IMG/VR virus record: IMGVR_UViG_3300042269_000088
Strand: one strand, 5' to 3'
Length of the DNA stretch: 39,729 nt
Source of the DNA: a virus
Shown: positions 1 through 39,729 of the stretch, piece after piece
Layout: each line of letters opens with the position of its first letter
How positions within the stretch are numbered: position 1 is the stretch's first letter
The notes under the pieces: model-generated
What the model was told of the DNA's origin: nothing
Databases searched by the model: none
What the model saw: only the letters and a program-made list of their open reading frames with translations
Program-made: the position numbers and the translations under genes

Positions 1-127
1 CGGGTTATCGTCGGAGTAGTTGACCTCAACGGAACCATCCAGGTCATTCCAGAACGGCAGCTCTGCAATTTTGCCGGGGGCGTTAGCCAGAGTGTCAAGC
101 ATGCCGTTACGGGTAACGATACCAGAC
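1..127. repeat. Terminal direct repeat identical to 39603..39729 (contig-closure overlap of a circular or circularly permuted genome)
   Basis: Compared base by base: first 127 nt = last 127 nt. The capsid ORF reads straight through the junction. Confidence 0.95.
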
Positions 128-219
128 TCAAAAAACGCGGTTTTCTCAGGGCCATCTACCTGCGGCAGATCCTGAAATACTGTGACATCAATAATGTCGC
201 TCAAACGGGTGGTAGCCAT
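1..219 (-). CDS. Major capsid protein, N-terminal part (gene crosses the contig junction and continues 39602 -> 38811)
   Basis: ATG at 219..217 preceded by a GAGGTAA SD. Reads MATTRLSDIIDVTVFQDLPQVDGPEKTAFFESGIVTRNG, then continues in frame with MLDTLANAPGK... of ORF 38811..39704. De-duplicated gene is 1011 nt / 336 aa. Confidence 0.85.
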   Translation of the reverse strand, partial: MATTRLSDIIDVTVFQDLPQVDGPEKTAFFESGIVTRNGMLDTLANAPGKIAELPFWNDLDGSVEVNYSDDNP

Positions 220-230
220 TTTGTATTACC

Positions 231-863
231 TCAACGAGTGGATTTCAATTGCTCATAGCGAGCCGGATCAGACTTCCTGATCTCTGACAATTCAGCGGAT
301 GAATAATCCGCCCATTTTCCGGCCTGGCCGTTGCGGTTGCCTCCTTGAGCGCCACCACCGCTTGCCTGCGACCCGTCAACCAAGAACGGATAATCAGCAG
401 ACAGTTTCTCTTTCAGTTTGGTCGCGTCAACTTCAACGCCACCGACTTCAAACTTCACACCTTCATCGGTGTACTTTGCAAACTGCAGTGCTTCCTTTCG
501 CAGCAGCTCGGCTCGCTTATTGTCACGGGTTAGCTCGGTGACAAGCGCATTGGCCGCGCCTTCCAGCTCCTTCTGCTGAATCTGTTGGCGGAACTTGCGA
601 GCGTTCTCACGTTCCGTTTCAAGCTCGCTCTGAGTCTTTTCGTACAGGCTCTTGAACTCGCCTTTTTCCCGCTGGCGTGCTTCTTCGGCTTCCTGCTGCG
701 CCTTTTCCAGCTCGGTCAATCGCTCTTTGTCTTTGGCGTGAAGCCCAAGCAGTTCATCGCGCTTTGCCTTCAGCCCGGAAAGCTCTTCATCCAGTTTTGC
801 CTGCAACTCTTCGGCTGTAAATGCTTCTACTTCTGTTCCATCTTCCAACTTAAACTTTGCCAC
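231..863 (-). CDS. Scaffolding protein (coiled-coil)
   Basis: GTG start with GAGGTG SD 5 nt upstream. 210 aa, rich in E/K/R/Q/L heptad-like sequence. Sits directly upstream of the capsid gene. Confidence 0.65.
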   Translation of the reverse strand: MAKFKLEDGTEVEAFTAEELQAKLDEELSGLKAKRDELLGLHAKDKERLTELEKAQQEAEEARQREKGEFKSLYEKTQSELETERENARKFRQQIQQKELEGAANALVTELTRDNKRAELLRKEALQFAKYTDEGVKFEVGGVEVDATKLKEKLSADYPFLVDGSQASGGGAQGGNRNGQAGKWADYSSAELSEIRKSDPARYEQLKSTR

Positions 864-941
864 GTTTGCACCTCATGCGTATGTGGTTTGACCCTAGGCC
901 ATTTGGGTGTAGTATACCATCCCTTGGTTTTTTGCACAATC

Positions 942-1958
942 CTAGGCCAGTGCCATATCTTCGCGGGCTTTGAGCTGATCCAAGTCCAGCAGCACGCCCC
1001 GGTCATCAACAAACTTCTGAATGTTCATGCCGCCCCTAAATAACTTCGCTCTCTCCAACCCCAGTACTTCGTCCTGAAACTCTTTAGGCTGGCGCTTGAG
1101 CCATGAGTTGTAAGTGGTCTGCGCTGATACGGGACCGTCCATGCTGGCGCGTTCGCCATCAATGCCTGGTATCTTGAACTCGTCTTTGACCTTCGGCACC
1201 CGTACGCACCGACAGTTGTAGCCGTTCGGCGTTTGCGGGCCTTGCCCAATCGGGAACACCTTGCCATCTAGGGCGGCATGCTCCGGACGGGTACGGCCAT
1301 CAAGTGTAGCGGTGTACTCCTCACCTTGGATCACATCCGCATTAGCCTCATAAGTGCGCTGCCGTGCCACACTGCCGACATGGTTCACCGCCGTGCGTAC
1401 CAGCGTTTCAGCCTGCCGCCGCGACCGCGTACCAACTAGACTGCTGACCTCCCGCGCCAGCTCCTGCACCGTGCGGCCTTCGATCACTCCGGCCTGAATC
1501 GCTGTCTTGATCCGCCTATCCATGCTACCGGCGAACTCGGTAATCAGTTGGTTCAGCGTCAGGTTCTTGATCTGATTGCCGGATACCAGCTTCATCTGGC
1601 TTCGAGTGACAACGGCGGCAATCTGGTCAACTGACGGCAAAACAGTCTCCACAGAAACAGCGGTCTGCAATGCCTTGGCCGCGAACTCCGCCTGGTACTG
1701 CGCCAGCTCGGTCAGGTTGTCAGCCAACTGGATCTCAAGCTGGCCGGTGATCTCGGTAATGATGCGGGACAGGTCAGCCTGCAAGCCTGCAAGCCGCATC
1801 GCCTGGAACTCAGTCGGCGTGTCGAGCATTCGGGCTTCAAGCGAGTTTCTGAGGTTCGTCAGTATCGGCAGCAGCTCCCGGATCACGCTGTTGCTGTAGC
1901 GCTGCAAGAGGAGCTGTTCGCGGGTCAGCCGGTCGATGAGGTATTGGTTGGAGCTCAT
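942..1958 (-). CDS. Head morphogenesis / minor head protein (SPP1 gp7 / Mu F-like)
   Basis: Motif TLDGRTRPEHAALDG...PNGYNCRCV. ATG at 1958 overlaps the upstream stop (ATGA). Lies downstream of the portal. Confidence 0.8.
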   Translation of the reverse strand: MSSNQYLIDRLTREQLLLQRYSNSVIRELLPILTNLRNSLEARMLDTPTEFQAMRLAGLQADLSRIITEITGQLEIQLADNLTELAQYQAEFAAKALQTAVSVETVLPSVDQIAAVVTRSQMKLVSGNQIKNLTLNQLITEFAGSMDRRIKTAIQAGVIEGRTVQELAREVSSLVGTRSRRQAETLVRTAVNHVGSVARQRTYEANADVIQGEEYTATLDGRTRPEHAALDGKVFPIGQGPQTPNGYNCRCVRVPKVKDEFKIPGIDGERASMDGPVSAQTTYNSWLKRQPKEFQDEVLGLERAKLFRGGMNIQKFVDDRGVLLDLDQLKAREDMALA

Positions 1959-2806
1959 GCCATGCACCTAAATATATGGGCTATGACATCAACAGTCCAG
2001 CCGTTGCCTAGCATTCTATAGCGCTGGTAATCACTAACTATAGAAGAATACCCTGCCGGTACTGACTGTAGCCACTCGCATTGCTCTGGCGTTAATGGCT
2101 TACACCGGCCATCCTTAGGGAATATAGACCCAAAATCAAATTCTGACACGCTTAGAGAAGGCCTGCCAACTCCATTGGGGTTTCCGCAATACGTTGTTAA
2201 CGCTCCAAAGATATTCGTGAAAACAACTCTGTTTGATTCCTTTGATCTTTTTACAGTGGAAGGTCTAAAGTCACCAATGCCCGGTAAATCTTCTACTTTT
2301 TTTGCACTTTTCTTGATCGGTGAGATGTTCCAATTTACCCAGTAATACCGATCCCTATTTATGGGCAGTATTTCATTTGTGTTAATTCTAACAGGCTCAA
2401 CCCCAAGCATCTCACTAATCACAGACAAACTCTCACGCTTCATTTTTACGTTTTCAAGCATGAAATTAACATCAGGATTGACTGCCTTTATATGGTTCAA
2501 TATATCAACATAGACAAAAAACAGCTTTGATCTTGGATCATCAAAAGCAAGTTGCTTGCCTGCAAAGCTAAACCCCTGACAGGGGCTGCCACCTATAAGC
2601 AGGTCAATGGAATGCCAATCTATATCCCAATCTTTCCAGTCCTCAACACTACCGAGCCGAACTATTTCTGGGTAATTGTGCTCTGATACAGCAATCGCAT
2701 GCTTATCAATCTCGCTGGCATAATAAGTACCAACAGATACACCTGCCCGATCTAGCGCAATACGACCACAAGACATGCCATCAAAAAGAGATAAAACATT
2801 CATCAT
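1955..2806 (-). CDS. DNA (cytosine-5)-methyltransferase
   Basis: Motif I LFDGMSCG, motif IV GGSPCQGFS, motif VI ENV, C-terminal MLGNGWTV. 283 aa. Low-GC island. Confidence 0.85.
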   Translation of the reverse strand: MMNVLSLFDGMSCGRIALDRAGVSVGTYYASEIDKHAIAVSEHNYPEIVRLGSVEDWKDWDIDWHSIDLLIGGSPCQGFSFAGKQLAFDDPRSKLFFVYVDILNHIKAVNPDVNFMLENVKMKRESLSVISEMLGVEPVRINTNEILPINRDRYYWVNWNISPIKKSAKKVEDLPGIGDFRPSTVKRSKESNRVVFTNIFGALTTYCGNPNGVGRPSLSVSEFDFGSIFPKDGRCKPLTPEQCEWLQSVPAGYSSIVSDYQRYRMLGNGWTVDVIAHIFRCMA

Positions 2807-4176
2807 AATCCAGCCACCTCAACCTGCCCAATAATCTCCTTATCGGTCAAGGTGTCATCCACTACGCCGGTACGGCGCAGGTACGACAGGATCACCTCGC
2901 GGCTGATGATGCCGATTGACTCAAGCCCCATCATCTGCGCAAGCATCTGCGGGTCAACTTGCGACTCGAAGAAGCTGGTGTTCATGCTCACGGTCACATC
3001 ATCCGGATTCGCGCCTGCGAACTCACACACCCAGCGGAGGCATAGCCCCAGCGCCTCACCACAGTTGCGCACAATGGTCTCAAGCACGGATGTTTCAGCC
3101 GCCATGTTCGCCCTGACCGCTTCCGCCGTCTGGTTCGCGCCGCCTTCGGTAATCAGGCGTGCGCCGATCATGAGCATCTGTCGTTCCTTGGCTGTCATGG
3201 CCTCAAACGCTGCGCTGTTGGCCTGAGCCTGCATCAGTGCAGCAGAGCCGCCGCCGTTGGTGACAATGCCACGGCGTGCGCCCATCTGGATGCCGTTCGG
3301 GTTCTTCGCGTTCCACTCTTGGTCGGACATTGTGCCGGTATCAATATGGATCATCGGCTGGCCGTGAACGTAGACACCCTCCTCGTAGTCGGCACTGTTG
3401 CGATAGTGGCTGATATTCACGGCTGCCAGGTCGTACAACGTCACAGGATCAACACCCGCATCGTTGTTGACGCTACCAGCGGCCACGAACGGGATCACGT
3501 CCCAGCGGCTACCATCGGCCTTGCGCGGCTCCATGGTTTCGATCAGCGTACCGCCGTCATCGTACAGCTCTTGCACATACGCGCCGTCAACCAGTCTAAG
3601 GACGCGATACTGCACCTCGCTCGTGTAGTCGAATCCGTCCTCGGTCGTTTCTGCTTCCTCGCGCAGCACAACCAGATCAAGCATGCCGCCGGACAGGTGC
3701 CAGTTGATGATGCTCTCAGCAGCGTACTCGGTGATGACCGGACGCAGCCCCATGGCGATAACGTCCTCTCTTGATAGTCCTTCCGGCGCAGCAGGGTAAT
3801 CGACTAGCAGGCCATGACGCCCAATACTGGCGACATTGGACACAACGGAGCGGGCAAGCTGTACCAGGCTGTTGTTGCTGTTGTCGGCGTCCTCGCGGAT
3901 ATATTCGATACCGGTCGGCAGCTCAATCTCCGGCTCCTTGCGGAACGCTGCGCCAACCAGGGTGTTCAAGGTGCGCCCGACAACATTCATGAACAGCGCC
4001 CGCTGCAAATACGCCTGATAACGCGGGCTGTTGCGGTCGTTGTTGTCGGGGTCAGGAATCGGTAGGTAGGTCGGCCCTTTGGCCTTAACGGCGCTCTGGC
4101 CTGCAATGCAATCACGGACAGCCGCCCACAGTGGCGCGTGAGCGGAATAGCTGGTGTGGACGGTGGAGACTGGCAT
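2803..4176 (-). CDS. Portal protein
   Basis: 457 aa. Position between terL and the head morphogenesis gene. AGGA SD upstream of the start. Confidence 0.7.
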   Translation of the reverse strand: MPVSTVHTSYSAHAPLWAAVRDCIAGQSAVKAKGPTYLPIPDPDNNDRNSPRYQAYLQRALFMNVVGRTLNTLVGAAFRKEPEIELPTGIEYIREDADNSNNSLVQLARSVVSNVASIGRHGLLVDYPAAPEGLSREDVIAMGLRPVITEYAAESIINWHLSGGMLDLVVLREEAETTEDGFDYTSEVQYRVLRLVDGAYVQELYDDGGTLIETMEPRKADGSRWDVIPFVAAGSVNNDAGVDPVTLYDLAAVNISHYRNSADYEEGVYVHGQPMIHIDTGTMSDQEWNAKNPNGIQMGARRGIVTNGGGSAALMQAQANSAAFEAMTAKERQMLMIGARLITEGGANQTAEAVRANMAAETSVLETIVRNCGEALGLCLRWVCEFAGANPDDVTVSMNTSFFESQVDPQMLAQMMGLESIGIISREVILSYLRRTGVVDDTLTDKEIIGQVEVAGL

Positions 4177-4204
4177 TTTGGTATCCTGTTTGTTGATTGC
4201 TGAT

Positions 4205-4213
4205 ATTATAACA
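4205..4213 (-). promoter_or_regulatory. Extended -10 promoter (TGTTATAAT) upstream of the portal gene
   Basis: Reverse complement gaaatgttataatatc. TTGTCC lies 18 nt upstream. Confidence 0.45.
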
Positions 4214-4267
4214 TTTCGCTATTAGTGGGGACAAAGAAAAGCCATCGCGGGGAGGGTCGTGGCTATC

Positions 4268-4462
4268 TTATATGTGTCCAAGATGGCGCATCATGGCATC
4301 CATCATCCCCTTTCCGTACCAAAGGTCCGCATGATACGCATTTGGCACCCCTGGAGGAATCATCTTATTTAGTCTATCGGCAGCCGCACGCACCCCTTCA
4401 GCCTCAATGATTCTCTTGGCACCTGCGTATCCGTATTCGTACTGCTGTAGCCTGGTATCCAT
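4268..4462 (-). CDS. Hypothetical small protein (64 aa)
   Basis: ORF with GAGGCGG SD. Lies between terL and the portal gene. Confidence 0.45.
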   Translation of the reverse strand: MDTRLQQYEYGYAGAKRIIEAEGVRAAADRLNKMIPPGVPNAYHADLWYGKGMMDAMMRHLGHI

Positions 4463-4628
4463 AAATCACCGCCTCATGATCTGCGCCTGAGAATTGAGAG
4501 CGGCAACCTGTCAGGCGTAACAGGGGTTCGGGGATCAGCCTAGCCGCTCTAGCAGTATGCAATAAAAACCCCCTAACCTGTCGACCAAGTGCTCCCAATC
4601 CGTCGGCGGGGAGGTATCATGCCCGTCA

Positions 4629-4637
4629 ATTATACCA
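4629..4637 (-). promoter_or_regulatory. Extended -10 promoter-like element (TGGTATAAT) overlapping the terL stop codon
   Basis: Reverse complement tttgtggtataattg. Confidence 0.35.
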
Positions 4638-5886
4638 CAAATCCAATATTGATGTCCATGACTGGTTTTCGTATGGGCATCTCATATGCTATCGGGTAGG
4701 TGCTGGCATCATTCTGGTGATCGTTGCCGCTTGACTTATCAGGTTCGCCGTTCGTGTCGTATGTTTGCTGCTCAAAACAGGCAGCTACGTCTGGGCACCT
4801 TTCGTCATTGACAAACAATCTGCCATTTTCAAATGCGGCATTCGTGGAGGATATCCTATCTTTTACCGGAGGGTTCTGCGGTTTAAACCGGCACTCAAAA
4901 CCGAATTCCTGCCGCAAAATTGCGATGTCGGACTCTGCAGCCCCACCCATACGGGTTCTGTTTTTGCCGGAACTGTCTGGGTACACAATTATTTTGCTGC
5001 TCGGATATCTGTCCTTCAATACCTGAGCCACTGCGGGAGTATTATAACCATCTTTAATTTGATCCACCGCATGAAATGCTTTGTCACGCATAACATAAAC
5101 AGTTGCAGCCATTTTGTCGATGTTAAAGTCCATGCCAACGAAGATTGGCTCACCGAACTTCACCACTTCCTTGCTCCTGTGTTTTGCGCGGTCATAACTG
5201 CGGTACACGGTCCCAGAAGTCAGGTTCACAAACTGACCTTCTAAGTAAGCACTTATTAACTGTTGAGGGTACGTCTCGATTAAAGATGGTATGTAATCAG
5301 GCGGCAAAAATTCCTCGTTTTCGTAGGTACTTGCCTGTACCATTGAATAACTGGAGGTCGGGTCTTTCGCAAACTGATGATACACAAATTTGAAACCCTC
5401 TGGTGTTGTTGTGACACCAATGGAGTTTTCAACACCAGGAATCACCAAACGCATTCGAGCAATGATTTTGTTCCAAGCATCTTGCGCCTTTTGACGCTTC
5501 AGCACATCTATTTCATCAACAAGTGCTCTGCTGATTTTGAAACCCACTATAGATGCGGGGTTGTCCATTGAGCGGCATATGACGGTGCCATAATAAACAT
5601 TACCGCGATAAATACCAACCTCCTTGTCGCCAGATTTAATCACGGTCCGGAAGCCCATCATTTCCGCAGCTTCACTGAAGGTTGGATAGAAAATGTCGCG
5701 TATGGCCGGGTATGTTGGTCCGAAATATCCCTGCACCGTTCCTGGATGCTTACAGCAGAATATCAATAGGTCCAGACACCCAATAAAGGTTTTCCCGGAC
5801 CCGAAACCACCAACATACGCTCGGTATTTGGTGTTGAGTCCGCTAAGGAATACACTCTGTGGGTTACTTAACCTCAGGTCGGCCAT
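4630..5886 (-). CDS. terL: Terminase large subunit
   Basis: Walker A VGGFGSGKTF. 418 aa. Overlaps the terS 3' end. Upstream of the portal. Confidence 0.85.
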   Translation of the reverse strand: MADLRLSNPQSVFLSGLNTKYRAYVGGFGSGKTFIGCLDLLIFCCKHPGTVQGYFGPTYPAIRDIFYPTFSEAAEMMGFRTVIKSGDKEVGIYRGNVYYGTVICRSMDNPASIVGFKISRALVDEIDVLKRQKAQDAWNKIIARMRLVIPGVENSIGVTTTPEGFKFVYHQFAKDPTSSYSMVQASTYENEEFLPPDYIPSLIETYPQQLISAYLEGQFVNLTSGTVYRSYDRAKHRSKEVVKFGEPIFVGMDFNIDKMAATVYVMRDKAFHAVDQIKDGYNTPAVAQVLKDRYPSSKIIVYPDSSGKNRTRMGGAAESDIAILRQEFGFECRFKPQNPPVKDRISSTNAAFENGRLFVNDERCPDVAACFEQQTYDTNGEPDKSSGNDHQNDASTYPIAYEMPIRKPVMDINIGFVV

Positions 5887-6352
5887 TTGTCACCTTGACA
5901 TCACGAAGAGGCTCCCGCACTTCAAAACTGATCTCCAGCTTCTGTGCCTGCTCTTCATCCTCCTCTTTCCCTTTGGGGTTATCCAAACCTAGGATCTTTG
6001 CCTTCCCCATTGTTGCTGACACCATCGGTGATGGTTGCTCAATACTTTTGGCCAATTGCCTGGCTTCTTCAAGCTCGGCCAATAAATCATCTACTTTCAT
6101 GTTGTGTCTCCTAGCATGTTCGGCCTGTACGTCTTGAATAAACGCCACCACCTTGGGGTTCCTGAATGCCACCTTAGTCCTAGTGTATAACGACTTATTC
6201 CCATAGTTACCACGGCCATATGCATGAACATAAGCGGCTGTCTTTTCTCCATGCTCCATATAATAGTAAGCCATCCTAGCCTGCTTCGGGTTTAGGTGGT
6301 AGGTTTTTTGTGCCTCCTCTATGGAGACTTCTAGCGGGACATTTTTGGGCAT
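5864..6352 (-). CDS. terS: Terminase small subunit (start taken at MPKNV)
   Basis: LNPKQARMAYYYMEHGEKTAAYVHAYG resembles the Terminase_2 N-terminal HTH. Immediately upstream of terL. No SD before either candidate start. Confidence 0.6.
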   Translation of the reverse strand: MPKNVPLEVSIEEAQKTYHLNPKQARMAYYYMEHGEKTAAYVHAYGRGNYGNKSLYTRTKVAFRNPKVVAFIQDVQAEHARRHNMKVDDLLAELEEARQLAKSIEQPSPMVSATMGKAKILGLDNPKGKEEDEEQAQKLEISFEVREPLRDVKVTNGRPEVK

Positions 6353-6358
6353 ATGGCA

Positions 6359-6367
6359 ATTATACCA
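6359..6367 (-). promoter_or_regulatory. Extended -10 promoter (TGGTATAAT) 6 nt upstream of the terS ATG
   Basis: Reverse complement gtgtggtataattgccatATG. Confidence 0.45.
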
Positions 6368-6420
6368 CACAGACAGGCTCCACACCATGACAAGTGTTGG
6401 TTGCTTCGTAGCGTTACTTT

Positions 6421-6456
6421 TTTATAAACCGGAAAAAATTGTCAACGACAGACAGT
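6421..6456 (-). promoter_or_regulatory. Operator/promoter-like module, copy 1 (inside the 47-bp perfect inverted-repeat core; one half-site degenerate, GACAGT)
   Basis: Reverse complement of 6408..6454 equals 21167..21213. Confidence 0.5.
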
Positions 6457-6467
6457 TTTTTTAGGCC

Positions 6468-6577
6468 ATTCTACAACTGCAACAATTCTACAACACTATC
6501 AGAAACACCGTAAAACGGGAACTTTTATGTAGAATGAACTGTAGAACACGAAAAAACATCAACACTACAATTCTACA
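6468..6577. repeat. Iteron array: 5 copies of ATTCTACA / TGTAGAA(T/C)
   Basis: Copies at 6468, 6485 and 6570 (forward), and at 6528 and 6540 (reverse). Confidence 0.8.
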
Positions 6578-6595
6578 TGGTGTTGCCCTTCAGAA

Positions 6596-6631
6596 ATTGT
6601 CATTCTTTGACAATTTTTCCAAGTCTATAAA
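6596..6631 (+). promoter_or_regulatory. Operator/promoter-like module, copy 3
   Basis: attgtcattctttgacaatttttccaagtctataaa. Confidence 0.5.
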
Positions 6632-6704
6632 AAAGTTAACGAGAAGAAGGAAAGGAAAGGCCATTTTCTTGGCCTCTGTGCCGAATAGCTATGCTAGTGG
6701 GGAT

Positions 6705-6744
6705 TAATATAAAGAGAGCCAAGGAAGACGCCTTCTCTTGGCTC
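6705..6744 (-). terminator. Terminator closing the replication module
   Basis: 12-bp stem with one bulge, GAGCCAAGaGAAG-gcgt-CTTCCTTGGCTC, followed by tctttatatt. Confidence 0.7.
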
Positions 6745-6766
6745 GGAAAGGTGTCTGTGGTGCGGG

Positions 6767-7330
6767 TTACTTCTTGGCGGACCTGCGGAGGTAGTTTCCG
6801 ATATTCATTCGCTGCATCCCGTGATTCAGGTGGGAGTATTTCGCTCTCAATTCTGACTCTGGGGTGTCTGTGTGTTGCGACACTATTTCATATGCCTCAT
6901 CTAAATCTTTACCCATCAGAAGTTGCGCAACAGAATCACCATTACATTTGCTCTTGCGCCCGTTTGCAGTCACCCCGGTGACATACCTGGCCGCTATTTC
7001 GGGATCTACCACACCATTTTTAGGAGTGGTGGATGTATTTTCCTCGTCTTCGGCGGCATCTTCCTTGGACAGCTCCAATTCTGCCTGTACATCAGTGTGG
7101 GTGACTTCTGCTGCGGCTTCCAGAGCCTCCGTGAGGGCTTCCTCGTATTCCTTCTTGGAAGATTTGAACACCTCGGAGCGGACCATTTTCACAATTTCGG
7201 AGCCGTCAGCCGGGTTAAAGGTGATGAACTTATCATCAAAACCTGTGATTCTGCCAAACACCCAATCACCTGTCCCTGTGACATCAGCCTGAACATAACC
7301 ACCGACACTTGCTCTTTTTAATGCTTTCAT
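6767..7330 (-). CDS. Hypothetical protein (187 aa; acidic centre, basic C-terminus)
   Basis: Start chosen downstream of the consensus promoter at 7379..7407, with GAGGA SD in the conserved leader ATAGAGGATAGAGAA-ATG. Confidence 0.7.
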   Translation of the reverse strand: MKALKRASVGGYVQADVTGTGDWVFGRITGFDDKFITFNPADGSEIVKMVRSEVFKSSKKEYEEALTEALEAAAEVTHTDVQAELELSKEDAAEDEENTSTTPKNGVVDPEIAARYVTGVTANGRKSKCNGDSVAQLLMGKDLDEAYEIVSQHTDTPESELRAKYSHLNHGMQRMNIGNYLRRSAKK

Positions 7331-7378
7331 TTCTCTATCCTCTATCTCATTAGGTGTGGCCAACCCGACCACACCTTT

Positions 7379-7407
7379 ATTATACCATGGGTGTTTTATT
7401 TTGTCAA
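7379..7407 (-). promoter_or_regulatory. Sigma70 consensus promoter P3 (TTGACA-17-TATAAT)
   Basis: Reverse complement: ttgacaaaataaaacacccatggtataat. Confidence 0.8.
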
Positions 7408-7411
7408 TACC

Positions 7412-7624
7412 TTAGGCTGTTTCCAGTGCCAGCGCAACAAAATCTTCGAACTGGATTTTCTGCAACCGGTCATCGAAACCCTGGTTCAGGCGGCTCTGTT
7501 GTGTCAGCAACCAGACCAGCTCCAGGCGTTTAAGCTTTCTGACCGCATCGATTGCGTCTGTTTTGTTGCCGTTTTTCCAATTCGCGATGATTGCGGAAAG
7601 CTTGATCACTGTTGATTGTTTCAT
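7412..7624 (-). CDS. Hypothetical protein (70 aa)
   Basis: Own consensus promoter (7660..7688) and the conserved ATAGAGGATAGAGAA leader. Confidence 0.7.
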   Translation of the reverse strand: MKQSTVIKLSAIIANWKNGNKTDAIDAVRKLKRLELVWLLTQQSRLNQGFDDRLQKIQFEDFVALALETA

Positions 7625-7659
7625 TTCTCTATCCTCTATTGTGTCATCTCTATAGTTTT

Positions 7660-7688
7660 ATTATAGCAGACCATGGGCATCCTGTCAA
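7660..7688 (-). promoter_or_regulatory. Sigma70 consensus promoter P4 (TTGACA-17-TATAAT)
   Basis: Reverse complement: ttgacaggatgcccatggtctgctataat. Confidence 0.8.
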
Positions 7689-7694
7689 TACTCA

Positions 7695-7723
7695 AATAAA
7701 AAGACGCCCGCACTGTGGCGGGC
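7695..7723 (-). terminator. Rho-independent terminator after the VRR-NUC gene, immediately upstream of P4
   Basis: Reverse complement: GCCCGC-cacagt-GCGGGC-gtc-tttttattt. Confidence 0.65.
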
Positions 7724-7753
7724 CAATGACCAGGGTACCATCACTAATGGCAC

Positions 7754-8302
7754 TTACATTTTAACACGAGGTACTAAGTTGTACCATTCCTTGTGATAAT
7801 AAATTCCACCTTGATCCGAGTAGTACCAAATGGCATCCTCGTGACCTTTGATAAACTGACCAGGCCCGAATCTACCAGCTTTCGTTGGCCATTCTTTGAG
7901 TTCATCCCTAAGAAAGGAAAGGATTTTGTCGTTAGGAATCACTAACCAGGATCTTAACAAAATAGGATCTATTGATTTCCCCTGAACAAACAGAGGGTTG
8001 TCTATTGTGTTAGTGTCAAAGTGGTCTTTTGATCTAACTAACCAGGTTTTATCATCATCACCAACCAAGACATAACACGGTATCCCAGCATCTTCCTTTT
8101 GTTTTGCCCATCTACGCTGATTTGGCCTCCAGTCCTTCAAGTCAGAACCAAACTTTAATTCGATAAAACCAATATTCCCCAGCACATACATAACATCCGG
8201 GAAACCCACCTCCGATGTTTTCAGTTCAATTCGGTGGTGTTGGGCATCGGTCTTATCCAGCGCCCTTTTCAGCCTATGCCAAATACGCTGTTCCGGTTTC
8301 AC
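7754..8302 (-). CDS. VRR-NUC-like (PD-(D/E)xK) nuclease with C-terminal extension
   Basis: GFPDV...GFIELK motif. GTG start overlaps the upstream stop (GTGA) with GGAGGAG SD. Confidence 0.55.
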   Translation of the reverse strand: MKPEQRIWHRLKRALDKTDAQHHRIELKTSEVGFPDVMYVLGNIGFIELKFGSDLKDWRPNQRRWAKQKEDAGIPCYVLVGDDDKTWLVRSKDHFDTNTIDNPLFVQGKSIDPILLRSWLVIPNDKILSFLRDELKEWPTKAGRFGPGQFIKGHEDAIWYYSDQGGIYYHKEWYNLVPRVKM

Positions 8303-9084
8303 AACTGCTCCTCCTTGGCTCGCTGGCGGAGTTGGTTGGCCGCAGCATGTAATCGCTCGCGCTCTTGATGTAGCATCCATTCGCAATGATGCAGATCAGG
8401 ATCGATTGGGTTTGGTCCACCCGCATCAATGTGCGGTGCCTCTGTAGCTAAGAATCGCTCAATCACTTCGGCATCGTGGGCAGCCATATGCCGTATCAGG
8501 TCGTGGTGATTATCGCGGTACGGTTTCAGTGCCGCGACCTCCACTGCCAGTTGATCGCGCTCTTGCTTCATCTCTCCCCAGTTGGCACAAGCCGTCTTTG
8601 CTGCTTTCCGCTCGCGCTCCAGTTCCTCGTGTAGCCTGTTTGCCAAATACCACGGCGTCCAGTAACCGTCTTTGTGCGGTACCGAACGTGGCCTGTGCGA
8701 GCCGTTTTCGCGCAGGATGTAGCGAGGCAGCTCTTTCGGCCAGTCTTCTCCTGGAAGCGGTGGAATTTCGGGTTTCAGGCCGCGCAGATTAGTGACTTCA
8801 ATCTGTAAGTGTGTTAGCTCGCGTTGCAACCGCTCCACCTCGGCTTGTAGCTGCTCGATTTGAATTTTCTTCTCAATGAGCAGGTTCATGCGCGTGAAGT
8901 CGGCTTGCTTATCACCTTCCCGCAACCGCTCCACCTCGTCACATAGCGCCGTGATCGTTTTCATCTGCACCGCAGGCCAGCCGTCAGGCTGATGGTCTTC
9001 AGCCATCACGCGGCACGTCGCGATTACGTGATCCATCTCGTCATCCGTCATGTCCGTCATGTCCGTCATTTCATCTTTTTTCAT
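8299..9084 (-). CDS. Hypothetical coiled-coil protein (261 aa)
   Basis: Long ORF with GGAAGGA SD. N-terminus MTDMTDMTD is encoded by a 9-bp tandem repeat. Confidence 0.7.
   Translation of the reverse strand: MKKDEMTDMTDMTDDEMDHVIATCRVMAEDHQPDGWPAVQMKTITALCDEVERLREGDKQADFTRMNLLIEKKIQIEQLQAEVERLQRELTHLQIEVTNLRGLKPEIPPLPGEDWPKELPRYILRENGSHRPRSVPHKDGYWTPWYLANRLHEELERERKAAKTACANWGEMKQERDQLAVEVAALKPYRDNHHDLIRHMAAHDAEVIERFLATEAPHIDAGGPNPIDPDLHHCEWMLHQERERLHAAANQLRQRAKEEQL
9045..9069. repeat. 9-bp tandem repeat (ccgtcatgt x 2.8) encoding MTDMTDMTD
   Basis: Read directly from the sequence. Confidence 0.85.
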
Positions 9085-9133
9085 GGTCTCTAATCCTTCC
9101 TATTTCGCACCCTAAGCGCGTTTTAGTCTAACC

Positions 9134-9376
9134 CTAGCAAACACACCTGTTAGCCTCAAACGCCTTAATAACCGCCTCTGTGACAGCTTCAGAGTACAAC
9201 TCCTCCTCCGGTATGCCGTCCACAGGGGCAACGGTGTATTCGATCTCGGTAAAGCCGTAGAAGTTGATGTCGCTGGCCCAGCTTGTCGGATCTGGATCCT
9301 GGTGAACGTAGTGTGTAACCGTCACTGTTATGGGCACTTCGTGTTGCGGGTGTTGGATGGTGAGAGTGTGGTTCAT
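9134..9376 (-). CDS. Hypothetical protein (80 aa)
   Basis: ATGA overlap with the upstream gene. Confidence 0.6.
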   Translation of the reverse strand: MNHTLTIQHPQHEVPITVTVTHYVHQDPDPTSWASDINFYGFTEIEYTVAPVDGIPEEELYSEAVTEAVIKAFEANRCVC

Positions 9377-9561
9377 CGTCCCGCCTCCAGTTTGTCCCGC
9401 AACTCAACCAGCAGCCTGACCGCATAATCAATATCCAGCCCGAGCTGTTTCGGGTCTGGCTGATCACCACCGCCGTGACGCCGCCAGTAGTTAGCCGACT
9501 TGAGCCGTGCAACGACATCATCCAGCTCGTTGCGGTTGTTCAATTCGTCTGACAAGTTCAT
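9373..9561 (-). CDS. Hypothetical protein (62 aa)
   Basis: ATG at 9561 overlaps the stop of the upstream gene (ATGA). Confidence 0.55.
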   Translation of the reverse strand: MNLSDELNNRNELDDVVARLKSANYWRRHGGGDQPDPKQLGLDIDYAVRLLVELRDKLEAGR

Positions 9562-9779
9562 TGTTCGCACTCCCGTTCGGCTAGCATGGCGTCGGCCATT
9601 GAGTATGACCACTTAGCCATATCACAGAACGCCATATCAACCTGAGAATCAGATACTAATCCCTGCATAGCCTTAGCCGCAAAATAATCCCGCAGAGTCA
9701 TGCCGCCATCAGTGATAGACACATTGCCCGCCGTTTTGGTTTTTGGAAATGCACTCGGGTTTCTTGGTTTGCTGTTCAT
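9558..9779 (-). CDS. Hypothetical protein (73 aa; GMTLRDYFAAKAMQG motif)
   Basis: GGAG SD 10 nt after the datZ stop. Confidence 0.6.
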   Translation of the reverse strand: MNSKPRNPSAFPKTKTAGNVSITDGGMTLRDYFAAKAMQGLVSDSQVDMAFCDMAKWSYSMADAMLAERECEQ

Positions 9780-9789
9780 CTCAATTCTC

Positions 9790-10302
9790 CTATTTCAGCA
9801 CTTTATCCAATGTAGTCGGGTCATCAGACAAGAGACTGTCTAAAAGAGCCAGGGCATCTTCGTCTTTTATCTTCACTGCTATACTGGCCATCACTTGCTC
9901 TGCATGAATACCGATACCGTATTTCTTCAGGAAGTACACAGCATCAACCAAATCAGCCAACTTGATTACTTCCTTATATTCTGGGTTGCTTTCCTTTATC
10001 GGTGCACCAAGATACTTCATCCGATGTTCTACGGGGTCACTGTAATTGATAGCCTCTTTGAGGACTGTAGGCATATCTCCCGTGAGTGCTTCCCCAAGAT
10101 CATGGTATAGTGCCGATATCATTACTTCCTGCCAAGGAAGACCCTTTTTCTGCGCCAGAAACCCCGCCAGAAGGGCCACGTTAAAGGAATGTTCAGCTAC
10201 GGATTGGTTCTTAACGAAATCTACGATATGCCACCGGGTGACATGGGTGTTACGCAGCACATCCTGCGGTGTCAGGTTTATTGGGAGGTGTAAGTAAGCC
10301 AT
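9790..10302 (-). CDS. datZ: HD-domain phosphohydrolase, DatZ-like (predicted dATP triphosphohydrolase)
   Basis: AEHS...YHDLGEALTGDMP (H..HD..E..TGD, YfbR-like). 170 aa. TAATG coupling to mazZ. Confidence 0.7.
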   Translation of the reverse strand: MAYLHLPINLTPQDVLRNTHVTRWHIVDFVKNQSVAEHSFNVALLAGFLAQKKGLPWQEVMISALYHDLGEALTGDMPTVLKEAINYSDPVEHRMKYLGAPIKESNPEYKEVIKLADLVDAVYFLKKYGIGIHAEQVMASIAVKIKDEDALALLDSLLSDDPTTLDKVLK

Positions 10303-11003
10303 TATTTATGCCTCATGATGCCAGTCTGTGGGTCAACAGCCCATGTCCGGTTTTCATTGATTTCCATTTTGTCGTGCACGGCTTGGAGTGCATCAATGCC
10401 GCGCATTTGGGCAATATCAAACAACAATATCAAGGTGTCGGCGTATTCGCCGGGGTCATCCAAGCCACCATTCAGGAGTTCTGGAATTTCCTCCAGCATC
10501 AATTTTGCTAGTGCCCCGTGGGGTGTTCTGCCGGGGTACACTCGGTCTGCCCATGACTTGATTCTTTCTTGCGCCGCCGCAATTGGGTCCGAACCACATT
10601 TGCGCATTTCTTGCAGATCCAGTATCTCTTCTTCACCCGACTCGGTGAAAATGCTTCCAATTCCTTTTCTTCCTTGCACTTCAAGCAAGTCTTTTTTATA
10701 ACGTCGGTCATCAAAACCCCCAAAATTATTGTGTGTGTAGTGATGAAGAAACATCATACAGCAGGTGGCATGTGCCAGGTGGCTGCGATTAGTCTCGGCA
10801 TCGATCTCTTCACCACATTCAAAAGCCGAGATGTGTCGCTTGGCAGCGTCGATTACGCGTGAATATTCAATACCATTCATCCAGTTGGGACCGCCGTATT
10901 TATCTTCACCGTACCCCAGCACATGCGCCACGTCCTCTAGGAAGGAAGGGTCAATAAGACCCAACCTCGGTTTCCCAGAGTCAAATTTGACTCCCTTGCT
11001 CAT
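10302..11003 (-). CDS. mazZ: Two-domain (d)NTP pyrophosphohydrolase, MazZ / DUF550-like
   Basis: N-terminal FDSGKPRL...DKYGGPNW domain plus a C-terminal MazG-like EEIPELL...EYADTLILLFDIA...NENRTW. ATGA coupling to purZ. Confidence 0.65.
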   Translation of the reverse strand: MSKGVKFDSGKPRLGLIDPSFLEDVAHVLGYGEDKYGGPNWMNGIEYSRVIDAAKRHISAFECGEEIDAETNRSHLAHATCCMMFLHHYTHNNFGGFDDRRYKKDLLEVQGRKGIGSIFTESGEEEILDLQEMRKCGSDPIAAAQERIKSWADRVYPGRTPHGALAKLMLEEIPELLNGGLDDPGEYADTLILLFDIAQMRGIDALQAVHDKMEINENRTWAVDPQTGIMRHK

Positions 11004-12058
11004 AGTTCCCTCACGTTATCAGAGGTGGGGCCAAAACCTAAGTATTTAACACCACCACAGCCCACATTGTTTGCCACATTGTTGATCACGGAAACGATAA
11101 AAGCCGAATGTTGCTCATCACGGCAGTAATTTACGAAGTTCAGGAATACCTCGTCTGGCTGCACGGCACGTAGGGCATCCTCGGTCTGTTTCCGTGAGAA
11201 TGTGAAAATGCGTCGCGGCAATTGCGTCACTGTGGTCAATTCCACCGGCTGGCCCAAGTCGTTGAAGGTGATTTCCTTCTGGTCACTGTAGCACGGCCCC
11301 GACCAGCCGATCATCTCACCATCTTTATTGAACCGGTTTGCAACACGAATTGGGTAGGTACGCATTGTGCCAACGATCTTAGTTAGCCAGCGCATCGGAA
11401 CGCCCGCATCCACCATTATTTGTGCCGGTGTGCACTCACGCGACGTGGTATACGGGTAGAAACCAGAATTTATGCCGAGAGAATAGCCTTGTGCTCCCTC
11501 GACCAAAACGTTCTCTGACCGGTCCAGCGCCTTGTTGTAATTCTCGGATGTGGCCGTGCTGATATCAATATTCAGACGGTCGGAAAATGCCAACACTTCG
11601 TTGGTGAAGTCACGGGCCGTAATCACAGACTCCGGGTTTCGACGGATTTTCTCGATCATAGCGGCACCACAGCCTTTTTTGGTGGAACCGATGGCCGTCA
11701 TCGAGCCTCCTTCCTCCAGAATGTGGCGCTCCTGAATCACACACGCATTTTCATGGATGATGATCTGAACACCCTGCAGCAGGTCTTGGCATTCCTCAAT
11801 TTCAGCAAAAAGGCGATCAAGACCGATCTGTGAGCCAGGGCCAATCAACACCTGCCGAAGATTTGGTGACACAATGCCATTGGCCAACATACAGTGAACG
11901 AATTTGCGGCCATCGCGGTTAATGTAGGTGTGTCCGGCATTCATACTCCAAGCCGTAACCACCGTGTCCGGCTTGTCACGCTCTGCCAGATACCCCGCAA
12001 TCAAACCCTTGCCGGTTGATCCAAACTGGAGATCACAAACAACCGTTACCTGTCTCAT
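11000..12058 (-). CDS. purZ: PurZ-like N6-succino-2-amino-2'-deoxyadenylate synthase (truncated PurA homologue)
   Basis: 352 aa. P-loop FGSTGKGL (PurA has GDEGKGK). IGSTKKGCGAA, VEGAQGYSL..YPYTTS, MRTYPIRV and TTVTQLPRR align with PurA landmarks. Confidence 0.85.
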   Translation of the reverse strand: MRQVTVVCDLQFGSTGKGLIAGYLAERDKPDTVVTAWSMNAGHTYINRDGRKFVHCMLANGIVSPNLRQVLIGPGSQIGLDRLFAEIEECQDLLQGVQIIIHENACVIQERHILEEGGSMTAIGSTKKGCGAAMIEKIRRNPESVITARDFTNEVLAFSDRLNIDISTATSENYNKALDRSENVLVEGAQGYSLGINSGFYPYTTSRECTPAQIMVDAGVPMRWLTKIVGTMRTYPIRVANRFNKDGEMIGWSGPCYSDQKEITFNDLGQPVELTTVTQLPRRIFTFSRKQTEDALRAVQPDEVFLNFVNYCRDEQHSAFIVSVINNVANNVGCGGVKYLGFGPTSDNVREL

Positions 12059-12288
12059 ACGTAATCCACTCCATCATCAGCATCTTGCTGCAGTTGCTCA
12101 ATAAGGTGTTGCATCTCAGAAATTTGATCCTCAAGGTGTACCACATGTTCCTTAAGTGACTCAATTTCGGATTCGCGCTCTTCGATAGCGGTGTCAATTT
12201 CCGATACCGCCTTATCAATGAATTTTTGTACCACACCCCCGATTGAGGATGGGTCGTCAACATCAATATAGAAAACTTCAGTCGCCAT
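12055..12288 (-). CDS. Hypothetical acidic coiled-coil protein (77 aa)
   Basis: ATG at 12288 with GAGGA SD. Stop overlaps the purZ start (ATGA). Confidence 0.6.
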   Translation of the reverse strand: MATEVFYIDVDDPSSIGGVVQKFIDKAVSEIDTAIEERESEIESLKEHVVHLEDQISEMQHLIEQLQQDADDGVDYV

Positions 12289-12299
12289 GTCTGGTGTCC

Positions 12300-12539
12300 T
12301 CAAAAAGGAATATCATCATCAAAATCAACATCTGATGCGCCGGATTCCACCTGTTCCTCAACGGGGGTCAAAGCCAGGGACATGAAATTTGCACCATTGC
12401 GGGATTTTTTCACCCAAGCGGAAACCCAAAACTCAACACCATTGGCATTGATGCGGCCACGGTACTGCGGCTGGCGGTCGTTGGTGCGCTTGTCGTTCTT
12501 GAACAGGGCACCGGAATTTGTGTTATCAAAGTCTGACAT
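12300..12539 (-). CDS. Small single-stranded-DNA-binding protein with bacterial SSB-type acidic tip
   Basis: Ends in DVDFDDDIPF (E. coli SSB ends in DFDDDIPF). ATG at 12539 with the conserved TAATAGAGGATAAGACA leader. Confidence 0.6.
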   Translation of the reverse strand: MSDFDNTNSGALFKNDKRTNDRQPQYRGRINANGVEFWVSAWVKKSRNGANFMSLALTPVEEQVESGASDVDFDDDIPF

Positions 12540-12553
12540 TGTCTTATCCTCTA

Positions 12554-12847
12554 TTAGATTTGGAGCAGGTATGGTGCATTCAGGTCGGCCCAAATGCAGA
12601 ATTCGTCGGAAATAATGTGCTTGTCATCCTCATTGAGGACCACAATACCCTTGGCCATCAAACCAACCATAAAATCGTGGTCATCCGGGTCGAGTGGGTC
12701 CAAGGCATCAATAACGGAATCCGCCGTCAGGATGTACTCGGGGTCCAACTCTTCAACGTGATCAGCACCGGAAAGGCGCAAATGTTCACGGATGACAAAC
12801 CCCACAAATTCGGATTCTTCAACGGAGATATCATTAAAATGTGCCAT
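12554..12847 (-). CDS. Hypothetical acidic protein (97 aa)
   Basis: First gene after the consensus promoter 12878..12906. GAGGA SD. Confidence 0.65.
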   Translation of the reverse strand: MAHFNDISVEESEFVGFVIREHLRLSGADHVEELDPEYILTADSVIDALDPLDPDDHDFMVGLMAKGIVVLNEDDKHIISDEFCIWADLNAPYLLQI

Positions 12848-12877
12848 TAGTCTATCCTCTATCAGTTTTGAAATTTA

Positions 12878-12906
12878 ATTATACCATGGGAACGAACCCA
12901 TGTCAA
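12878..12906 (-). promoter_or_regulatory. Sigma70 consensus promoter P5 (TTGACA-17-TATAAT)
   Basis: Reverse complement: ttgacatgggttcgttcccatggtataat. Confidence 0.8.
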
Positions 12907-12910
12907 TACC

Positions 12911-14749
12911 TCATGTGATTGTCGGTGCCAAGGTTGCATCCCACCAGTTGGACGAAGGTTCTGAAAAATCTATCCGCAGTGGCACCCTGATTTCGGGTCT
13001 GTTCTGAACCAAAGCCTTAATTTCCTTCATGTGCTTTTCAGCACCACCAAATGGTATGGAAATCGAATACTCGTCATGAATATTCAACAACAACTTGGCG
13101 TCTGGACATTCGGACGCCAAATACTTTGATATGCGAATAATATTGCTTTTGTTCAAATCCCCCGCAGTACCCTGATATACCAGCCCAGACGCTTTGTGCG
13201 TGAATTGTCCACCCGGAAACCGTATGTGCCTGCCCATCAGGGTTTTAACATAACCCCTGGACTTGGCGATTGCCCTTGCCTTTTGTGCAATCTCCTTAAC
13301 ACCCGGAACCATAGAGTAATACTGGTCGATGATAGCTTGGGCTTCCTTCCCGGCTTTTTTGATTTCCCTAAGCTCACCACCAAGCTCAACCTCTTCGACG
13401 GTATATGGCAACCCCATCTGCGCTGCCAGTTCACCGCCGCCCATATTAAACACCATGCCCAAGTTCATCTGTTTTGCATTAGCGCCTCCCGATTGGGGTG
13501 CGTTTCGCGGCAGTCCTGTAAGCTCGGCAATAGCTGCATGTCCATCAAGGTCGGGGTTTTTTGCATAGGCCGACACAATGTTGCCGTTGTTCACATAATG
13601 ATGGAAAATCCTCAACTCGTGCTGATCCAAGTCGCCGTATGTCCAACCCATGTCCTCGTCGGGGAGAAATATCGGGCGAACCACAGACGCCACATCTTTG
13701 TCCCGAGACGGTATTTGCTGCAATGCCGGTCTGGTATAGGACAATCGACCAGTGCCTGTTCCTCCCATCCCATCACTTTTGGTCTGGTTGATGTTCGGGT
13801 GCACCCTCCCGTTTTTCTCGTGCCCCAAGATGTGCCCGCCGATGAATGTGTCGCGGGTCTTCATCATTTTCCTTACTTTTAGGATTAGTGCAGCTGCGGG
13901 GTGCTTCATTGAGCGCAGAACATCCGCACCAATGGATGGTTTACCGGCAGGTGTGGTCGGCAAAATGGTCCCATCACATGCTACCCACACACCGGACTTG
14001 TTCTGCTTCGGTTCGAACAACTTCATAATCGAACCGGACGGATTGGGGTTGACCTCAAACCCCGCCACCTCATTTAGCCGTTTTTGATTCAAGTCGATGG
14101 TGGAAGTTAGTGAAGACATCTGGATTTCTGCCTTGTCATGGTCTATCCGGATACCATGCCGTTCCATTCGGAATACATGTGGGAACAGTTCCCTTTCCAA
14201 ATTCCACACGTCGTGCAACTGCTGGCGCTCAATCTCTTTTTCCTGCCACAAATACAATTCCAGGGCTATTTCGGCATCGACCTTGGCATAAGGTTCCACC
14301 AGTGATGGCGGTGCCCTGTGCAGATTTGGCATTTGTGCGTTTCGTGTTACCCTTCCACCAAACAATGCCGCCAACTTCTCGTAAATGTCATCAACTTTGT
14401 TTTTGCCAAGGTATTTCTTAGCCAGGGAATCCAAGCTGTAACTGTGGAGGTGTTCATTTATCAAAGCCGCCCTGATCATGGTATCTTCACACTGTTCAGG
14501 TTCCAATAGCACACCATCGTTCTTCAACATGTGAAGATCAAACTTCATGTTGTGATTCACAACCTTCTTGAACTCGGTGCTCAGAAGCTTTTTGTATTTT
14601 CCGGGTTCCCTGCGGATATCAAAATATTCAGACTTGATTTGACCATTTTCTACCCATGCTATGGCCACACCGAAAATTTTGTCCTCTAACCAGTTAACGC
14701 CTGTGGTTTCAACGTCAATGCACACCAAGTCAGAAAGTTCCCAACTCAT
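12911..14749 (-). CDS. dpoZ: Family-A DNA polymerase with 3'-5' exonuclease, DpoZ-like
   Basis: Exo I CIDVETTG. Pol motif A DLDQHELRI. Motif B NAKQMNLGMVFNMG. Motif C NIHDEY. 612 aa. Same strand as purZ and 850 bp away from it. Confidence 0.8.
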   Translation of the reverse strand: MSWELSDLVCIDVETTGVNWLEDKIFGVAIAWVENGQIKSEYFDIRREPGKYKKLLSTEFKKVVNHNMKFDLHMLKNDGVLLEPEQCEDTMIRAALINEHLHSYSLDSLAKKYLGKNKVDDIYEKLAALFGGRVTRNAQMPNLHRAPPSLVEPYAKVDAEIALELYLWQEKEIERQQLHDVWNLERELFPHVFRMERHGIRIDHDKAEIQMSSLTSTIDLNQKRLNEVAGFEVNPNPSGSIMKLFEPKQNKSGVWVACDGTILPTTPAGKPSIGADVLRSMKHPAAALILKVRKMMKTRDTFIGGHILGHEKNGRVHPNINQTKSDGMGGTGTGRLSYTRPALQQIPSRDKDVASVVRPIFLPDEDMGWTYGDLDQHELRIFHHYVNNGNIVSAYAKNPDLDGHAAIAELTGLPRNAPQSGGANAKQMNLGMVFNMGGGELAAQMGLPYTVEEVELGGELREIKKAGKEAQAIIDQYYSMVPGVKEIAQKARAIAKSRGYVKTLMGRHIRFPGGQFTHKASGLVYQGTAGDLNKSNIIRISKYLASECPDAKLLLNIHDEYSISIPFGGAEKHMKEIKALVQNRPEIRVPLRIDFSEPSSNWWDATLAPTIT

Positions 14750-16164
14750 ATCAGTTCCCTCAAAGGATTTGACCCCATAACAATGTCCAAACGCTCCTTG
14801 GCCCTGGTTACGGCAACGTAAAATGTGCGGATCTCGGAATCGCGTTCTTTCGATTCATATGTTCTTTGTCCCATACCATTAACCAAGATAATTCTGTTTG
14901 CCTCTTTACCCTTGGATGCATGGATGGTACATATTCTAACATCTGTAGATTTCGGTAGGCAACCGTGGGATTCAAAAATCCTCTTCAGGTATGAAATGAG
15001 GTCGGGCTTGAGGTCCAGTACCTGTTCCCAACTCTTCTTGATTTCCACCCTTCTTTTTACCTTGTCCCTATAAACCGGTTTCACAGCCCGTTCCAGGGCA
15101 TTCCACTCCTTGTCGCTGAGCATATCCAGCCCGGTATTGGCCATATTCTGCTGGTATTTACACCAAACGCGAACGGCATTGGCTTGCCTAGATGACAAAG
15201 GTGCTGGCTTTCCGCCGTCAGCCGTATATGCTACACCCCGCGACACCAACCATTCTTCTATGTCCTCCCTTATAGAGTGATTACGCACCAATATCATAGT
15301 TTCACCAGTTGGGGTGTCAACCATCCTGATGTCCCCATATCTGTTAATTACACCCTTGTCAGCTTTCGGGCGGTACTCTTTTTCCACTCGGTCTGACACA
15401 TTTGATATAAGGTCGGTAGCGAGGTCGTGGACCGAGGATGGTATGCGGAAGGACTGGTCGAGGACGACCCTTTTGGCACCATGTCTGATCTCGAAATCGG
15501 GCATACCCGACGGGTCTGCACCATTCCACTTGTATATGGACTGGTCATCATCACCGGCAATAATTATTTCCTTCAGGAATGGAATCCACGATTCCACCAG
15601 ACGCCACTGCTGTGGCGTGAGATCTTGGGCCTCATCTACCACCAAAATGTCTACTTCTGGGTCTTCACCAACGGCCAGATCCAACATGTCCGAGAAGTCC
15701 ACAACGCCATAAGCTTTCTTGAATGACTCATACGACTCAACAAAATAAATGAATTCGTGCAGTGCACCAACCTCTGGACACTCCATGAAAACACCTTTAT
15801 AATTCGTTGTCAGCTTGGCCCTGGCCAATGAATATAATGACATATATGCCTGTCCCTTGGTCATTTCCGTAATTTCATAGGAATTTACAGAACTGAACTG
15901 TATGCCAATAACCTTGGTCAACTCCCGGAGCCATGAATCGTTTATCACCCGCTCCTTCGACAGTCCTGCCAGTCTATAACCATATGAGTGCAGTGTGGAA
16001 ATTTCTCTTCCAGCCGGTATACCACACCGATCAGCAATCTCTTTTGCCGCCGCTTTTGTAAATGACACTACACCGACTCTTTCCTGTTGATAGGACTTGA
16101 CCCTATTAACCAAATAGGTAGTTTTGCCCGTACCCGGAGGACCGTAAATAACTTCTGCTTTCAT
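14746..16164 (-). CDS. SF1 (UvrD/RecD/Dda-like) DNA helicase
   Basis: Walker A GPPGTGKTT, Walker B VVDEAQD, C-terminal TIHASKGKEA. ATGA overlap with dpoZ. Confidence 0.8.
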   Translation of the reverse strand: MKAEVIYGPPGTGKTTYLVNRVKSYQQERVGVVSFTKAAAKEIADRCGIPAGREISTLHSYGYRLAGLSKERVINDSWLRELTKVIGIQFSSVNSYEITEMTKGQAYMSLYSLARAKLTTNYKGVFMECPEVGALHEFIYFVESYESFKKAYGVVDFSDMLDLAVGEDPEVDILVVDEAQDLTPQQWRLVESWIPFLKEIIIAGDDDQSIYKWNGADPSGMPDFEIRHGAKRVVLDQSFRIPSSVHDLATDLISNVSDRVEKEYRPKADKGVINRYGDIRMVDTPTGETMILVRNHSIREDIEEWLVSRGVAYTADGGKPAPLSSRQANAVRVWCKYQQNMANTGLDMLSDKEWNALERAVKPVYRDKVKRRVEIKKSWEQVLDLKPDLISYLKRIFESHGCLPKSTDVRICTIHASKGKEANRIILVNGMGQRTYESKERDSEIRTFYVAVTRAKERLDIVMGSNPLRELI

Positions 16165-16175
16165 TCTATCACCTA

Positions 16176-16199
16176 TAAAAAAGGCGGGTTTCCCCGCCT
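16176..16199 (-). terminator. Rho-independent terminator
   Basis: Reverse complement: AGGCGGG-gaaa-CCCGCCT-tttttt. Confidence 0.8.
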
Positions 16200-16204
16200 C
16201 AATT

Positions 16205-16930
16205 TTACATCTCGCTGTCGTCTTCCGTAACTTCAGTACTGCGGTCCACTGCAGCTCCTCCGGATTTCACCATGTCGTAAATTTGCTCGGCATGCTTGAA
16301 CACCTGCTCTGTTACAAAGCCGACATTCTTCACGGACAGATTGTAGAAATCCTGGCCAGCCTTGTTCTGGTCGGCAACACCAGAAATCTTGTACACACGT
16401 GAGAATCGCGGCCCACCATTGATTCGAACCAGGCTATTCCAGTTACGGCTCACACGGGACTTGGTTTTTGCCATGGATATGACGGCTTCTTCAACAGAAC
16501 CATCCTCCTTCAGTACCAGCACGAAATGCTGATTGGTGTCCACAACTTCCCACTCATGTGGCACTTCTTGTGTCTGTCGGGCCTCTTCAGCACTAGCACC
16601 ATCTGGGAACGCACCACCGAAACCACCTCCGAGCTTGGTGTCACGCCACAGAAGGTATTCCTTGCGGAAGAACACCGGAACCACATTAATTAACTCGCCG
16701 TACAGCTCACGGGTGACATTATTGTACAGCATGCCCTCTTGAGCACCATCAATGTATGCGGGGTCTGTCTTCTTCCGGCATGCGGACAGGGACTGAACCA
16801 ATTCAATTCGAGGAATCACCAAATCATCAGAACCGACCTCTTCAGATCCACGATTATCCTGCATCTTTTCCTGTAGGAATGCTGGCATTGTTTCATTCAT
16901 ATTCACATTTGACACTTCATTCTTAGCCAT
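16205..16930 (-). CDS. Hypothetical replication/recombination-module protein (241 aa, acidic C-terminus)
   Basis: ATG at 16930 with AAGGTGG SD. Followed by a strong terminator. Function not recognised. Confidence 0.7.
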   Translation of the reverse strand: MAKNEVSNVNMNETMPAFLQEKMQDNRGSEEVGSDDLVIPRIELVQSLSACRKKTDPAYIDGAQEGMLYNNVTRELYGELINVVPVFFRKEYLLWRDTKLGGGFGGAFPDGASAEEARQTQEVPHEWEVVDTNQHFVLVLKEDGSVEEAVISMAKTKSRVSRNWNSLVRINGGPRFSRVYKISGVADQNKAGQDFYNLSVKNVGFVTEQVFKHAEQIYDMVKSGGAAVDRSTEVTEDDSEM

Positions 16931-16946
16931 CTTATCCACCTTTCTA

Positions 16947-17432
16947 CTAACGCTTGGTTATTGTTGCACGTGAAAACGGAGTTACTTGATAAACATCTTC
17001 TGGGATTTCAATGCCATCCCGGAGCATTCGACGAATTAGCGCCTTTAATGACGACGCATTTACCGTCTCGGAGATAAGATCTTCATGACCATTTTCCGCC
17101 AGCCATTCGAAGCTTGCCTCCTTGTTGTTGATCTTCAGATAAATGTCCGAAGTCAACGACACCCTGCCAACACCCTGCACAGTGATGGACTCTACACCTT
17201 CTTCGTCCATCTTCATGGGCACTGCATGAGTGCGGACGTAATCATAAACCTTACCAACGGCAGATTTATGGCTGTCCAGTTTTTCATGCAATTCCTTGAT
17301 GTCGGCCTGGAATTGTGCCAACTGCACCAAATCCAGACTATCAAAATCCAGGGATTCTGTGTTGAACCCCTCTACCGCAGAACCAAGACTTTCCTCGGCC
17401 AGGCTTATTGCCTTGACGAATGCATCTATCAT
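16947..17432 (-). CDS. Hypothetical protein (161 aa; possibly Gp157-like)
   Basis: N-terminal coiled coil. Abuts the upstream stop codon. Family call is weak. Confidence 0.6.
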   Translation of the reverse strand: MIDAFVKAISLAEESLGSAVEGFNTESLDFDSLDLVQLAQFQADIKELHEKLDSHKSAVGKVYDYVRTHAVPMKMDEEGVESITVQGVGRVSLTSDIYLKINNKEASFEWLAENGHEDLISETVNASSLKALIRRMLRDGIEIPEDVYQVTPFSRATITKR

Positions 17433-17747
17433 CTATCGGATCTCCATTTCTATGGGTCGGTACCTACCGCCAATTTTGTCCCATAGCAGGACATTAACAA
17501 CATCACATCTCTCGGCGGCTTTGTGGAACGCATACCCGATCACAGCGGGGTTTCCCGTCAGCACCAAATAATCATCCTCACCAAACTGCTCAAGCGTGGA
17601 GTCAATTCGGGTCATGATCGACTCATTAATCAATGAACCCCGAATCGGCTTAATCTCATCGCGAGTAATGAAATTCACCTCACCAAACCGCTCAGCATCG
17701 GAATAATCAATGTAATTATTCTCCTGAACCACCCAAACTTTGTTCAT
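17433..17747 (-). CDS. Hypothetical protein (104 aa)
   Basis: First gene after promoter 17772..17800. AGGAGAATAGA leader. Confidence 0.65.
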   Translation of the reverse strand: MNKVWVVQENNYIDYSDAERFGEVNFITRDEIKPIRGSLINESIMTRIDSTLEQFGEDDYLVLTGNPAVIGYAFHKAAERCDVVNVLLWDKIGGRYRPIEMEIR

Positions 17748-17771
17748 TCTATTCTCCTATCCAATAAGGAA

Positions 17772-17800
17772 ATTGTATCACACCGTGGGGCTTCGGTCAA
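17772..17800 (-). promoter_or_regulatory. Sigma70-like promoter P6 (TTGACC-17-TACAAT)
   Basis: Reverse complement: ttgaccgaagccccacggtgtgatacaat. Confidence 0.65.
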
Positions 17801-19444
17801 CTATAATTTTGAACGGACATATTCGGCAACGTCCATCTTGCTCCTGAGAATATTCATGATGTGTGCATCCTTTGACCCCTCCGCCACTATGTCCACGTAT
17901 AACACATTTTTATCCTGACCAATACGGTGGCACCGGTCCTCGGATTGCATTCTGTCGGACAACTTAAGTGAGTTGCTGTAGTAAATAACCAGGTTAGCGT
18001 TATTTAAAGTAAGACCAGTGCCGCCGGTCTGCTGGTTGGCAACGAATACCTTGGCGGGTCCAGACGTGAATCTTTTCAAACTTTCCTCCCGTTCATCCGA
18101 AGACAAACCACCGTGGTACTCCACACACTCGATGCCCGAAGACTTCAGCGCCTCCACGATATCTGCGATTTCCCGCCTGAATTTTGCCCACACTATGACA
18201 TCACCACCCACATTCTGCCTCACCAATTCCAGCAGTTCCATAATCTTGGGGTTTTTGTCCGGTTGGACTATCACGGAAGTTTTGCGGCCATCATCGGTGT
18301 CATGGTTGATAAAACCTCCGGATATCTGTTGCAGCATCGTATATTTGGCCAGCACCTGATCCACAAACACCTTGACACTCTCAGTGCCATTGTGGATCAT
18401 GGACTCCATTTCCTTATCTATTTCCTTATAAAACTTCTTTTGTTCCTTTGTCATTGAAACTGTTCGGACGCTATAGGTCTTCTCCGGTAGGTCCAAAACG
18501 TCTTCCTTCTTACATTGGAAGGTGAACGGCTTGATGGTATCCATCAACTCATCCTGGTTCTGATACCCAATTACTTCCCTGTTCTCATAGCCGCCCATAA
18601 TTGCGTATCTGGATTTGAACGCGAAATAACTACCAAACCCCAGGATGTTCGGGTCCAATATGTCAAAGGGCATGTACAAATCCAAAAGTCCCTGAGTTAC
18701 GGGGGAGCCGGTCATGATATTCGCAACCACAGCGCATGATGCGATGTGCTTGATATTCCTGGCCCTGTTTGCATCTGGGTTTTTACACAGGTGCGATTCA
18801 TCCAAGGTAACGGCATATCTCTCCCCGCCTATGATATCAAGCATGGCATCATAGGCACTGCCGCCTTTATACTTTGATGACATGCTTTCTATGCCGACAA
18901 TGACAACCTTCAACTTTTTGTCTGGGGCTTTCACTTTCCTGCCGGATTGAATGACAACCACACCAACATCTAGTGGGCAGTGGATTTCTATTTCGCGCAT
19001 CCAGTTAAAACGTATTGAATTCGGGCAGAACACCACCCAAGTATCAAATCTACCCGCCAAAATATGTGCGGACATCAGATCTATGGCAGTTTTGGTCTTG
19101 CCAGTGCCCATCTCCATGAAGAATGCGTGCCGGTCTAAACCATAAGCGTAATTGAGTGCCTGCATCTGATGCAAAAATGGTTTAGTCTTAAACTTGTAAT
19201 CCTTCGGGAACGGTATGTATTGCACCTGCTTTAATTGGACAACCTGTTCCGCCACTACAAGAGCTTTTTCGTCCATGTATCTGCGGAGATGTTCCAGCAT
19301 GAACTCACATGCTTTCCTGACCTTCGGAACCGCCCACTTCCTAGACCTTGAATTAAACCGCTTCATTGGCAGTGCCGCAATCAACTGGTTCTCTTCAAAG
19401 CCGCATTCTATCACGAATTTGTTGCGCTCTAATGTGATTTTCAT
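17801..19444 (-). CDS. SNF2-family (SF2) helicase / translocase
   Basis: MEMGTGKT (motif I), LDESH (motif II), TGGTGLTL and QSEDRCHRIGQ (motifs V/VI). Confidence 0.85.
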   Translation of the reverse strand: MKITLERNKFVIECGFEENQLIAALPMKRFNSRSRKWAVPKVRKACEFMLEHLRRYMDEKALVVAEQVVQLKQVQYIPFPKDYKFKTKPFLHQMQALNYAYGLDRHAFFMEMGTGKTKTAIDLMSAHILAGRFDTWVVFCPNSIRFNWMREIEIHCPLDVGVVVIQSGRKVKAPDKKLKVVIVGIESMSSKYKGGSAYDAMLDIIGGERYAVTLDESHLCKNPDANRARNIKHIASCAVVANIMTGSPVTQGLLDLYMPFDILDPNILGFGSYFAFKSRYAIMGGYENREVIGYQNQDELMDTIKPFTFQCKKEDVLDLPEKTYSVRTVSMTKEQKKFYKEIDKEMESMIHNGTESVKVFVDQVLAKYTMLQQISGGFINHDTDDGRKTSVIVQPDKNPKIMELLELVRQNVGGDVIVWAKFRREIADIVEALKSSGIECVEYHGGLSSDEREESLKRFTSGPAKVFVANQQTGGTGLTLNNANLVIYYSNSLKLSDRMQSEDRCHRIGQDKNVLYVDIVAEGSKDAHIMNILRSKMDVAEYVRSKL

Positions 19445-20979
19445 AACTCAGGCTCCACACGTACCGGCTCCAGGTCAATCACATCCCCGTCATTTAGGGG
19501 TGCGAACCACACTGATATTACCGATGACTCAACCCTCAGCTTGGCATGCTCAACGCCAACCTTCCTAAGTGCCATCCACAAGTTAGAACCTTTCAACTCC
19601 TCCGACCTGTTCTTCTTGAGGAAGTCAATGAAATCGGAACCCCTGAAGTATACTACGCGCTTTCCATCCACCTTTTGCACGACTGGTGATCCGAGCAACA
19701 ATGCTCTGCGCTCTGTTATGTCTTCACCACCGGATGACAAATCAGCCCGCCCGAAGAATTCAAACAGTCGCTCGCGAATAAAGCCGTATGCGGACGCCTC
19801 CTCCGGTGCCTCCAAAATGATTGCCTTCTCCATCAGGCTACACAATGTGGCTTCCCATTTGTCGTTTTTCATTGGGGCGATGATTTTTGTCAGATTGTCA
19901 GCAACAGCACGACGAACAGCTTTATAATCCATCAATTCATGTGTGGCCAGGGTGACGGGTGTATCATCTACATATAAAACCCACCTGACGGGTTCGGTAG
20001 TGTACTTTTCAAGCTTCCCGAATTCTGGCGGTTTACCAAGCTCTAGTTCACCCTTCTCTTCCGGTGTAATCCCAAATTTGCGCTTAACACACAAAGAACT
20101 GTTACATAAAGACCTGCACGGTTCTTCCTTGCATTTGTACCGGTACTCCCGGCGGCTGGCACTGGTGATGGTTCGTTTCGCCTCACTGTGGACCAGCGGT
20201 TTTTCAAAAATTCTGGCATTTGCATCGAATGCCCTATCCTTCCATGTTTCTGGGAATGCCTTTTTGAAATATATCACCAGGTTATATAGGGCTTCATTCC
20301 TGTGGCCCCTACCAACACCATCAACCAACATCCTCTGGATACACGGTGGTGCTTCTCCGTGCTCCCCGTCGGTCTTTTCTATTAGAATAGCTGGTTTTAC
20401 CCTTCTGGATTCAGCAAGGCTAAGGAAATAGGCAAAGGGGACCTTCTGGCCACCCTCGAAGCAATACCTGAGTTCATTTGGGCTGTCAGCATCAAAACAG
20501 CACAGGTTGAGCCAATTTCCGAGCTGCCTCTCACCACCAGACTCCGGCAGGTTATCCTGCTTGGGGAAAATTTCGACCCCAGGATATCCAACAAGACCCG
20601 CCCACTTTGCCAGTGCTTGTCTTACCACCTTGGCCGGTGTGGGATCTGTCATGAACAGATAAAGATGTGCGCCGCCCGACTTAGATCTGCATATTGTTAG
20701 CGGTAGATCATTCTGCTTAACGGCCTTTTCAAGCTCCAACAAATCAATATCGGGACTGTCACCATGTGCATCAATATCAATGGCACCAAACCAGCAATTT
20801 CCATCATCCAATACGGGAACCACTCCCACACCTTCCTCCCCGGAAAGGTGTTTCTCGTATTGCTCGAACCCGATGGCACTCCTTTCAGTGTGCATCTTGC
20901 CAGTTTTCGGATTAAAGACACCATAAGACCTGGGGTTCCCGACAAACAAGCCGGAAAACCGCTCTATTTTCTCTTTCAT
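19441..20979 (-). CDS. Archaeo-eukaryotic-type primase (prim-pol fold) with C-terminal extension
   Basis: GAIDIDAH (DxD) and SKSGGAHLYLF (sGGxH) motifs. 512 aa. No P-loop seen. Confidence 0.65.
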   Translation of the reverse strand: MKEKIERFSGLFVGNPRSYGVFNPKTGKMHTERSAIGFEQYEKHLSGEEGVGVVPVLDDGNCWFGAIDIDAHGDSPDIDLLELEKAVKQNDLPLTICRSKSGGAHLYLFMTDPTPAKVVRQALAKWAGLVGYPGVEIFPKQDNLPESGGERQLGNWLNLCCFDADSPNELRYCFEGGQKVPFAYFLSLAESRRVKPAILIEKTDGEHGEAPPCIQRMLVDGVGRGHRNEALYNLVIYFKKAFPETWKDRAFDANARIFEKPLVHSEAKRTITSASRREYRYKCKEEPCRSLCNSSLCVKRKFGITPEEKGELELGKPPEFGKLEKYTTEPVRWVLYVDDTPVTLATHELMDYKAVRRAVADNLTKIIAPMKNDKWEATLCSLMEKAIILEAPEEASAYGFIRERLFEFFGRADLSSGGEDITERRALLLGSPVVQKVDGKRVVYFRGSDFIDFLKKNRSEELKGSNLWMALRKVGVEHAKLRVESSVISVWFAPLNDGDVIDLEPVRVEPEL

Positions 20980-21073
20980 CTATTCTCTCCATTATAAGAA
21001 CCCAGAGATTTTCATTTAAAGACAACCTCTAGGGGGCAACACCATCTTATCATGTTACCGTAGTCTCTTACAA

Positions 21074-21153
21074 GTTCTACAGCTTATTCTACACCTAACC
21101 TCCCGTCCTACGGTGTTTCTGATAGTGTTGTAGAATTGTAGTAGGTGTAGAAT
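21074..21153. repeat. Iteron array: 4 copies of (A/G)TTCTACA / TGTAGAAT
   Basis: Copies at 21074 and 21086 (forward), and at 21129 and 21146 (reverse). Confidence 0.8.
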
Positions 21154-21164
21154 GAACTCCGAAT

Positions 21165-21200
21165 ATTGTCTGTCGTTGACAATTTTTTCCGGTTTATAAA
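21165..21200 (+). promoter_or_regulatory. Operator/promoter-like module, copy 2 (ATTGTC-N7-GACAAT palindrome over TTGACA, then TATAAAAAAG)
   Basis: attgtctgtcgttgacaattttttccggtttataaa. The -35 to TATAAA spacer is only 13 nt. Confidence 0.5.
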
Positions 21201-21221
21201 AAAGTAACGCTACACGGGGGA

Positions 21222-21250
21222 TTGACAGAGAAAACCATGGGTGTTATAAT
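21222..21250 (+). promoter_or_regulatory. Sigma70 consensus promoter P1 (TTGACA-17-TATAAT)
   Basis: attgacagagaaaaccatgggtgttataat. TGn extended -10 present. Confidence 0.8.
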
Positions 21251-21284
21251 AAAGGTACGAAATAGATTGATAGAGGATAAAACA

Positions 21285-21422
21285 ATGTTTAATGCCACTA
21301 TTACCTACAAAAGTGGAAAGGTAGAAGAAGCCCAGATTAAAATTGCGGAATATGCCGAAGTGCTGGCCCAGCTGGTTGAAGAGGGTGGGTTGGTTTCTGT
21401 GAAGATCAATTCGGTGGTGTGA
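21285..21422 (+). CDS. Hypothetical early protein (45 aa)
   Basis: Start must lie downstream of promoter 21222..21250. GAGGA SD at 21273. Confidence 0.55.
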   Translation: MFNATITYKSGKVEEAQIKIAEYAEVLAQLVEEGGLVSVKINSVV

Positions 21423-21539
21423 ATGCCAAGAGAAGCAACGAGAAGGTACTTTCCTTAAACGTAAAACACACAGTCCCCACTGACATAGATATTCAAGTGA
21501 AAGCCCAAGGAAGGGCAAGGGAAAAAGAAGGAAAGGGGA

Positions 21540-21569
21540 TTGACAGGACAACACCATGGGTGTTATAAT
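21540..21569 (+). promoter_or_regulatory. Sigma70 consensus promoter P2 (TTGACA-18-TATAAT)
   Basis: ttgacaggacaacaccatgggtgttataat. Spacer end is identical to P1. Confidence 0.8.
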
Positions 21570-21609
21570 TAAGCCACAAGATAGATGATAGGATATTAGG
21601 AGAGTAATC

Positions 21610-21789
21610 ATGAAATGCTACTTCATTGAAACAATCAACCATGTACCGTACACTGGTGAGTTCCTGAATGGTACCTGGTGGTTTGCAAGTGCCGATTATG
21701 ACGATTCATTTAAGTGTGAGTCAGTTCCCACCTGTATGATGGAAGTTGACCGCGATGAATTTGTAGCAGCTTTTCCTTGGGAGGCTTAA
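21610..21789 (+). CDS. Hypothetical early protein (59 aa, below the ORF-track cutoff)
   Basis: Hand translation MKCYFIETINHVPYTGEF...AAFPWEA. AGGAG SD. 40 nt after promoter 21540..21569. Confidence 0.6.
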   Translation: MKCYFIETINHVPYTGEFLNGTWWFASADYDDSFKCESVPTCMMEVDRDEFVAAFPWEA

Positions 21790-21792
21790 GCA

Positions 21793-21993
21793 ATGACCAT
21801 ACAAGTCAACATCCACGATCCAAAACACGCGAGCTGGTTTTCCAGCCCCGCAAAAGACGATATGCAGGCGTTTGCCAGCGTGACTATCAGCAGCGGCGAG
21901 AGCCAAGCGATTGTATTCGCCCATCATCCCGAAGTGCTGCTCGAGATTGCCTCTGCGTTTGAGCAAGCTGCTAATCAGTTGGGGGGGGGTTGA
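21793..21993 (+). CDS. Hypothetical early protein (66 aa)
   Basis: GGGAGG SD. 3' end carries a G9 run. Confidence 0.6.
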   Translation: MTIQVNIHDPKHASWFSSPAKDDMQAFASVTISSGESQAIVFAHHPEVLLEIASAFEQAANQLGGG

Positions 21994-21996
21994 GTC

Positions 21997-22335
21997 ATGA
22001 GTGAAGAATTGAAGCCGTGCCCGTTTTGTGGATCTGCCAATGTTGAAGTTCAGGCGTTCCGCCACGGGTCGGAGTGCTACACCGTCCGATGCGATGGTTG
22101 CGGAGCGTTAGGCCCTTTAAAGCGCAGTTCCGCAGGCAGCCATATCAGCTGGGATCTTGCCATGGAAGCATGGAACACACGCCACATTCCTGAAGGCTAC
22201 GCGCTGGTGCCGGTTGAGCCGACCGAAGCAATGGAGCGAGCAGTTCTTAGCCTTAGTGGTGACTATGAAGGAAATGTAAATCCGTTTAACGCATACGCCG
22301 CCATGATCACCGCCGCACAGGAGGAAGCAAAATGA
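21997..22335 (+). CDS. Lar-family restriction-alleviation-like protein
   Basis: N-terminal LKPCPFCGS...VRCDGCGA...EAWNTR zinc-ribbon pattern typical of the Lar family. C-terminal LVPVEPTEAM segment. Confidence 0.6.
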   Translation: MSEELKPCPFCGSANVEVQAFRHGSECYTVRCDGCGALGPLKRSSAGSHISWDLAMEAWNTRHIPEGYALVPVEPTEAMERAVLSLSGDYEGNVNPFNAYAAMITAAQEEAK

Positions 22336-22475
22336 CTGACAAAACCATGAACCGCCTCGCCTTCGCCGGTCTCGCCATTATCGCACTGGTCATGTATGGC
22401 ATGACGCTGCACATGGACTATGTCGAGGCCCGAACCGGCATTAACTGTGAAACGCATGTGAGGAGCTGCGAATGA
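22332..22475 (+). CDS. Small single-pass membrane protein (47 aa, not in the ORF track)
   Basis: ATGA overlaps at both ends. Hydrophobic LAFAGLAIIALVMYGM. Confidence 0.5.
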   Translation: MTDKTMNRLAFAGLAIIALVMYGMTLHMDYVEARTGINCETHVRSCE

Positions 22476-22654
22476 AACTACTAACCGTCACCGAAGCCGA
22501 GCATATGCTCGGCTTTAGCCGATCAAAGATTTACAAGCTTGTCCGAGAGGATGACAGCTTCCCCCGCGCCATCAAGCTAGGCGAAGGCGATAACGCGCCG
22601 GTTCGCTTCGAGTTGGACGAAATTGAGCAATGGATTAGGGAGCATAAGTTATGA
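22472..22654 (+). CDS. AlpA / excisionase-type helix-turn-helix DNA-binding protein
   Basis: LLTVTEAEHMLGFSRSKIYKLVRE...FPRAIKLG pattern. 60 aa. Confidence 0.65.
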   Translation: MKLLTVTEAEHMLGFSRSKIYKLVREDDSFPRAIKLGEGDNAPVRFELDEIEQWIREHKL

Positions 22655-22905
22655 GCAACGAAACGAAATGGACGCCGGGTCCGTGGGTTGTATGTCCTGC
22701 CGGTGATATCTGGAGTGAGAATCTTGTGAGCTTGGTCGCTGACATTTATTCGCCAGTTGAAGCCAACGCCAGCCTAATCGCAGTCGCGCCTGAGTTGTAT
22801 GCGATGTTATCACGAGCAAGACATGCTGCTGGTGATGATTACTCATGCAGCGAGGATCTGCTAGAGGAGATTGATGCAGTCCTAGCCAAAGCCCGAGGAG
22901 AATAA
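22651..22905 (+). CDS. Hypothetical protein (84 aa; WTPGPW motif)
   Basis: ATGA overlap with the upstream gene. Confidence 0.6.
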   Translation: MSNETKWTPGPWVVCPAGDIWSENLVSLVADIYSPVEANASLIAVAPELYAMLSRARHAAGDDYSCSEDLLEEIDAVLAKARGE

Positions 22906-22907
22906 AA

Positions 22908-23111
22908 ATGAAAATGTCAGAATTCATGAAACTAGCAAAAGCTGCAAACCGTGCGCATGAATTAGCAGATTCACCATGCCCTGAAAAACTTATGGGCTCC
23001 GGTACTAGTGATGAAGTTGAACTATACCGTGCAGCTATTCGCCGCGTTGCAGTTGAGCGCCGCAACAACATCATTGAGCGAGTTGGAGTTGTTATTGATG
23101 AGCAAGCGTAA
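22908..23111 (+). CDS. Hypothetical protein (67 aa)
   Basis: ORF tightly packed in the operon. Confidence 0.55.
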   Translation: MKMSEFMKLAKAANRAHELADSPCPEKLMGSGTSDEVELYRAAIRRVAVERRNNIIERVGVVIDEQA

Positions 23112-23595
23112 ACCGATCCACGAGGTTGTCATAGAAAAGGGTGAGGCCATCGCTGCCGATCTGCGCCAGTTCAAACTGTCTATCGCTGCAATCAAGGCCA
23201 ATCACGGGGTAGGTTACGACGTGATCGAACAGACCGCCGAAGAGTACGGCATCAGTATGCGCAACCGTGGCCGCAGAATGCACCAGATCGCCTCTGTTAA
23301 AAGCCATGAGCGCCGCCGTGCTGAAGCTGCCTTTTTGCGTGACCTGAAGGAAACCAAGGAGACATTAGGCGCACTGGCCAAGAAGTACAAAATTGGCAAG
23401 GACAACGCCACACGGCTCGCCAAGCTTGATGGTATCGATACCCGGGAGCGCCAGAAGGTTATCCGGCGCGAGACATGCGAGACGCGCAAGAAGACGCGGC
23501 CACCAGCTGCAACAGAGTCCGATATGCTGTTGTGCGGCGATCTGAGCCGCTTAGTAATGGGTAGTAAATGGAATGGTCAGGAGTTAAGGATATGA
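23098..23595 (+). CDS. Hypothetical basic protein with two HTH-like segments (165 aa)
   Basis: ATG at 23098. Segments SIAAIKANHGVGYDVIEQTAEEYGI and TLGALAKKYKIGKDNATRLAKLDGI. Confidence 0.5.
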   Translation: MSKRKPIHEVVIEKGEAIAADLRQFKLSIAAIKANHGVGYDVIEQTAEEYGISMRNRGRRMHQIASVKSHERRRAEAAFLRDLKETKETLGALAKKYKIGKDNATRLAKLDGIDTRERQKVIRRETCETRKKTRPPAATESDMLLCGDLSRLVMGSKWNGQELRI

Positions 23596-23984
23596 CCACC
23601 AACACAAATGCAACAAACCGAGCAGTGGCAACAGTCACAAACGCAATGACAATCGCTGGTCTGGAAATGCTCATGCAACCAGACCTGAACCAATATGTAA
23701 CCGCAATGAGTGACCGGTTCATGCAGCAAGACGCCAAGAGGCGCTACCGCATCAAGGCGATCAAGCGAGTGCTGCAATCAGAGCTTGATAAACCAAGTGT
23801 CATGTCAGGCGATCCAGCCTATTACATCATACTGATGCGGTTTCGAGATTTGCCGGACCATGAATTGCTGGATAATATCGAAACCCTGCCGTTTGTTGGT
23901 AGCCGTGGTCATGAGTCACCGGCGTGGAAAAAACTTGGTAACGGTAAAGCAGTATCAAAAAACCCTTTCGGAGTTAGAGCATGA
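23592..23984 (+). CDS. Hypothetical protein (130 aa)
   Basis: AAGGA SD. ATGA overlap. Confidence 0.6.
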   Translation: MTTNTNATNRAVATVTNAMTIAGLEMLMQPDLNQYVTAMSDRFMQQDAKRRYRIKAIKRVLQSELDKPSVMSGDPAYYIILMRFRDLPDHELLDNIETLPFVGSRGHESPAWKKLGNGKAVSKNPFGVRA

Positions 23985-24454
23985 ACTACCTCGAAAAAGT
24001 AAAAGAGTTCCGCAACCTGACCGGCATCAACGGTCAGCCGGAAGAGCTACATGACAAGTTGATCCGTGAGGAGCTGGCAGAGCTGGCGGATGCGCTGGCT
24101 GATAGCGTGGTTGTTGTTGCAGGCAAACGCGCTGACGGCCTGACGAGCGATGCCGAATACAGGCATCGCATTGGTCATATCATGGAGTCTGCGTACTGGG
24201 CTGGCATCAACCTTGACGCCGCTTTCGAAATCGTCCACCGCTCCAACATGAGCAAGCTGTGCACTATTCAAGAGCTTGACGCCACCATCCTGAAATACAA
24301 CGACCTAGGCGTTGCTGTTGACTTCACCGAAGTCAGCGATGGCCTGTATGCCTGCCGGTCGGCGTGCGACCACCACAGCTACCCGCGCGGCAAGCTGTTG
24401 AAGTCGGTCAGTTATCAAGCGCCAGACTGGTCTGGAGAGGAGTGGATGCTGTGA
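23981..24454 (+). CDS. MazG-like all-alpha nucleotide pyrophosphohydrolase (second copy of this fold in the genome)
   Basis: KLIREELAELADALADS... (EExxE...D pattern). 157 aa. Confidence 0.55.
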   Translation: MNYLEKVKEFRNLTGINGQPEELHDKLIREELAELADALADSVVVVAGKRADGLTSDAEYRHRIGHIMESAYWAGINLDAAFEIVHRSNMSKLCTIQELDATILKYNDLGVAVDFTEVSDGLYACRSACDHHSYPRGKLLKSVSYQAPDWSGEEWML

Positions 24455-24666
24455 GTGAGTGGATTAGTGTTGAGGAGCAGTTGCCACCAAAGAGACAGGA
24501 CAGATCCGATATATCTACCATGGTTATGATTGCAAAAACAAACGGAGATATTAGAGTTGGATGCGTTTACTTTAGGGGCGATGGATCGATGAAATGGTGT
24601 GATGCAGAGGGGAATTATTTGTCAAATCACAGCCACTGGATGCCACTACCGGAGCCGCCGAAATGA
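24451..24666 (+). CDS. DUF551-like protein (71 aa, GTG start)
   Basis: [10 protein letters not shown]...HWMPLPEPP pattern. GTGA overlap. GGAGAGGAG SD. Confidence 0.55.
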
Positions 24667-25520
24667 AACAATACCTCGACCTTGTACGCGACGTACTCGA
24701 AAACGGTCACGACCGTGGCGACCGCACCGGTACCGGCACGCGCTCAGTGTTTGGCCGCCAAATTCGGTTTAATCTACGCGACGGCTTCCCGCTGGTGACT
24801 ACCAAGCGCGTTCCGTTCCGGCTAGTTGCCGCAGAGCTGATATGGTTCTTGTCCGGTAGCACTAACAACAACGATCTGGCGCGGCTGTCTGGCTGCGATC
24901 CAGATAAAACGATCTGGGCTGAGTGGGCTGCTCCGAATGGCGAGATGGGGCCGATCTATGGCGCTCAGTGGCGCAGATGGGCGGGATGGGATGGCCGCAG
25001 TGTAGACCAGATTCAAGGTGTTATTAATGAAATCAAGCACAACCCTGATAGCCGGAGGTTGATTGTGAGCGCGTGGAACGCTACTGATTTGCCAATAGAT
25101 GGCCTCCTTCCGAGCCAGAGTGCGACATACGGCTTGCAGGCCCTTCCACCCTGCCACACCCTGTTCCAGTTCTACGTCCGCGACGGCAAACACCTAGACT
25201 GCCAGCTGTACCAGCGTAGCGCCGATATATTCCTCGGTGTGCCGTTCAATATCGCATCCTATGCGCTGCTGACGCACATCATAGCCAACGAGTGCAATCT
25301 GACCGCAGGGGAGTTCGTGCATACGTTCGGGGATCTGCACCTGTACCACAATCATTTTGAGCAAGCACGAACCATGCTCAAGCGCGAACCGCGACAACTG
25401 CCGGAGTTTGCCTGGGCACCAGGTGCAACGAAAAAGCACTGGGAGGATCTAACGCCGGATGACTTCACCGTATTGCTGTATGATCCGCATCCTGCAATAC
25501 CTGCTCCGGTGGCTGTATGA
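24663..25520 (+). CDS. thyA: Thymidylate synthase (ThyA type)
   Basis: Aligns to E. coli ThyA along its length: DRTGTGT, catalytic [23 protein letters not shown] (Asn retained), GDLHLY. Confidence 0.9.
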
Positions 25521-25699
25521 CAACCAAGATATGCCCAAACTGCAGCAACCGCGACCTAGTCCGGTTGTCCACCCTAAACCTGAAGTTTTGCCCAGATTGC
25601 CACACGTGGATACCGTGGAAGCTATCAGAAGGCCAGCAGCCGATAGTAACAAACAATCGTGTAAAGGCTGGTCAGGTGGTACCAAGTGATCCAGAATGA
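25517..25699 (+). CDS. Zinc-ribbon protein (60 aa)
   Basis: CPNC...x17...CPDC. Confidence 0.55.
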
Positions 25700-25727
25700 C
25701 CACACAAACAAAAACGGAGGCACGGAC

Positions 25728-25946
25728 ATGCTAACACCAATCAAAGGAAACAAGCGCATCATGGAAGAGCAGCAACAGGCGCTGAGTGAGTACCAGGCTG
25801 CACTGACAGTCGAGCGCAACGATAAGGCTCAACTGGTGAACCTGATCGCCCGCGCATTGGATGACATGAATCACCATGCGTGCGTGACGGATAGCACGCT
25901 GCGGGTGATGCGCGATACGCACAAACGGTTTACGGAGGAAGTGTGA
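25728..25946 (+). CDS. Hypothetical protein (72 aa)
   Basis: GGAGG SD before the ATG at 25728. Confidence 0.55.
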   Translation: MLTPIKGNKRIMEEQQQALSEYQAALTVERNDKAQLVNLIARALDDMNHHACVTDSTLRVMRDTHKRFTEEV

Positions 25947-26752
25947 TGAATGAAGACCTGAAGTGGTTGGCTGAGAATGTGCATGAGTGGCCAGAGCGTT
26001 GTGTTTATGCCACAGTTAGTAACTGGGGGAATGGGCCTACGGTTTCATGGGACTGCGGCACAGTATTCGGTAAGTCTTTTTCCCGCGACCAATGGCAAGC
26101 CGCACGTGATGAGCTAAGCGGGAAGCCGAGTTGGGATAATGTAGTTGGCGAATGGATCGCACAAGACGAAGACGGCGAGTGGTACAGTTTTGATAACAAG
26201 CCATACCATGGTGATGGCTGCTGGGATGTCAATCCTTGCTACAGGGAAAAATATGGTAAAAGTGAAGTCCTCTGTGACTGGCGCGACACACTGGAGCGTA
26301 GACCTGAGAACCATTCCGTTGAACCCACCGAAAAGGTCGATCATATTCCCGACGCCGGGAAAATGGCCGGGAACTATATCGATGAAGCCCTCGAAATGTT
26401 CGGCAGCCATTACGGTGACGCCACCGAAAAGGTCTGGCGAGGACCGGAGGATGGATTGCCACCTGTAGGTTGTGATTGTGAGTACATCGACGCAACAGGC
26501 AACTGGCACACCGTCGAGATCACTGCCATCGGCAGACGAGGCATCCTGTTTGTTCAGTCCGGCAAAGACAACGAACAGTACACGCCGCTAGATCCGCGTA
26601 AGTTCCGCTCCATCCGCTCCGAAGAAGACAAGGCGGTTGAGGAGATGATGAAGTTTGCTCCCGTAGATAATGGATCAATGGCTGGTATAGCTTGTCAGCA
26701 CATGGCTAGACAACTATACCGCGCAAAATACCGTAAACAGGAGGACGAATAA
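25943..26752 (+). CDS. Hypothetical protein (269 aa, Trp-rich)
   Basis: Long ORF with ATGA overlap. Confidence 0.7.
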   Translation: MMNEDLKWLAENVHEWPERCVYATVSNWGNGPTVSWDCGTVFGKSFSRDQWQAARDELSGKPSWDNVVGEWIAQDEDGEWYSFDNKPYHGDGCWDVNPCYREKYGKSEVLCDWRDTLERRPENHSVEPTEKVDHIPDAGKMAGNYIDEALEMFGSHYGDATEKVWRGPEDGLPPVGCDCEYIDATGNWHTVEITAIGRRGILFVQSGKDNEQYTPLDPRKFRSIRSEEDKAVEEMMKFAPVDNGSMAGIACQHMARQLYRAKYRKQEDE

Positions 26753-26922
26753 TGGACACCATACAACTCATGCAATGGCATCAAGAATTCAACGAGATCA
26801 TGCAATCTGAATATCTGGACAACCGAATCGCGGACGCTATGCGCGACCTGCACCGCCGCACTGGCGAGCAAGACGACATGTTCAGTGAGCCGGTCGAGGA
26901 AGAAACGGAGAGGATGTTATGA
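26752..26922 (+). CDS. Hypothetical protein (56 aa, not in the ORF track)
   Basis: TAATG overlap with the upstream gene. Hand translation MDTIQLMQWHQEFNEIM... Confidence 0.45.
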   Translation: MDTIQLMQWHQEFNEIMQSEYLDNRIADAMRDLHRRTGEQDDMFSEPVEEETERML

Positions 26923-27068
26923 AAACCGAACGTGTAACCATCTACACAACTGATGGCCAGATCATTGACGGCGTTAAGCGCCACTGGCCTGACCATGTTG
27001 ACCATGCCGATATGTGCGGCAACATTATCCATGAAGAGACTATCGCGGAGGTGCGTGATGCAGGTTGA
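26919..27068 (+). CDS. Hypothetical protein (49 aa, not in the ORF track)
   Basis: ATGA overlap. Hand translation MKTERVTIYTTDGQIIDG... Confidence 0.45.
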   Translation: MKTERVTIYTTDGQIIDGVKRHWPDHVDHADMCGNIIHEETIAEVRDAG

Positions 27069-27246
27069 GTTGAGCAAAACCGAGATCGAGATTCTGATGG
27101 AGTGGTTTACATGCTACTCAGAAGATCGCGGTACATTTCAACATGACGATGATATGTACGAAACTTTGAAGGCTTGGCAAGAACAAGCCGAAGAACTCGA
27201 AGGCATTGACCTCAATGACTGCGCCGGTGGTGCCTGCACACTGTAG
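27058..27246 (+). CDS. Hypothetical protein (62 aa), last gene of the plus-strand operon
   Basis: ATG at 27058. Followed by two hairpins. Confidence 0.5.
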   Translation: MQVELSKTEIEILMEWFTCYSEDRGTFQHDDDMYETLKAWQEQAEELEGIDLNDCAGGACTL

Positions 27247-27249
27247 ACC

Positions 27250-27290
27250 TACCCTCATGCGGCTCTGCGGGGCCGCATCGCGGTAGGGTG
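27250..27290 (+). other. Long imperfect hairpin just after the last plus-strand stop codon
   Basis: TACCCT.ATGCGGC-loop-GCCGCAT......AGGGT(g). No T-run. Confidence 0.5.
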
Positions 27291-27318
27291 TCAGATACCC
27301 CGCCAGGTAATATCGTTT

Positions 27319-27340
27319 AGCCCCATTACGGGGCTTTTTT
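27319..27340 (+). terminator. Rho-independent terminator of the plus-strand operon; overlaps the stop codon of the convergent gene
   Basis: AGCCCC-attac-GGGGCT-ttttt. Confidence 0.75.
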
Positions 27341-27697
27341 GTTCTTCCAGAACGACTCATCACCAGCATCTTTGACAGCCCTGTAGTATGTCATAGCGCG
27401 GTAACTGCGCAGCCATGTAAGCCAACCTCCGTGATTCTCTATGATTGCAATCAGGTTTGTCAGGAATAAATCGTCCGCAACATCCTTGTCTATCTCATCC
27501 TGCCCAAACTCATACATCCAGTCGTGGATCTGGCATGCGGCCTGAATATTCAAACCCCACATTGTCTCAGGCACAATCTTGTTCTTCCATCCCGACGGGC
27601 CGCATCCGTTGCAAACTTCGCCACGCCGAGGAGCAGATGCCTCCCAGTACGATGCAGGTGCTATCAACACGCCTTGCTTTGATAGATTGAATATCAT
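27326..27697 (-). CDS. PLA2-like / DUF1353-like protein, last gene of the lysis block
   Basis: GCGPSG loop followed 21 aa later by AACQIHDWMY (C-x2-H-D-x2-Y). ATGA coupling to the lipoprotein gene. Confidence 0.4.
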   Translation of the reverse strand: MIFNLSKQGVLIAPASYWEASAPRRGEVCNGCGPSGWKNKIVPETMWGLNIQAACQIHDWMYEFGQDEIDKDVADDLFLTNLIAIIENHGGWLTWLRSYRAMTYYRAVKDAGDESFWKNKKAP

Positions 27698-27969
27698 TTG
27701 TCGTCATCTCCTATTGCGTCTAGCACATCAGTACACAGTCCAGCAGCCGGATAACCTGGCACCGCTGCGCGAATAAGGTTCAGCAGCACTGCACGCGCCA
27801 CCGGGTCAGATTCAGTACAGTAACGGTGCTGGAGCGTTAATACCTGCACCGTACCATCAACTGCGGATCCGGATAGGTCGCCGAGCTGATACCCATCCTG
27901 CATACGAGGCATCGAGCATCCAGCCAGCGTGGCCGCAAATGTTACCGCCATCACTATTCGTTTGATCAT
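27694..27969 (-). CDS. Lipoprotein (possible outer-membrane lysis component)
   Basis: Signal peptide plus lipobox: MIKRIVMAVTFAATLAGC. ATGA overlaps on both sides. Confidence 0.65.
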   Translation of the reverse strand: MIKRIVMAVTFAATLAGCSMPRMQDGYQLGDLSGSAVDGTVQVLTLQHRYCTESDPVARAVLLNLIRAAVPGYPAAGLCTDVLDAIGDDDK

Positions 27970-28439
27970 TTTACGCCCTCCAGTGTCGTTTCAATCACCC
28001 GCCGTGTCCAGCCGCGACCGTATCGGCCCCACCCCTTCAGCGCGGCGTAGTATGCGATGCGTTCGGCAGCATAGCGTACAGCGATCTCATCGGGCTTAGC
28101 GCTGTTGACCGCTGCGAGCGTGACGGGTCCGATAACGCCGTCATCTGTGACGCGCACAACGCGTTGTAGTAGGCGGATTGCTGTACGGTTGCCTGCATTA
28201 ACGGCCATGTCAAATACTGCGACAGCAACCGGCTCTGGCATTTCATCAGCTCGGATTGCATCCCAATAATCGCGTCGGTATATCTGCTTTGCGTCATCGC
28301 GGGTTAGCTCCTTGATGTTGAGATCGGGGTAAGCACGCTTGCTTATGCCGTAATTGGTTTCGCCGCCAGCATCGTGCGGGTCATTCACATACCCTCCCTC
28401 GTGCTTCAGGATTAACTCAACTGCCGTGTCAAACGTCAT
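27966..28439 (-). CDS. Endolysin, GH108-like with C-terminal peptidoglycan-binding domain
   Basis: ILKHEGGYVNDPHDAGGETNYGI signature. 157 aa. Confidence 0.8.
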   Translation of the reverse strand: MTFDTAVELILKHEGGYVNDPHDAGGETNYGISKRAYPDLNIKELTRDDAKQIYRRDYWDAIRADEMPEPVAVAVFDMAVNAGNRTAIRLLQRVVRVTDDGVIGPVTLAAVNSAKPDEIAVRYAAERIAYYAALKGWGRYGRGWTRRVIETTLEGVK

Positions 28440-28738
28440 TTATCCATCCTCTTATTGACCACCTTTCGCGCCACTTCGCGCACGTAGTCTGTGCCAAGGT
28501 GTCCGATCATTGCACCGACCAGCGTTGCTGTGCCGTGGCCGACTCCAAACTCAGCAAGACTGAGCGCAACCGCTGTTGCGATACAGCCAGCTGCTGGAAC
28601 CTCAATCGCCAGGCGCTGCCACTTTTTAGAATGAGCATCGCCCAAAATACGCAAAGCAGACAGCACTGCTGCCATAATACTTGACCCCCATACGCCAGCC
28701 GGTACTGACTCAAGCAGCGATTTGATGTTGTCCGGCAT
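28436..28738 (-). CDS. Holin (multi-TMD)
   Basis: 100 aa with 2-3 hydrophobic segments and a charged C-terminus KVVNKRMDK. Directly upstream of the endolysin. Confidence 0.65.
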   Translation of the reverse strand: MPDNIKSLLESVPAGVWGSSIMAAVLSALRILGDAHSKKWQRLAIEVPAAGCIATAVALSLAEFGVGHGTATLVGAMIGHLGTDYVREVARKVVNKRMDK

Positions 28739-28775
28739 AGCGTATCCTTATGGTTTTGCCGTTTCTGATAGTCTG

Positions 28776-28784
28776 ATTATATCA
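28776..28784 (-). promoter_or_regulatory. Extended -10 promoter (TGATATAAT) upstream of the lysis block
   Basis: Overlaps the stop codon of the upstream gene. 37 nt upstream of the holin ATG. Confidence 0.45.
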
Positions 28785-29234
28785 GTTATCAGGCCAGACG
28801 ATTAGCTCAGGCTCATCTGATTCAGCGAGCTGGGCAAGAAGTCCAGCATACACGCCGAAAAGCTCCATCTTGCGTAGCGGATACTGACTGATAACAGCCT
28901 GCAAATCCGCAGCCGTCAACGTCTGGATTGTGTTATCAGCCATAATCCAATCTGTGGATTCCACGTTAGATGCCGCCCACTGGACGTTTTCGCGGTCTTC
29001 TGGTGTAGCCACTTGCACGTTATTGATCGGTGCGGATACACGCTCGATGCGTTCCATCTTGAGCATCTGACGCTGGCGTTCGCGGCGTTGCTCTAGCGTA
29101 AGCTCAGGCGCGGTATATTGCGGCACAATCAAAAACTCCGGCAGTCTGTCAGCGTGAAAACTCATGCCGAGTTCGTTTTGCCAGTCGCGGTGGCTTTTGA
29201 TTTCGCCGGTTTCGGTGTGTTTATATCGGTTCAT
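28782..29234 (-). CDS. Tail-fibre assembly / DUF4376-like protein
   Basis: Position after the tail-tip genes. C-terminal W.MADNT...LTAADLQAV pattern. Confidence 0.4.
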   Translation of the reverse strand: MNRYKHTETGEIKSHRDWQNELGMSFHADRLPEFLIVPQYTAPELTLEQRRERQRQMLKMERIERVSAPINNVQVATPEDRENVQWAASNVESTDWIMADNTIQTLTAADLQAVISQYPLRKMELFGVYAGLLAQLAESDEPELIVWPDN

Positions 29235-29304
29235 AATGCGTCCCGTGGTATGTTGATTTTACTCTGACCCCTTTTTCCCACCTTTACTCTTTTTCCTGCA
29301 GTGA

Positions 29305-29793
29305 TTACCATGTATACAGCCTACGCTCGCTAACTGTTGTGAAATTAGCATCGTCCACAACACTAAAAACGGTTGTCCAGTTAACGCCATCATCCGAGAA
29401 TTGTATTTCAAAATCTTTAGGTGTCCTATCTATTCTGTTTGATGAATCTTCACATGTATACGCGAACTCCGTAACTTCCACCGGCGTGTTAAATTCAAAC
29501 TGTATAAACAGATCCCCTTCCTCATATTGGCTTGTTAAGAATGCGGACGATAATACTCGGTCAAATGCAAGATCTATTGTAAATGTGCTATACTGCGGCG
29601 AGCCGGACGGAATTCCTCCGACAGTTATACACAAATCTTCGCCGCCATTCAGGAACTCTATTTCTGCAGCCTCAATTCTATAACCACTGTTGAGTCTCGT
29701 GCGAGTAATGTACTGCCGCCAATAAATGTGGGATCCACCGCCGCCACCACCATTGCCCCGCCGCATACACCGCACCGCATCAGCTCCAAACAT
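29305..29793 (-). CDS. Discoidin (F5/8 type C)-like carbohydrate-binding tail protein
   Basis: DFEIQFSDDGVNWTTV pattern. Start set at the ATG 29793 (TAATG coupling, GGAGGA SD). Confidence 0.5.
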   Translation of the reverse strand: MFGADAVRCMRRGNGGGGGGSHIYWRQYITRTRLNSGYRIEAAEIEFLNGGEDLCITVGGIPSGSPQYSTFTIDLAFDRVLSSAFLTSQYEEGDLFIQFEFNTPVEVTEFAYTCEDSSNRIDRTPKDFEIQFSDDGVNWTTVFSVVDDANFTTVSERRLYTW

Positions 29794-30422
29794 TATCGGC
29801 TTCCTCCATCCCATGCGTAAATTGATCCACCGACCTTTTCAACAACGATCATATTCTCGATTGCGAGTGTTGGCACGGCAGTCATCCAGTGGGTCACACC
29901 CCAATTAATGACGTTAAAAACGGCTGGCGTTAGGTAAATCTGGATTTTTTCGCCGTCATTTAGCGTCCATGTTAGTGCACTGTCGGCAGTTAGAGTTAGC
30001 GTCTGAATGCCACCATTTGCGCGGTCGATTGTCGTTGTCGCGGCTGCAATGGTTTCGCTGTAGCGCGTGATCTCAGCGTCCAGTAGCGTGCCACCTGATG
30101 TGGGCAGTAACCCGGACGCGTCAATATCCGCAAAAGTCTCCGCCGTCTCGGTCAGCTCGATCCGCGCACCGGCTGACCATTCTTGCGCTGTTGAGTTCTC
30201 AGCCGCACGGGTGATCGTCAAATCGTTACCGCTAACCGCCGTAACATCCACAAACTCTTTCTTGAGTAGTACGCCCTGAGCGTTACGCAGCGACAGTTGC
30301 AGTCGGCAAAAGTCGCCAGGATTAATAGCCGGAGGAGGTGTACCAACCGTCATGGTCGTGTCTGCGTCAGTGATCGCTGATGATAGCAACGTCACATAAT
30401 TGTTTAAGTATTTTCGTGCCAT
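29793..30422 (-). CDS. Tail protein (209 aa)
   Basis: ORF in the tail-tip block. Confidence 0.5.
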   Translation of the reverse strand: MARKYLNNYVTLLSSAITDADTTMTVGTPPPAINPGDFCRLQLSLRNAQGVLLKKEFVDVTAVSGNDLTITRAAENSTAQEWSAGARIELTETAETFADIDASGLLPTSGGTLLDAEITRYSETIAAATTTIDRANGGIQTLTLTADSALTWTLNDGEKIQIYLTPAVFNVINWGVTHWMTAVPTLAIENMIVVEKVGGSIYAWDGGSR

Positions 30423-30435
30423 GATTTACTCCTTA

Positions 30436-31446
30436 TTAACTCCAGACCCAGCCGTCGCCGCCGCCAATCGTGCCGCCGTCATAGCTGCCATCATATGCTT
30501 CGCTTGGCAAGTAGCCGCCTGTTTCACCGGCTGGCAATATTTCCAACCTACGCCCTGTCGCGTCATACCTACCGCCCTTGTATTTGCCGTTCTGGTCGTA
30601 CAGTATCCACTGCCCATTGCCGATAGCGCACACACGCCGCTCTTCGCCGTCCTCGTTGCAGATCGTGATACACTCGTTGCACTGTTGCGATTGTGTAGAT
30701 GCGTCAGGGTCACAGCTTGATGCTGTTATACATCCGTCTGCGAGCGTGTAGTTTGTTGTATTGTCGGGTTGCCAGTTTTCGCCGCGGATTTCAGGTGGTG
30801 TGGTGATTGTGCAGTATTCTTCAGTCGATGATAAGCATGACACTCTCGCAGCATTATTCTGTAATGATGCTTCGGTGCCGTCAGATTTTTTTATAAGAGA
30901 ATACTCAACAACTGCTGAGTCACCTGTGTATGACAGCACGTTATACGATACGACAGTGTAGGATAAGCCGCCTGCGCTGTTGTAGTTATCCATCGCGCCA
31001 GCTATTGCTGCGTGAAGTCCAGCGCCATGCGCTGATTGCAAAGATCCAACACTTACGATCCAGTACTTTCCCTGCTCCCACGTCTCATCCGGCACAAACT
31101 CCTTACACGTCTCCGGCTGCGGAAAGCCGCCCGGAGCGAACGTAATAGGATCGCCGGTTTCGCAGTCTGACCATTCAGACTCACCGTCCCCGTCTTCGTC
31201 ACCAATATCCGGCACTTCGGGCGGGGCATCTTCGCTTATATCCTCCGGCTCGGCATCTTCGGGATCGGCATCATCGCTATCTGTGCAGCAATCTTCAAGC
31301 GCTGCCGCATCAGACCCGCCAACCAGTTTTACCAGCCCGTCCAGAGCGCCACGTTTCTGCAATACTGTAAGTAAAGACCTGATCTCTGGATCTGATTTAG
31401 CGATGCGCCGAATCGCTTGTATTAATTGATCTTGTTGTGTCGCCAT
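30436..31446 (-). CDS. Tail-tip protein with acidic linker and Cys-rich C-terminal domain
   Basis: DSDDADPEDAEPEDISEDAPPEVPDIGDEDGDGESE linker. About 10 Cys in the C-terminal half. Confidence 0.5.
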   Translation of the reverse strand: MATQQDQLIQAIRRIAKSDPEIRSLLTVLQKRGALDGLVKLVGGSDAAALEDCCTDSDDADPEDAEPEDISEDAPPEVPDIGDEDGDGESEWSDCETGDPITFAPGGFPQPETCKEFVPDETWEQGKYWIVSVGSLQSAHGAGLHAAIAGAMDNYNSAGGLSYTVVSYNVLSYTGDSAVVEYSLIKKSDGTEASLQNNAARVSCLSSTEEYCTITTPPEIRGENWQPDNTTNYTLADGCITASSCDPDASTQSQQCNECITICNEDGEERRVCAIGNGQWILYDQNGKYKGGRYDATGRRLEILPAGETGGYLPSEAYDGSYDGGTIGGGDGWVWS

Positions 31447-31447
31447 A

Positions 31448-33301
31448 TCAGTATCCGTTAATTAGTGTTATCGGGTTGATCTCAAGTGATAACGTGTACG
31501 TATTTTCTACAGGCACATCAAGATTATCCGTATACTCTTCTGGGGTCTCTGCTACTTTTATCTCAAACGCCTTGTCTTCCGTTCTATATTCGACATCGGT
31601 ATCAATCTGTACATCAGCAACAGGCTTTGCAGGGGCGGTTGGTGCAGCCCAGTTATCAACCGCAACCACATCTGTATCCATGTAACTAATAGATGTTCGT
31701 ATTTTGGTCTCGCGTAAACCGTCCGCTATTGTATATTCGAGTCCTGTACACTGCCCGACAGTCTGAACAATACGATTATTGTGCTCAACAACATCGCCTA
31801 TGTCCAACGGCTGTATTCTGTGTAGTTTCGACTCAACATAGTTTTTACGATGCGCCGCGATAATCTGCTTGCTGCCGATACGGTATGCGCACTCAAATGC
31901 GAGCGATAAATCCTGCCTACGATTATCGGCAAGTTCTTTCTGTGCCGCTATTGCCGATGCAAGCTGCTGCGACGTGGGCTCAGACACACTAGGCACGCTT
32001 GATGCTAGGCGGCTAAATGGGAGTTTTGGAGTTACTTTAAAGTCGTTCTCCCATCCGGAGCGTTCGTACTCCGTGTCAATTGCATAACGCTGTTGTGTAC
32101 CTTCAATCGTTTCACCATATGCATCGACTGACTGCGGTGCAGTGATAACCATTGTGTATTTTTCGCTGACAGGCTGCGCCACGCGGCGCTCCATCTTGGC
32201 TCTAAAGCCTTGCGCCCATAGGTCTTTAACAGGCCAGAGATTATCAATGACAATACCGTTTGATCCAAACGGAGCCTCGGCCTTCTCTAATGGATACAGC
32301 GCATAAGACACAGCCTCAAATGGACTATAGGTATCCATCTGATTAAGTAGGTAATCGCGTCGAAACGCGCTCCAGTCTACATTCTCGACTCGACCGTATG
32401 CCGAGTCGTATGCACTGATTGTAAATTTTCTCGGCTTGTACGCGTCAATCGTTGTGCCTACGCGTCTTAGTAATGAGTACCGGTAGTCAAGCTCAATTTT
32501 TATACTGTTGATGATACTAGATCGCGTCTGGAACTCAGTCGTCAGATCGTTATACGACACATCCGTATCAGTCAGCGTCAGGTCTACCGGCTTACTGCCA
32601 ACAACCCAAGAGTGATAGCGCAGATCACCTGAGCGGGTGTAGCCCAGACTGCCGGATACTGTCTTCATCAGCTCGGTAACGTACTCCCGCCCGCTCGCGT
32701 CTTCACGCTGCGTGACTGTGCTGTACAGGCCGTCTGTGAGCTGCTTCAGGGCTTGGCCATCTTCGCGTCCTAGTTGCTCATCACGCAGATCAGTCGCCCG
32801 AATATCAATACCGCCCCGCGCACGGTCATGCCGAGCTGTCTCAATCCAGCCGGTGAACAGAGGAATGATCTCGCTGTTGATGTCGTTCGGGTCAGTGTGG
32901 GTTTCGATGCGGATAGACTTGCCGTGAAATGACGGGATATTGACCTTAGTGCCCATCTCCACAAACATGAACACTGCCGCCGTGGCGGATTGATCTTCGT
33001 TGAACGTGATCCTTACGGTGTCGAGTGCTGTCATGCCGGTAACATCCACGCCATTGATGACGACGTAGGCGGCGGGTGGTCTTGGTGCAGGCTGAGTTGC
33101 GTCGATGACGCGCTGCTGGACAACAACTAGCTTTCGTGCCTTGTCGATCTGCTGTACCGACTGACCCAGAGTTATCAGCGCGGCGGCTGGATCTACCAGT
33201 CGTACCTGTTGAGACAGCACAACTGGCTGACTCTCAGCCGACAGAATGCCGTACTGCCCTGCTATGATTGACGCGCCTGGTACTCTGGAGCCAATCGCCA
33301 T
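31448..33301 (-). CDS. Distal tail / hub protein (617 aa)
   Basis: Largest gene after the tape measure. ATG at 33301 lies one nt after the upstream stop. Confidence 0.55.
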   Translation of the reverse strand: MAIGSRVPGASIIAGQYGILSAESQPVVLSQQVRLVDPAAALITLGQSVQQIDKARKLVVVQQRVIDATQPAPRPPAAYVVINGVDVTGMTALDTVRITFNEDQSATAAVFMFVEMGTKVNIPSFHGKSIRIETHTDPNDINSEIIPLFTGWIETARHDRARGGIDIRATDLRDEQLGREDGQALKQLTDGLYSTVTQREDASGREYVTELMKTVSGSLGYTRSGDLRYHSWVVGSKPVDLTLTDTDVSYNDLTTEFQTRSSIINSIKIELDYRYSLLRRVGTTIDAYKPRKFTISAYDSAYGRVENVDWSAFRRDYLLNQMDTYSPFEAVSYALYPLEKAEAPFGSNGIVIDNLWPVKDLWAQGFRAKMERRVAQPVSEKYTMVITAPQSVDAYGETIEGTQQRYAIDTEYERSGWENDFKVTPKLPFSRLASSVPSVSEPTSQQLASAIAAQKELADNRRQDLSLAFECAYRIGSKQIIAAHRKNYVESKLHRIQPLDIGDVVEHNNRIVQTVGQCTGLEYTIADGLRETKIRTSISYMDTDVVAVDNWAAPTAPAKPVADVQIDTDVEYRTEDKAFEIKVAETPEEYTDNLDVPVENTYTLSLEINPITLINGY

Positions 33302-33302
33302 T

Positions 33303-33737
33303 TTAAGCCCCTGTTGCCACGATGACGGTTTCCGGCTTTGCGATACCAAGCTCTACAGACGTACCGGCTGTTGTTACCGCGTTGGTGACACTGATATGTA
33401 TCTCGGTGCGGCCTGATACGCCGGACGTCAACGCCGTGCCAAGCGATAGCGCAGCGCCTGCAACGGCGGTATCAAGCCCCGCTGCTGACGTCGCCAGCTT
33501 GATCTCAGTCGCCTCATGGCCGCTGCCAGTGTTGGTGTCGGTGATCGTCAGGTTGATATTGCCGCCTGCTGCCATTCTCATCTGATACGATCCGTTGTCC
33601 ACAGGGTCCAGCTCTACATCGGCGTAATACAGCACCCGGCCCTGAGGGTTATCGCTAAAATCCGAGTTGTGGACGAACGACAGCGTACCGCCGAACAAGG
33701 TCGTGCAAGTCGCATCAGTGTAAAGTCTCCACGCCAT
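33303..33737 (-). CDS. Minor tail protein (144 aa)
   Basis: Position. Beta-rich T/S/G/A sequence. Confidence 0.45.
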   Translation of the reverse strand: MAWRLYTDATCTTLFGGTLSFVHNSDFSDNPQGRVLYYADVELDPVDNGSYQMRMAAGGNINLTITDTNTGSGHEATEIKLATSAAGLDTAVAGAALSLGTALTSGVSGRTEIHISVTNAVTTAGTSVELGIAKPETVIVATGA

Positions 33738-33961
33738 TACTCATCCCCTCCGGCTGCTAGTTCATTGTGTAATTCTATCAGGTTTTGCTCTGTCATAGCT
33801 TGCCATTTACCTTGCGGACAGCGAGCACCCATGATGCGCGTCTTGGCATCCATGAAGCAGCCGCAATCAGGGCAGCGGCGCAGCTTTGTCAGGCCGCATT
33901 CTTCGCAAATGGCAATGCGGGCTTTCTGTACCAGGTTCTTAATCGGTTTCAGCTCATTCAT
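33737..33961 (-). CDS. Small Cys-rich (zinc-binding-like) protein in the tail module
   Basis: CEEC-x7-CPDCGC-x12-C. Overlaps both neighbouring genes. Confidence 0.5.
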   Translation of the reverse strand: MNELKPIKNLVQKARIAICEECGLTKLRRCPDCGCFMDAKTRIMGARCPQGKWQAMTEQNLIELHNELAAGGDE

Positions 33962-35673
33962 ACGGCAGTGCTCACTGATTGTAGGGTTGATGCCAGCTTG
34001 CTCAGAAACGCTGTGTCGCCGGTGACTTCGCCGCTGGTTTCGCCGCTGTCCGACTTTACAGTGATAGTGATAGACCCGATGGACTTACCATCTCCGCTTG
34101 TTAGCTCCTGAGCGGCTTCTTTCATCCCCTCCTTGGATTTGTCGCCGAGGCGGGATAGCATGGCCTCCATTTGTTCGCGCATCTTCTCTGTGTCGTAACC
34201 GCCAGCGGCTTCAGTTTGAGCGATAATAGTACGCGCCGCTCGCTCGAAAGACTCAGCGGCACTCTTACTTTGCTGCCCCGTGCCAGCGATGGTCCGGAAT
34301 CGATTAATCAATATGTCAAATGCCGCGCTATCTTTTCCGCCAGCGGTTGTTTCGCGGACGGCGTCTGGGCGTCCGGATGAACCGGCTGTTGCAGCCTTCC
34401 CGCCGGTCAAACCCTTGCCAAAGTTGGTCAGCGCCTCGGTGTTGCGCTTGGTTTGTTCGGTGCCCTTTTTTGTTTCGTCAGCCAGCTTGTCCTCAGCCGA
34501 GCGGCTCTCATTGATCCGCTGGCGCAACTCTTCGATCTGCTGGCTGACAACGTCAGTCCATCCGCCTTGGCCTTGTAGCTGTTCGAGTGCTTTGATGTCC
34601 TCATCCAGCATATTGCGCGTGCCTTCAAGGTTTTTCTCGAACGACTGAACAGCTGTGTCGCTGAAATTTACGCCAAACTTTTGCGCCCATACCGAAGGAG
34701 TGAAGAAATTAAGCACCTCAGCCGCAGACTCACCGGCTCCGATAATTGCCTTCTGTATTTTTTTCCAGCCTATCTCGATATTGCCCAATGCTTTTACAAA
34801 CTGGCCGATCCCGCGCAAGCCAGCGTCAACAAAATTGAGAACCCAATGGCTCACAACCTTTGCTGCTTCAGATGCTCCGCCCATCTGCTTGATCCAGTCG
34901 ACCACCTTATCAATCATGAGCTGCAAAGCTGGCGCAACGGTCGCAGTAACGTGGTTTCGGATACCATCAAATATCTGAGCGAGCTTTGATCGACTGTCGT
35001 TAAATGCTTCAACTGCTGCGGCTTGTGATCGTGTGAGCGATAGGCCAAGTTCGTCAAACTCTGAGCGCAAGGCCTCAAGGTTTGCGGCCATTGTATTAAC
35101 AAGGCCCACACCTTCCGTATCGAATATCTGCATAGCGAGGCGCACTTTGTCGCCCTGATTACCGATATTCGCCATAGCACGAGCGATAGCCTGGAACTGC
35201 TGATCTGGCGACATCGCATTGAGCTGCGATGCGCTCAGGCCAAGCTCTTCAAGCGCATTCTTTGCCGCCCCCGTCCCTTGAGCCGCTTCAGCAACCCGTC
35301 GGGTCATTCGCTGCAAGCCTGTATCAAGGCTCTGCATAGACACGCCGGTCTGATCCGCAGCGAACCTCAGGAATTGCAATTCGTTGACAGCGATGCCCAA
35401 CTTATCTGCGTGCTTGGCAAGTTGGTCGATAGCAGTAGCCGAGCGAGTTATTGCAACCGATATACCCGCAAGCGATAACCCATAAGCGGCCAATGCGCCC
35501 ATGGCTGCTTTGACCACGCCCCCGAGCGCACCAAACACCGCTCGGACTCGGTCAGTCTGCCGCTTGGCCGCATCTGCAAAACGAGTAACAGATTGGCGAG
35601 CGTCGGCCATGCCCTTTTTAAACGCCGCTGTTTGCGCTTGCAGCTTTACGACAAGATTGCCGATGTTCGCCAT
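33958..35673 (-). CDS. Tail tape measure protein
   Basis: 571 aa, Ala/Gly/Gln-rich and helical. Directly downstream of the G/T chaperone pair. Confidence 0.8.
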   Translation of the reverse strand: MANIGNLVVKLQAQTAAFKKGMADARQSVTRFADAAKRQTDRVRAVFGALGGVVKAAMGALAAYGLSLAGISVAITRSATAIDQLAKHADKLGIAVNELQFLRFAADQTGVSMQSLDTGLQRMTRRVAEAAQGTGAAKNALEELGLSASQLNAMSPDQQFQAIARAMANIGNQGDKVRLAMQIFDTEGVGLVNTMAANLEALRSEFDELGLSLTRSQAAAVEAFNDSRSKLAQIFDGIRNHVTATVAPALQLMIDKVVDWIKQMGGASEAAKVVSHWVLNFVDAGLRGIGQFVKALGNIEIGWKKIQKAIIGAGESAAEVLNFFTPSVWAQKFGVNFSDTAVQSFEKNLEGTRNMLDEDIKALEQLQGQGGWTDVVSQQIEELRQRINESRSAEDKLADETKKGTEQTKRNTEALTNFGKGLTGGKAATAGSSGRPDAVRETTAGGKDSAAFDILINRFRTIAGTGQQSKSAAESFERAARTIIAQTEAAGGYDTEKMREQMEAMLSRLGDKSKEGMKEAAQELTSGDGKSIGSITITVKSDSGETSGEVTGDTAFLSKLASTLQSVSTAV

Positions 35674-35677
35674 GTTG

Positions 35678-36240
35678 TTACCCTCCGAAAAGCCGTGCGG
35701 CCTTCTCTGCGTCGCTCATGTTGCGCGACTGCTCAATTTGCCGTTCTATCTCTTGGCGTTGCCGCCACTTTTCATCCCGCGTCCGATCCAGTGCTGTCAG
35801 CTGTATGATGTCCCACTTTGTCGCCCGCTGCCTGAATTCGCTTGGAAGCATTTTGAGCTTTTCAGCAAGGGCCACCGACAGCAGTGCCACCGGATCGGCC
35901 ATCAGTTTTTTGCTTCGGCCTCGATCTCTTCATCTGAGATACCGTTCAGCTTGTTACCTTCGGCGGTGATGCGCATAAGCGTCTTAGCCGGAAGGTCTGC
36001 CAGCTCTTGGTAGTCGTCAAACATGCGAGCGCCGGTATCATCGGCAATCAGGTAGGCGGCATACAGCAGTGTGGCATCTTCGCCGCTCATGCCGTCTGAC
36101 TCTTGAGCGAATTGGTTCGATTCGCGCATCGATAGCAAGCGCAGGCCAACTTCGCCGCCCAGCTCCTCAACATGGACGGAGCCGCCGTTCGCATTGCGTG
36201 CCTTCAGAATCTGGTCTTTCGTCAATCGTGCCATGGTCAA
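35678..36240 (-). CDS. Tail assembly chaperone G-T fusion made by -1 programmed frameshift (about 187 aa)
   Basis: The -1 frame after A_AAA_AAC reads CTG ATG GCC..., which is the frame of ORF 35678..35902. Confidence 0.7.
35902..36240 (-). CDS. Tail assembly chaperone G (112 aa)
   Basis: Lies between the major tail and tape-measure genes. Ends in GCA AAA AAC TGA. Confidence 0.75.
   Translation of the reverse strand: MTMARLTKDQILKARNANGGSVHVEELGGEVGLRLLSMRESNQFAQESDGMSGEDATLLYAAYLIADDTGARMFDDYQELADLPAKTLMRITAEGNKLNGISDEEIEAEAKN
35905..35911 (-). other. -1 ribosomal slippery heptamer A_AAA_AAC
   Basis: Plus strand reads gtttttt. Zero-frame codons are GCA|AAA|AAC, then TGA. Confidence 0.75.
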
Positions 36241-36252
36241 TCCTTATAAGGT

Positions 36253-36270
36253 AAAAGGGGCCGAAGCCCC
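36253..36270 (-). terminator. Terminator / attenuator after the major tail gene
   Basis: Reverse complement: GGGGC-ttcg-GCCCC-tttt. Confidence 0.7.
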
Positions 36271-36275
36271 AGACG

Positions 36276-36689
36276 TTACGGTGTGCGAGTGATCGCGCCG
36301 GTGATGCGGACAGACCAAGTGCGAGTCAGGTCAGTATCAACACCAACTTCAATCGGCGATTCTGTCAGCAGGCCGTTGAATGTGTGAACCTCGCCGTTGC
36401 TGAACGTCACAGTCCATTCACGGGTCGGTGCTTCGGTTGCGGCTTCCTGCAACAGCAGCTCAGCCTGACCAGCATCGGTTGGATCATAGAACGTGGTGAT
36501 AGTGAACACACCGTTGTCCTTGAGGCCGTAGCCCCATTCTTTTGCAGTGCTGGCAAGCGTAGTGCGGTCACGTTCGGTGCGAGTACCAGGCGCGAAGGTT
36601 CCGATGCTTTGAACCTGCCCGATAGTCTGCGCCGCATTAAGCGAATCAGCGCATGTAATCACAGTGCCCTGTGCGTCAATGTAAGCCAT
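36276..36689 (-). CDS. Major tail (tube) protein
   Basis: 137 aa. Has its own extended -10 promoter and a strong terminator. Precedes the chaperone pair. Confidence 0.7.
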   Translation of the reverse strand: MAYIDAQGTVITCADSLNAAQTIGQVQSIGTFAPGTRTERDRTTLASTAKEWGYGLKDNGVFTITTFYDPTDAGQAELLLQEAATEAPTREWTVTFSNGEVHTFNGLLTESPIEVGVDTDLTRTWSVRITGAITRTP

Positions 36690-36747
36690 TTTTGAGAGTC
36701 CTCAAATTTGAGTTGAAAAGGTCTGTCAGACAAAACCATTATAACAC

Positions 36748-36756
36748 AAACTTGAT
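36748..36756 (-). promoter_or_regulatory. Extended -10 promoter (TGTTATAAT) upstream of the major tail gene
   Basis: Reverse complement tttgtgttataatgg. Confidence 0.5.
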
Positions 36757-36775
36757 TTCCCAAAAATTTCGATTG

Positions 36776-37168
36776 TCAGCGCGTATGATGCACCCTGTAC
36801 TCAATCGACACCGGAACCATAAGCCAAGACTCTTCCCGCATGGGCTGGCCTACACTGATTGAGCGGATGCGCAAGCCGGACAGATCACGATCAGCAGCGA
36901 AGTGGTCTGCAATTACATCAGCCTGCACCAGTGCTGCACCAGTGCCTTTATCCAGCGGTGCAAATACGATCACCTGGTACACCCCGATATGCTCCTCACT
37001 GCCATGAATGGTTTCAAGTGCGCTATCGGCTGGCAGCAGGTCGGGGCGAATCCACAACGTGCCAGTAGTAGGCGTGAACGGCACGTTGGGCCATGCCGTA
37101 GGTGGCAGCGAGGACAGTTGCGCCAATCGGCTGTTAAGGGTGTTCATGATGGTGGATGCGATGGTCAT
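36776..37168 (-). CDS. Tail terminator / completion protein (DUF4128-like)
   Basis: WPNVPFTP...GVYQVIVFAP pattern and position. Confidence 0.55.
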   Translation of the reverse strand: MTIASTIMNTLNSRLAQLSSLPPTAWPNVPFTPTTGTLWIRPDLLPADSALETIHGSEEHIGVYQVIVFAPLDKGTGAALVQADVIADHFAADRDLSGLRIRSISVGQPMREESWLMVPVSIEYRVHHTR

Positions 37169-37659
37169 ATCTGATTGTCTCTTGCTGCTTGATTCAGTGC
37201 GCGTTCAAATTCTGACAGCGTGACTCGCGCCATGCCGGAAGGCGCTTGCTTGGAGTAACCGCCAACAGTCTTAGGGCCGTCTCCCCACTCTCCGAACTCG
37301 GCAGTCTGCGCGTAAGGTAGGTTGTTGTGGATCGCAATATACCCGTGCTTCGAAGCGTTGAACCCATTCACCTTGGACTCTTCGGCACTGGCGTTGGACT
37401 GGCTATATCGGCCAAGCGGTGTGTCGTCAGTGCGGTTCTTCTCGCCACCGGCAACGCTGTTGATTGATATTTGCCAGTTGCCCTTCAGCCGCCCTGTGTC
37501 GACAGGCGTACGCTTGACTATGCCGGTATAGAGCTGCATGGCGGTACTGGCTATAGCATCACTCATACTGATCTCGGTAGTCTCAACCCAACGATCAAAC
37601 GCCGCCATGAACTCGCTGGTGTTGATCTCAGACACGGCCCTGCACCACGTAGACCACAT
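37165..37659 (-). CDS. HK97 gp10-like head-tail joining protein (true start probably GTG 37635 or ATG 37608)
   Basis: RTPVDTGRLKGNW motif. Confidence 0.6.
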   Translation of the reverse strand: MWSTWCRAVSEINTSEFMAAFDRWVETTEISMSDAIASTAMQLYTGIVKRTPVDTGRLKGNWQISINSVAGGEKNRTDDTPLGRYSQSNASAEESKVNGFNASKHGYIAIHNNLPYAQTAEFGEWGDGPKTVGGYSKQAPSGMARVTLSEFERALNQAARDNQI

Positions 37660-37972
37660 CCGCCCCGGACATCCGCACCGGATAAAAGTCCATGATGCGA
37701 TAGACGACAGAATCCATCGTCACGGTATCCCCAACAGCCGGACGGGTAGCCAATTTGGACAGGGTCAGCTTAACATCGCCCTGCTTCACCACCGTGCCAT
37801 CAATCTCAAAACTGTTGTACTGGTCCGGTGCAGCATAGCCGCTCTGCGTGGTCGTAGTGCCAGCGCCCACTGTGCCGGTAGCCGGATCGAACGCGCCTTC
37901 GGCGGTACTGGTCACGGTGCAGGGTTCGCCTAGCTTGGCAATAACCTTGCGCATATTGTCAGACATCGCCAT
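37628..37972 (-). CDS. Head closure protein
   Basis: Size and position in the connector block. Confidence 0.5.
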   Translation of the reverse strand: MAMSDNMRKVIAKLGEPCTVTSTAEGAFDPATGTVGAGTTTTQSGYAAPDQYNSFEIDGTVVKQGDVKLTLSKLATRPAVGDTVTMDSVVYRIMDFYPVRMSGADVVYVVQGRV

Positions 37973-38035
37973 CAGTGCAAAATCTCCACATAAAACAGCG
38001 GCACATACACTTGTGCGCCTATGATGCCGGTCATG

Positions 38036-38464
38036 TTACGCCCTCGTGACGTTAAACGTACTGCCGCCCGCGCCCGCCAAGAACGGACGCAAAAGCGCAT
38101 CCAATCGGCGGTTGAGCGTCGCGCTGGTGCCGCCATCGGTGTACTCAATTTCGACCGGCCCCGCCTTTTCGCGCTTAACGCCGCTGGTCAGCGCACCGAG
38201 TGGATCGTTACCGGTATCAACGGCCAGAGCGGCTTCGTATTCAGCGTTTACGATCTGCGCCGGTACTAAATCGGATGCCAACAAAAAGCCGTCCATGTAG
38301 ACGCCTGTTCGCGGCCAGCGTGCATCTGCCGATACAGCAGTGCCCTTGTAGCTCTGCGCCTCAATGTAGTCATGCGCCAGCGCCAGCAGTGCAGATGCCG
38401 TGCCGGTCAGCGTAATGCCGCGCTCGGCAGCGTAGTCGGTTAGACCTTGTGGTGTGCCGTACAT
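38036..38464 (-). CDS. Head-tail adaptor (DnaT_2-like)
   Basis: YAAERGITL...ARWPRTGVY pattern and position. Confidence 0.5.
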   Translation of the reverse strand: MYGTPQGLTDYAAERGITLTGTASALLALAHDYIEAQSYKGTAVSADARWPRTGVYMDGFLLASDLVPAQIVNAEYEAALAVDTGNDPLGALTSGVKREKAGPVEIEYTDGGTSATLNRRLDALLRPFLAGAGGSTFNVTRA

Positions 38465-38498
38465 TTAGAACCCCTCAGAATCATCAGCCGCCGCCTTC

Positions 38499-38705
38499 TT
38501 ACGCTTCTTCCTGCGCATCTGTAGATGATGCACCTGAAACGCCATGCTCTGAGTCGGTGCGAACTGATTTTCGGCGGCCTCGTTTTGGTTTTTCTTCGGT
38601 GCTGTTGCCATTGGTATCACCTGCTTTCTGCTGGCGCTTGATGCGCATCATAGTCTCAAAATCTACGGGTTGGCCTACTTCAAGACCATCTCTGTTCAGT
38701 GCCAT
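38499..38705 (-). CDS. Small basic protein (68 aa)
   Basis: GAGGAGG SD. Lies after the capsid terminator and an extended -10 promoter. Confidence 0.55.
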   Translation of the reverse strand: MALNRDGLEVGQPVDFETMMRIKRQQKAGDTNGNSTEEKPKRGRRKSVRTDSEHGVSGASSTDAQEEA

Positions 38706-38729
38706 TATGTAGCCTCCTCGGTTTTAACC

Positions 38730-38738
38730 ATTATACCA
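38730..38738 (-). promoter_or_regulatory. Extended -10 promoter (TGGTATAAT), late module
   Basis: Reverse complement ggtgtggtataatgg, 24 nt upstream of the ATG at 38705. Confidence 0.5.
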
Positions 38739-38765
38739 CACCAATGATTCTTCGGAAACCCAATA

Positions 38766-38795
38766 CAAAAAAGCCCCACATGAGCGGGGCTTTTG
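38766..38795 (-). terminator. Rho-independent terminator after the capsid gene
   Basis: Reverse complement: aaaAGCCCCgctcatgtGGGGCTttttttg. Confidence 0.8.
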
Positions 38796-38810
38796 TTTCT
38801 GATCGTTGGA

Positions 38811-39729
38811 TCAGTTGGTGATAAGGAAGCTCATCGGCACCAACTTACGATCCAGCACGCGGTCGAAGCTGGTGGCTAGCGCCAGCTCGGTGTTGGTGAA
38901 GGACTCACCAGCCGGAGTGCCGGTAGCCTGGAAGCCAAACGGGTGCAGAATCCAAGTATTGCGAACCCACAGGGTCTCAATACCACCGCCGTTGCCCTGA
39001 GCTGCTTCACGATCAACCTCAACCGGGGTTTCCGGTGCGCCCACGCCGTAGCCAAATGCACCAGAGCCAAAAATGACAGAGGTGTATTTGAAGCCGTCGG
39101 TTGTGCCAGCGGTAACGGTCATGCCGTCATCAACAATCACATGCAGACCCATGTAAGTCGGGATAGTCAGGCGACCCTGAGAATCCGGGATATACACGAT
39201 GTCGTCATTCTTGACCATCTGCGCCATAATGGCCGAGTGGACAGCAATTGCGCTCAGGCTGGTTGCGGCGTCACCCATGGTGTAAACAGCCTCAGTGAAC
39301 ACATCGCGGTTGAACTTGGTGTCTGCGGTCTGAGATGCAACAGCCTCAGCGGCAACATCTACAGTCATATCGCCGGAGTCGTTCGCCACGTTGTCGGCGA
39401 GAATGCCGTTAGCAGACGCAACCAGGCGGCGCTGCCACTGACGGGAAAAGTAGCGGTCAACCTTGGCGCGGATAGCATCCATTGCAGTACCGCCCATAGC
39501 CAGCTCGGACGCCAGATCAGCAGCCTGCCAGCCCTGGTTCACAAACGCCTTGCGGGCAATCTGCTCACCCTGAACGATCTTCTGCGGGGTGGCAGAGTTG
39601 GTCGGGTTATCGTCGGAGTAGTTGACCTCAACGGAACCATCCAGGTCATTCCAGAACGGCAGCTCTGCAATTTTGCCGGGGGCGTTAGCCAGAGTGTCAA
39701 GCATGCCGTTACGGGTAACGATACCAGAC
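38811..39729 (-). CDS. Major capsid protein, main part (continues at 219..128 through the junction)
   Basis: In frame across the 127-bp overlap. Followed by a strong terminator. Confidence 0.85.
   Translation of the reverse strand, partial: SGIVTRNGMLDTLANAPGKIAELPFWNDLDGSVEVNYSDDNPTNSATPQKIVQGEQIARKAFVNQGWQAADLASELAMGGTAMDAIRAKVDRYFSRQWQRRLVASANGILADNVANDSGDMTVDVAAEAVASQTADTKFNRDVFTEAVYTMGDAATSLSAIAVHSAIMAQMVKNDDIVYIPDSQGRLTIPTYMGLHVIVDDGMTVTAGTTDGFKYTSVIFGSGAFGYGVGAPETPVEVDREAAQGNGGGIETLWVRNTWILHPFGFQATGTPAGESFTNTELALATSFDRVLDRKLVPMSFLITN
39603..39729. repeat. Second copy of the 127-bp terminal overlap
   Basis: Identical to 1..127. Confidence 0.95.

Follow-up and report, generated by a model that had tools for sequence, protein, structure and literature searches.

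Why should a phage genome carry, in its two largest non-coding gaps, two inverted copies of the same long sequence on either side of its replication genes? The question arises from a viral DNA of 39,729 nucleotides (IMG/VR record IMGVR_UViG_3300042269_000088), called here the window, for which an earlier note had described the two arms and proposed that they were a duplicated regulatory/origin cassette, a module-exchange boundary, or a substrate for inversion. The explanation that we find best, and to which we give about an even chance, is that the arms are two copies of a conserved cis-acting protein-assembly cassette forming a dual or bipartite replication origin, possibly with a part in promoter control as well.

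The inverted repeat and the module that it encloses

A repeat search of the window recovers the arms (6408-6547 and 21074-21213) as an inverted repeat of 140 nt, 86% complementary, with 14,526 nt between them. Aligned with MAFFT, they display a perfect 47-bp block (6408-6454, the reverse complement of 21167-21213) and a second perfect block of 31 bp (6482-6512, the reverse complement of 21109-21139). Beyond the 140 nt the match is weaker, with one 1-nt indel, out to about 6612 and 21010; this extension includes the 12-mer ATGGTGTTGCCC in both arms (6577-6588 and 21034-21045) as well as a TTGTC...GA(C/A)A palindrome. The 47-nt block is the longest exact inverted match in the window, and because 30 shuffles gave at most 18 nt, the resemblance of the arms far exceeds chance. 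The repeat is therefore as first described, cores and indel included. Its arms were also said to be the only large non-coding regions, and the gaps holding them (6389-6766, 378 nt, and 20980-21284, 305 nt) are indeed the two biggest, the next measuring 187 nt. Both arms are strongly AT-rich (34-38% G+C vs. 51%). The lower G+C claimed for the enclosed module holds in direction (48.3% inside, 52.6% outside), but the difference is weak. Two features had been missed: the right arm also immediately precedes the primase gene, whose ATG is at 20979, and a third copy of the “core” occurs at 6596-6636 on the plus strand, which makes the left region a quasi-palindrome of 230 nt.

The enclosed 14.4 kb carries the replication and Z genes attributed to it, namely those for an AEP primase, SNF2 and UvrD helicases, PolA, PurZ, a MazZ-like and an HD/DatZ-like protein; the thymidylate synthase gene (24663-25520) lies outside. 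The AlphaFold2 model of the primase has a pLDDT of 86.8, and in Foldseek it matches CAPP, RepB' and the S-2L PrimPol (RepB' with E 1e-5); judged by this model, the protein is a RepB'/PrimPol-type AEP. Its C-terminal 213 residues are a candidate DNA-binding part, whose best PDB match, the SaPIbov1 Rep initiator (E 0.075, 83 columns), is not significant. Terminator-like hairpins close the leftward replication/early operon immediately ahead of the left cassette, and the left arm starts 20 nt from the start of terS. At the other end, a promoter at 21222-21250 reads into the plus-strand early genes and has sister copies at 21540 (plus), 7407 (minus), and 7688 (minus). The elements are as follows.

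6408-6636, left cassette: whole quasi-palindromic, AT-rich element of about 230 bp, 33.6% G+C, single-stranded DNA fold z = -4.6
6417-6426, minus: outer A/T-tract element TATAAAAAAG, toward terS, 13 nt past palindrome 1
6440-6454: palindrome 1, TGTCAACGACAGACA, an exact TGTC-N7-GACA match
6469-6492, plus: two forward TTCTACA iterons (6469-6475, 6486-6492; motif count)
6508-6519: centre CCGTAAAACGGG, short, hairpin-like, of the RGGACGSGG class (MAFFT and sequence reading)
6528-6546, minus: two reverse TTCTACA iterons (6528-6534, 6540-6546; motif count)
6571-6588, plus: fifth iteron copy (6571-6577) overlapping the 12-mer (6577-6588)
6598-6612: palindrome 2, TGTCATTCTTTGACA, 158 bp from palindrome 1
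6626-6635, plus: second outer TATAAAAAAG element, rightward, within the third “core” copy
6656-6744, minus: two terminator-like hairpins (6656-6677 and about 6716-6744, the latter read from the sequence)
19441-20979, minus: AEP primase of PrimPol type, always the gene adjoining one cassette
20980-21213, right cassette: 38.5% G+C, between the primase ATG (20979, minus) and the early promoter at 21222
20991-21024, minus: degenerate palindrome 2, TGTCTTTAAATGAAA (21010-21024), and an overlapping promoter-like TTTAAA-18-TATAAT, which points into the primase gene
21075-21093, plus: two TTCTACA iterons (21075-21081, 21087-21093)
21103-21113: centre CCGTAGGACGG, which on the primase-sense strand is GGACGGGAG
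21129-21152, minus: two TTCTACA iterons (21129-21135, 21146-21152)
21167-21181: palindrome 1, TGTCTGTCGTTGACA, 157 bp from degenerate palindrome 2
21195-21204, plus: outer TATAAAAAAG element, toward the early operon
21222-21250, plus: early promoter, perfect sigma-70 consensus (12/12) with TG, outside the cassette, 9 nt past the repeat end

A shared cassette design

Each cassette is an AT-rich quasi-palindrome of about 230 bp made of two TGTC-N7-GACA palindromes, four to eight short iterons, and a centre. Within the window the motifs are concentrated in the arms, which hold nine of the 11 copies of TTCTACA (3.2 expected) and all three exact TGTC-N7-GACA palindromes. In most copies (11 cassettes) the paired palindromes stand 157-174 bp apart, a spacing of about 158 bp being roughly 15 helical turns. 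On the outer side of each palindrome lies an A/T-tract element, ATTTTTC-N6-TAnnnnAAAAG, and between the palindromes the iterons are set head to head around a conserved RGGACGSGG centre, read from the sequences of every lineage compared. The outer TATAAAAAAG element at 6417-6426 may serve as a -10-like hexamer or for unwinding the DNA, and its geometry is repeated at the outer edges of cassettes in the lineages that we label L026, L028, L020, L022, L023, and L007.

The iteron itself varies by lineage (TTCTACA, CGGTAACA, ATGGAAC, CCTATCACA, GAGCAACC, AACCTAC, CTGCTACA), but each genome has the same one in both of its cassettes, as would be expected if the iterons co-evolved with a binding protein encoded by the phage. 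The left intergenic region, 29% of which is motif, differs from that of a 98%-identical sister phage by 16 substitutions or indels, and only one of these falls inside a motif, at the last base of an outer element.

Two cassettes per genome in the relatives

All relatives examined whose primase is at least about 55% identical and in which both regions are visible (about ten lineages) have two cassettes: the sister phage, L021, L020, L024, L025, L007/L023, Acinetobacter phage SH-Ab 15497, Salmonella phage PMBT28, Klebsiella VLCpiS6a, and Providencia Kokobel2. Where one region was sampled the same element is present, upstream of the primase in L026, L028, L004, L005, L006, and L011, and before terS in L022. 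One cassette is always immediately upstream of the primase gene, and the other marks the far end of the replication/early region, these positions corresponding between lineages whose primases are only 55% identical. In PMBT28, VLCpiS6a, and Kokobel2 the second cassette sits among small early genes and not before the late operon; in PMBT28-type phages about 2 kb separate it from terS. Six lineages have their two copies inverted and the three enterobacterial phages have them as direct repeats, so orientation is not essential, and the inverted arrangement in the window is a lineage trait rather than a requirement. The order primase to terS is co-directional in every relative. The cassettes are kept alongside unrelated terminase and structural modules, and non-Z phages with a TerL 76-78% identical to that of the window lack them. 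As part of the same explanation, there is perhaps one chance in two that the replication module of this PurZ/AEP-primase siphophage group includes the cassette.

How a two-copy origin might work

One or more phage proteins of the replication module would bind the lineage-specific iterons and the conserved palindromes. Once bound, they might bend the DNA between the palindromes (roughly 160 bp) or wrap it, and open up the A/T tracts alongside, allowing the adjacent AEP primase and the SNF2 and UvrD helicases to begin DNA synthesis. The second cassette would then be either another origin or an obligatory partner of the first, as modelled by SPP1 oriR and P4 crr. Since outward-facing promoters lie on either side of the cassettes, these complexes probably influence transcription of the primase, terS, and the early operon as well. 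The earlier reading of a duplicated regulatory/origin cassette gains support from the motifs that recur in the arms and from the two-copy architecture found in every relative examined. Several observations count against an origin: the GC skew of SH-Ab 15497, a relative with all genes on one strand, has no inflection, the arms have no DnaA boxes, the cassette centre is GC-rich instead of AT-rich, and in a Z-substituted genome A/T tracts would be hard to melt. Moreover, at operon starts the palindromes precede TATAAA-like hexamers by a constant 13 nt, a geometry that fits operator/promoter modules equally well.

Other explanations

The main rival, possible though we hold it doubtful, is that the cassettes serve transcription control only: a phage regulator dimer would occupy TGTC-N7-GACA operators overlapping the -35 of outward-facing promoters and, with a second factor on the iterons, would time the early-to-middle/late switch of primase, terS, and early operon. 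The cassettes do stand at operon starts (primase, terS, early block), and palindrome-N13-TATAAA/TATAAT is found at four outer edges in the window and also in L026 and L028; the promoter-like site for the primase overlaps the degenerate palindrome, and the perfect early promoter begins just past the right arm. However, the hexamer at that position is TACGCG in L020 and L022, which is not -10-like, the primase promoter-like sites of SH-Ab 15497 and PMBT28 are found apart from the cassette, on its downstream side, and the second cassette of PMBT28, VLCpiS6a, and Kokobel2 is surrounded by small early genes. In the window, the third core copy points toward a pair of terminators and the 3′ end of a convergent gene, and a 230-bp array of five to eight iterons, two palindromes, and a conserved centre is more elaborate than known phage operators. 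That the arms are kept chiefly because they provide homology “linkers” where modules meet, and where recombination between phages swaps the replication or the structural module, is unlikely. This reading agrees with the joining of one replication module to unrelated terminase and structural modules, with the likeness of the window's TerL to those of non-Z phages, and with palindrome and A/T-tract parts that are alike across lineages, but conservation between lineages extends over stretches of only about 15-40 bp, the bulk of each cassette being lineage-specific, and neither the internal architecture, nor the fixed 158-bp spacing, nor the iteron match within genomes is accounted for. The module-exchange boundary proposed earlier is plausible as a side effect only, given the unrelated neighbouring modules, no breakpoint having been mapped to an arm.

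A pac site recognised by TerS in the terS-proximal arm, with the other arm a decoy or second copy, is very unlikely. The closeness of the left arm to the terS start recalls SPP1-type pac sites, which are repeated boxes near terS, yet the same architecture accompanies unrelated terminases and is missing beside closely related TerL, one copy is always at the primase gene, and the other lies some 2 kb from terS in PMBT28-type phages. Inversion of the 14.4-kb module, by homologous flip-flop or site-specific recombination, we regard as extremely improbable. The perfect blocks of the inverted arms are long enough for recombination, but no recombinase or invertase domain was detected in about 40 ORFs scanned (Pfam/PHROG), and the parental right junction is identical (311/311 nt) in four independent JGI assemblies. 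Logan contigs only break at the perfect blocks, as is usual for k=31 graphs. The arms of the sister phage are as diverged as those of the window, so that, at about 86% likeness, the arms are not being homogenised; module orientation is constant in all relatives, with no assembly or relative carrying a flipped module, and three enterobacterial phages have the homologous cassettes in direct orientation. The inversion substrate of the earlier note is accordingly unsupported. Hardly credible, finally, are two insertions of a MITE-like selfish quasi-palindromic element: its size of about 230 bp, AT-richness, intergenic location, and terminal inverted repeats of about 50 nt are in keeping, but not the syntenic positions across distant lineages or the exactly two copies per genome. 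Furthermore, an exact search of 185,579 bacterial and archaeal genomes with two core 24-25-mers finds nothing, and a degenerate cassette signature gives only background-level matches in IMG/VR, known relatives aside.

Comparison with known systems

Parallels to the proposed two-copy origin are found in phages, plasmids, pathogenicity islands, and a herpesvirus. Bacillus phage SPP1 has two similarly built origins, oriL and oriR, about 13 kb apart on the circular map and both bound by gp38; the proposal for oriR is that initiator bound there stalls the fork, which triggers the theta-to-sigma switch and concatemer synthesis (PMC6316719). Like this lytic siphophage, the window has two repeat-plus-AT-rich elements, one by the replication genes and one in a long intergenic region near the late genes, though for its cassettes the function is inferred. 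Unlike in SPP1, gp38, gp39, and DnaB-type proteins were not detected in the window, whose replication set is AEP primase, SNF2 and UvrD helicases, and PolA; oriL, moreover, is inside gene 38, and SPP1 has direct repeats only, without a palindrome pair or GC-rich centre.

In satellite phage P4, ori and crr reportedly consist of 8-bp iterons in two clusters flanking the replication gene, both needed in cis, and the window cassettes likewise place short iterons in two separate clusters flanking a replication gene. The alpha primase-helicase binds both P4 sites through its C-terminal winged-helix domain. Alpha is a fusion of DnaG-type primase and SF3 helicase, whereas the window primase is an AEP without helicase domain. 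The C-terminal fold of the latter has no significant match to a winged-helix origin binder such as that of alpha (PMC2777425).

With the iteron origins of plasmids F, R6K, pPS10, P1, and RSF1010 the cassettes share iterons, an inverted-repeat operator, and an AT-rich tract adjoining the initiator gene, but plasmid iterons are direct repeats of 17-22 bp at about 22-bp spacing while those of the window are 7-9 bp and head to head, the phage has two full cassettes per replicon, and no RepA/RepC/Rep_3-type initiator was detected in the window. RSF1010 oriV, with GC-rich and AT-rich blocks beside its iterons, uses the RepB' primase, the structural relative of the window primase. The ori of staphylococcal pathogenicity islands (SaPI), next to the pri-rep genes, has a central region with a set of short iterons on either side, and it is to SaPIbov1 Rep that the primase C-terminal region comes nearest in structure, though below significance; unlike the window cassettes, SaPI has an AT-rich centre and one copy per element. 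The oriS and oriL of herpes simplex virus are palindromic origins between divergent promoters of replication/early genes, oriS being present twice, inverted. The virus is eukaryotic, its origin-binding protein UL9 is unrelated, and its copies lie inside large inverted genome repeats that isomerise, yet the window resembles it in having a palindromic element in two inverted copies.

Structure of the Two Cassettes

The inverted arms that had been read from the window are placed by a repeat finder at 6408–6547 and 21074–21213 (140 nt, 86% complementary, with 14,526 nt between them). Alignment recovers both perfect blocks, one of 47 bp (6408–6454 = reverse complement of 21167–21213) and one of 31 bp (6482–6512 = reverse complement of 21109–21139), as well as a weaker match that extends, with one indel, to ~6612 / 21010 and includes a common 12-mer, ATGGTGTTGCCC. 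The longest exact inverted match, at 47 nt, compares with 18 nt in 30 shuffles. As the earlier note had it, the arms lie in large non-coding regions: the gaps that hold them, of 378 and 305 nt, are the longest in the window, ahead of one of 187 nt. The G+C content of the arms is 33.6% and 38.5% against ~51% for the genome.

Both ends of the window carry an exact 127-nt direct repeat (1–127 = 39603–39729); a circular k=127 assembly with overlapping ends is its most likely source, and the genome would then measure 39,602 bp. None of the perfect blocks, the longest being 47 bp, reaches the length of this overlap, which makes a repeat-induced misjoin unlikely. Logan contigs from several runs start at the repeat blocks, either exactly at the 31-bp block or inside the 47-bp core (two, L034 and L035, at window position 21139; two, L036 and L037, at 6437). 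Such breaks are the expected behavior of a k=31 assembly graph and not evidence of isomers; in practice, the two perfect blocks fragment k=31 assemblies of these phages.

Each arm belongs to an AT-rich cassette built from short repeats, or iterons, and flanking palindromes. The heptamer TTCTACA occurs 11 times in the window, against 3.2 expected genome-wide, and nine of these copies fall in the arms: two forward and two reverse around a short center in each, plus a fifth in the left arm. The arms also account for every exact TGTC-N7-GACA palindrome in the window, three in number, and with a degenerate fourth these lie 158 and 157 bp apart in the two cassettes. Outside each palindrome runs a conserved A/T tract, ATTTTTC...AAAAAG, a candidate unwinding tract; TATAAAAAAG is found 13 nt outside each palindrome, replaced by TATAAT on the primase side.

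Elements of the cassettes in the window
6408–6636, left cassette, beside terS; center CCGTAAAACGGG
20980–21213, right cassette, beside the primase gene; center CCGTAGGACGG
6440, 6598 and 21167, exact TGTC-N7-GACA palindromes
21010–21024, degenerate fourth palindrome

The left region carries the core (palindrome plus outer A/T element) at both ends, and its single-stranded form is predicted to fold back on itself as a single long, imperfect hairpin (z = −4.6); the hairpin of the right arm is less clear (z = −2.3). Two more exact TATAAAAAAG decamers are located outside the arms, at 10691–10700 (minus strand) in the MazZ-like gene and at 16174–16183 (plus strand) in the gap between the UvrD and gp34-like genes. 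No Rfam family was found in the window.

In the sister phage, whose primase is 98% identical, the right intergenic region matches that of the window at 100% identity and the left one at 96.3%. Only one of the 16 differences in the 378-nt left region falls in the annotated motifs, which occupy 29% of it (binomial P ~0.03 by our own calculation), and this lends modest support to the idea that selection acts on the cassette motifs. The two arms are still ~86% alike in both phages, so they are not being homogenized.

Genes Enclosed by the Cassettes

Domain scans agree with the earlier claim that the arms enclose the replication genes and the Z cluster, all as minus-strand genes. G+C content is 48.3% inside the bracket and 52.6% outside.

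Genes and promoters around the arms
19441–20979, minus strand, AEP primase
11000–12058, minus strand, PurZ
between the arms, minus strand, SNF2 helicase; Pam3 gp32/33/34-like proteins; UvrD helicase; family A polymerase; SSB-like protein; MazZ-like diphosphohydrolase; HD phosphohydrolase
starting 20 nt left of the left arm, terS and terL
right of the right arm, plus strand, small early genes, with a perfect sigma-70 consensus promoter at 21222, 9 nt past the repeat
21222–21250 (plus), 21540–21569 (plus), 7379–7407 (minus) and 7660–7688 (minus), perfect sigma-70 consensus promoters (12/12, TG extension)

The annotated start of terS, an ATG at 6388 (minus strand), is tentative: it has no Shine-Dalgarno sequence, an alternative in-frame ATG lies at 6274, and the sister phage conserves the 38 N-terminal codons.

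Conservation Among Relatives

Queried with the left intergenic region and with a 25-kb part of the window, the phage collection gave no DNA match, and relatives were reached through the primase protein. From that collection come Klebsiella VLCpiS6a, Pseudomonas PSA28, Salmonella PMBT28, Providencia Kokobel2 and ten Acinetobacter phages, SH-Ab 15497 among them, each with a primase 55–60% identical to that of the window; IMG/VR and other metagenomic contigs supply primases 52–98% identical. The gene order of the replication module is conserved in all relatives compared. An iteron cluster lies directly upstream of the primase gene in every relative checked (n = 14), one cassette always ending 10–70 nt ahead of the start codon, and every relative for which both ends of the region are available has another cluster, built on the same type of iteron. 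The copies are separated by 14.5 kb in the window and by 12–23 kb in relatives.

Iterons and cluster positions in relatives (L numbers are relatives' loci)
SH-Ab 15497 (MG674163), iteron GAGCAACC, clusters at 21074–21156 and 42949–43031, within cassettes at ~20930–21160 and 42949–43250
PMBT28 (MG641885), iteron ATGGAAC(G), clusters at ~20859–21032 and 43616–43873
VLCpiS6a, iteron ATGGAAC(G), clusters at 25301–25475 and 1670–1927
Kokobel2, clusters at 39157–39290 and 14155–14300
L004, iteron ATGGAAC(G)
L006 and L011, iteron CCTATCACA
L020, iteron AACCTAC, clusters at 12–245 and 19311–19549
L021, iteron CGGTAACA, clusters at 1598–1658 and 13711–13779
L025, iteron CTGCTACA, two clusters likewise present
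L024, two clusters likewise present

In 11 cassettes the iterons are bracketed by exact TGTC-N7-GACA pairs 157–174 bp apart; two wider pairs, of 189 and 202 bp, are less certain, and no pair occurs in three control phages sharing TerL with the window. Relatives also keep ATTTTTC-N6-TAnnnnAAAAG at the same place on the outward side, and a center motif of the form RGGACGSGG can be read in all lineages compared. The palindrome half-sites and the center are thus constant, while the iterons vary from lineage to lineage and match within a genome. This is the pattern that co-evolution with a phage-encoded binding protein would produce.

One cassette of L020 (~95–115 vs. ~19420–19440) has its 10–12-nt center on the strand opposite to the flanking iterons, as does one of the two in L025 (~350–365 vs. 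~20990–21010). It is as if the loop of a central hairpin, GGAGGACGGG / CGTAGGACG, had flipped.

Beyond these phages, the degenerate signature TGTC-N7-GACAATTTTTC matches 92 IMG/VR stretches, about the number expected by chance on a rough estimate of our own from its 15 specified bases, and only the known relatives among them are real. The metagenome_contigs collection, which does not include this phage, gave one chance match, within coding sequence.

Orientation of the Copies

The copies are inverted in the window's subclade, in L021, L020, L024 and L025, and in SH-Ab 15497. The copies of PMBT28, VLCpiS6a and Kokobel2, by contrast, align better as direct repeats (scores of 46–57 vs. 28–37 inverted), and inverted orientation is therefore not a conserved requirement.

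It had been proposed that the arms are a substrate for inversion of the module between them. Flanking inverted repeats, as an invertible segment would have, are indeed there, but neither a recombinase gene nor the coexistence of both orientations in assemblies or relatives was found: four JGI assemblies share the parental right junction at 311/311 nt, the module keeps the same orientation relative to terS in all relatives, and the ~40 ORFs scanned hold no serine or tyrosine recombinase domain. The sole excisionase-like match is an AlpA-type HTH protein of 60 aa, which outside the window was found only in the sister phage.

Origin, Control Region, or Something Else?

What, then, are the cassettes for? 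They combine a cluster of short repeats, an adjacent AT-rich tract where unwinding could take place, and a position beside a replication gene, all of them features of iteron origins; one copy is always at the primase gene, whatever the terminase type. Judged on these sequence features, there is about an even chance that the cassettes are assembly sites for phage replication proteins, forming a dual or bipartite origin. The main rival, that they serve in transcription control only, is possible but rather doubtful. It draws on their position between outward-facing promoter-like elements and next to the consensus early promoters, and for the same reasons a combined role, one that includes transcription timing, is likely. 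A promoter scan of the cassettes gave a 10/12 site for the primase and a 9/12 site inside the iterons, and no others; the conserved TTGACA...TATAAA of the core, as read from the sequence, is spaced by 13 nt, too short for sigma-70 (16–18 nt). The arms contain no DnaA boxes. The GC skew of SH-Ab 15497, a relative with all its genes on one strand, is uniformly positive and so says nothing about an origin.

All other readings are improbable, even when taken together. One is that the terS-proximal arm is a pac site recognized by TerS, next to whose gene it lies, but the cassette is retained alongside unrelated terminases and does not co-vary with terminase type. The window's TerL is 76–78% identical to those of non-Z phages that have other replication modules and no cassettes (n = 3), while PMBT28 and SH-Ab 15497 keep their cassettes with no detectable TerL similarity to the window. 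The cassette might also be a mobile or dispersed repeat of the MITE kind; however, each phage genome has just two copies, their positions correspond from one genome to the next, and two 24–25-mers of the core have no exact match in 185,579 genomes (genome_contigs).

The sharing of TerL with phages of other replication modules indicates that the structural module of the Z phage is mosaic. TerL homologues sought for the second cassette of L026 (the closest relative apart from the sister phage, with 82% primase identity) were unrelated non-Z phages, the route failing because of this mosaicism, and they were used as negative controls. Relatives of TerL (4630–5886, minus strand) in three such phages (L029–L031) come with a different TerS family and with DnaB, lambda-P-like or Zn-ribbon primase replication modules. 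One TerL match, named Porticoccaceae in its source, hints at a marine gammaproteobacterial host.

Two further models have lost ground. Priming sites on opposite strands, as in ssiA/ssiB of RSF1010, and a polar fork trap are both weakened by the direct copies of three phages and by the strand-switched centers of L020 and L025. A more elaborate proposal, which we regard as a long shot, is a bipartite origin specialized for Z-DNA. A phage protein would bind the TGTC-N7-GACA palindromes and the iterons, wrapping ~158 bp; pairing of the cassettes would close the replication genes into a loop; and the primase would start at the conserved GGACGGG hairpin center rather than after A/T-rich melting, because Z:T pairs, with their three hydrogen bonds, are hard to open. 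If true, this would be a previously undescribed mode of origin firing on hyper-stable DNA.

Which Protein Binds?

The primase is modeled with confidence (pLDDT 86.8), and its N-terminal domain matches the structures of CAPP Prim-Pol (E 3e-11), RSF1010 RepB' (1e-5) and S-2L PrimPol (5e-5). Modeled alone, the C-terminal 213 residues (300–512), a candidate cassette binder, form two alpha/beta subdomains with a helix-helix-hairpin end (AlphaFold2 pLDDT 85), the last two helices being conserved and the terminal hairpin "wing" variable. Foldseek found no PDB match to this region at E ≤ 0.001; the best match, short of significance, is Rep, the replication initiator of SaPIbov1 (E 0.075, probability 0.97, 83 columns), and the Cch helicase and RepE54 match weakly. 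In the viral structure library, the region matches only other phage primases. No solved structure is related to two other candidate binders, the 201-aa ORF at 6767–7372 and the Pam3 gp34-like protein. The AlpA-type HTH protein was rejected as cassette binder, its conservation being limited to the sister phage.

Known Parallels and Significance

Iteron origins in dual copies are a known kind of phage element. The closest documented parallel is SPP1. Two similarly built origins ~13 kb apart are both bound by gp38 there, and the second has been suggested to stall forks and set off concatemer synthesis (PMC6316719). The likeness lies in two similarly organized copies kilobases apart in one genome; unlike SPP1, the window gave no match to the origin-binder gp38, the loader gp39 or a DnaB-type helicase. 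Scanned against Pfam and PHROG, the ORFs of the replication module yielded AEP primase, SNF2, UvrD, PolA, SSB-like and Pam3 gp32-34-like proteins, and no DnaB/DnaD-type or loader domains. The second parallel is P4, whose alpha gene is flanked by two clusters of 8-bp iterons, ori and crr. The primase-helicase binds these iterons through its winged-helix end (PMC2777425).

Full-text literature searches, on the cultured relatives and on origins or iterons, found no description of the cassettes. As far as checked, the architecture is new: a ~158-bp palindrome pair, lineage-specific head-to-head iterons and a conserved GC-rich center, in phages with Z genomes. Publications on these phages, in whose DNA 2-aminoadenine (Z) replaces adenine, have centered on the Z-nucleotide enzymes and the polymerase. 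A cis-element is now defined, with sharp boundaries, group-wide conservation and two copies, and these properties make it the obvious candidate for the origin and control region of Z phages. As it occurs in cultured and tractable phages (SH-Ab 15497, PMBT28, VLCpiS6a and Kokobel2), origin mapping and identification of the binder become directly testable, and so does the behavior of an "A/T-rich" tract in which every A is Z. The cassette would also matter for building Z-DNA replicons.

The Early Block and Its Promoters

Compared with two relatives' loci (L017 and L018), the window has its block of small early genes (21285–27246, plus strand) on the opposite strand, where it separates the tail genes from the primase. 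PMBT28, SH-Ab 15497, VLCpiS6a and Kokobel2 encode everything on one strand, with the small genes after the Z cluster. The divergent arrangement is common to the window and its closer relatives L026 and L028 (primase 82–83% identical), and a rearrangement must thus have taken place in this subclade, with one breakpoint at the primase-proximal cassette. L026 and L028 also have a Dam-like (MethyltransfD12) gene between UvrD and PolA (10662–11393 and 7156–7884, respectively), which the window lacks.

The four consensus promoters have ~40 nt of sequence in common, TTGACA..AACCATGGGTGTTATAAT, and comparable consensus promoters recur in the small-gene regions of PMBT28 and SH-Ab 15497 (D1 families). 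One may speculate that a perfect consensus offsets the Z substitution in the −10 element. Outside the bracket, the early block of the window encodes a Lar-like restriction-alleviation protein (21997–22335, plus strand), the AlpA-type HTH protein (22472–22654, plus strand) and a thymidylate synthase (24663–25520, plus strand).

Follow-up and report, generated by a model that had tools for sequence, protein, structure and literature searches.

A predicted phiVC8/SH-Ab 15497-type 2-aminoadenine DNA module in the complete genome of an uncultivated siphophage

Several types of phages with 2-aminoadenine (Z) DNA have been described. The Vibrio phage phiVC8 is a podovirus whose PurZ and DpoZ have provided crystal structures. 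Another group comprises Acinetobacter SH-Ab 15497, Salmonella PMBT28, Pseudomonas PSA28, Klebsiella VLCpiS6a and Providencia Kokobel2, which have in common the gene order primase, SNF2 helicase, three small genes, UvrD helicase, DpoZ, SSB, PurZ, MazZ (a DUF5664-DUF550 fusion) and DatZ. Cyanophage S-2L has no DpoZ and relies on a non-selective PrimPol instead (PMC8065100), so the PurZ, MazZ, DatZ and DpoZ signature that an initial annotation of the DNA analysed here ascribed to all three types holds for phiVC8 and SH-Ab 15497 but not for S-2L. The PurZ0 actinophages (Arthrobacter Wayne, Gordonia Ghobes and Archimedes) arrive at the same Z-DNA end product through a homologous PurA-derived enzyme; PurZ0 uses GTP, and its partners are DutZ, DmtZ, DUF5664-1 and a Wayne-type DpoZ (PMC12884076). 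On its own, the datZ-mazZ-purZ triad can place Z in E. coli DNA (PMC8342488), and dZ-selected DNA is enriched for PurZ-bearing metagenomic contigs (bioRxiv 10.1101/2025.10.22.683976).

We analysed a viral DNA of 39,729 nucleotides (IMG/VR record IMGVR_UViG_3300042269_000088), the whole of which is referred to below as the window. It represents an uncultivated siphophage, whose genome is complete at 39.6 kb. Positions 1–127 are identical to 39603–39729, giving a unique circular genome of 39,602 bp, and genes for the tape measure, major tail and tail terminator proteins are present while no tail sheath gene was found in the genome, in agreement with the siphovirus type initially proposed. Judging from its genes, the region 9790–14749 very probably represents a complete and functional Z module of the phiVC8/SH-Ab 15497 type, and the packaged DNA is predicted to be ZTGC. 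The pathway, the gene synteny and the curated PurZ and DpoZ annotation models were known previously, and this is not a new system.

Organization of the Z module

The contiguous dpoZ ... purZ-mazZ-datZ arrangement reported initially was confirmed, with matching coordinates and lengths. All genes of the module are on the (-) strand. As read from the sequence, ATGA overlaps join the UvrD helicase gene to dpoZ (14749-14746), orf77 to purZ (12058-12055) and purZ to mazZ (11003-11000), and a TAATG overlap joins mazZ to datZ (10304-10300); both overlaps on which translational coupling of purZ, mazZ and datZ had been proposed are thus present. A predicted sigma-70 consensus promoter (12878..12906, (-) strand; TTGACA-17-TATAAT with an extended -10 TG, 12/12 match) heads the unit orf97-ssb-orf77-purZ-mazZ-datZ and belongs to a conserved promoter cassette that is present five times.

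The first gene past the promoter, orf97 (12554..12847), is preceded by the leader ATAGAGGATA and is lineage-specific, as no family match was found in Pfam or PHROG and its homologues occur in sibling contigs only. It is followed by a gene for a 79-residue SSB-like DNA-binding protein (12300..12539; phrog_7364 and phrog_18154, 'single strand DNA binding protein', about 3e-16). This gene is kept between dpoZ and purZ across the clade: SH-Ab 15497, PMBT28, PSA28, Kokobel2, VLCpiS6a, ZP6, phiVC8 and the IMG/VR loci all have a homologue at this place. The next gene, orf77 (12055..12288), whose stop codon overlaps the purZ ATG, encodes an acidic coiled-coil protein of 77 residues with sub-threshold coiled-coil matches in Pfam and one marginal PHROG match (phrog_5750, E 8e-4). 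It is lineage-specific, with a sibling copy at 92% amino acid identity and no counterpart in any of eight Z phages or six IMG/VR lineages.

Assignment of the four enzymes and alternative readings

All four proteins were evaluated using curated HMM cut-offs, matches to solved structures, diagnostic residues from the literature, phylogeny and synteny. Each of the assignments was supported by these comparisons, and for all four proteins the top solved-structure match is a Z-phage enzyme.

The dpoZ gene (12911..14749) is located 852 bp upstream of purZ. Its 612-residue product scores 874 bits with the NCBIfam DpoZ_1 model NF038380 (cut-off 500), compared with 221 bits for the Pol I equivalog (cut-off 720). 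Its match to 7PBK (2e-154) is far stronger than that to Klenow (1e-52), and tblastn identities are 61-43% in Z phages and at most 29% in all other phage PolAs. Insertions 1-3 of the DpoZ clade are conserved, as are R161, M165, L455, F459 and G548, and the 3'-5' exonuclease motifs DxE, NxxFD and YxxxD are invariant. The earlier identification as a family-A polymerase with an intact exonuclease, and specifically as DpoZ, is well supported, and the protein is assigned to the phiVC8-type aminoadenine-incorporating polymerases.

The 233-residue product of mazZ (10302..11003; phrog_801, 2e-50) is, as anticipated, a two-domain pyrophosphohydrolase, here of the SH-Ab 15497/PMBT28 type, with an N-terminal DUF5664 domain (residues 3-99, nt 10707-10997; PF18909, 5e-29) and a C-terminal DUF550/MazZ-1 domain (residues 141-232, nt 10308-10583; PF04447, 1e-6). 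For the N-terminal domain, initially described as all-alpha, a single-sequence AlphaFold model gave a pLDDT of 38. The C-terminal domain matches the S-2L MazZ structure 7ODY (2e-14) and has the full set of S-2L catalytic and guanine-specificity residues: E35, E38, E50 and D53 correspond to the invariant E172, E175, E186 and D189, and I56, D60 and R83 to the invariant I192, D196 and R219. The role in dGMP supply proposed initially is retained but probably incomplete. Because the fused DUF5664-DUF550 enzyme of SH-Ab 15497 hydrolyses both dGTP and dATP (PMC12884076, PMC8342488), this MazZ probably also removes dATP.

The 170-residue HD hydrolase encoded by datZ (9790..10302) had been proposed to be DatZ; it is a predicted dATP-specific triphosphohydrolase and matches phrog_7076 'dATP triphosphohydrolase' (3e-28) and S-2L DatZ (6ZPA, 6e-14, the top PDB match). 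All metal and phosphate ligands of S-2L DatZ are retained, together with its W20/I22 specificity pair: R19, W20, I22 and H34 correspond to R23, W24, I26 and H38; H66, D67, E70 and D75 to H67, D68, E71 and D76; and K81, K116 and D119 to K82, K114 and D117. S-2L P79 is replaced by V80.

The product of purZ (11000..12058; 352 aa), a predicted N6-succino-2-amino-2'-deoxyadenylate synthase, is indeed a short PurA homologue with an altered P-loop: E. coli PurA has 432 residues and reads WGDEGKGK where PurZ has FGSTGKGL. The other PurA landmarks quoted initially also have their counterparts (IGTTGRGIGPAY in E. coli PurA and IGSTKKGCGAAM in PurZ; EGAQGTLLD..YPYVTSS and EGAQGYSLG..YPYTTSR; TTGRRRR and TTVTQLPRR), apart from a trivial slip in which TTGRRRR had been given as TTGRKRR. 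The diagnostic PurZ residues F12, S14, T262, F295 and Y298 are all kept, and the W252 position is occupied by Phe, as in S-2L.

The adenylosuccinate synthetase domain detected by Pfam (1e-33) and the JGI annotation of the protein as adenylosuccinate synthase would fit an ordinary PurA-type auxiliary metabolic gene that increases AMP production, flanked by generic housekeeping hydrolases. This reading is extremely improbable and was rejected: NF038379, the NCBIfam PurZ model, gives 400 bits (cut-off 300), whereas all PurA equivalog models remain below their cut-offs (<=143 bits vs >=368 needed), the catalytic Asp13 of PurA is replaced by Ser and its GTP-specifying TKLD motif by NFxNY, identity to E. 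coli PurA is 24%, and a neighbour-joining tree places the protein within the PurZ clade (bootstrap 100%), apart from PurA and PurZ0. A GTP-dependent, actinophage-like PurZ0 system merits no more credence. The tblastn matches do include both PurZ0 and PurZ, which are homologous, but the protein scores 310 bits with phiVC8 PurZ and 256 with S-2L PurZ as against 61 with PurZ0 7VF6 and 68-89 with PurA structures, and is 42-61% identical to PurZ proteins as against 32-33% to the Wayne and Goodman PurZ0. It also has F295 and Y298 where PurZ0 has I/L and L/V, its partners are DatZ and MazZ with no DutZ or DmtZ, and the polymerase fits the DpoZ_1 model, its score with the Wayne-type DpoZ_2 being 23 bits (cut-off 350), so that PurZ0 was ruled out as well. 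The comparisons thus support PurZ proper, as initially assigned.

No support was found for the module being a decaying relic that is out of use, a reading with next to no probability given intact catalytic residues throughout, translationally coupled genes behind a consensus promoter, and pN/pS values, calculated against one sibling genome (pS up to 0.2), of 0.017 for dpoZ, 0.028 for purZ, 0.061 for mazZ and 0.088 for datZ, indicating strong purifying selection. The Z module is intact and maintained by selection. It is unlikely, too, that the Z genes are active and the virion DNA is nevertheless a mixture of A and Z, for example owing to incomplete clearance of the host dATP pool or modest DpoZ selectivity. 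In favour of such partial substitution, DpoZ selects Z by a preference exerted through backtracking and not by an absolute gate (PMC8599892), and A/T-containing palindromes are still depleted in the genome (0.67 of expectation, similar to non-Z controls), giving no sign that selection on restriction sites with A has been relaxed. The palindrome argument carries little weight, since only about half of the restriction enzymes tested are blocked by dZ (PMC12944874). Two dATP-removing activities appear to be encoded, DatZ and probably the DUF5664-DUF550 MazZ, PurZ could also consume (d)ATP, and substitution is complete in characterised relatives that share this gene set (PMC12884076), all of which favours complete replacement of A by Z.

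In the mechanism that we propose, with every enzymatic step inferred by orthology to characterised enzymes, host sigma-70 RNA polymerase would transcribe orf97-ssb-orf77-purZ-mazZ-datZ from the consensus promoter at 12906, and the last four genes of this unit (orf77-purZ-mazZ-datZ) would be translationally coupled. MazZ would convert dGTP, and probably dATP, to monophosphates, and PurZ, with ATP, would join aspartate to dGMP, giving N6-succino-2-amino-dAMP. Completion of dZTP would fall to PurB and kinases of the host, none of these enzymes being encoded within the window, and DatZ would destroy dATP. DpoZ would then copy the genome with Z opposite T, in concert with the UvrD helicase whose gene is coupled to dpoZ, the SNF2 helicase, the AEP primase and the small SSB. 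Its proofreading exonuclease would backtrack on A:T pairs more readily than on Z:T pairs.

Replication block and accessory genes

The UvrD/PcrA-type helicase gene coupled to dpoZ (14746..16164, (-) strand; PF00580, 1e-24) has the identical position in all relatives. The rest of the replication block (16205..20979, (-) strand) encodes Pam3_gp34-like, DUF7307 and Pam3_gp32-like proteins, an SNF2 helicase (17801-19444) and an AEP primase (19441-20979); the collinear genes of SH-Ab 15497, PMBT28 and PSA28 show 40-62% amino acid identity to it. Overall, collinearity over 11 kb of replication genes extends to these three phages and to six IMG/VR lineages, with identities of about 35-65%.

The mosaic setting of the module, including the accessory genes listed initially, was borne out. 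A compact C5-cytosine DNA methyltransferase gene (1955..2806, (-) strand; PF00145, 2e-33; TIGR00675, 112 bits, cut-off 101) is inserted between the portal and head-morphogenesis genes, and its product is 69% identical to the methyltransferase of Pseudoalteromonas phage H40/1. A rightward operon (21997..25520, (+) strand) encodes a Lar-like protein (21997-22335; PF14354, 9e-12), a MazG-like NTP-PPase (23981-24454) and ThyA (24663-25520; NF002497, 376 bits, cut-off 327). For the second MazG-like enzyme support is moderate: phrog_671 (4e-14), tblastn matches to annotated phage NTP-PPases (3e-11) and an EExxE..D..D motif point to this function, with no match in Pfam or NCBIfam. ThyA and this enzyme plausibly contribute to dTTP supply, and the methyltransferase and Lar plausibly provide cover against restriction threats that Z leaves unblocked.

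Comparison with known Z systems

The window matches none of the distinguishing features of the PurZ0 actinophages. With S-2L it shares a contiguous, co-oriented datZ-mazZ-purZ cluster in the same order, an identical DatZ W20/I22 pair and a MazZ C-terminal domain of the MazZ-1 type (42% identity), although S-2L MazZ has a single domain and the window MazZ two.

With phiVC8, identity is 48-52% for PurZ and about 45% for DpoZ, and the two DpoZ proteins have every clade insertion and signature residue in common. The phiVC8 DatZ is marginally the closest among cultured relatives (37.5-39%), and both have Val at the P79 position. In contrast, phiVC8 has a different primase, a podovirus structural module and a short MazZ-2 variant without detectable similarity to either domain of the window MazZ. 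In phiVC8 DpoZ, the exonuclease contains an 11-residue insertion and motif C reads HDS; the window DpoZ lacks the insertion and, like that of SH-Ab 15497, has the canonical HDE.

Relative to the SH-Ab 15497 group, the genome is smaller (39.6 kb vs 43-48 kb), MazZ is shorter (233 aa vs 290-385 aa) because it has no long C-terminal extension, the operon has two extra small ORFs, and DatZ is followed by 1.4 kb of novel ORFs. In its terminase, tail and lysis genes the genome is unrelated to the group, and the C5-methyltransferase, Lar, ThyA and second MazG-like enzyme have no counterpart in it; the terminase, tail and these four accessory genes were not found in any of the eight reference Z phages. 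There is no nucleotide-level similarity, yet identities reach 58-61% for PurZ and 59-61% for DpoZ, and the window PurZ forms the deepest branch of the SH-Ab 15497-group subclade in the neighbour-joining tree (bootstrap 100%).

The Z-cluster and the identity of its PurZ

The four ORFs to which the initial annotation assigned a 2-aminoadenine (Z) module were all recovered on the minus strand with exactly the boundaries it gave: datZ (9790–10302, 170 aa), mazZ (10302–11003, 233 aa), purZ (11000–12058, 352 aa), and dpoZ (12911–14749, 612 aa). The translational coupling proposed for the first three is read directly off the sequence as an ATGA overlap between purZ and mazZ (11003–11000) and a TAATG overlap between mazZ and datZ (10304–10300). 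Two additional ATGA overlaps join a 77-aa ORF, orf77 (12055–12288, minus strand), to purZ (12058–12055) and the upstream UvrD helicase gene (14746–16164, minus strand) to dpoZ (14749–14746). The purZ, mazZ, and datZ genes follow one another directly on one strand, mazZ in the middle, the arrangement by which a Z-cluster (datZ-mazZ-purZ) is defined (PMC8342488), and they overlap by 4 nt and 1 nt. The contig itself comes from a JGI/IMG metagenome, and the same proteins are encoded on sibling contigs from several samples. Its ends are identical over exactly 127 bp (1–127 and 39603–39729), a signature of circular assembly, so that the window represents a complete genome with a unique length of 39,602 bp. 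A near-identical known isolate was sought by megablast of positions 9000–17000 against 50,697 GenBank phages, and no match was obtained, which means that this genome does not represent an isolate already known. Neither Rfam at gathering thresholds nor a tRNA scan detected RNA genes in the window.

The 352-aa protein is a PurZ. It matches phrog_1211 (2e-98) and scores 400.3 bits against the PurZ-specific model NF038379 (cut-off 300). Comparison with solved structures gives 310 bits for phiVC8 PurZ and 256 bits for S-2L PurZ, against 89 bits for archaeal PurA, ~68 bits for E. coli PurA, and 61 bits for 7VF6, a PurZ0 from Gordonia phage Archimedes that uses GTP (PMC12884076). Use of dGMP and ATP by PurZ is defined by F12, S14, T262, F295, and Y298 (bioRxiv 10.1101/2025.10.22.683976). 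The window protein has the first three of these in place of the W, D, and G of E. coli PurA, and retains the F295/Y298 pair that stacks on the ATP adenine, reading NFVNY where E. coli PurA has the GTP-specificity motif TKLD. F295 and Y298 are common to all compared PurZ proteins; PurZ0 proteins have I/L and L/V instead, and PurA, too, differs at both positions.

The PurA landmarks recognized previously in this ORF were confirmed by comparison with E. coli PurA, including a P-loop that reads FGSTGKGL in place of WGDEGKGK and a length of 352 versus 432 residues. Despite these landmarks, the protein falls below every PurA equivalog cut-off (142.7 bits at best versus 368), carries Ser at position 13, that of the catalytic base Asp13, lacks TKLD, and is 352 rather than about 430 residues long, which argues against a cellular-type PurA. 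An identity as PurZ0, the actinophage type with a guanine-nucleotide pocket and the partners DutZ and DmtZ, is contradicted by the low score with 7VF6 and by only 32–33% identity to PurZ0 proteins. PHROG scans of ~50 of the larger ORFs revealed no Dut-like or NDT-like gene. The initial annotation had also asked whether the ORF nests inside PurA; it does not. In a small neighbor-joining tree (13 taxa, archaeal PurA not among them; 200 bootstraps), it lies inside the PurZ clade, apart from PurZ0 and PurA, with 100% bootstrap support, and diverges most deeply within the SH-Ab 15497/PMBT28 subclade, again with 100% support. This PurZ is predicted to convert dGMP, aspartate, and ATP to dSMP.

MazZ, DatZ, DpoZ, and the predicted pathway

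The active sites of the other three enzymes are intact as well. MazZ is composed of an N-terminal PF18909 (DUF5664) domain (residues 3–99, 5e-29), with 43–47% identity to the N-domains of SH-Ab 15497 and PMBT28, and a C-terminal PF04447 (DUF550) domain that matches the S-2L MazZ structure 7ODY (2e-14). The S-2L metal ligands E35, E38, E50, and D53 and residue R83 correspond to E172, E175, E186, D189, and R219 of the window protein and are invariant in the MazZ alignment, and I56 and D60, which confer guanine specificity, are present as I192 and D196. A single-sequence AlphaFold2 model was unusable (pLDDT 38). The fused DUF5664-DUF550 protein of SH-Ab 15497 is a dGTP and dATP pyrophosphohydrolase, and the lone DUF5664 protein of phage Wayne hydrolyzes dATP, dUTP, and dGTP (PMC12884076). 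The window MazZ is likewise predicted to cleave dGTP, and probably also dATP, to dNMP and PPi.

The 170-aa HD protein matches phrog_7076 (3e-28), with S-2L DatZ as the top structural match. All metal ligands (H34, H66, D67, and D119; S-2L numbering) and triphosphate ligands (R19, K81, and K116) are invariant in the DatZ alignment. The specificity pair is also preserved, window R23-W24-H25-I26 corresponding to S-2L R19-W20-G21-I22; W20 excludes the 2'-OH of ribose, I22 excludes the purine 2-amino group, and the W-I pair occurs only on dZ-enriched contigs. At the position of the base-stabilizing P79, the window protein has Val80, as does the accepted DatZ of phiVC8, and the source paper for DatZ permits conservative substitutions at this site. 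This DatZ would be expected to cleave dATP to dA and PPPi and to spare dZTP. Among cultured phages, its nearest relatives are, by a slight margin, of the Vibrio phiVC8/VP5 type (37.5–39% identity, Val at P79) rather than the SH-Ab 15497 type (~35%), unlike PurZ, MazZ, and DpoZ, which are all closest to the SH-Ab 15497 type. This could mean that the Z-cluster is itself mosaic, although the difference is small.

The 612-aa polymerase passes the cut-off of NF038380 (phage_DpoZ_1; 874 bits versus 500) but not that of the Pol I equivalog (221 versus 720); it matches the phiVC8 DpoZ structure 7PBK at 2e-154 and the Klenow fragment at 1e-52. In GenBank phages, its identity is 61–43% to the polymerases of Z-cluster phages and no more than 29% to every other PolA. 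All three clade-specific insertions (G349–G353, A442–P448 in helix O, and P473–K491) are present at full length, and G353, A442, G446, L455, F459, P473, K490, K491, and G548 are invariant in the DpoZ alignment. The 3'-5' exonuclease is intact, as previously noted, with motifs Exo I–III invariant in four DpoZ sequences; the same holds for R161, located in the extended exonuclease helices E1/E2. M165 is common to the window and phiVC8 enzymes, and SH-Ab 15497 and PMBT28 have I/A at this position, a variation that has been described (PMC8599892). A DpoZ_2 of the Wayne type, the other polymerase family considered, is rejected by a score of 23 bits on NF038381 (cut-off 350). The polymerase thus assigned to DpoZ_1 is predicted to prefer dZTP over dATP.

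Taken together with the published pathway (PMC12884076, PMC8342488, PMC8065100, PMC8599892), these identities strongly support a complete route to Z-DNA. MazZ would yield dGMP and probably also break down dATP; PurZ would combine dGMP with aspartate and ATP into a succinylated intermediate; host PurB and host kinases would complete dZTP; DatZ would clear dATP; and DpoZ would copy the genome, placing Z opposite T. We infer from the encoded proteins that each of these catalytic steps takes place and that the virion DNA contains Z.

Replication block, regulation, and genomic mosaicism

Eleven genes, from an AEP primase gene (19441–20979) to datZ, are collinear with those of SH-Ab 15497, PMBT28, and PSA28, with 34–62% amino acid identity. 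Across six IMG/VR lineages with 53–61% identity in PurZ, the order UvrD, DpoZ, SSB, PurZ, MazZ, DatZ, nuclease-like gene is strictly kept. The window lineage differs from the other PurZ lineages by orf97 (12554–12847, minus strand) inserted between DpoZ and SSB (12300–12539, minus strand), by orf77 inserted between SSB and PurZ, and by a 1.4-kb block of novel ORFs (8299–9779, minus strand) that separates DatZ from the conserved nuclease-like gene. These insertions are confined to sibling contigs and missing from every other PurZ lineage that was compared, so that a conserved role of orf77 and orf97 as new partners in the Z pathway is unlikely. Between siblings, the lineage-specific insertions are 69–92% identical in amino acid sequence and the Z enzymes 96–99.7% identical; orf261, in the novel block, is 69% identical and PurZ 99.7%. 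Genes for host interaction or anti-defence typically diverge in this way. The Z genes themselves are under purifying selection, with pN/pS values against a sibling contig of 0.017 (DpoZ), 0.028 (PurZ), 0.061 (MazZ), and 0.088 (DatZ), which indicates that they are in use.

A promoter with a perfect match to the sigma-70 consensus (12906–12878, minus strand) lies directly past the dpoZ stop codon and heads an orf97-ssb-orf77-purZ-mazZ-datZ unit, and a terminator-like hairpin (16200–16181) precedes the UvrD-DpoZ pair. Four other promoters also match the consensus at 12/12 positions with an extended -10 TG, two on the minus strand (7407–7379 and 7688–7660) and two on the plus strand (21222–21250 and 21540–21569), compared with a rough expectation of ~0.01–0.02 per genome by chance. 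The five represent a single repeated cassette, with a CCATGG palindrome, a possible operator, in every spacer. Four of them are followed by the leader ATAGAGGATA, placed 5–6 nt ahead of an ATG, and the SSB start is preceded by a fifth copy of this leader. SH-Ab 15497, PMBT28, and PSA28 each have 3–4 perfect consensus promoters, and none occurs in GJ44, a non-Z phage. The -10 element would become TZTZZT in Z-DNA, so that how host RNA polymerase reads these promoters is a general question for Z phages. The two plus-strand promoters are located in a 1-kb divergent control region (20979–21997) between the leftward replication and rightward accessory operons; the GC skew changes sign there and again near 27 kb, tracking the direction of transcription.

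Outside the replication block, the genome is built on a different backbone, in agreement with the mosaic setting proposed initially. Genes for a tape measure protein, tail chaperone, major tail protein, and tail terminator, and no sheath gene, confirm a siphovirus morphology; the tail genes have almost no relatives in GenBank. The large terminase (4630–5886, minus strand) shares 73% identity with its counterpart in Oceanospirillum phage vB_OliS_GJ44, for which neither PurZ nor DpoZ is annotated, and 61% with the terminases of E. coli Kagunavirus phages, which implies that Z and non-Z backbones have exchanged modules. The C5-cytosine methyltransferase named in the initial annotation is a compact 283-aa protein (1955–2806, minus strand). 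Its gene is inserted between those for the portal and a Mu-F-like head-morphogenesis protein, two genes that are adjacent in GJ44, SH-Ab 15497, and PMBT28. The closest relative of the methyltransferase is from Pseudoalteromonas phage H40/1 (69% identity), and its best PDB matches are the catalytic domains of DNMT3 and M.HhaI. These matches, together with the absence of a CmoA homolog in the PHROG and Pfam scans of the larger ORFs, argue against a CmoX-type carboxymethyltransferase; the CmoX paper makes no link to Z phages. The Lar-like and ThyA genes are likewise present, in the rightward operon, and the second MazG-like NTP-PPase was recovered there with moderate support. Homologs of these four genes, the methyltransferase included, occur in none of the eight cultured reference Z phages. 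The terminase, the Pseudoalteromonas-like methyltransferase, and a Halomonas-like tail protein hint at an aquatic gammaproteobacterial host.

Restriction sites and relation to known Z-genome phages

Hexamer palindromes composed only of G and C are nearly eliminated from the genome. Three are observed, compared with ~68 expected under a maximum-order Markov model and 63–105 in simulations of order 2–4; GCCGGC, GGCGCC, CGGCCG, and GCGCGC do not occur at all, and G/C-only hexamers that are not palindromic occur at 1.04 of expectation. No other genome among the 12 compared is as strongly depleted. Palindromes containing A/T are at 0.67, as in non-Z phages. As a proxy for Z-DNA, palindrome avoidance does not discriminate: G/C-only palindromes are also depleted in three non-Z phages (0.35–0.50), and S-2L is at 1.0. 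The dZ base leaves CCGG cleavage unaffected, and G/C-only sites remain cleavable (PMC12944874). The genome might combine two covalent modifications (Z and its own m5C), a Lar-type protein, and the palindrome purge into a layered defense against restriction, each layer covering sites that Z cannot protect; because non-Z phages avoid palindromes too, we offer this as a hypothesis only, and a somewhat doubtful one. No report of a phage genome doubly modified with Z and m5C was found in the literature searched, and whether Z is combined with cytosine methylation is the sole biological question that this genome raises.

The pathway, its synteny, its metagenomic spread, and curated annotation models have been published, and our understanding of the pathway is unchanged. 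The window contributes a divergent complete genome to the Z-genome siphophages, ~60% identical in PurZ and DpoZ to its relatives in the SH-Ab 15497 subclade and lacking nucleotide similarity to any GenBank phage. It shows the 11-kb Z-replication block being transferred whole between phage backbones that have nothing else in common. The compact enzymes (PurZ, 352 aa; two-domain MazZ, 233 aa; DatZ, 170 aa; and DpoZ, 612 aa) are possibly useful variants for engineering ZTGC-DNA, in which Z replaces adenine. Judged by its sequence, which carries every defining feature that can be assessed at this level, the phage belongs to the phiVC8-like DpoZ/PurZ group and, on the same grounds, encodes neither a PurA, nor a PurZ0, nor a Wayne-type system.

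Follow-up and report, generated by a model that had tools for sequence, protein, structure and literature searches.

A lipoprotein gene and a phospholipase A2-like gene paired in the spanin position of phage lysis cassettes

A lipoprotein gene and a gene encoding a phospholipase A2 (PLA2)-like protein form a conserved two-gene unit in the spanin position of several otherwise unrelated phage lysis cassettes, and the phage analysed here, represented by a stretch of 39,729 nucleotides (the window), carries this unit at the end of its holin-endolysin cassette. Comparative sequence evidence indicates that the pair is a real and previously undescribed lysis module; the initial annotation had called such a solution to the outer membrane step of lysis undescribed, and no earlier description turned up in the literature searched. 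The module is so far known from uncultured phages only. Substitution of spanins by the pair is plausible in the window phage, and we give about an even chance, judging from sequence features, to the reading that the cassette ends in a lipoprotein and PLA2-like module acting on the outer membrane.

The lysis block and the search for spanins

The first 127 nucleotides of the window are identical to the last 127, from which it follows that the window is complete and circular; it constitutes an entire siphovirus genome. The lysis block consists of four minus-strand open reading frames in the order holin (28738..28436, 100 aa), GH108 endolysin (28439..27966, 157 aa), lipoprotein (27969..27694, 91 aa) and PLA2-like protein (27697..27326, 123 aa). 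They are chained, just as initially described, by three ATGA stop/start overlaps (28436..28439, 27966..27969 and 27694..27697), and Shine-Dalgarno-like purine runs (aagga, aagagga, ggaggg and aggag, respectively) precede all four starts. Directly upstream on the same strand, a gene for a DUF4376 tail-fibre-assembly-type protein (28782..29234; PF14301, E=1.4e-10) marks where the tail-fibre module gives way to the lysis block. At the other end, the plus-strand operon that converges on the block has its hairpin and T-run terminator (plus strand, 27319..27335; AGCCCCATTACGGGGCT then TTTTTGTTCT in a terminator scan), which overlaps the PLA2-like stop codon and shows where the late (minus-strand) operon ends. 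A related contig, L007, keeps the order DUF4376, holin, endolysin, lipoprotein, PLA2-like protein. Neither cultured phages nor E. coli genomes gave a megablast match to the lysis block, and in a distant blastn search the endolysin alone was matched.

The holin, with approximately three hydrophobic segments, is of class I (lambda S-type), matching PF05106 (lambda S family, E=4.9e-13), phrog_126 (E=3.2e-17) and TIGR01594 (E=7.7e-12). The endolysin, its start joined to the end of the holin gene by the first ATGA overlap, is a soluble GH108-type muramidase with a PG_binding_3 domain (PF05838 Glyco_hydro_108, E=2.4e-30; PF09374 PG_binding_3, E=8.7e-10; phrog_315, E=4.8e-57; NF040573 'holin-associated N-acetylmuramidase', E=4.7e-27), and no signal or SAR sequence was found in it. 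Both assignments of the initial annotation are therefore borne out by profile matches.

The absence of an i-spanin or Rz1-type reading frame, initially noted for the lysis block, holds genome-wide: no i-spanin or u-spanin candidate was identified, and no canonical spanin pair was found elsewhere in the complete genome. A whole-genome scan of all frames for an N-terminal transmembrane domain with a charged periplasmic domain found no credible reading frame and returned only antisense or out-of-frame ones of low charge, and no spanin PHROG was matched among the ~45 genome proteins scanned. The holin gene contains a 68-aa reading frame (28507-28713) whose N-terminal segment is hydrophobic; it was rejected as an i-spanin on account of its TTG start and low charge and its lack of conservation in the cassette of L007. 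The only small cationic reading frame (57 aa, 6534-6707, net charge +10) is an unlikely disruptin, as it lacks a Shine-Dalgarno sequence and its surroundings are intergenic, AT-rich and repeat-bearing. There is no space for a small cationic peptide gene in the cassette itself, because every junction overlaps. As no i-spanin or u-spanin is present, the outer membrane step of lysis in this phage has no visible candidate other than the lipoprotein and PLA2-like pair.

The PLA2-like protein and its relatives

The two motifs of the 123-aa protein that had first suggested a phospholipase, GCGPSG and AACQIHDWMY, are located at residues 31-36 and 53-62, although the spacing between them is 16 residues and not 21 as initially reported. 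Among 159 homologues, G33, H58 and D59 are invariant and C32, C55, Y62 and D75 are conserved at 94-96% (D75 in 153 of the 159); conservation on this scale means that the motifs are not a matter of chance. Putative roles can be assigned to these residues: a calcium loop (G31-C32-G33), a catalytic H58/D59, a dyad aspartate (D75) and a disulfide (C32-C55). The two cysteines covary perfectly, 150 homologues having both and 9 having neither, which suggests that the disulfide is formed and hence that the enzyme acts outside the cytoplasm despite lacking a signal peptide; no hydrophobic N-terminus that might serve as a secretion signal is present in the protein or its relatives.

Profile search and structure prediction both assign the family, which comprises 2191 cluster representatives, to PLA2, with DUF1353 relatives. 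Family profiles matched the group XIV secreted PLA2 1FAZ in the PDB (E=7e-7) and also 4AUP, 7YGK and 8K1W, the match to group XIV PLA2 spanning residues ~41-111 only, with a different N-terminal third; H58/D59/D75 align with H64/D65/D85 of SvPLA2 (1FAZ). The AF2 model (pLDDT 77, falling below 50 in the calcium-loop region, residues 33-39) has an all-helical catalytic core, and its best five Foldseek matches in the PDB are 7YGK, 4AUP (two chains), 8K1W and 1FAZ, with probabilities of 0.92-1.0 and rmsd of 2.6-3.5 A over ~75 residues for the PLA2 matches. By itself, the 123-aa sequence scores 18.8 bits against DUF1353 (PF07087; residues 47-83 only), below the gathering score of 22.5, and 13.8 bits (E=0.089) against Phospholip_A2_3 (PF09056), below the cut-off of 29.4. 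At E<0.01, DUF1353 is matched by 38 of 86 relatives (best 1.4e-5) and Phospholip_A2_3 by 21 of the 86. An NCBIfam search added nothing further for this protein or for the lipoprotein. These profiles and the model place the 123-aa protein in a predicted sister family of DUF1353/TtaP and the group XIV secreted PLA2s. The PLA2 resemblance initially proposed thus stands on profile, fold, catalytic residue conservation and a proven relative (TtaP), but the nearest structures belong to groups XIII/XIV and not to the bee-venom enzyme, and the parvoviral PLA2 domains that had also been invoked match weakly, those of densovirus VP1 being distant fold matches.

The group XIII/XIV enzymes (PF09056; Streptomyces violaceoruber 1FAZ/1LWB, Tuber borchii 4AUP) share with the window protein a three-helix catalytic core and a conserved cysteine before the catalytic histidine, whereas the window protein has neither secretion signal nor propeptide and only one conserved cysteine pair in place of the two disulfides of secreted PLA2s. 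The typhoid-toxin islet of Salmonella encodes TtaP, a DUF1353 (PF07087) PLA2, beside the muramidase TtsA, which has been likened to prophage muramidases; PLA2 activity of TtaP has been shown, with degradation of E. coli PE/PG and loss of activity upon D85A substitution, and deletion of ttaP in S. Typhi had no envelope phenotype (PMC11525133). TtaP and the window protein are both small (~125 aa) and signal-less, have a His/Asp dyad with an adjacent aspartate, are distantly related to group XIV PLA2 and are genetically linked to a muramidase, and TtaP too has been proposed to perturb the outer membrane. In contrast to TtaP, the window protein falls below the DUF1353 threshold, has a conserved cysteine pair (TtaP has none) and an N-terminal xCGxG loop (the DUF1353 N-terminus is beta-rich), and has its gene, together with that of a lipoprotein partner, in a genuine phage lysis cassette.

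In the PHROG database, the 123-aa protein matched phrog_1158 'tail assembly chaperone' weakly (E=5e-4), and databases label DUF1353 relatives in the same way. A tail-fibre assembly chaperone, or a virion-associated entry enzyme paralleling the parvoviral VP1 PLA2, would also accord with the distant densovirus fold matches, with the DUF1353 genes found beside tail-fibre genes in ZY21, RSF1, KIRK and phiPMW, and with the location of the window's lysis block after tail-fibre and DUF4376 genes. Such a role is nevertheless most improbable: the label is a mere family name for which no experimental basis was found in the literature searched, a chaperone would have no need of the strictly conserved catalytic His/Asp/Asp and disulfide pair, and the holin, endolysin and lipoprotein genes stand between the fibre genes and the enzyme here. 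Moreover, lysis cassettes commonly come after tail genes in siphoviruses.

The lipoprotein and the gene neighbourhoods of the pair

The LAGC lipobox recognized in the initial annotation belongs to an outer-membrane-type lipoprotein signal (MIKRIVMAVTFAATLAG/C, with cleavage before Cys18 and serine at +2), and a lipobox scan identified the 91-aa protein as the sole credible lipoprotein of the genome. It matches PF08139 (E=0.007), has no PHROG match and shows no similarity to the Rz1 or LysC families. As had been claimed, it does not resemble the short proline-rich o-spanins, the mature protein being 74 aa with a predicted helical core (low confidence, AF2 pLDDT 59), nor the u-spanins, since its end (...DVLDAIGDDDK) is acidic and contains no hydrophobic segment that could be a C-terminal transmembrane domain. 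No match was found by tblastn against cultured phages. There are 17 homologous clusters with 63-86% identity and 30 invariant columns, in which C51 and C79 are invariant besides Cys18, and the lipoprotein is conserved far above the neighbouring phage genes.

Homologues of the lipoprotein occupy otherwise unrelated lysis cassettes with different endolysins (GH108, PF11860 muramidase or SLT), and all those retrieved with readable flanks sit within lysis cassettes. A DUF1353-superfamily gene is directly 3' of the lipoprotein homologue in 16 of 17 IMG/VR loci and directly after it in every one of the contexts that exact protein look-up retrieved. The P2-like phages carry the pair at the site of lysB/lysC, flanked by the endolysin and gpR. 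The adjoining enzyme comes from three barely related subfamilies, while the lipoprotein is still 59-86% identical, and this conservation through switches of partner argues against a tight, specific protein-protein interface. The relationship of the P2-type partner family, A5, to that of the window is suggestive only (hhalign probability 42%, E=2.6e-4): the GPSG, HDxxY, FL and YxAVxxxG landmarks align, and the dyad position is asparagine in A5. Several unrelated lipoprotein families pair with the PLA2-like enzyme, and in 64 other loci of the PLA2-like family, lipoproteins are encoded by 18 of 119 reading frames that adjoin PLA2-like genes, compared with 4 of 701 that do not (odds ratio 31, p=1e-12).

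The location of the pair matches the spanin slot, and the lipoprotein has the outer-membrane-type lipobox and conserved periplasmic cysteines of many o-spanins. It might then be an atypical o-spanin with an inner membrane partner that is unrecognisable, host-encoded, or the PLA2-like protein itself acting structurally, the more so as nested spanin genes have been overlooked before, for example in LambdaSo (bioRxiv 10.1101/2024.01.23.576932). We regard this as very unlikely: across all frames, the complete genome encodes no partner bearing a transmembrane domain; such a domain is also missing from the PLA2-like protein and from the A5-type and DUF1353-type proteins that replace it; and both the want of Rz1 or LysC similarity and the size and predicted (low-confidence) helical core of the mature lipoprotein count against an o-spanin.

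Many members of the enzyme family are found in other surroundings. A recognisable peptidoglycan hydrolase is encoded within three genes in ~12 of the 64 loci, and most family members in IMG/VR are not beside a recognisable endolysin, many having tail-fibre genes, head genes or others as neighbours. Many genomic positions, often at the ends of modules, harbour the pair or just the enzyme, as would be expected of a moron unrelated to lysis, for instance a superinfection-exclusion lipoprotein of Llp/Cor type with a PLA2-like toxin or defence effector at the end of the late operon. The variety of lipoprotein families that partner the enzyme could be read in the same way, and conservation far above that of neighbouring genes is expected if the lipoprotein bound a host component. 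However, a moron-type pair is unlikely in view of the translational coupling to the endolysin and the confinement of lipoprotein homologues with readable flanks to lysis cassettes, and also because the enzyme, having no export signal, would reach its own compartment only upon holin firing.

Of 12 DUF1353 genes sampled from cultured phages, 7 have an endolysin, holin or spanin gene as an immediate neighbour. Canonical DUF1353 genes directly follow complete Rz/Rz1 pairs (for example in IME207 and gmqsjt-1) or Rz-like DUF2514 genes, DUF1353 adjoins proteins with an N-terminal transmembrane domain and coiled coil in phiPMW and Funu2, and a Thiohalocapsa phage combines a member of the PLA2-like family with a spanin annotated as Rz-like. 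The enzyme therefore does not in general stand in for spanins, and the initially proposed disruption of the outer membrane by non-spanin means, although favoured by the PLA2 assignment and the lack of a spanin pair, is weakened by this co-occurrence. The PLA2-like protein could be an accessory lysis enzyme that speeds lysis, frees virions from membrane debris or destroys receptor-bearing vesicles, with the outer membrane step being dispensable for the host and habitat or performed by something not yet recognisable; in one survey, recognisable spanins are reported to be absent from ~15% of the phages of Gram-negative hosts (bioRxiv 10.1101/515445). An accessory role is a genuine possibility but on the whole a doubtful one, for the phages that bear the lipoprotein have the pair exactly in the spanin slot and no i-spanin, and a heuristic scan found no i-spanin-like reading frame within four genes in 15 of 19 lipoprotein-adjacent loci.

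Proposed action at the outer membrane and its implications

If the pair acts on the outer membrane, all four lysis proteins would be made late from one translationally coupled message, consistent with the observed gene organisation. The lipoprotein would be exported to the inner leaflet of the outer membrane, a localisation predicted from its lipobox and serine at +2, while the PLA2-like enzyme would be kept in the reducing, low-calcium cytoplasm. The large holes of a lambda S-type holin would allow the 17-kDa endolysin and the 14-kDa enzyme to enter the periplasm together, where the enzyme may form its C32-C55 disulfide, bind Ca2+ and cut the sn-2 acyl chains of envelope phospholipids. The resulting lysophospholipids and free fatty acids would destabilise the outer membrane, with the lipoprotein as the enzyme's outer membrane partner in targeting, activation or local perturbation.

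Like spanins (lambda Rz/Rz1, P2 LysB/LysC, T1 gp11), the pair is encoded by cassette-terminal genes that include an outer membrane lipoprotein, but it has no inner-membrane-anchored coiled-coil subunit and no embedded or overlapped gene architecture, the lipoprotein lacks the C-terminal transmembrane domain of unimolecular spanins such as T1 gp11, and its partner is soluble and resembles an enzyme. The closest functional analogue appears to be the colicin lysis lipoproteins, which activate the host phospholipase OMPLA/PldA, so that a small lipoprotein and a phospholipase A permeabilise the Gram-negative envelope and release macromolecules (PMC4305986). In the colicin system, however, the host supplies the phospholipase, a beta-barrel enzyme, and the lipoprotein measures ~30 aa, whereas here both the PLA2-like enzyme, which is soluble, and a lipoprotein of 74 aa when mature are phage-encoded, with no apparent sequence similarity between the systems. 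Other non-spanin solutions for the outermost barrier, located in or near lysis cassettes, are mycobacteriophage LysB and the phiKT gp28 'disruptin'. LysB is enzymatic, being a lipid esterase (mycolyl-arabinogalactan esterase), but is an alpha/beta-hydrolase acting on the mycomembrane linkage, and gp28 is a cationic peptide; neither has a PLA2 fold or a lipoprotein partner. It is possible, though less likely than not, that the pair is a self-sufficient enzymatic module for outer membrane disruption, which would make it a third class of effector after spanins and cationic disruptins and a phage-encoded analogue of the colicin lysis lipoprotein and OMPLA.

For Gram-negative phages that lack recognisable spanins, a single alternative is known in detail so far, a cationic peptide; a conserved lipoprotein and PLA2 module in the spanin slot is a concrete candidate, open to testing, for passage through the outer membrane by lipid hydrolysis. 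Small signal-less PLA2s that are harmless in the cytoplasm and become active after holin triggering would be useful for programmed lysis and also for the design of enzybiotics against Gram-negative bacteria. Hundreds of phage DUF1353 genes now labelled 'tail assembly chaperone' may be reinterpreted as probable lysis-cassette phospholipases. The comparison also suggests what TtaP might do in typhoid-toxin export: if the module is indeed self-sufficient, the same logic would explain why this PLA2 has been kept beside the phage-type muramidase TtsA.

Genome organisation and lysis block of the phage

The first 127 nucleotides of the window (1-127) are identical to the last 127 (39603-39729); the assembly thus closes into a circle, and the genome, of approximately 39.6 kb, is complete. 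PHROG scans of its proteins indicate a siphovirus, and since all relatives of its portal protein belong to phages of Proteobacteria, the host is very likely diderm. In the late operon, the terminase genes are followed by those for portal, head, tail and tail fibres, then by a DUF4376 fibre-assembly gene (28782-29234) and lastly by the lysis block. A convergent plus-strand operon has its terminator (a hairpin plus T-run) across the stop codon of the block's final ORF. A DNA methyltransferase gene (1955-2806, minus strand; phrog_116, E=3e-60) lies between the portal and head-morphogenesis genes of this operon. Upstream of the small terminase gene, an AT-rich intergenic stretch (6389-6766) contains several copies of TTCTACA/TGTAGAA in both orientations and may be a regulatory or packaging site; a 57-codon ORF within it (6534-6707; product net charge +10) is probably spurious. 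The genome also carries a 2-aminoadenine (Z-genome) module (9790-12058, minus strand) encoding a DatZ-like dATP triphosphohydrolase (phrog_7076), a MazZ-like dATP/dGTP pyrophosphohydrolase (phrog_801) and PurZ (phrog_1211, E=2e-98), adjoined by the phage's own DNA polymerase, two helicases and primase (12911-20979).

The lysis block is real: four minus-strand ORFs are chained by ATGA stop/start overlaps at all three junctions, with the coordinates of the initial annotation, and a purine-rich Shine-Dalgarno-like run precedes every start. They encode a 100-aa holin of the lambda S family (28738..28436; PF05106 E=4.9e-13, phrog_126 E=3.2e-17, TIGR01594 E=7.7e-12); a soluble 157-aa GH108 muramidase with a PG_binding_3 domain (28439..27966; E=2.4e-30 and 8.7e-10, respectively), which also matches the NCBIfam 'holin-associated N-acetylmuramidase'; a 91-aa lipoprotein (27969..27694) with the lipoprotein signal MIKRIVMAVTFAATLAG directly before its Cys and Ser at +2; and a 123-aa phospholipase A2 (PLA2)-like protein (27697..27326) with GCGPSG at residues 31-36 and AACQIHDWMY at residues 53-62, a spacing of 16 residues rather than the 21 first reported.

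The lack of a recognisable spanin pair, initially noted for the lysis block, extends to the whole genome, including any canonical pair encoded elsewhere. A lipobox scan from every start in all six frames yielded the 91-aa ORF as the one credible lipoprotein, the other candidates being antisense to long genes. When ORFs were sought in which a charged soluble domain comes after an N-terminal transmembrane domain (TMD), all candidates were antisense or out of frame, and charged residues made up 9-29% of them; no ORF with a TMD overlaps the lipoprotein gene in the other frames, and no spanin family occurs among the PHROG matches of approximately 45 window proteins scanned. The lipoprotein has no PHROG match, Rz1-type families included, no C-terminal hydrophobic segment, and thus not the C-terminal TMD of unimolecular spanins. 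That it is an atypical o-spanin would accord with its lipobox and its place after the endolysin gene; the scans turned up no candidate for the partner such a protein would need, and this reading is very improbable. The lipoprotein/PLA2-like pair was also considered as a member of the spanin families and rejected, as it lacks one of their defining features.

A new subfamily of PLA2-like proteins

The resemblance of the 123-aa protein to PLA2s, first suggested by its motifs, is borne out by profile, structural and residue-level comparisons. Alone it falls just under the DUF1353 threshold (18.8 versus 22.5 bits) and weakly matches prokaryotic PLA2, but its family comprises 2191 representatives at E<=1e-3 in a 50%-clustered library, nearly all of 110-150 aa, and the family profiles match solved group XIII/XIV secreted PLA2s (1FAZ at E=7e-7, then 4AUP, 7YGK and 8K1W). 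These group XIII/XIV enzymes are also the top five PDB matches of the AlphaFold model (pLDDT 77). Its counterparts in a viral structure library are phage proteins named 'phospholipase A2' and, as weak matches, the VP1 PLA2 domains of densoviruses, so that the parvoviral likeness proposed initially holds only as a distant one. DUF1353 is matched by 38 of 86 relatives and Phospholip_A2_3 by 21 of the 86; by profile, the family sits between the two. Curated thresholds exclude the protein from PF09056 and PF07087; it represents a sister family to these within their superfamily.

Residues H58, D59 and D75 align with catalytic H64, D65 and D85 of the Streptomyces enzyme and with H70, D71 and D85 of TtaP, the DUF1353 PLA2 of the Salmonella typhoid-toxin islet. 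Among 159 homologues, H58, D59 and G33 are invariant, N81 is present in 158 and D75 in 153. C32 and C55 are both present in 150 and both absent from nine, never occurring singly, which is the signature of a disulfide. Signal peptides are lacking in the protein and in most of its relatives; a few of the latter carry hydrophobic extensions at the N-terminus. Its placement in a new, PLA2-like subfamily of the PLA2/DUF1353 superfamily is thus well supported by sequence and model, and the protein is a putative enzyme. TtaP itself has PLA2 activity, abolished by D85A, breaks down E. coli PE and PG, and is encoded with the muramidase TtsA; its authors speculated on outer-membrane perturbation and found no phenotype (PMC11525133).

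Conserved pairing of lipoprotein and putative enzyme

The strongest result, absent from the initial annotation, is that the two proteins are encoded as a pair. In the closest related cassette (L007), whose putative enzyme is 69% identical, the order is DUF4376, S-holin, a 74-aa TM protein, GH108, a shorter lipoprotein and the PLA2-like protein, that is, the window order plus the TM protein. The latter (5129-5353 of L007), located between holin and endolysin, combines a TMD at the N-terminus with a Cys-rich DUF3761 domain and is absent from the window. The window lipoprotein has 17 homologous clusters (63-86% identity, 30 invariant positions including two further Cys), and an IMG/VR scan with their alignment found a DUF1353-superfamily gene immediately downstream or overlapping in 16 of 17 loci. 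From the enzyme side, in 64 other non-redundant loci, lipoproteins account for 18 of 119 adjacent but 4 of 701 non-adjacent ORFs (odds ratio 31, p=1e-12); they belong to several unrelated families, and overlaps of 4 or 8 nucleotides are frequent at the junctions.

The contexts of the lipoprotein homologues vary widely, yet every one with readable flanks is a lysis cassette. P2-like myoviruses have gpX, holin_8, holin_3_7, a PF11860 muramidase, the lipoprotein, a 141-144-aa protein and gpR, which places the pair in the lysB/lysC position. Two further kinds of cassette have an SLT endolysin, in one kind followed by a LydA-type holin, the lipoprotein, a 134-aa protein and terS, in the other by a 134-aa protein that has a coiled coil and a C-terminal TMD, the lipoprotein, a genuine DUF1353 protein (E=1e-29) and terS. 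The 134-144-aa partners retain the landmarks GPSG...HDALY...FL...YRAV, and align with the window enzyme family at only 42% probability (hhalign, E=2.6e-4). In an alignment of the P2-type partners (L116/L121/L125), the HD is retained and an invariant Asn aligns with the dyad Asp (D75); catalysis may be changed or lost in this branch. In several cassettes with no other obvious holin, the gene directly before the lipoprotein/DUF1353 pair encodes a recurrent protein of approximately 100-140 aa in which a long coiled coil at the N-terminus is combined with a C-terminal TMD (L119 1526-1930, L143/L144, L021 4455-4769; weak XhlA-like match, E=0.09). The partners of the lipoprotein come from three distant subfamilies, yet the lipoprotein itself is highly conserved, which fits action on a host structure or a generic feature of these enzymes better than a tight co-evolving complex.

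Family neighbourhoods and a possible role in lysis

The neighbourhoods of the enzyme family are heterogeneous. A recognisable peptidoglycan hydrolase lies within three genes in only approximately 12 of the 64 loci, and the neighbours at others are genes for tail fibres, sheath/tube or head. Vibrio phage 1.097.O has the pair between its terminase and head-completion genes, as might be expected of a moron or exclusion pair; the uniform lysis-cassette setting of the lipoprotein homologues makes such a role improbable for the window pair. Among records of cultured phages, 181 contain canonical DUF1353 genes, most of which bear the label 'tail assembly chaperone'. Among 12 contexts sampled, lysis genes adjoin DUF1353 in seven (IME207, gmqsjt-1, Wellington, SPFM17, phiPMW, FNU1 and Funu2), tail-fibre genes in three more as well as in phiPMW, and neither in two. 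In Salmonella phage IME207 (DUF1353 at 3498-3839) the order is endolysin, holin, hypothetical protein, Rz with embedded Rz1, and DUF1353; in gmqsjt-1 it is lysozyme, hypothetical protein, DUF2514 and DUF1353. The tail-fibre neighbours and the chaperone label would suit a fibre chaperone or virion enzyme, and the window block itself follows a fibre-assembly gene; given the lysis neighbours and the PLA2-type catalytic residues, this is the least probable reading. The label is applied in many RefSeq/GenBank phages although several of these genes directly follow endolysin, holin and Rz/Rz1 (L127, L130, L131, L150, L154 and further cultured phages), and their products belong to the same family as the proven PLA2 TtaP; it looks like a misannotation propagated through phrog_1158. 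In Pseudomonas phage ZY21 (L152 1947-4312), DUF1353 follows a tail-fibre gene, and two genes on is that of a further lipid- or ester-cleaving enzyme, a large GDSL hydrolase.

The initial proposal of enzymatic or lipoprotein-mediated outer-membrane disruption in place of spanins is partly supported, by the PLA2-like assignment, the absence of spanins and the conserved pairing, but phospholipase-type genes often coexist with spanins, and in a Thiohalocapsa phage 4 kb separate the enzyme from an annotated Rz-like spanin. Such coexistence would suit an accessory lysis or clean-up enzyme, a reading that we consider unlikely; an i-spanin-like ORF was found within four genes in only 4 of 19 lipoprotein-adjacent loci by a heuristic scan.

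In working, the pair may be most like two precedents: colicin lysis lipoproteins, whose activation of host outer-membrane phospholipase A makes the envelope permeable (PMC4305986), and mycobacteriophage LysB, an esterase for the outermost lipid layer. Full-text searches of open-access papers and bioRxiv found no proposal that a phage PLA2, alone or paired with a lipoprotein, serves in lysis or in disrupting the outer membrane; in agreement with the initial annotation, such a module appears undescribed.

We propose that the lipoprotein would go to the inner leaflet of the outer membrane while the enzyme would stay in the reducing, low-Ca2+ cytoplasm, until S-type holin holes let it out along with the endolysin. 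In the periplasm it would oxidise, bind Ca2+ and hydrolyse envelope phospholipids, and the resulting lysophospholipids and fatty acids would destabilise the outer membrane, where the lipoprotein would help. The chances that a holin-released envelope phospholipase acts with its lipoprotein in lysis seem to us about even; our further hypothesis, that the pair fully substitutes for a spanin in this phage, is doubtful. More broadly, the sampled contexts suggest that phospholipase-type genes are common and unrecognised in lysis cassettes, often alongside spanins.
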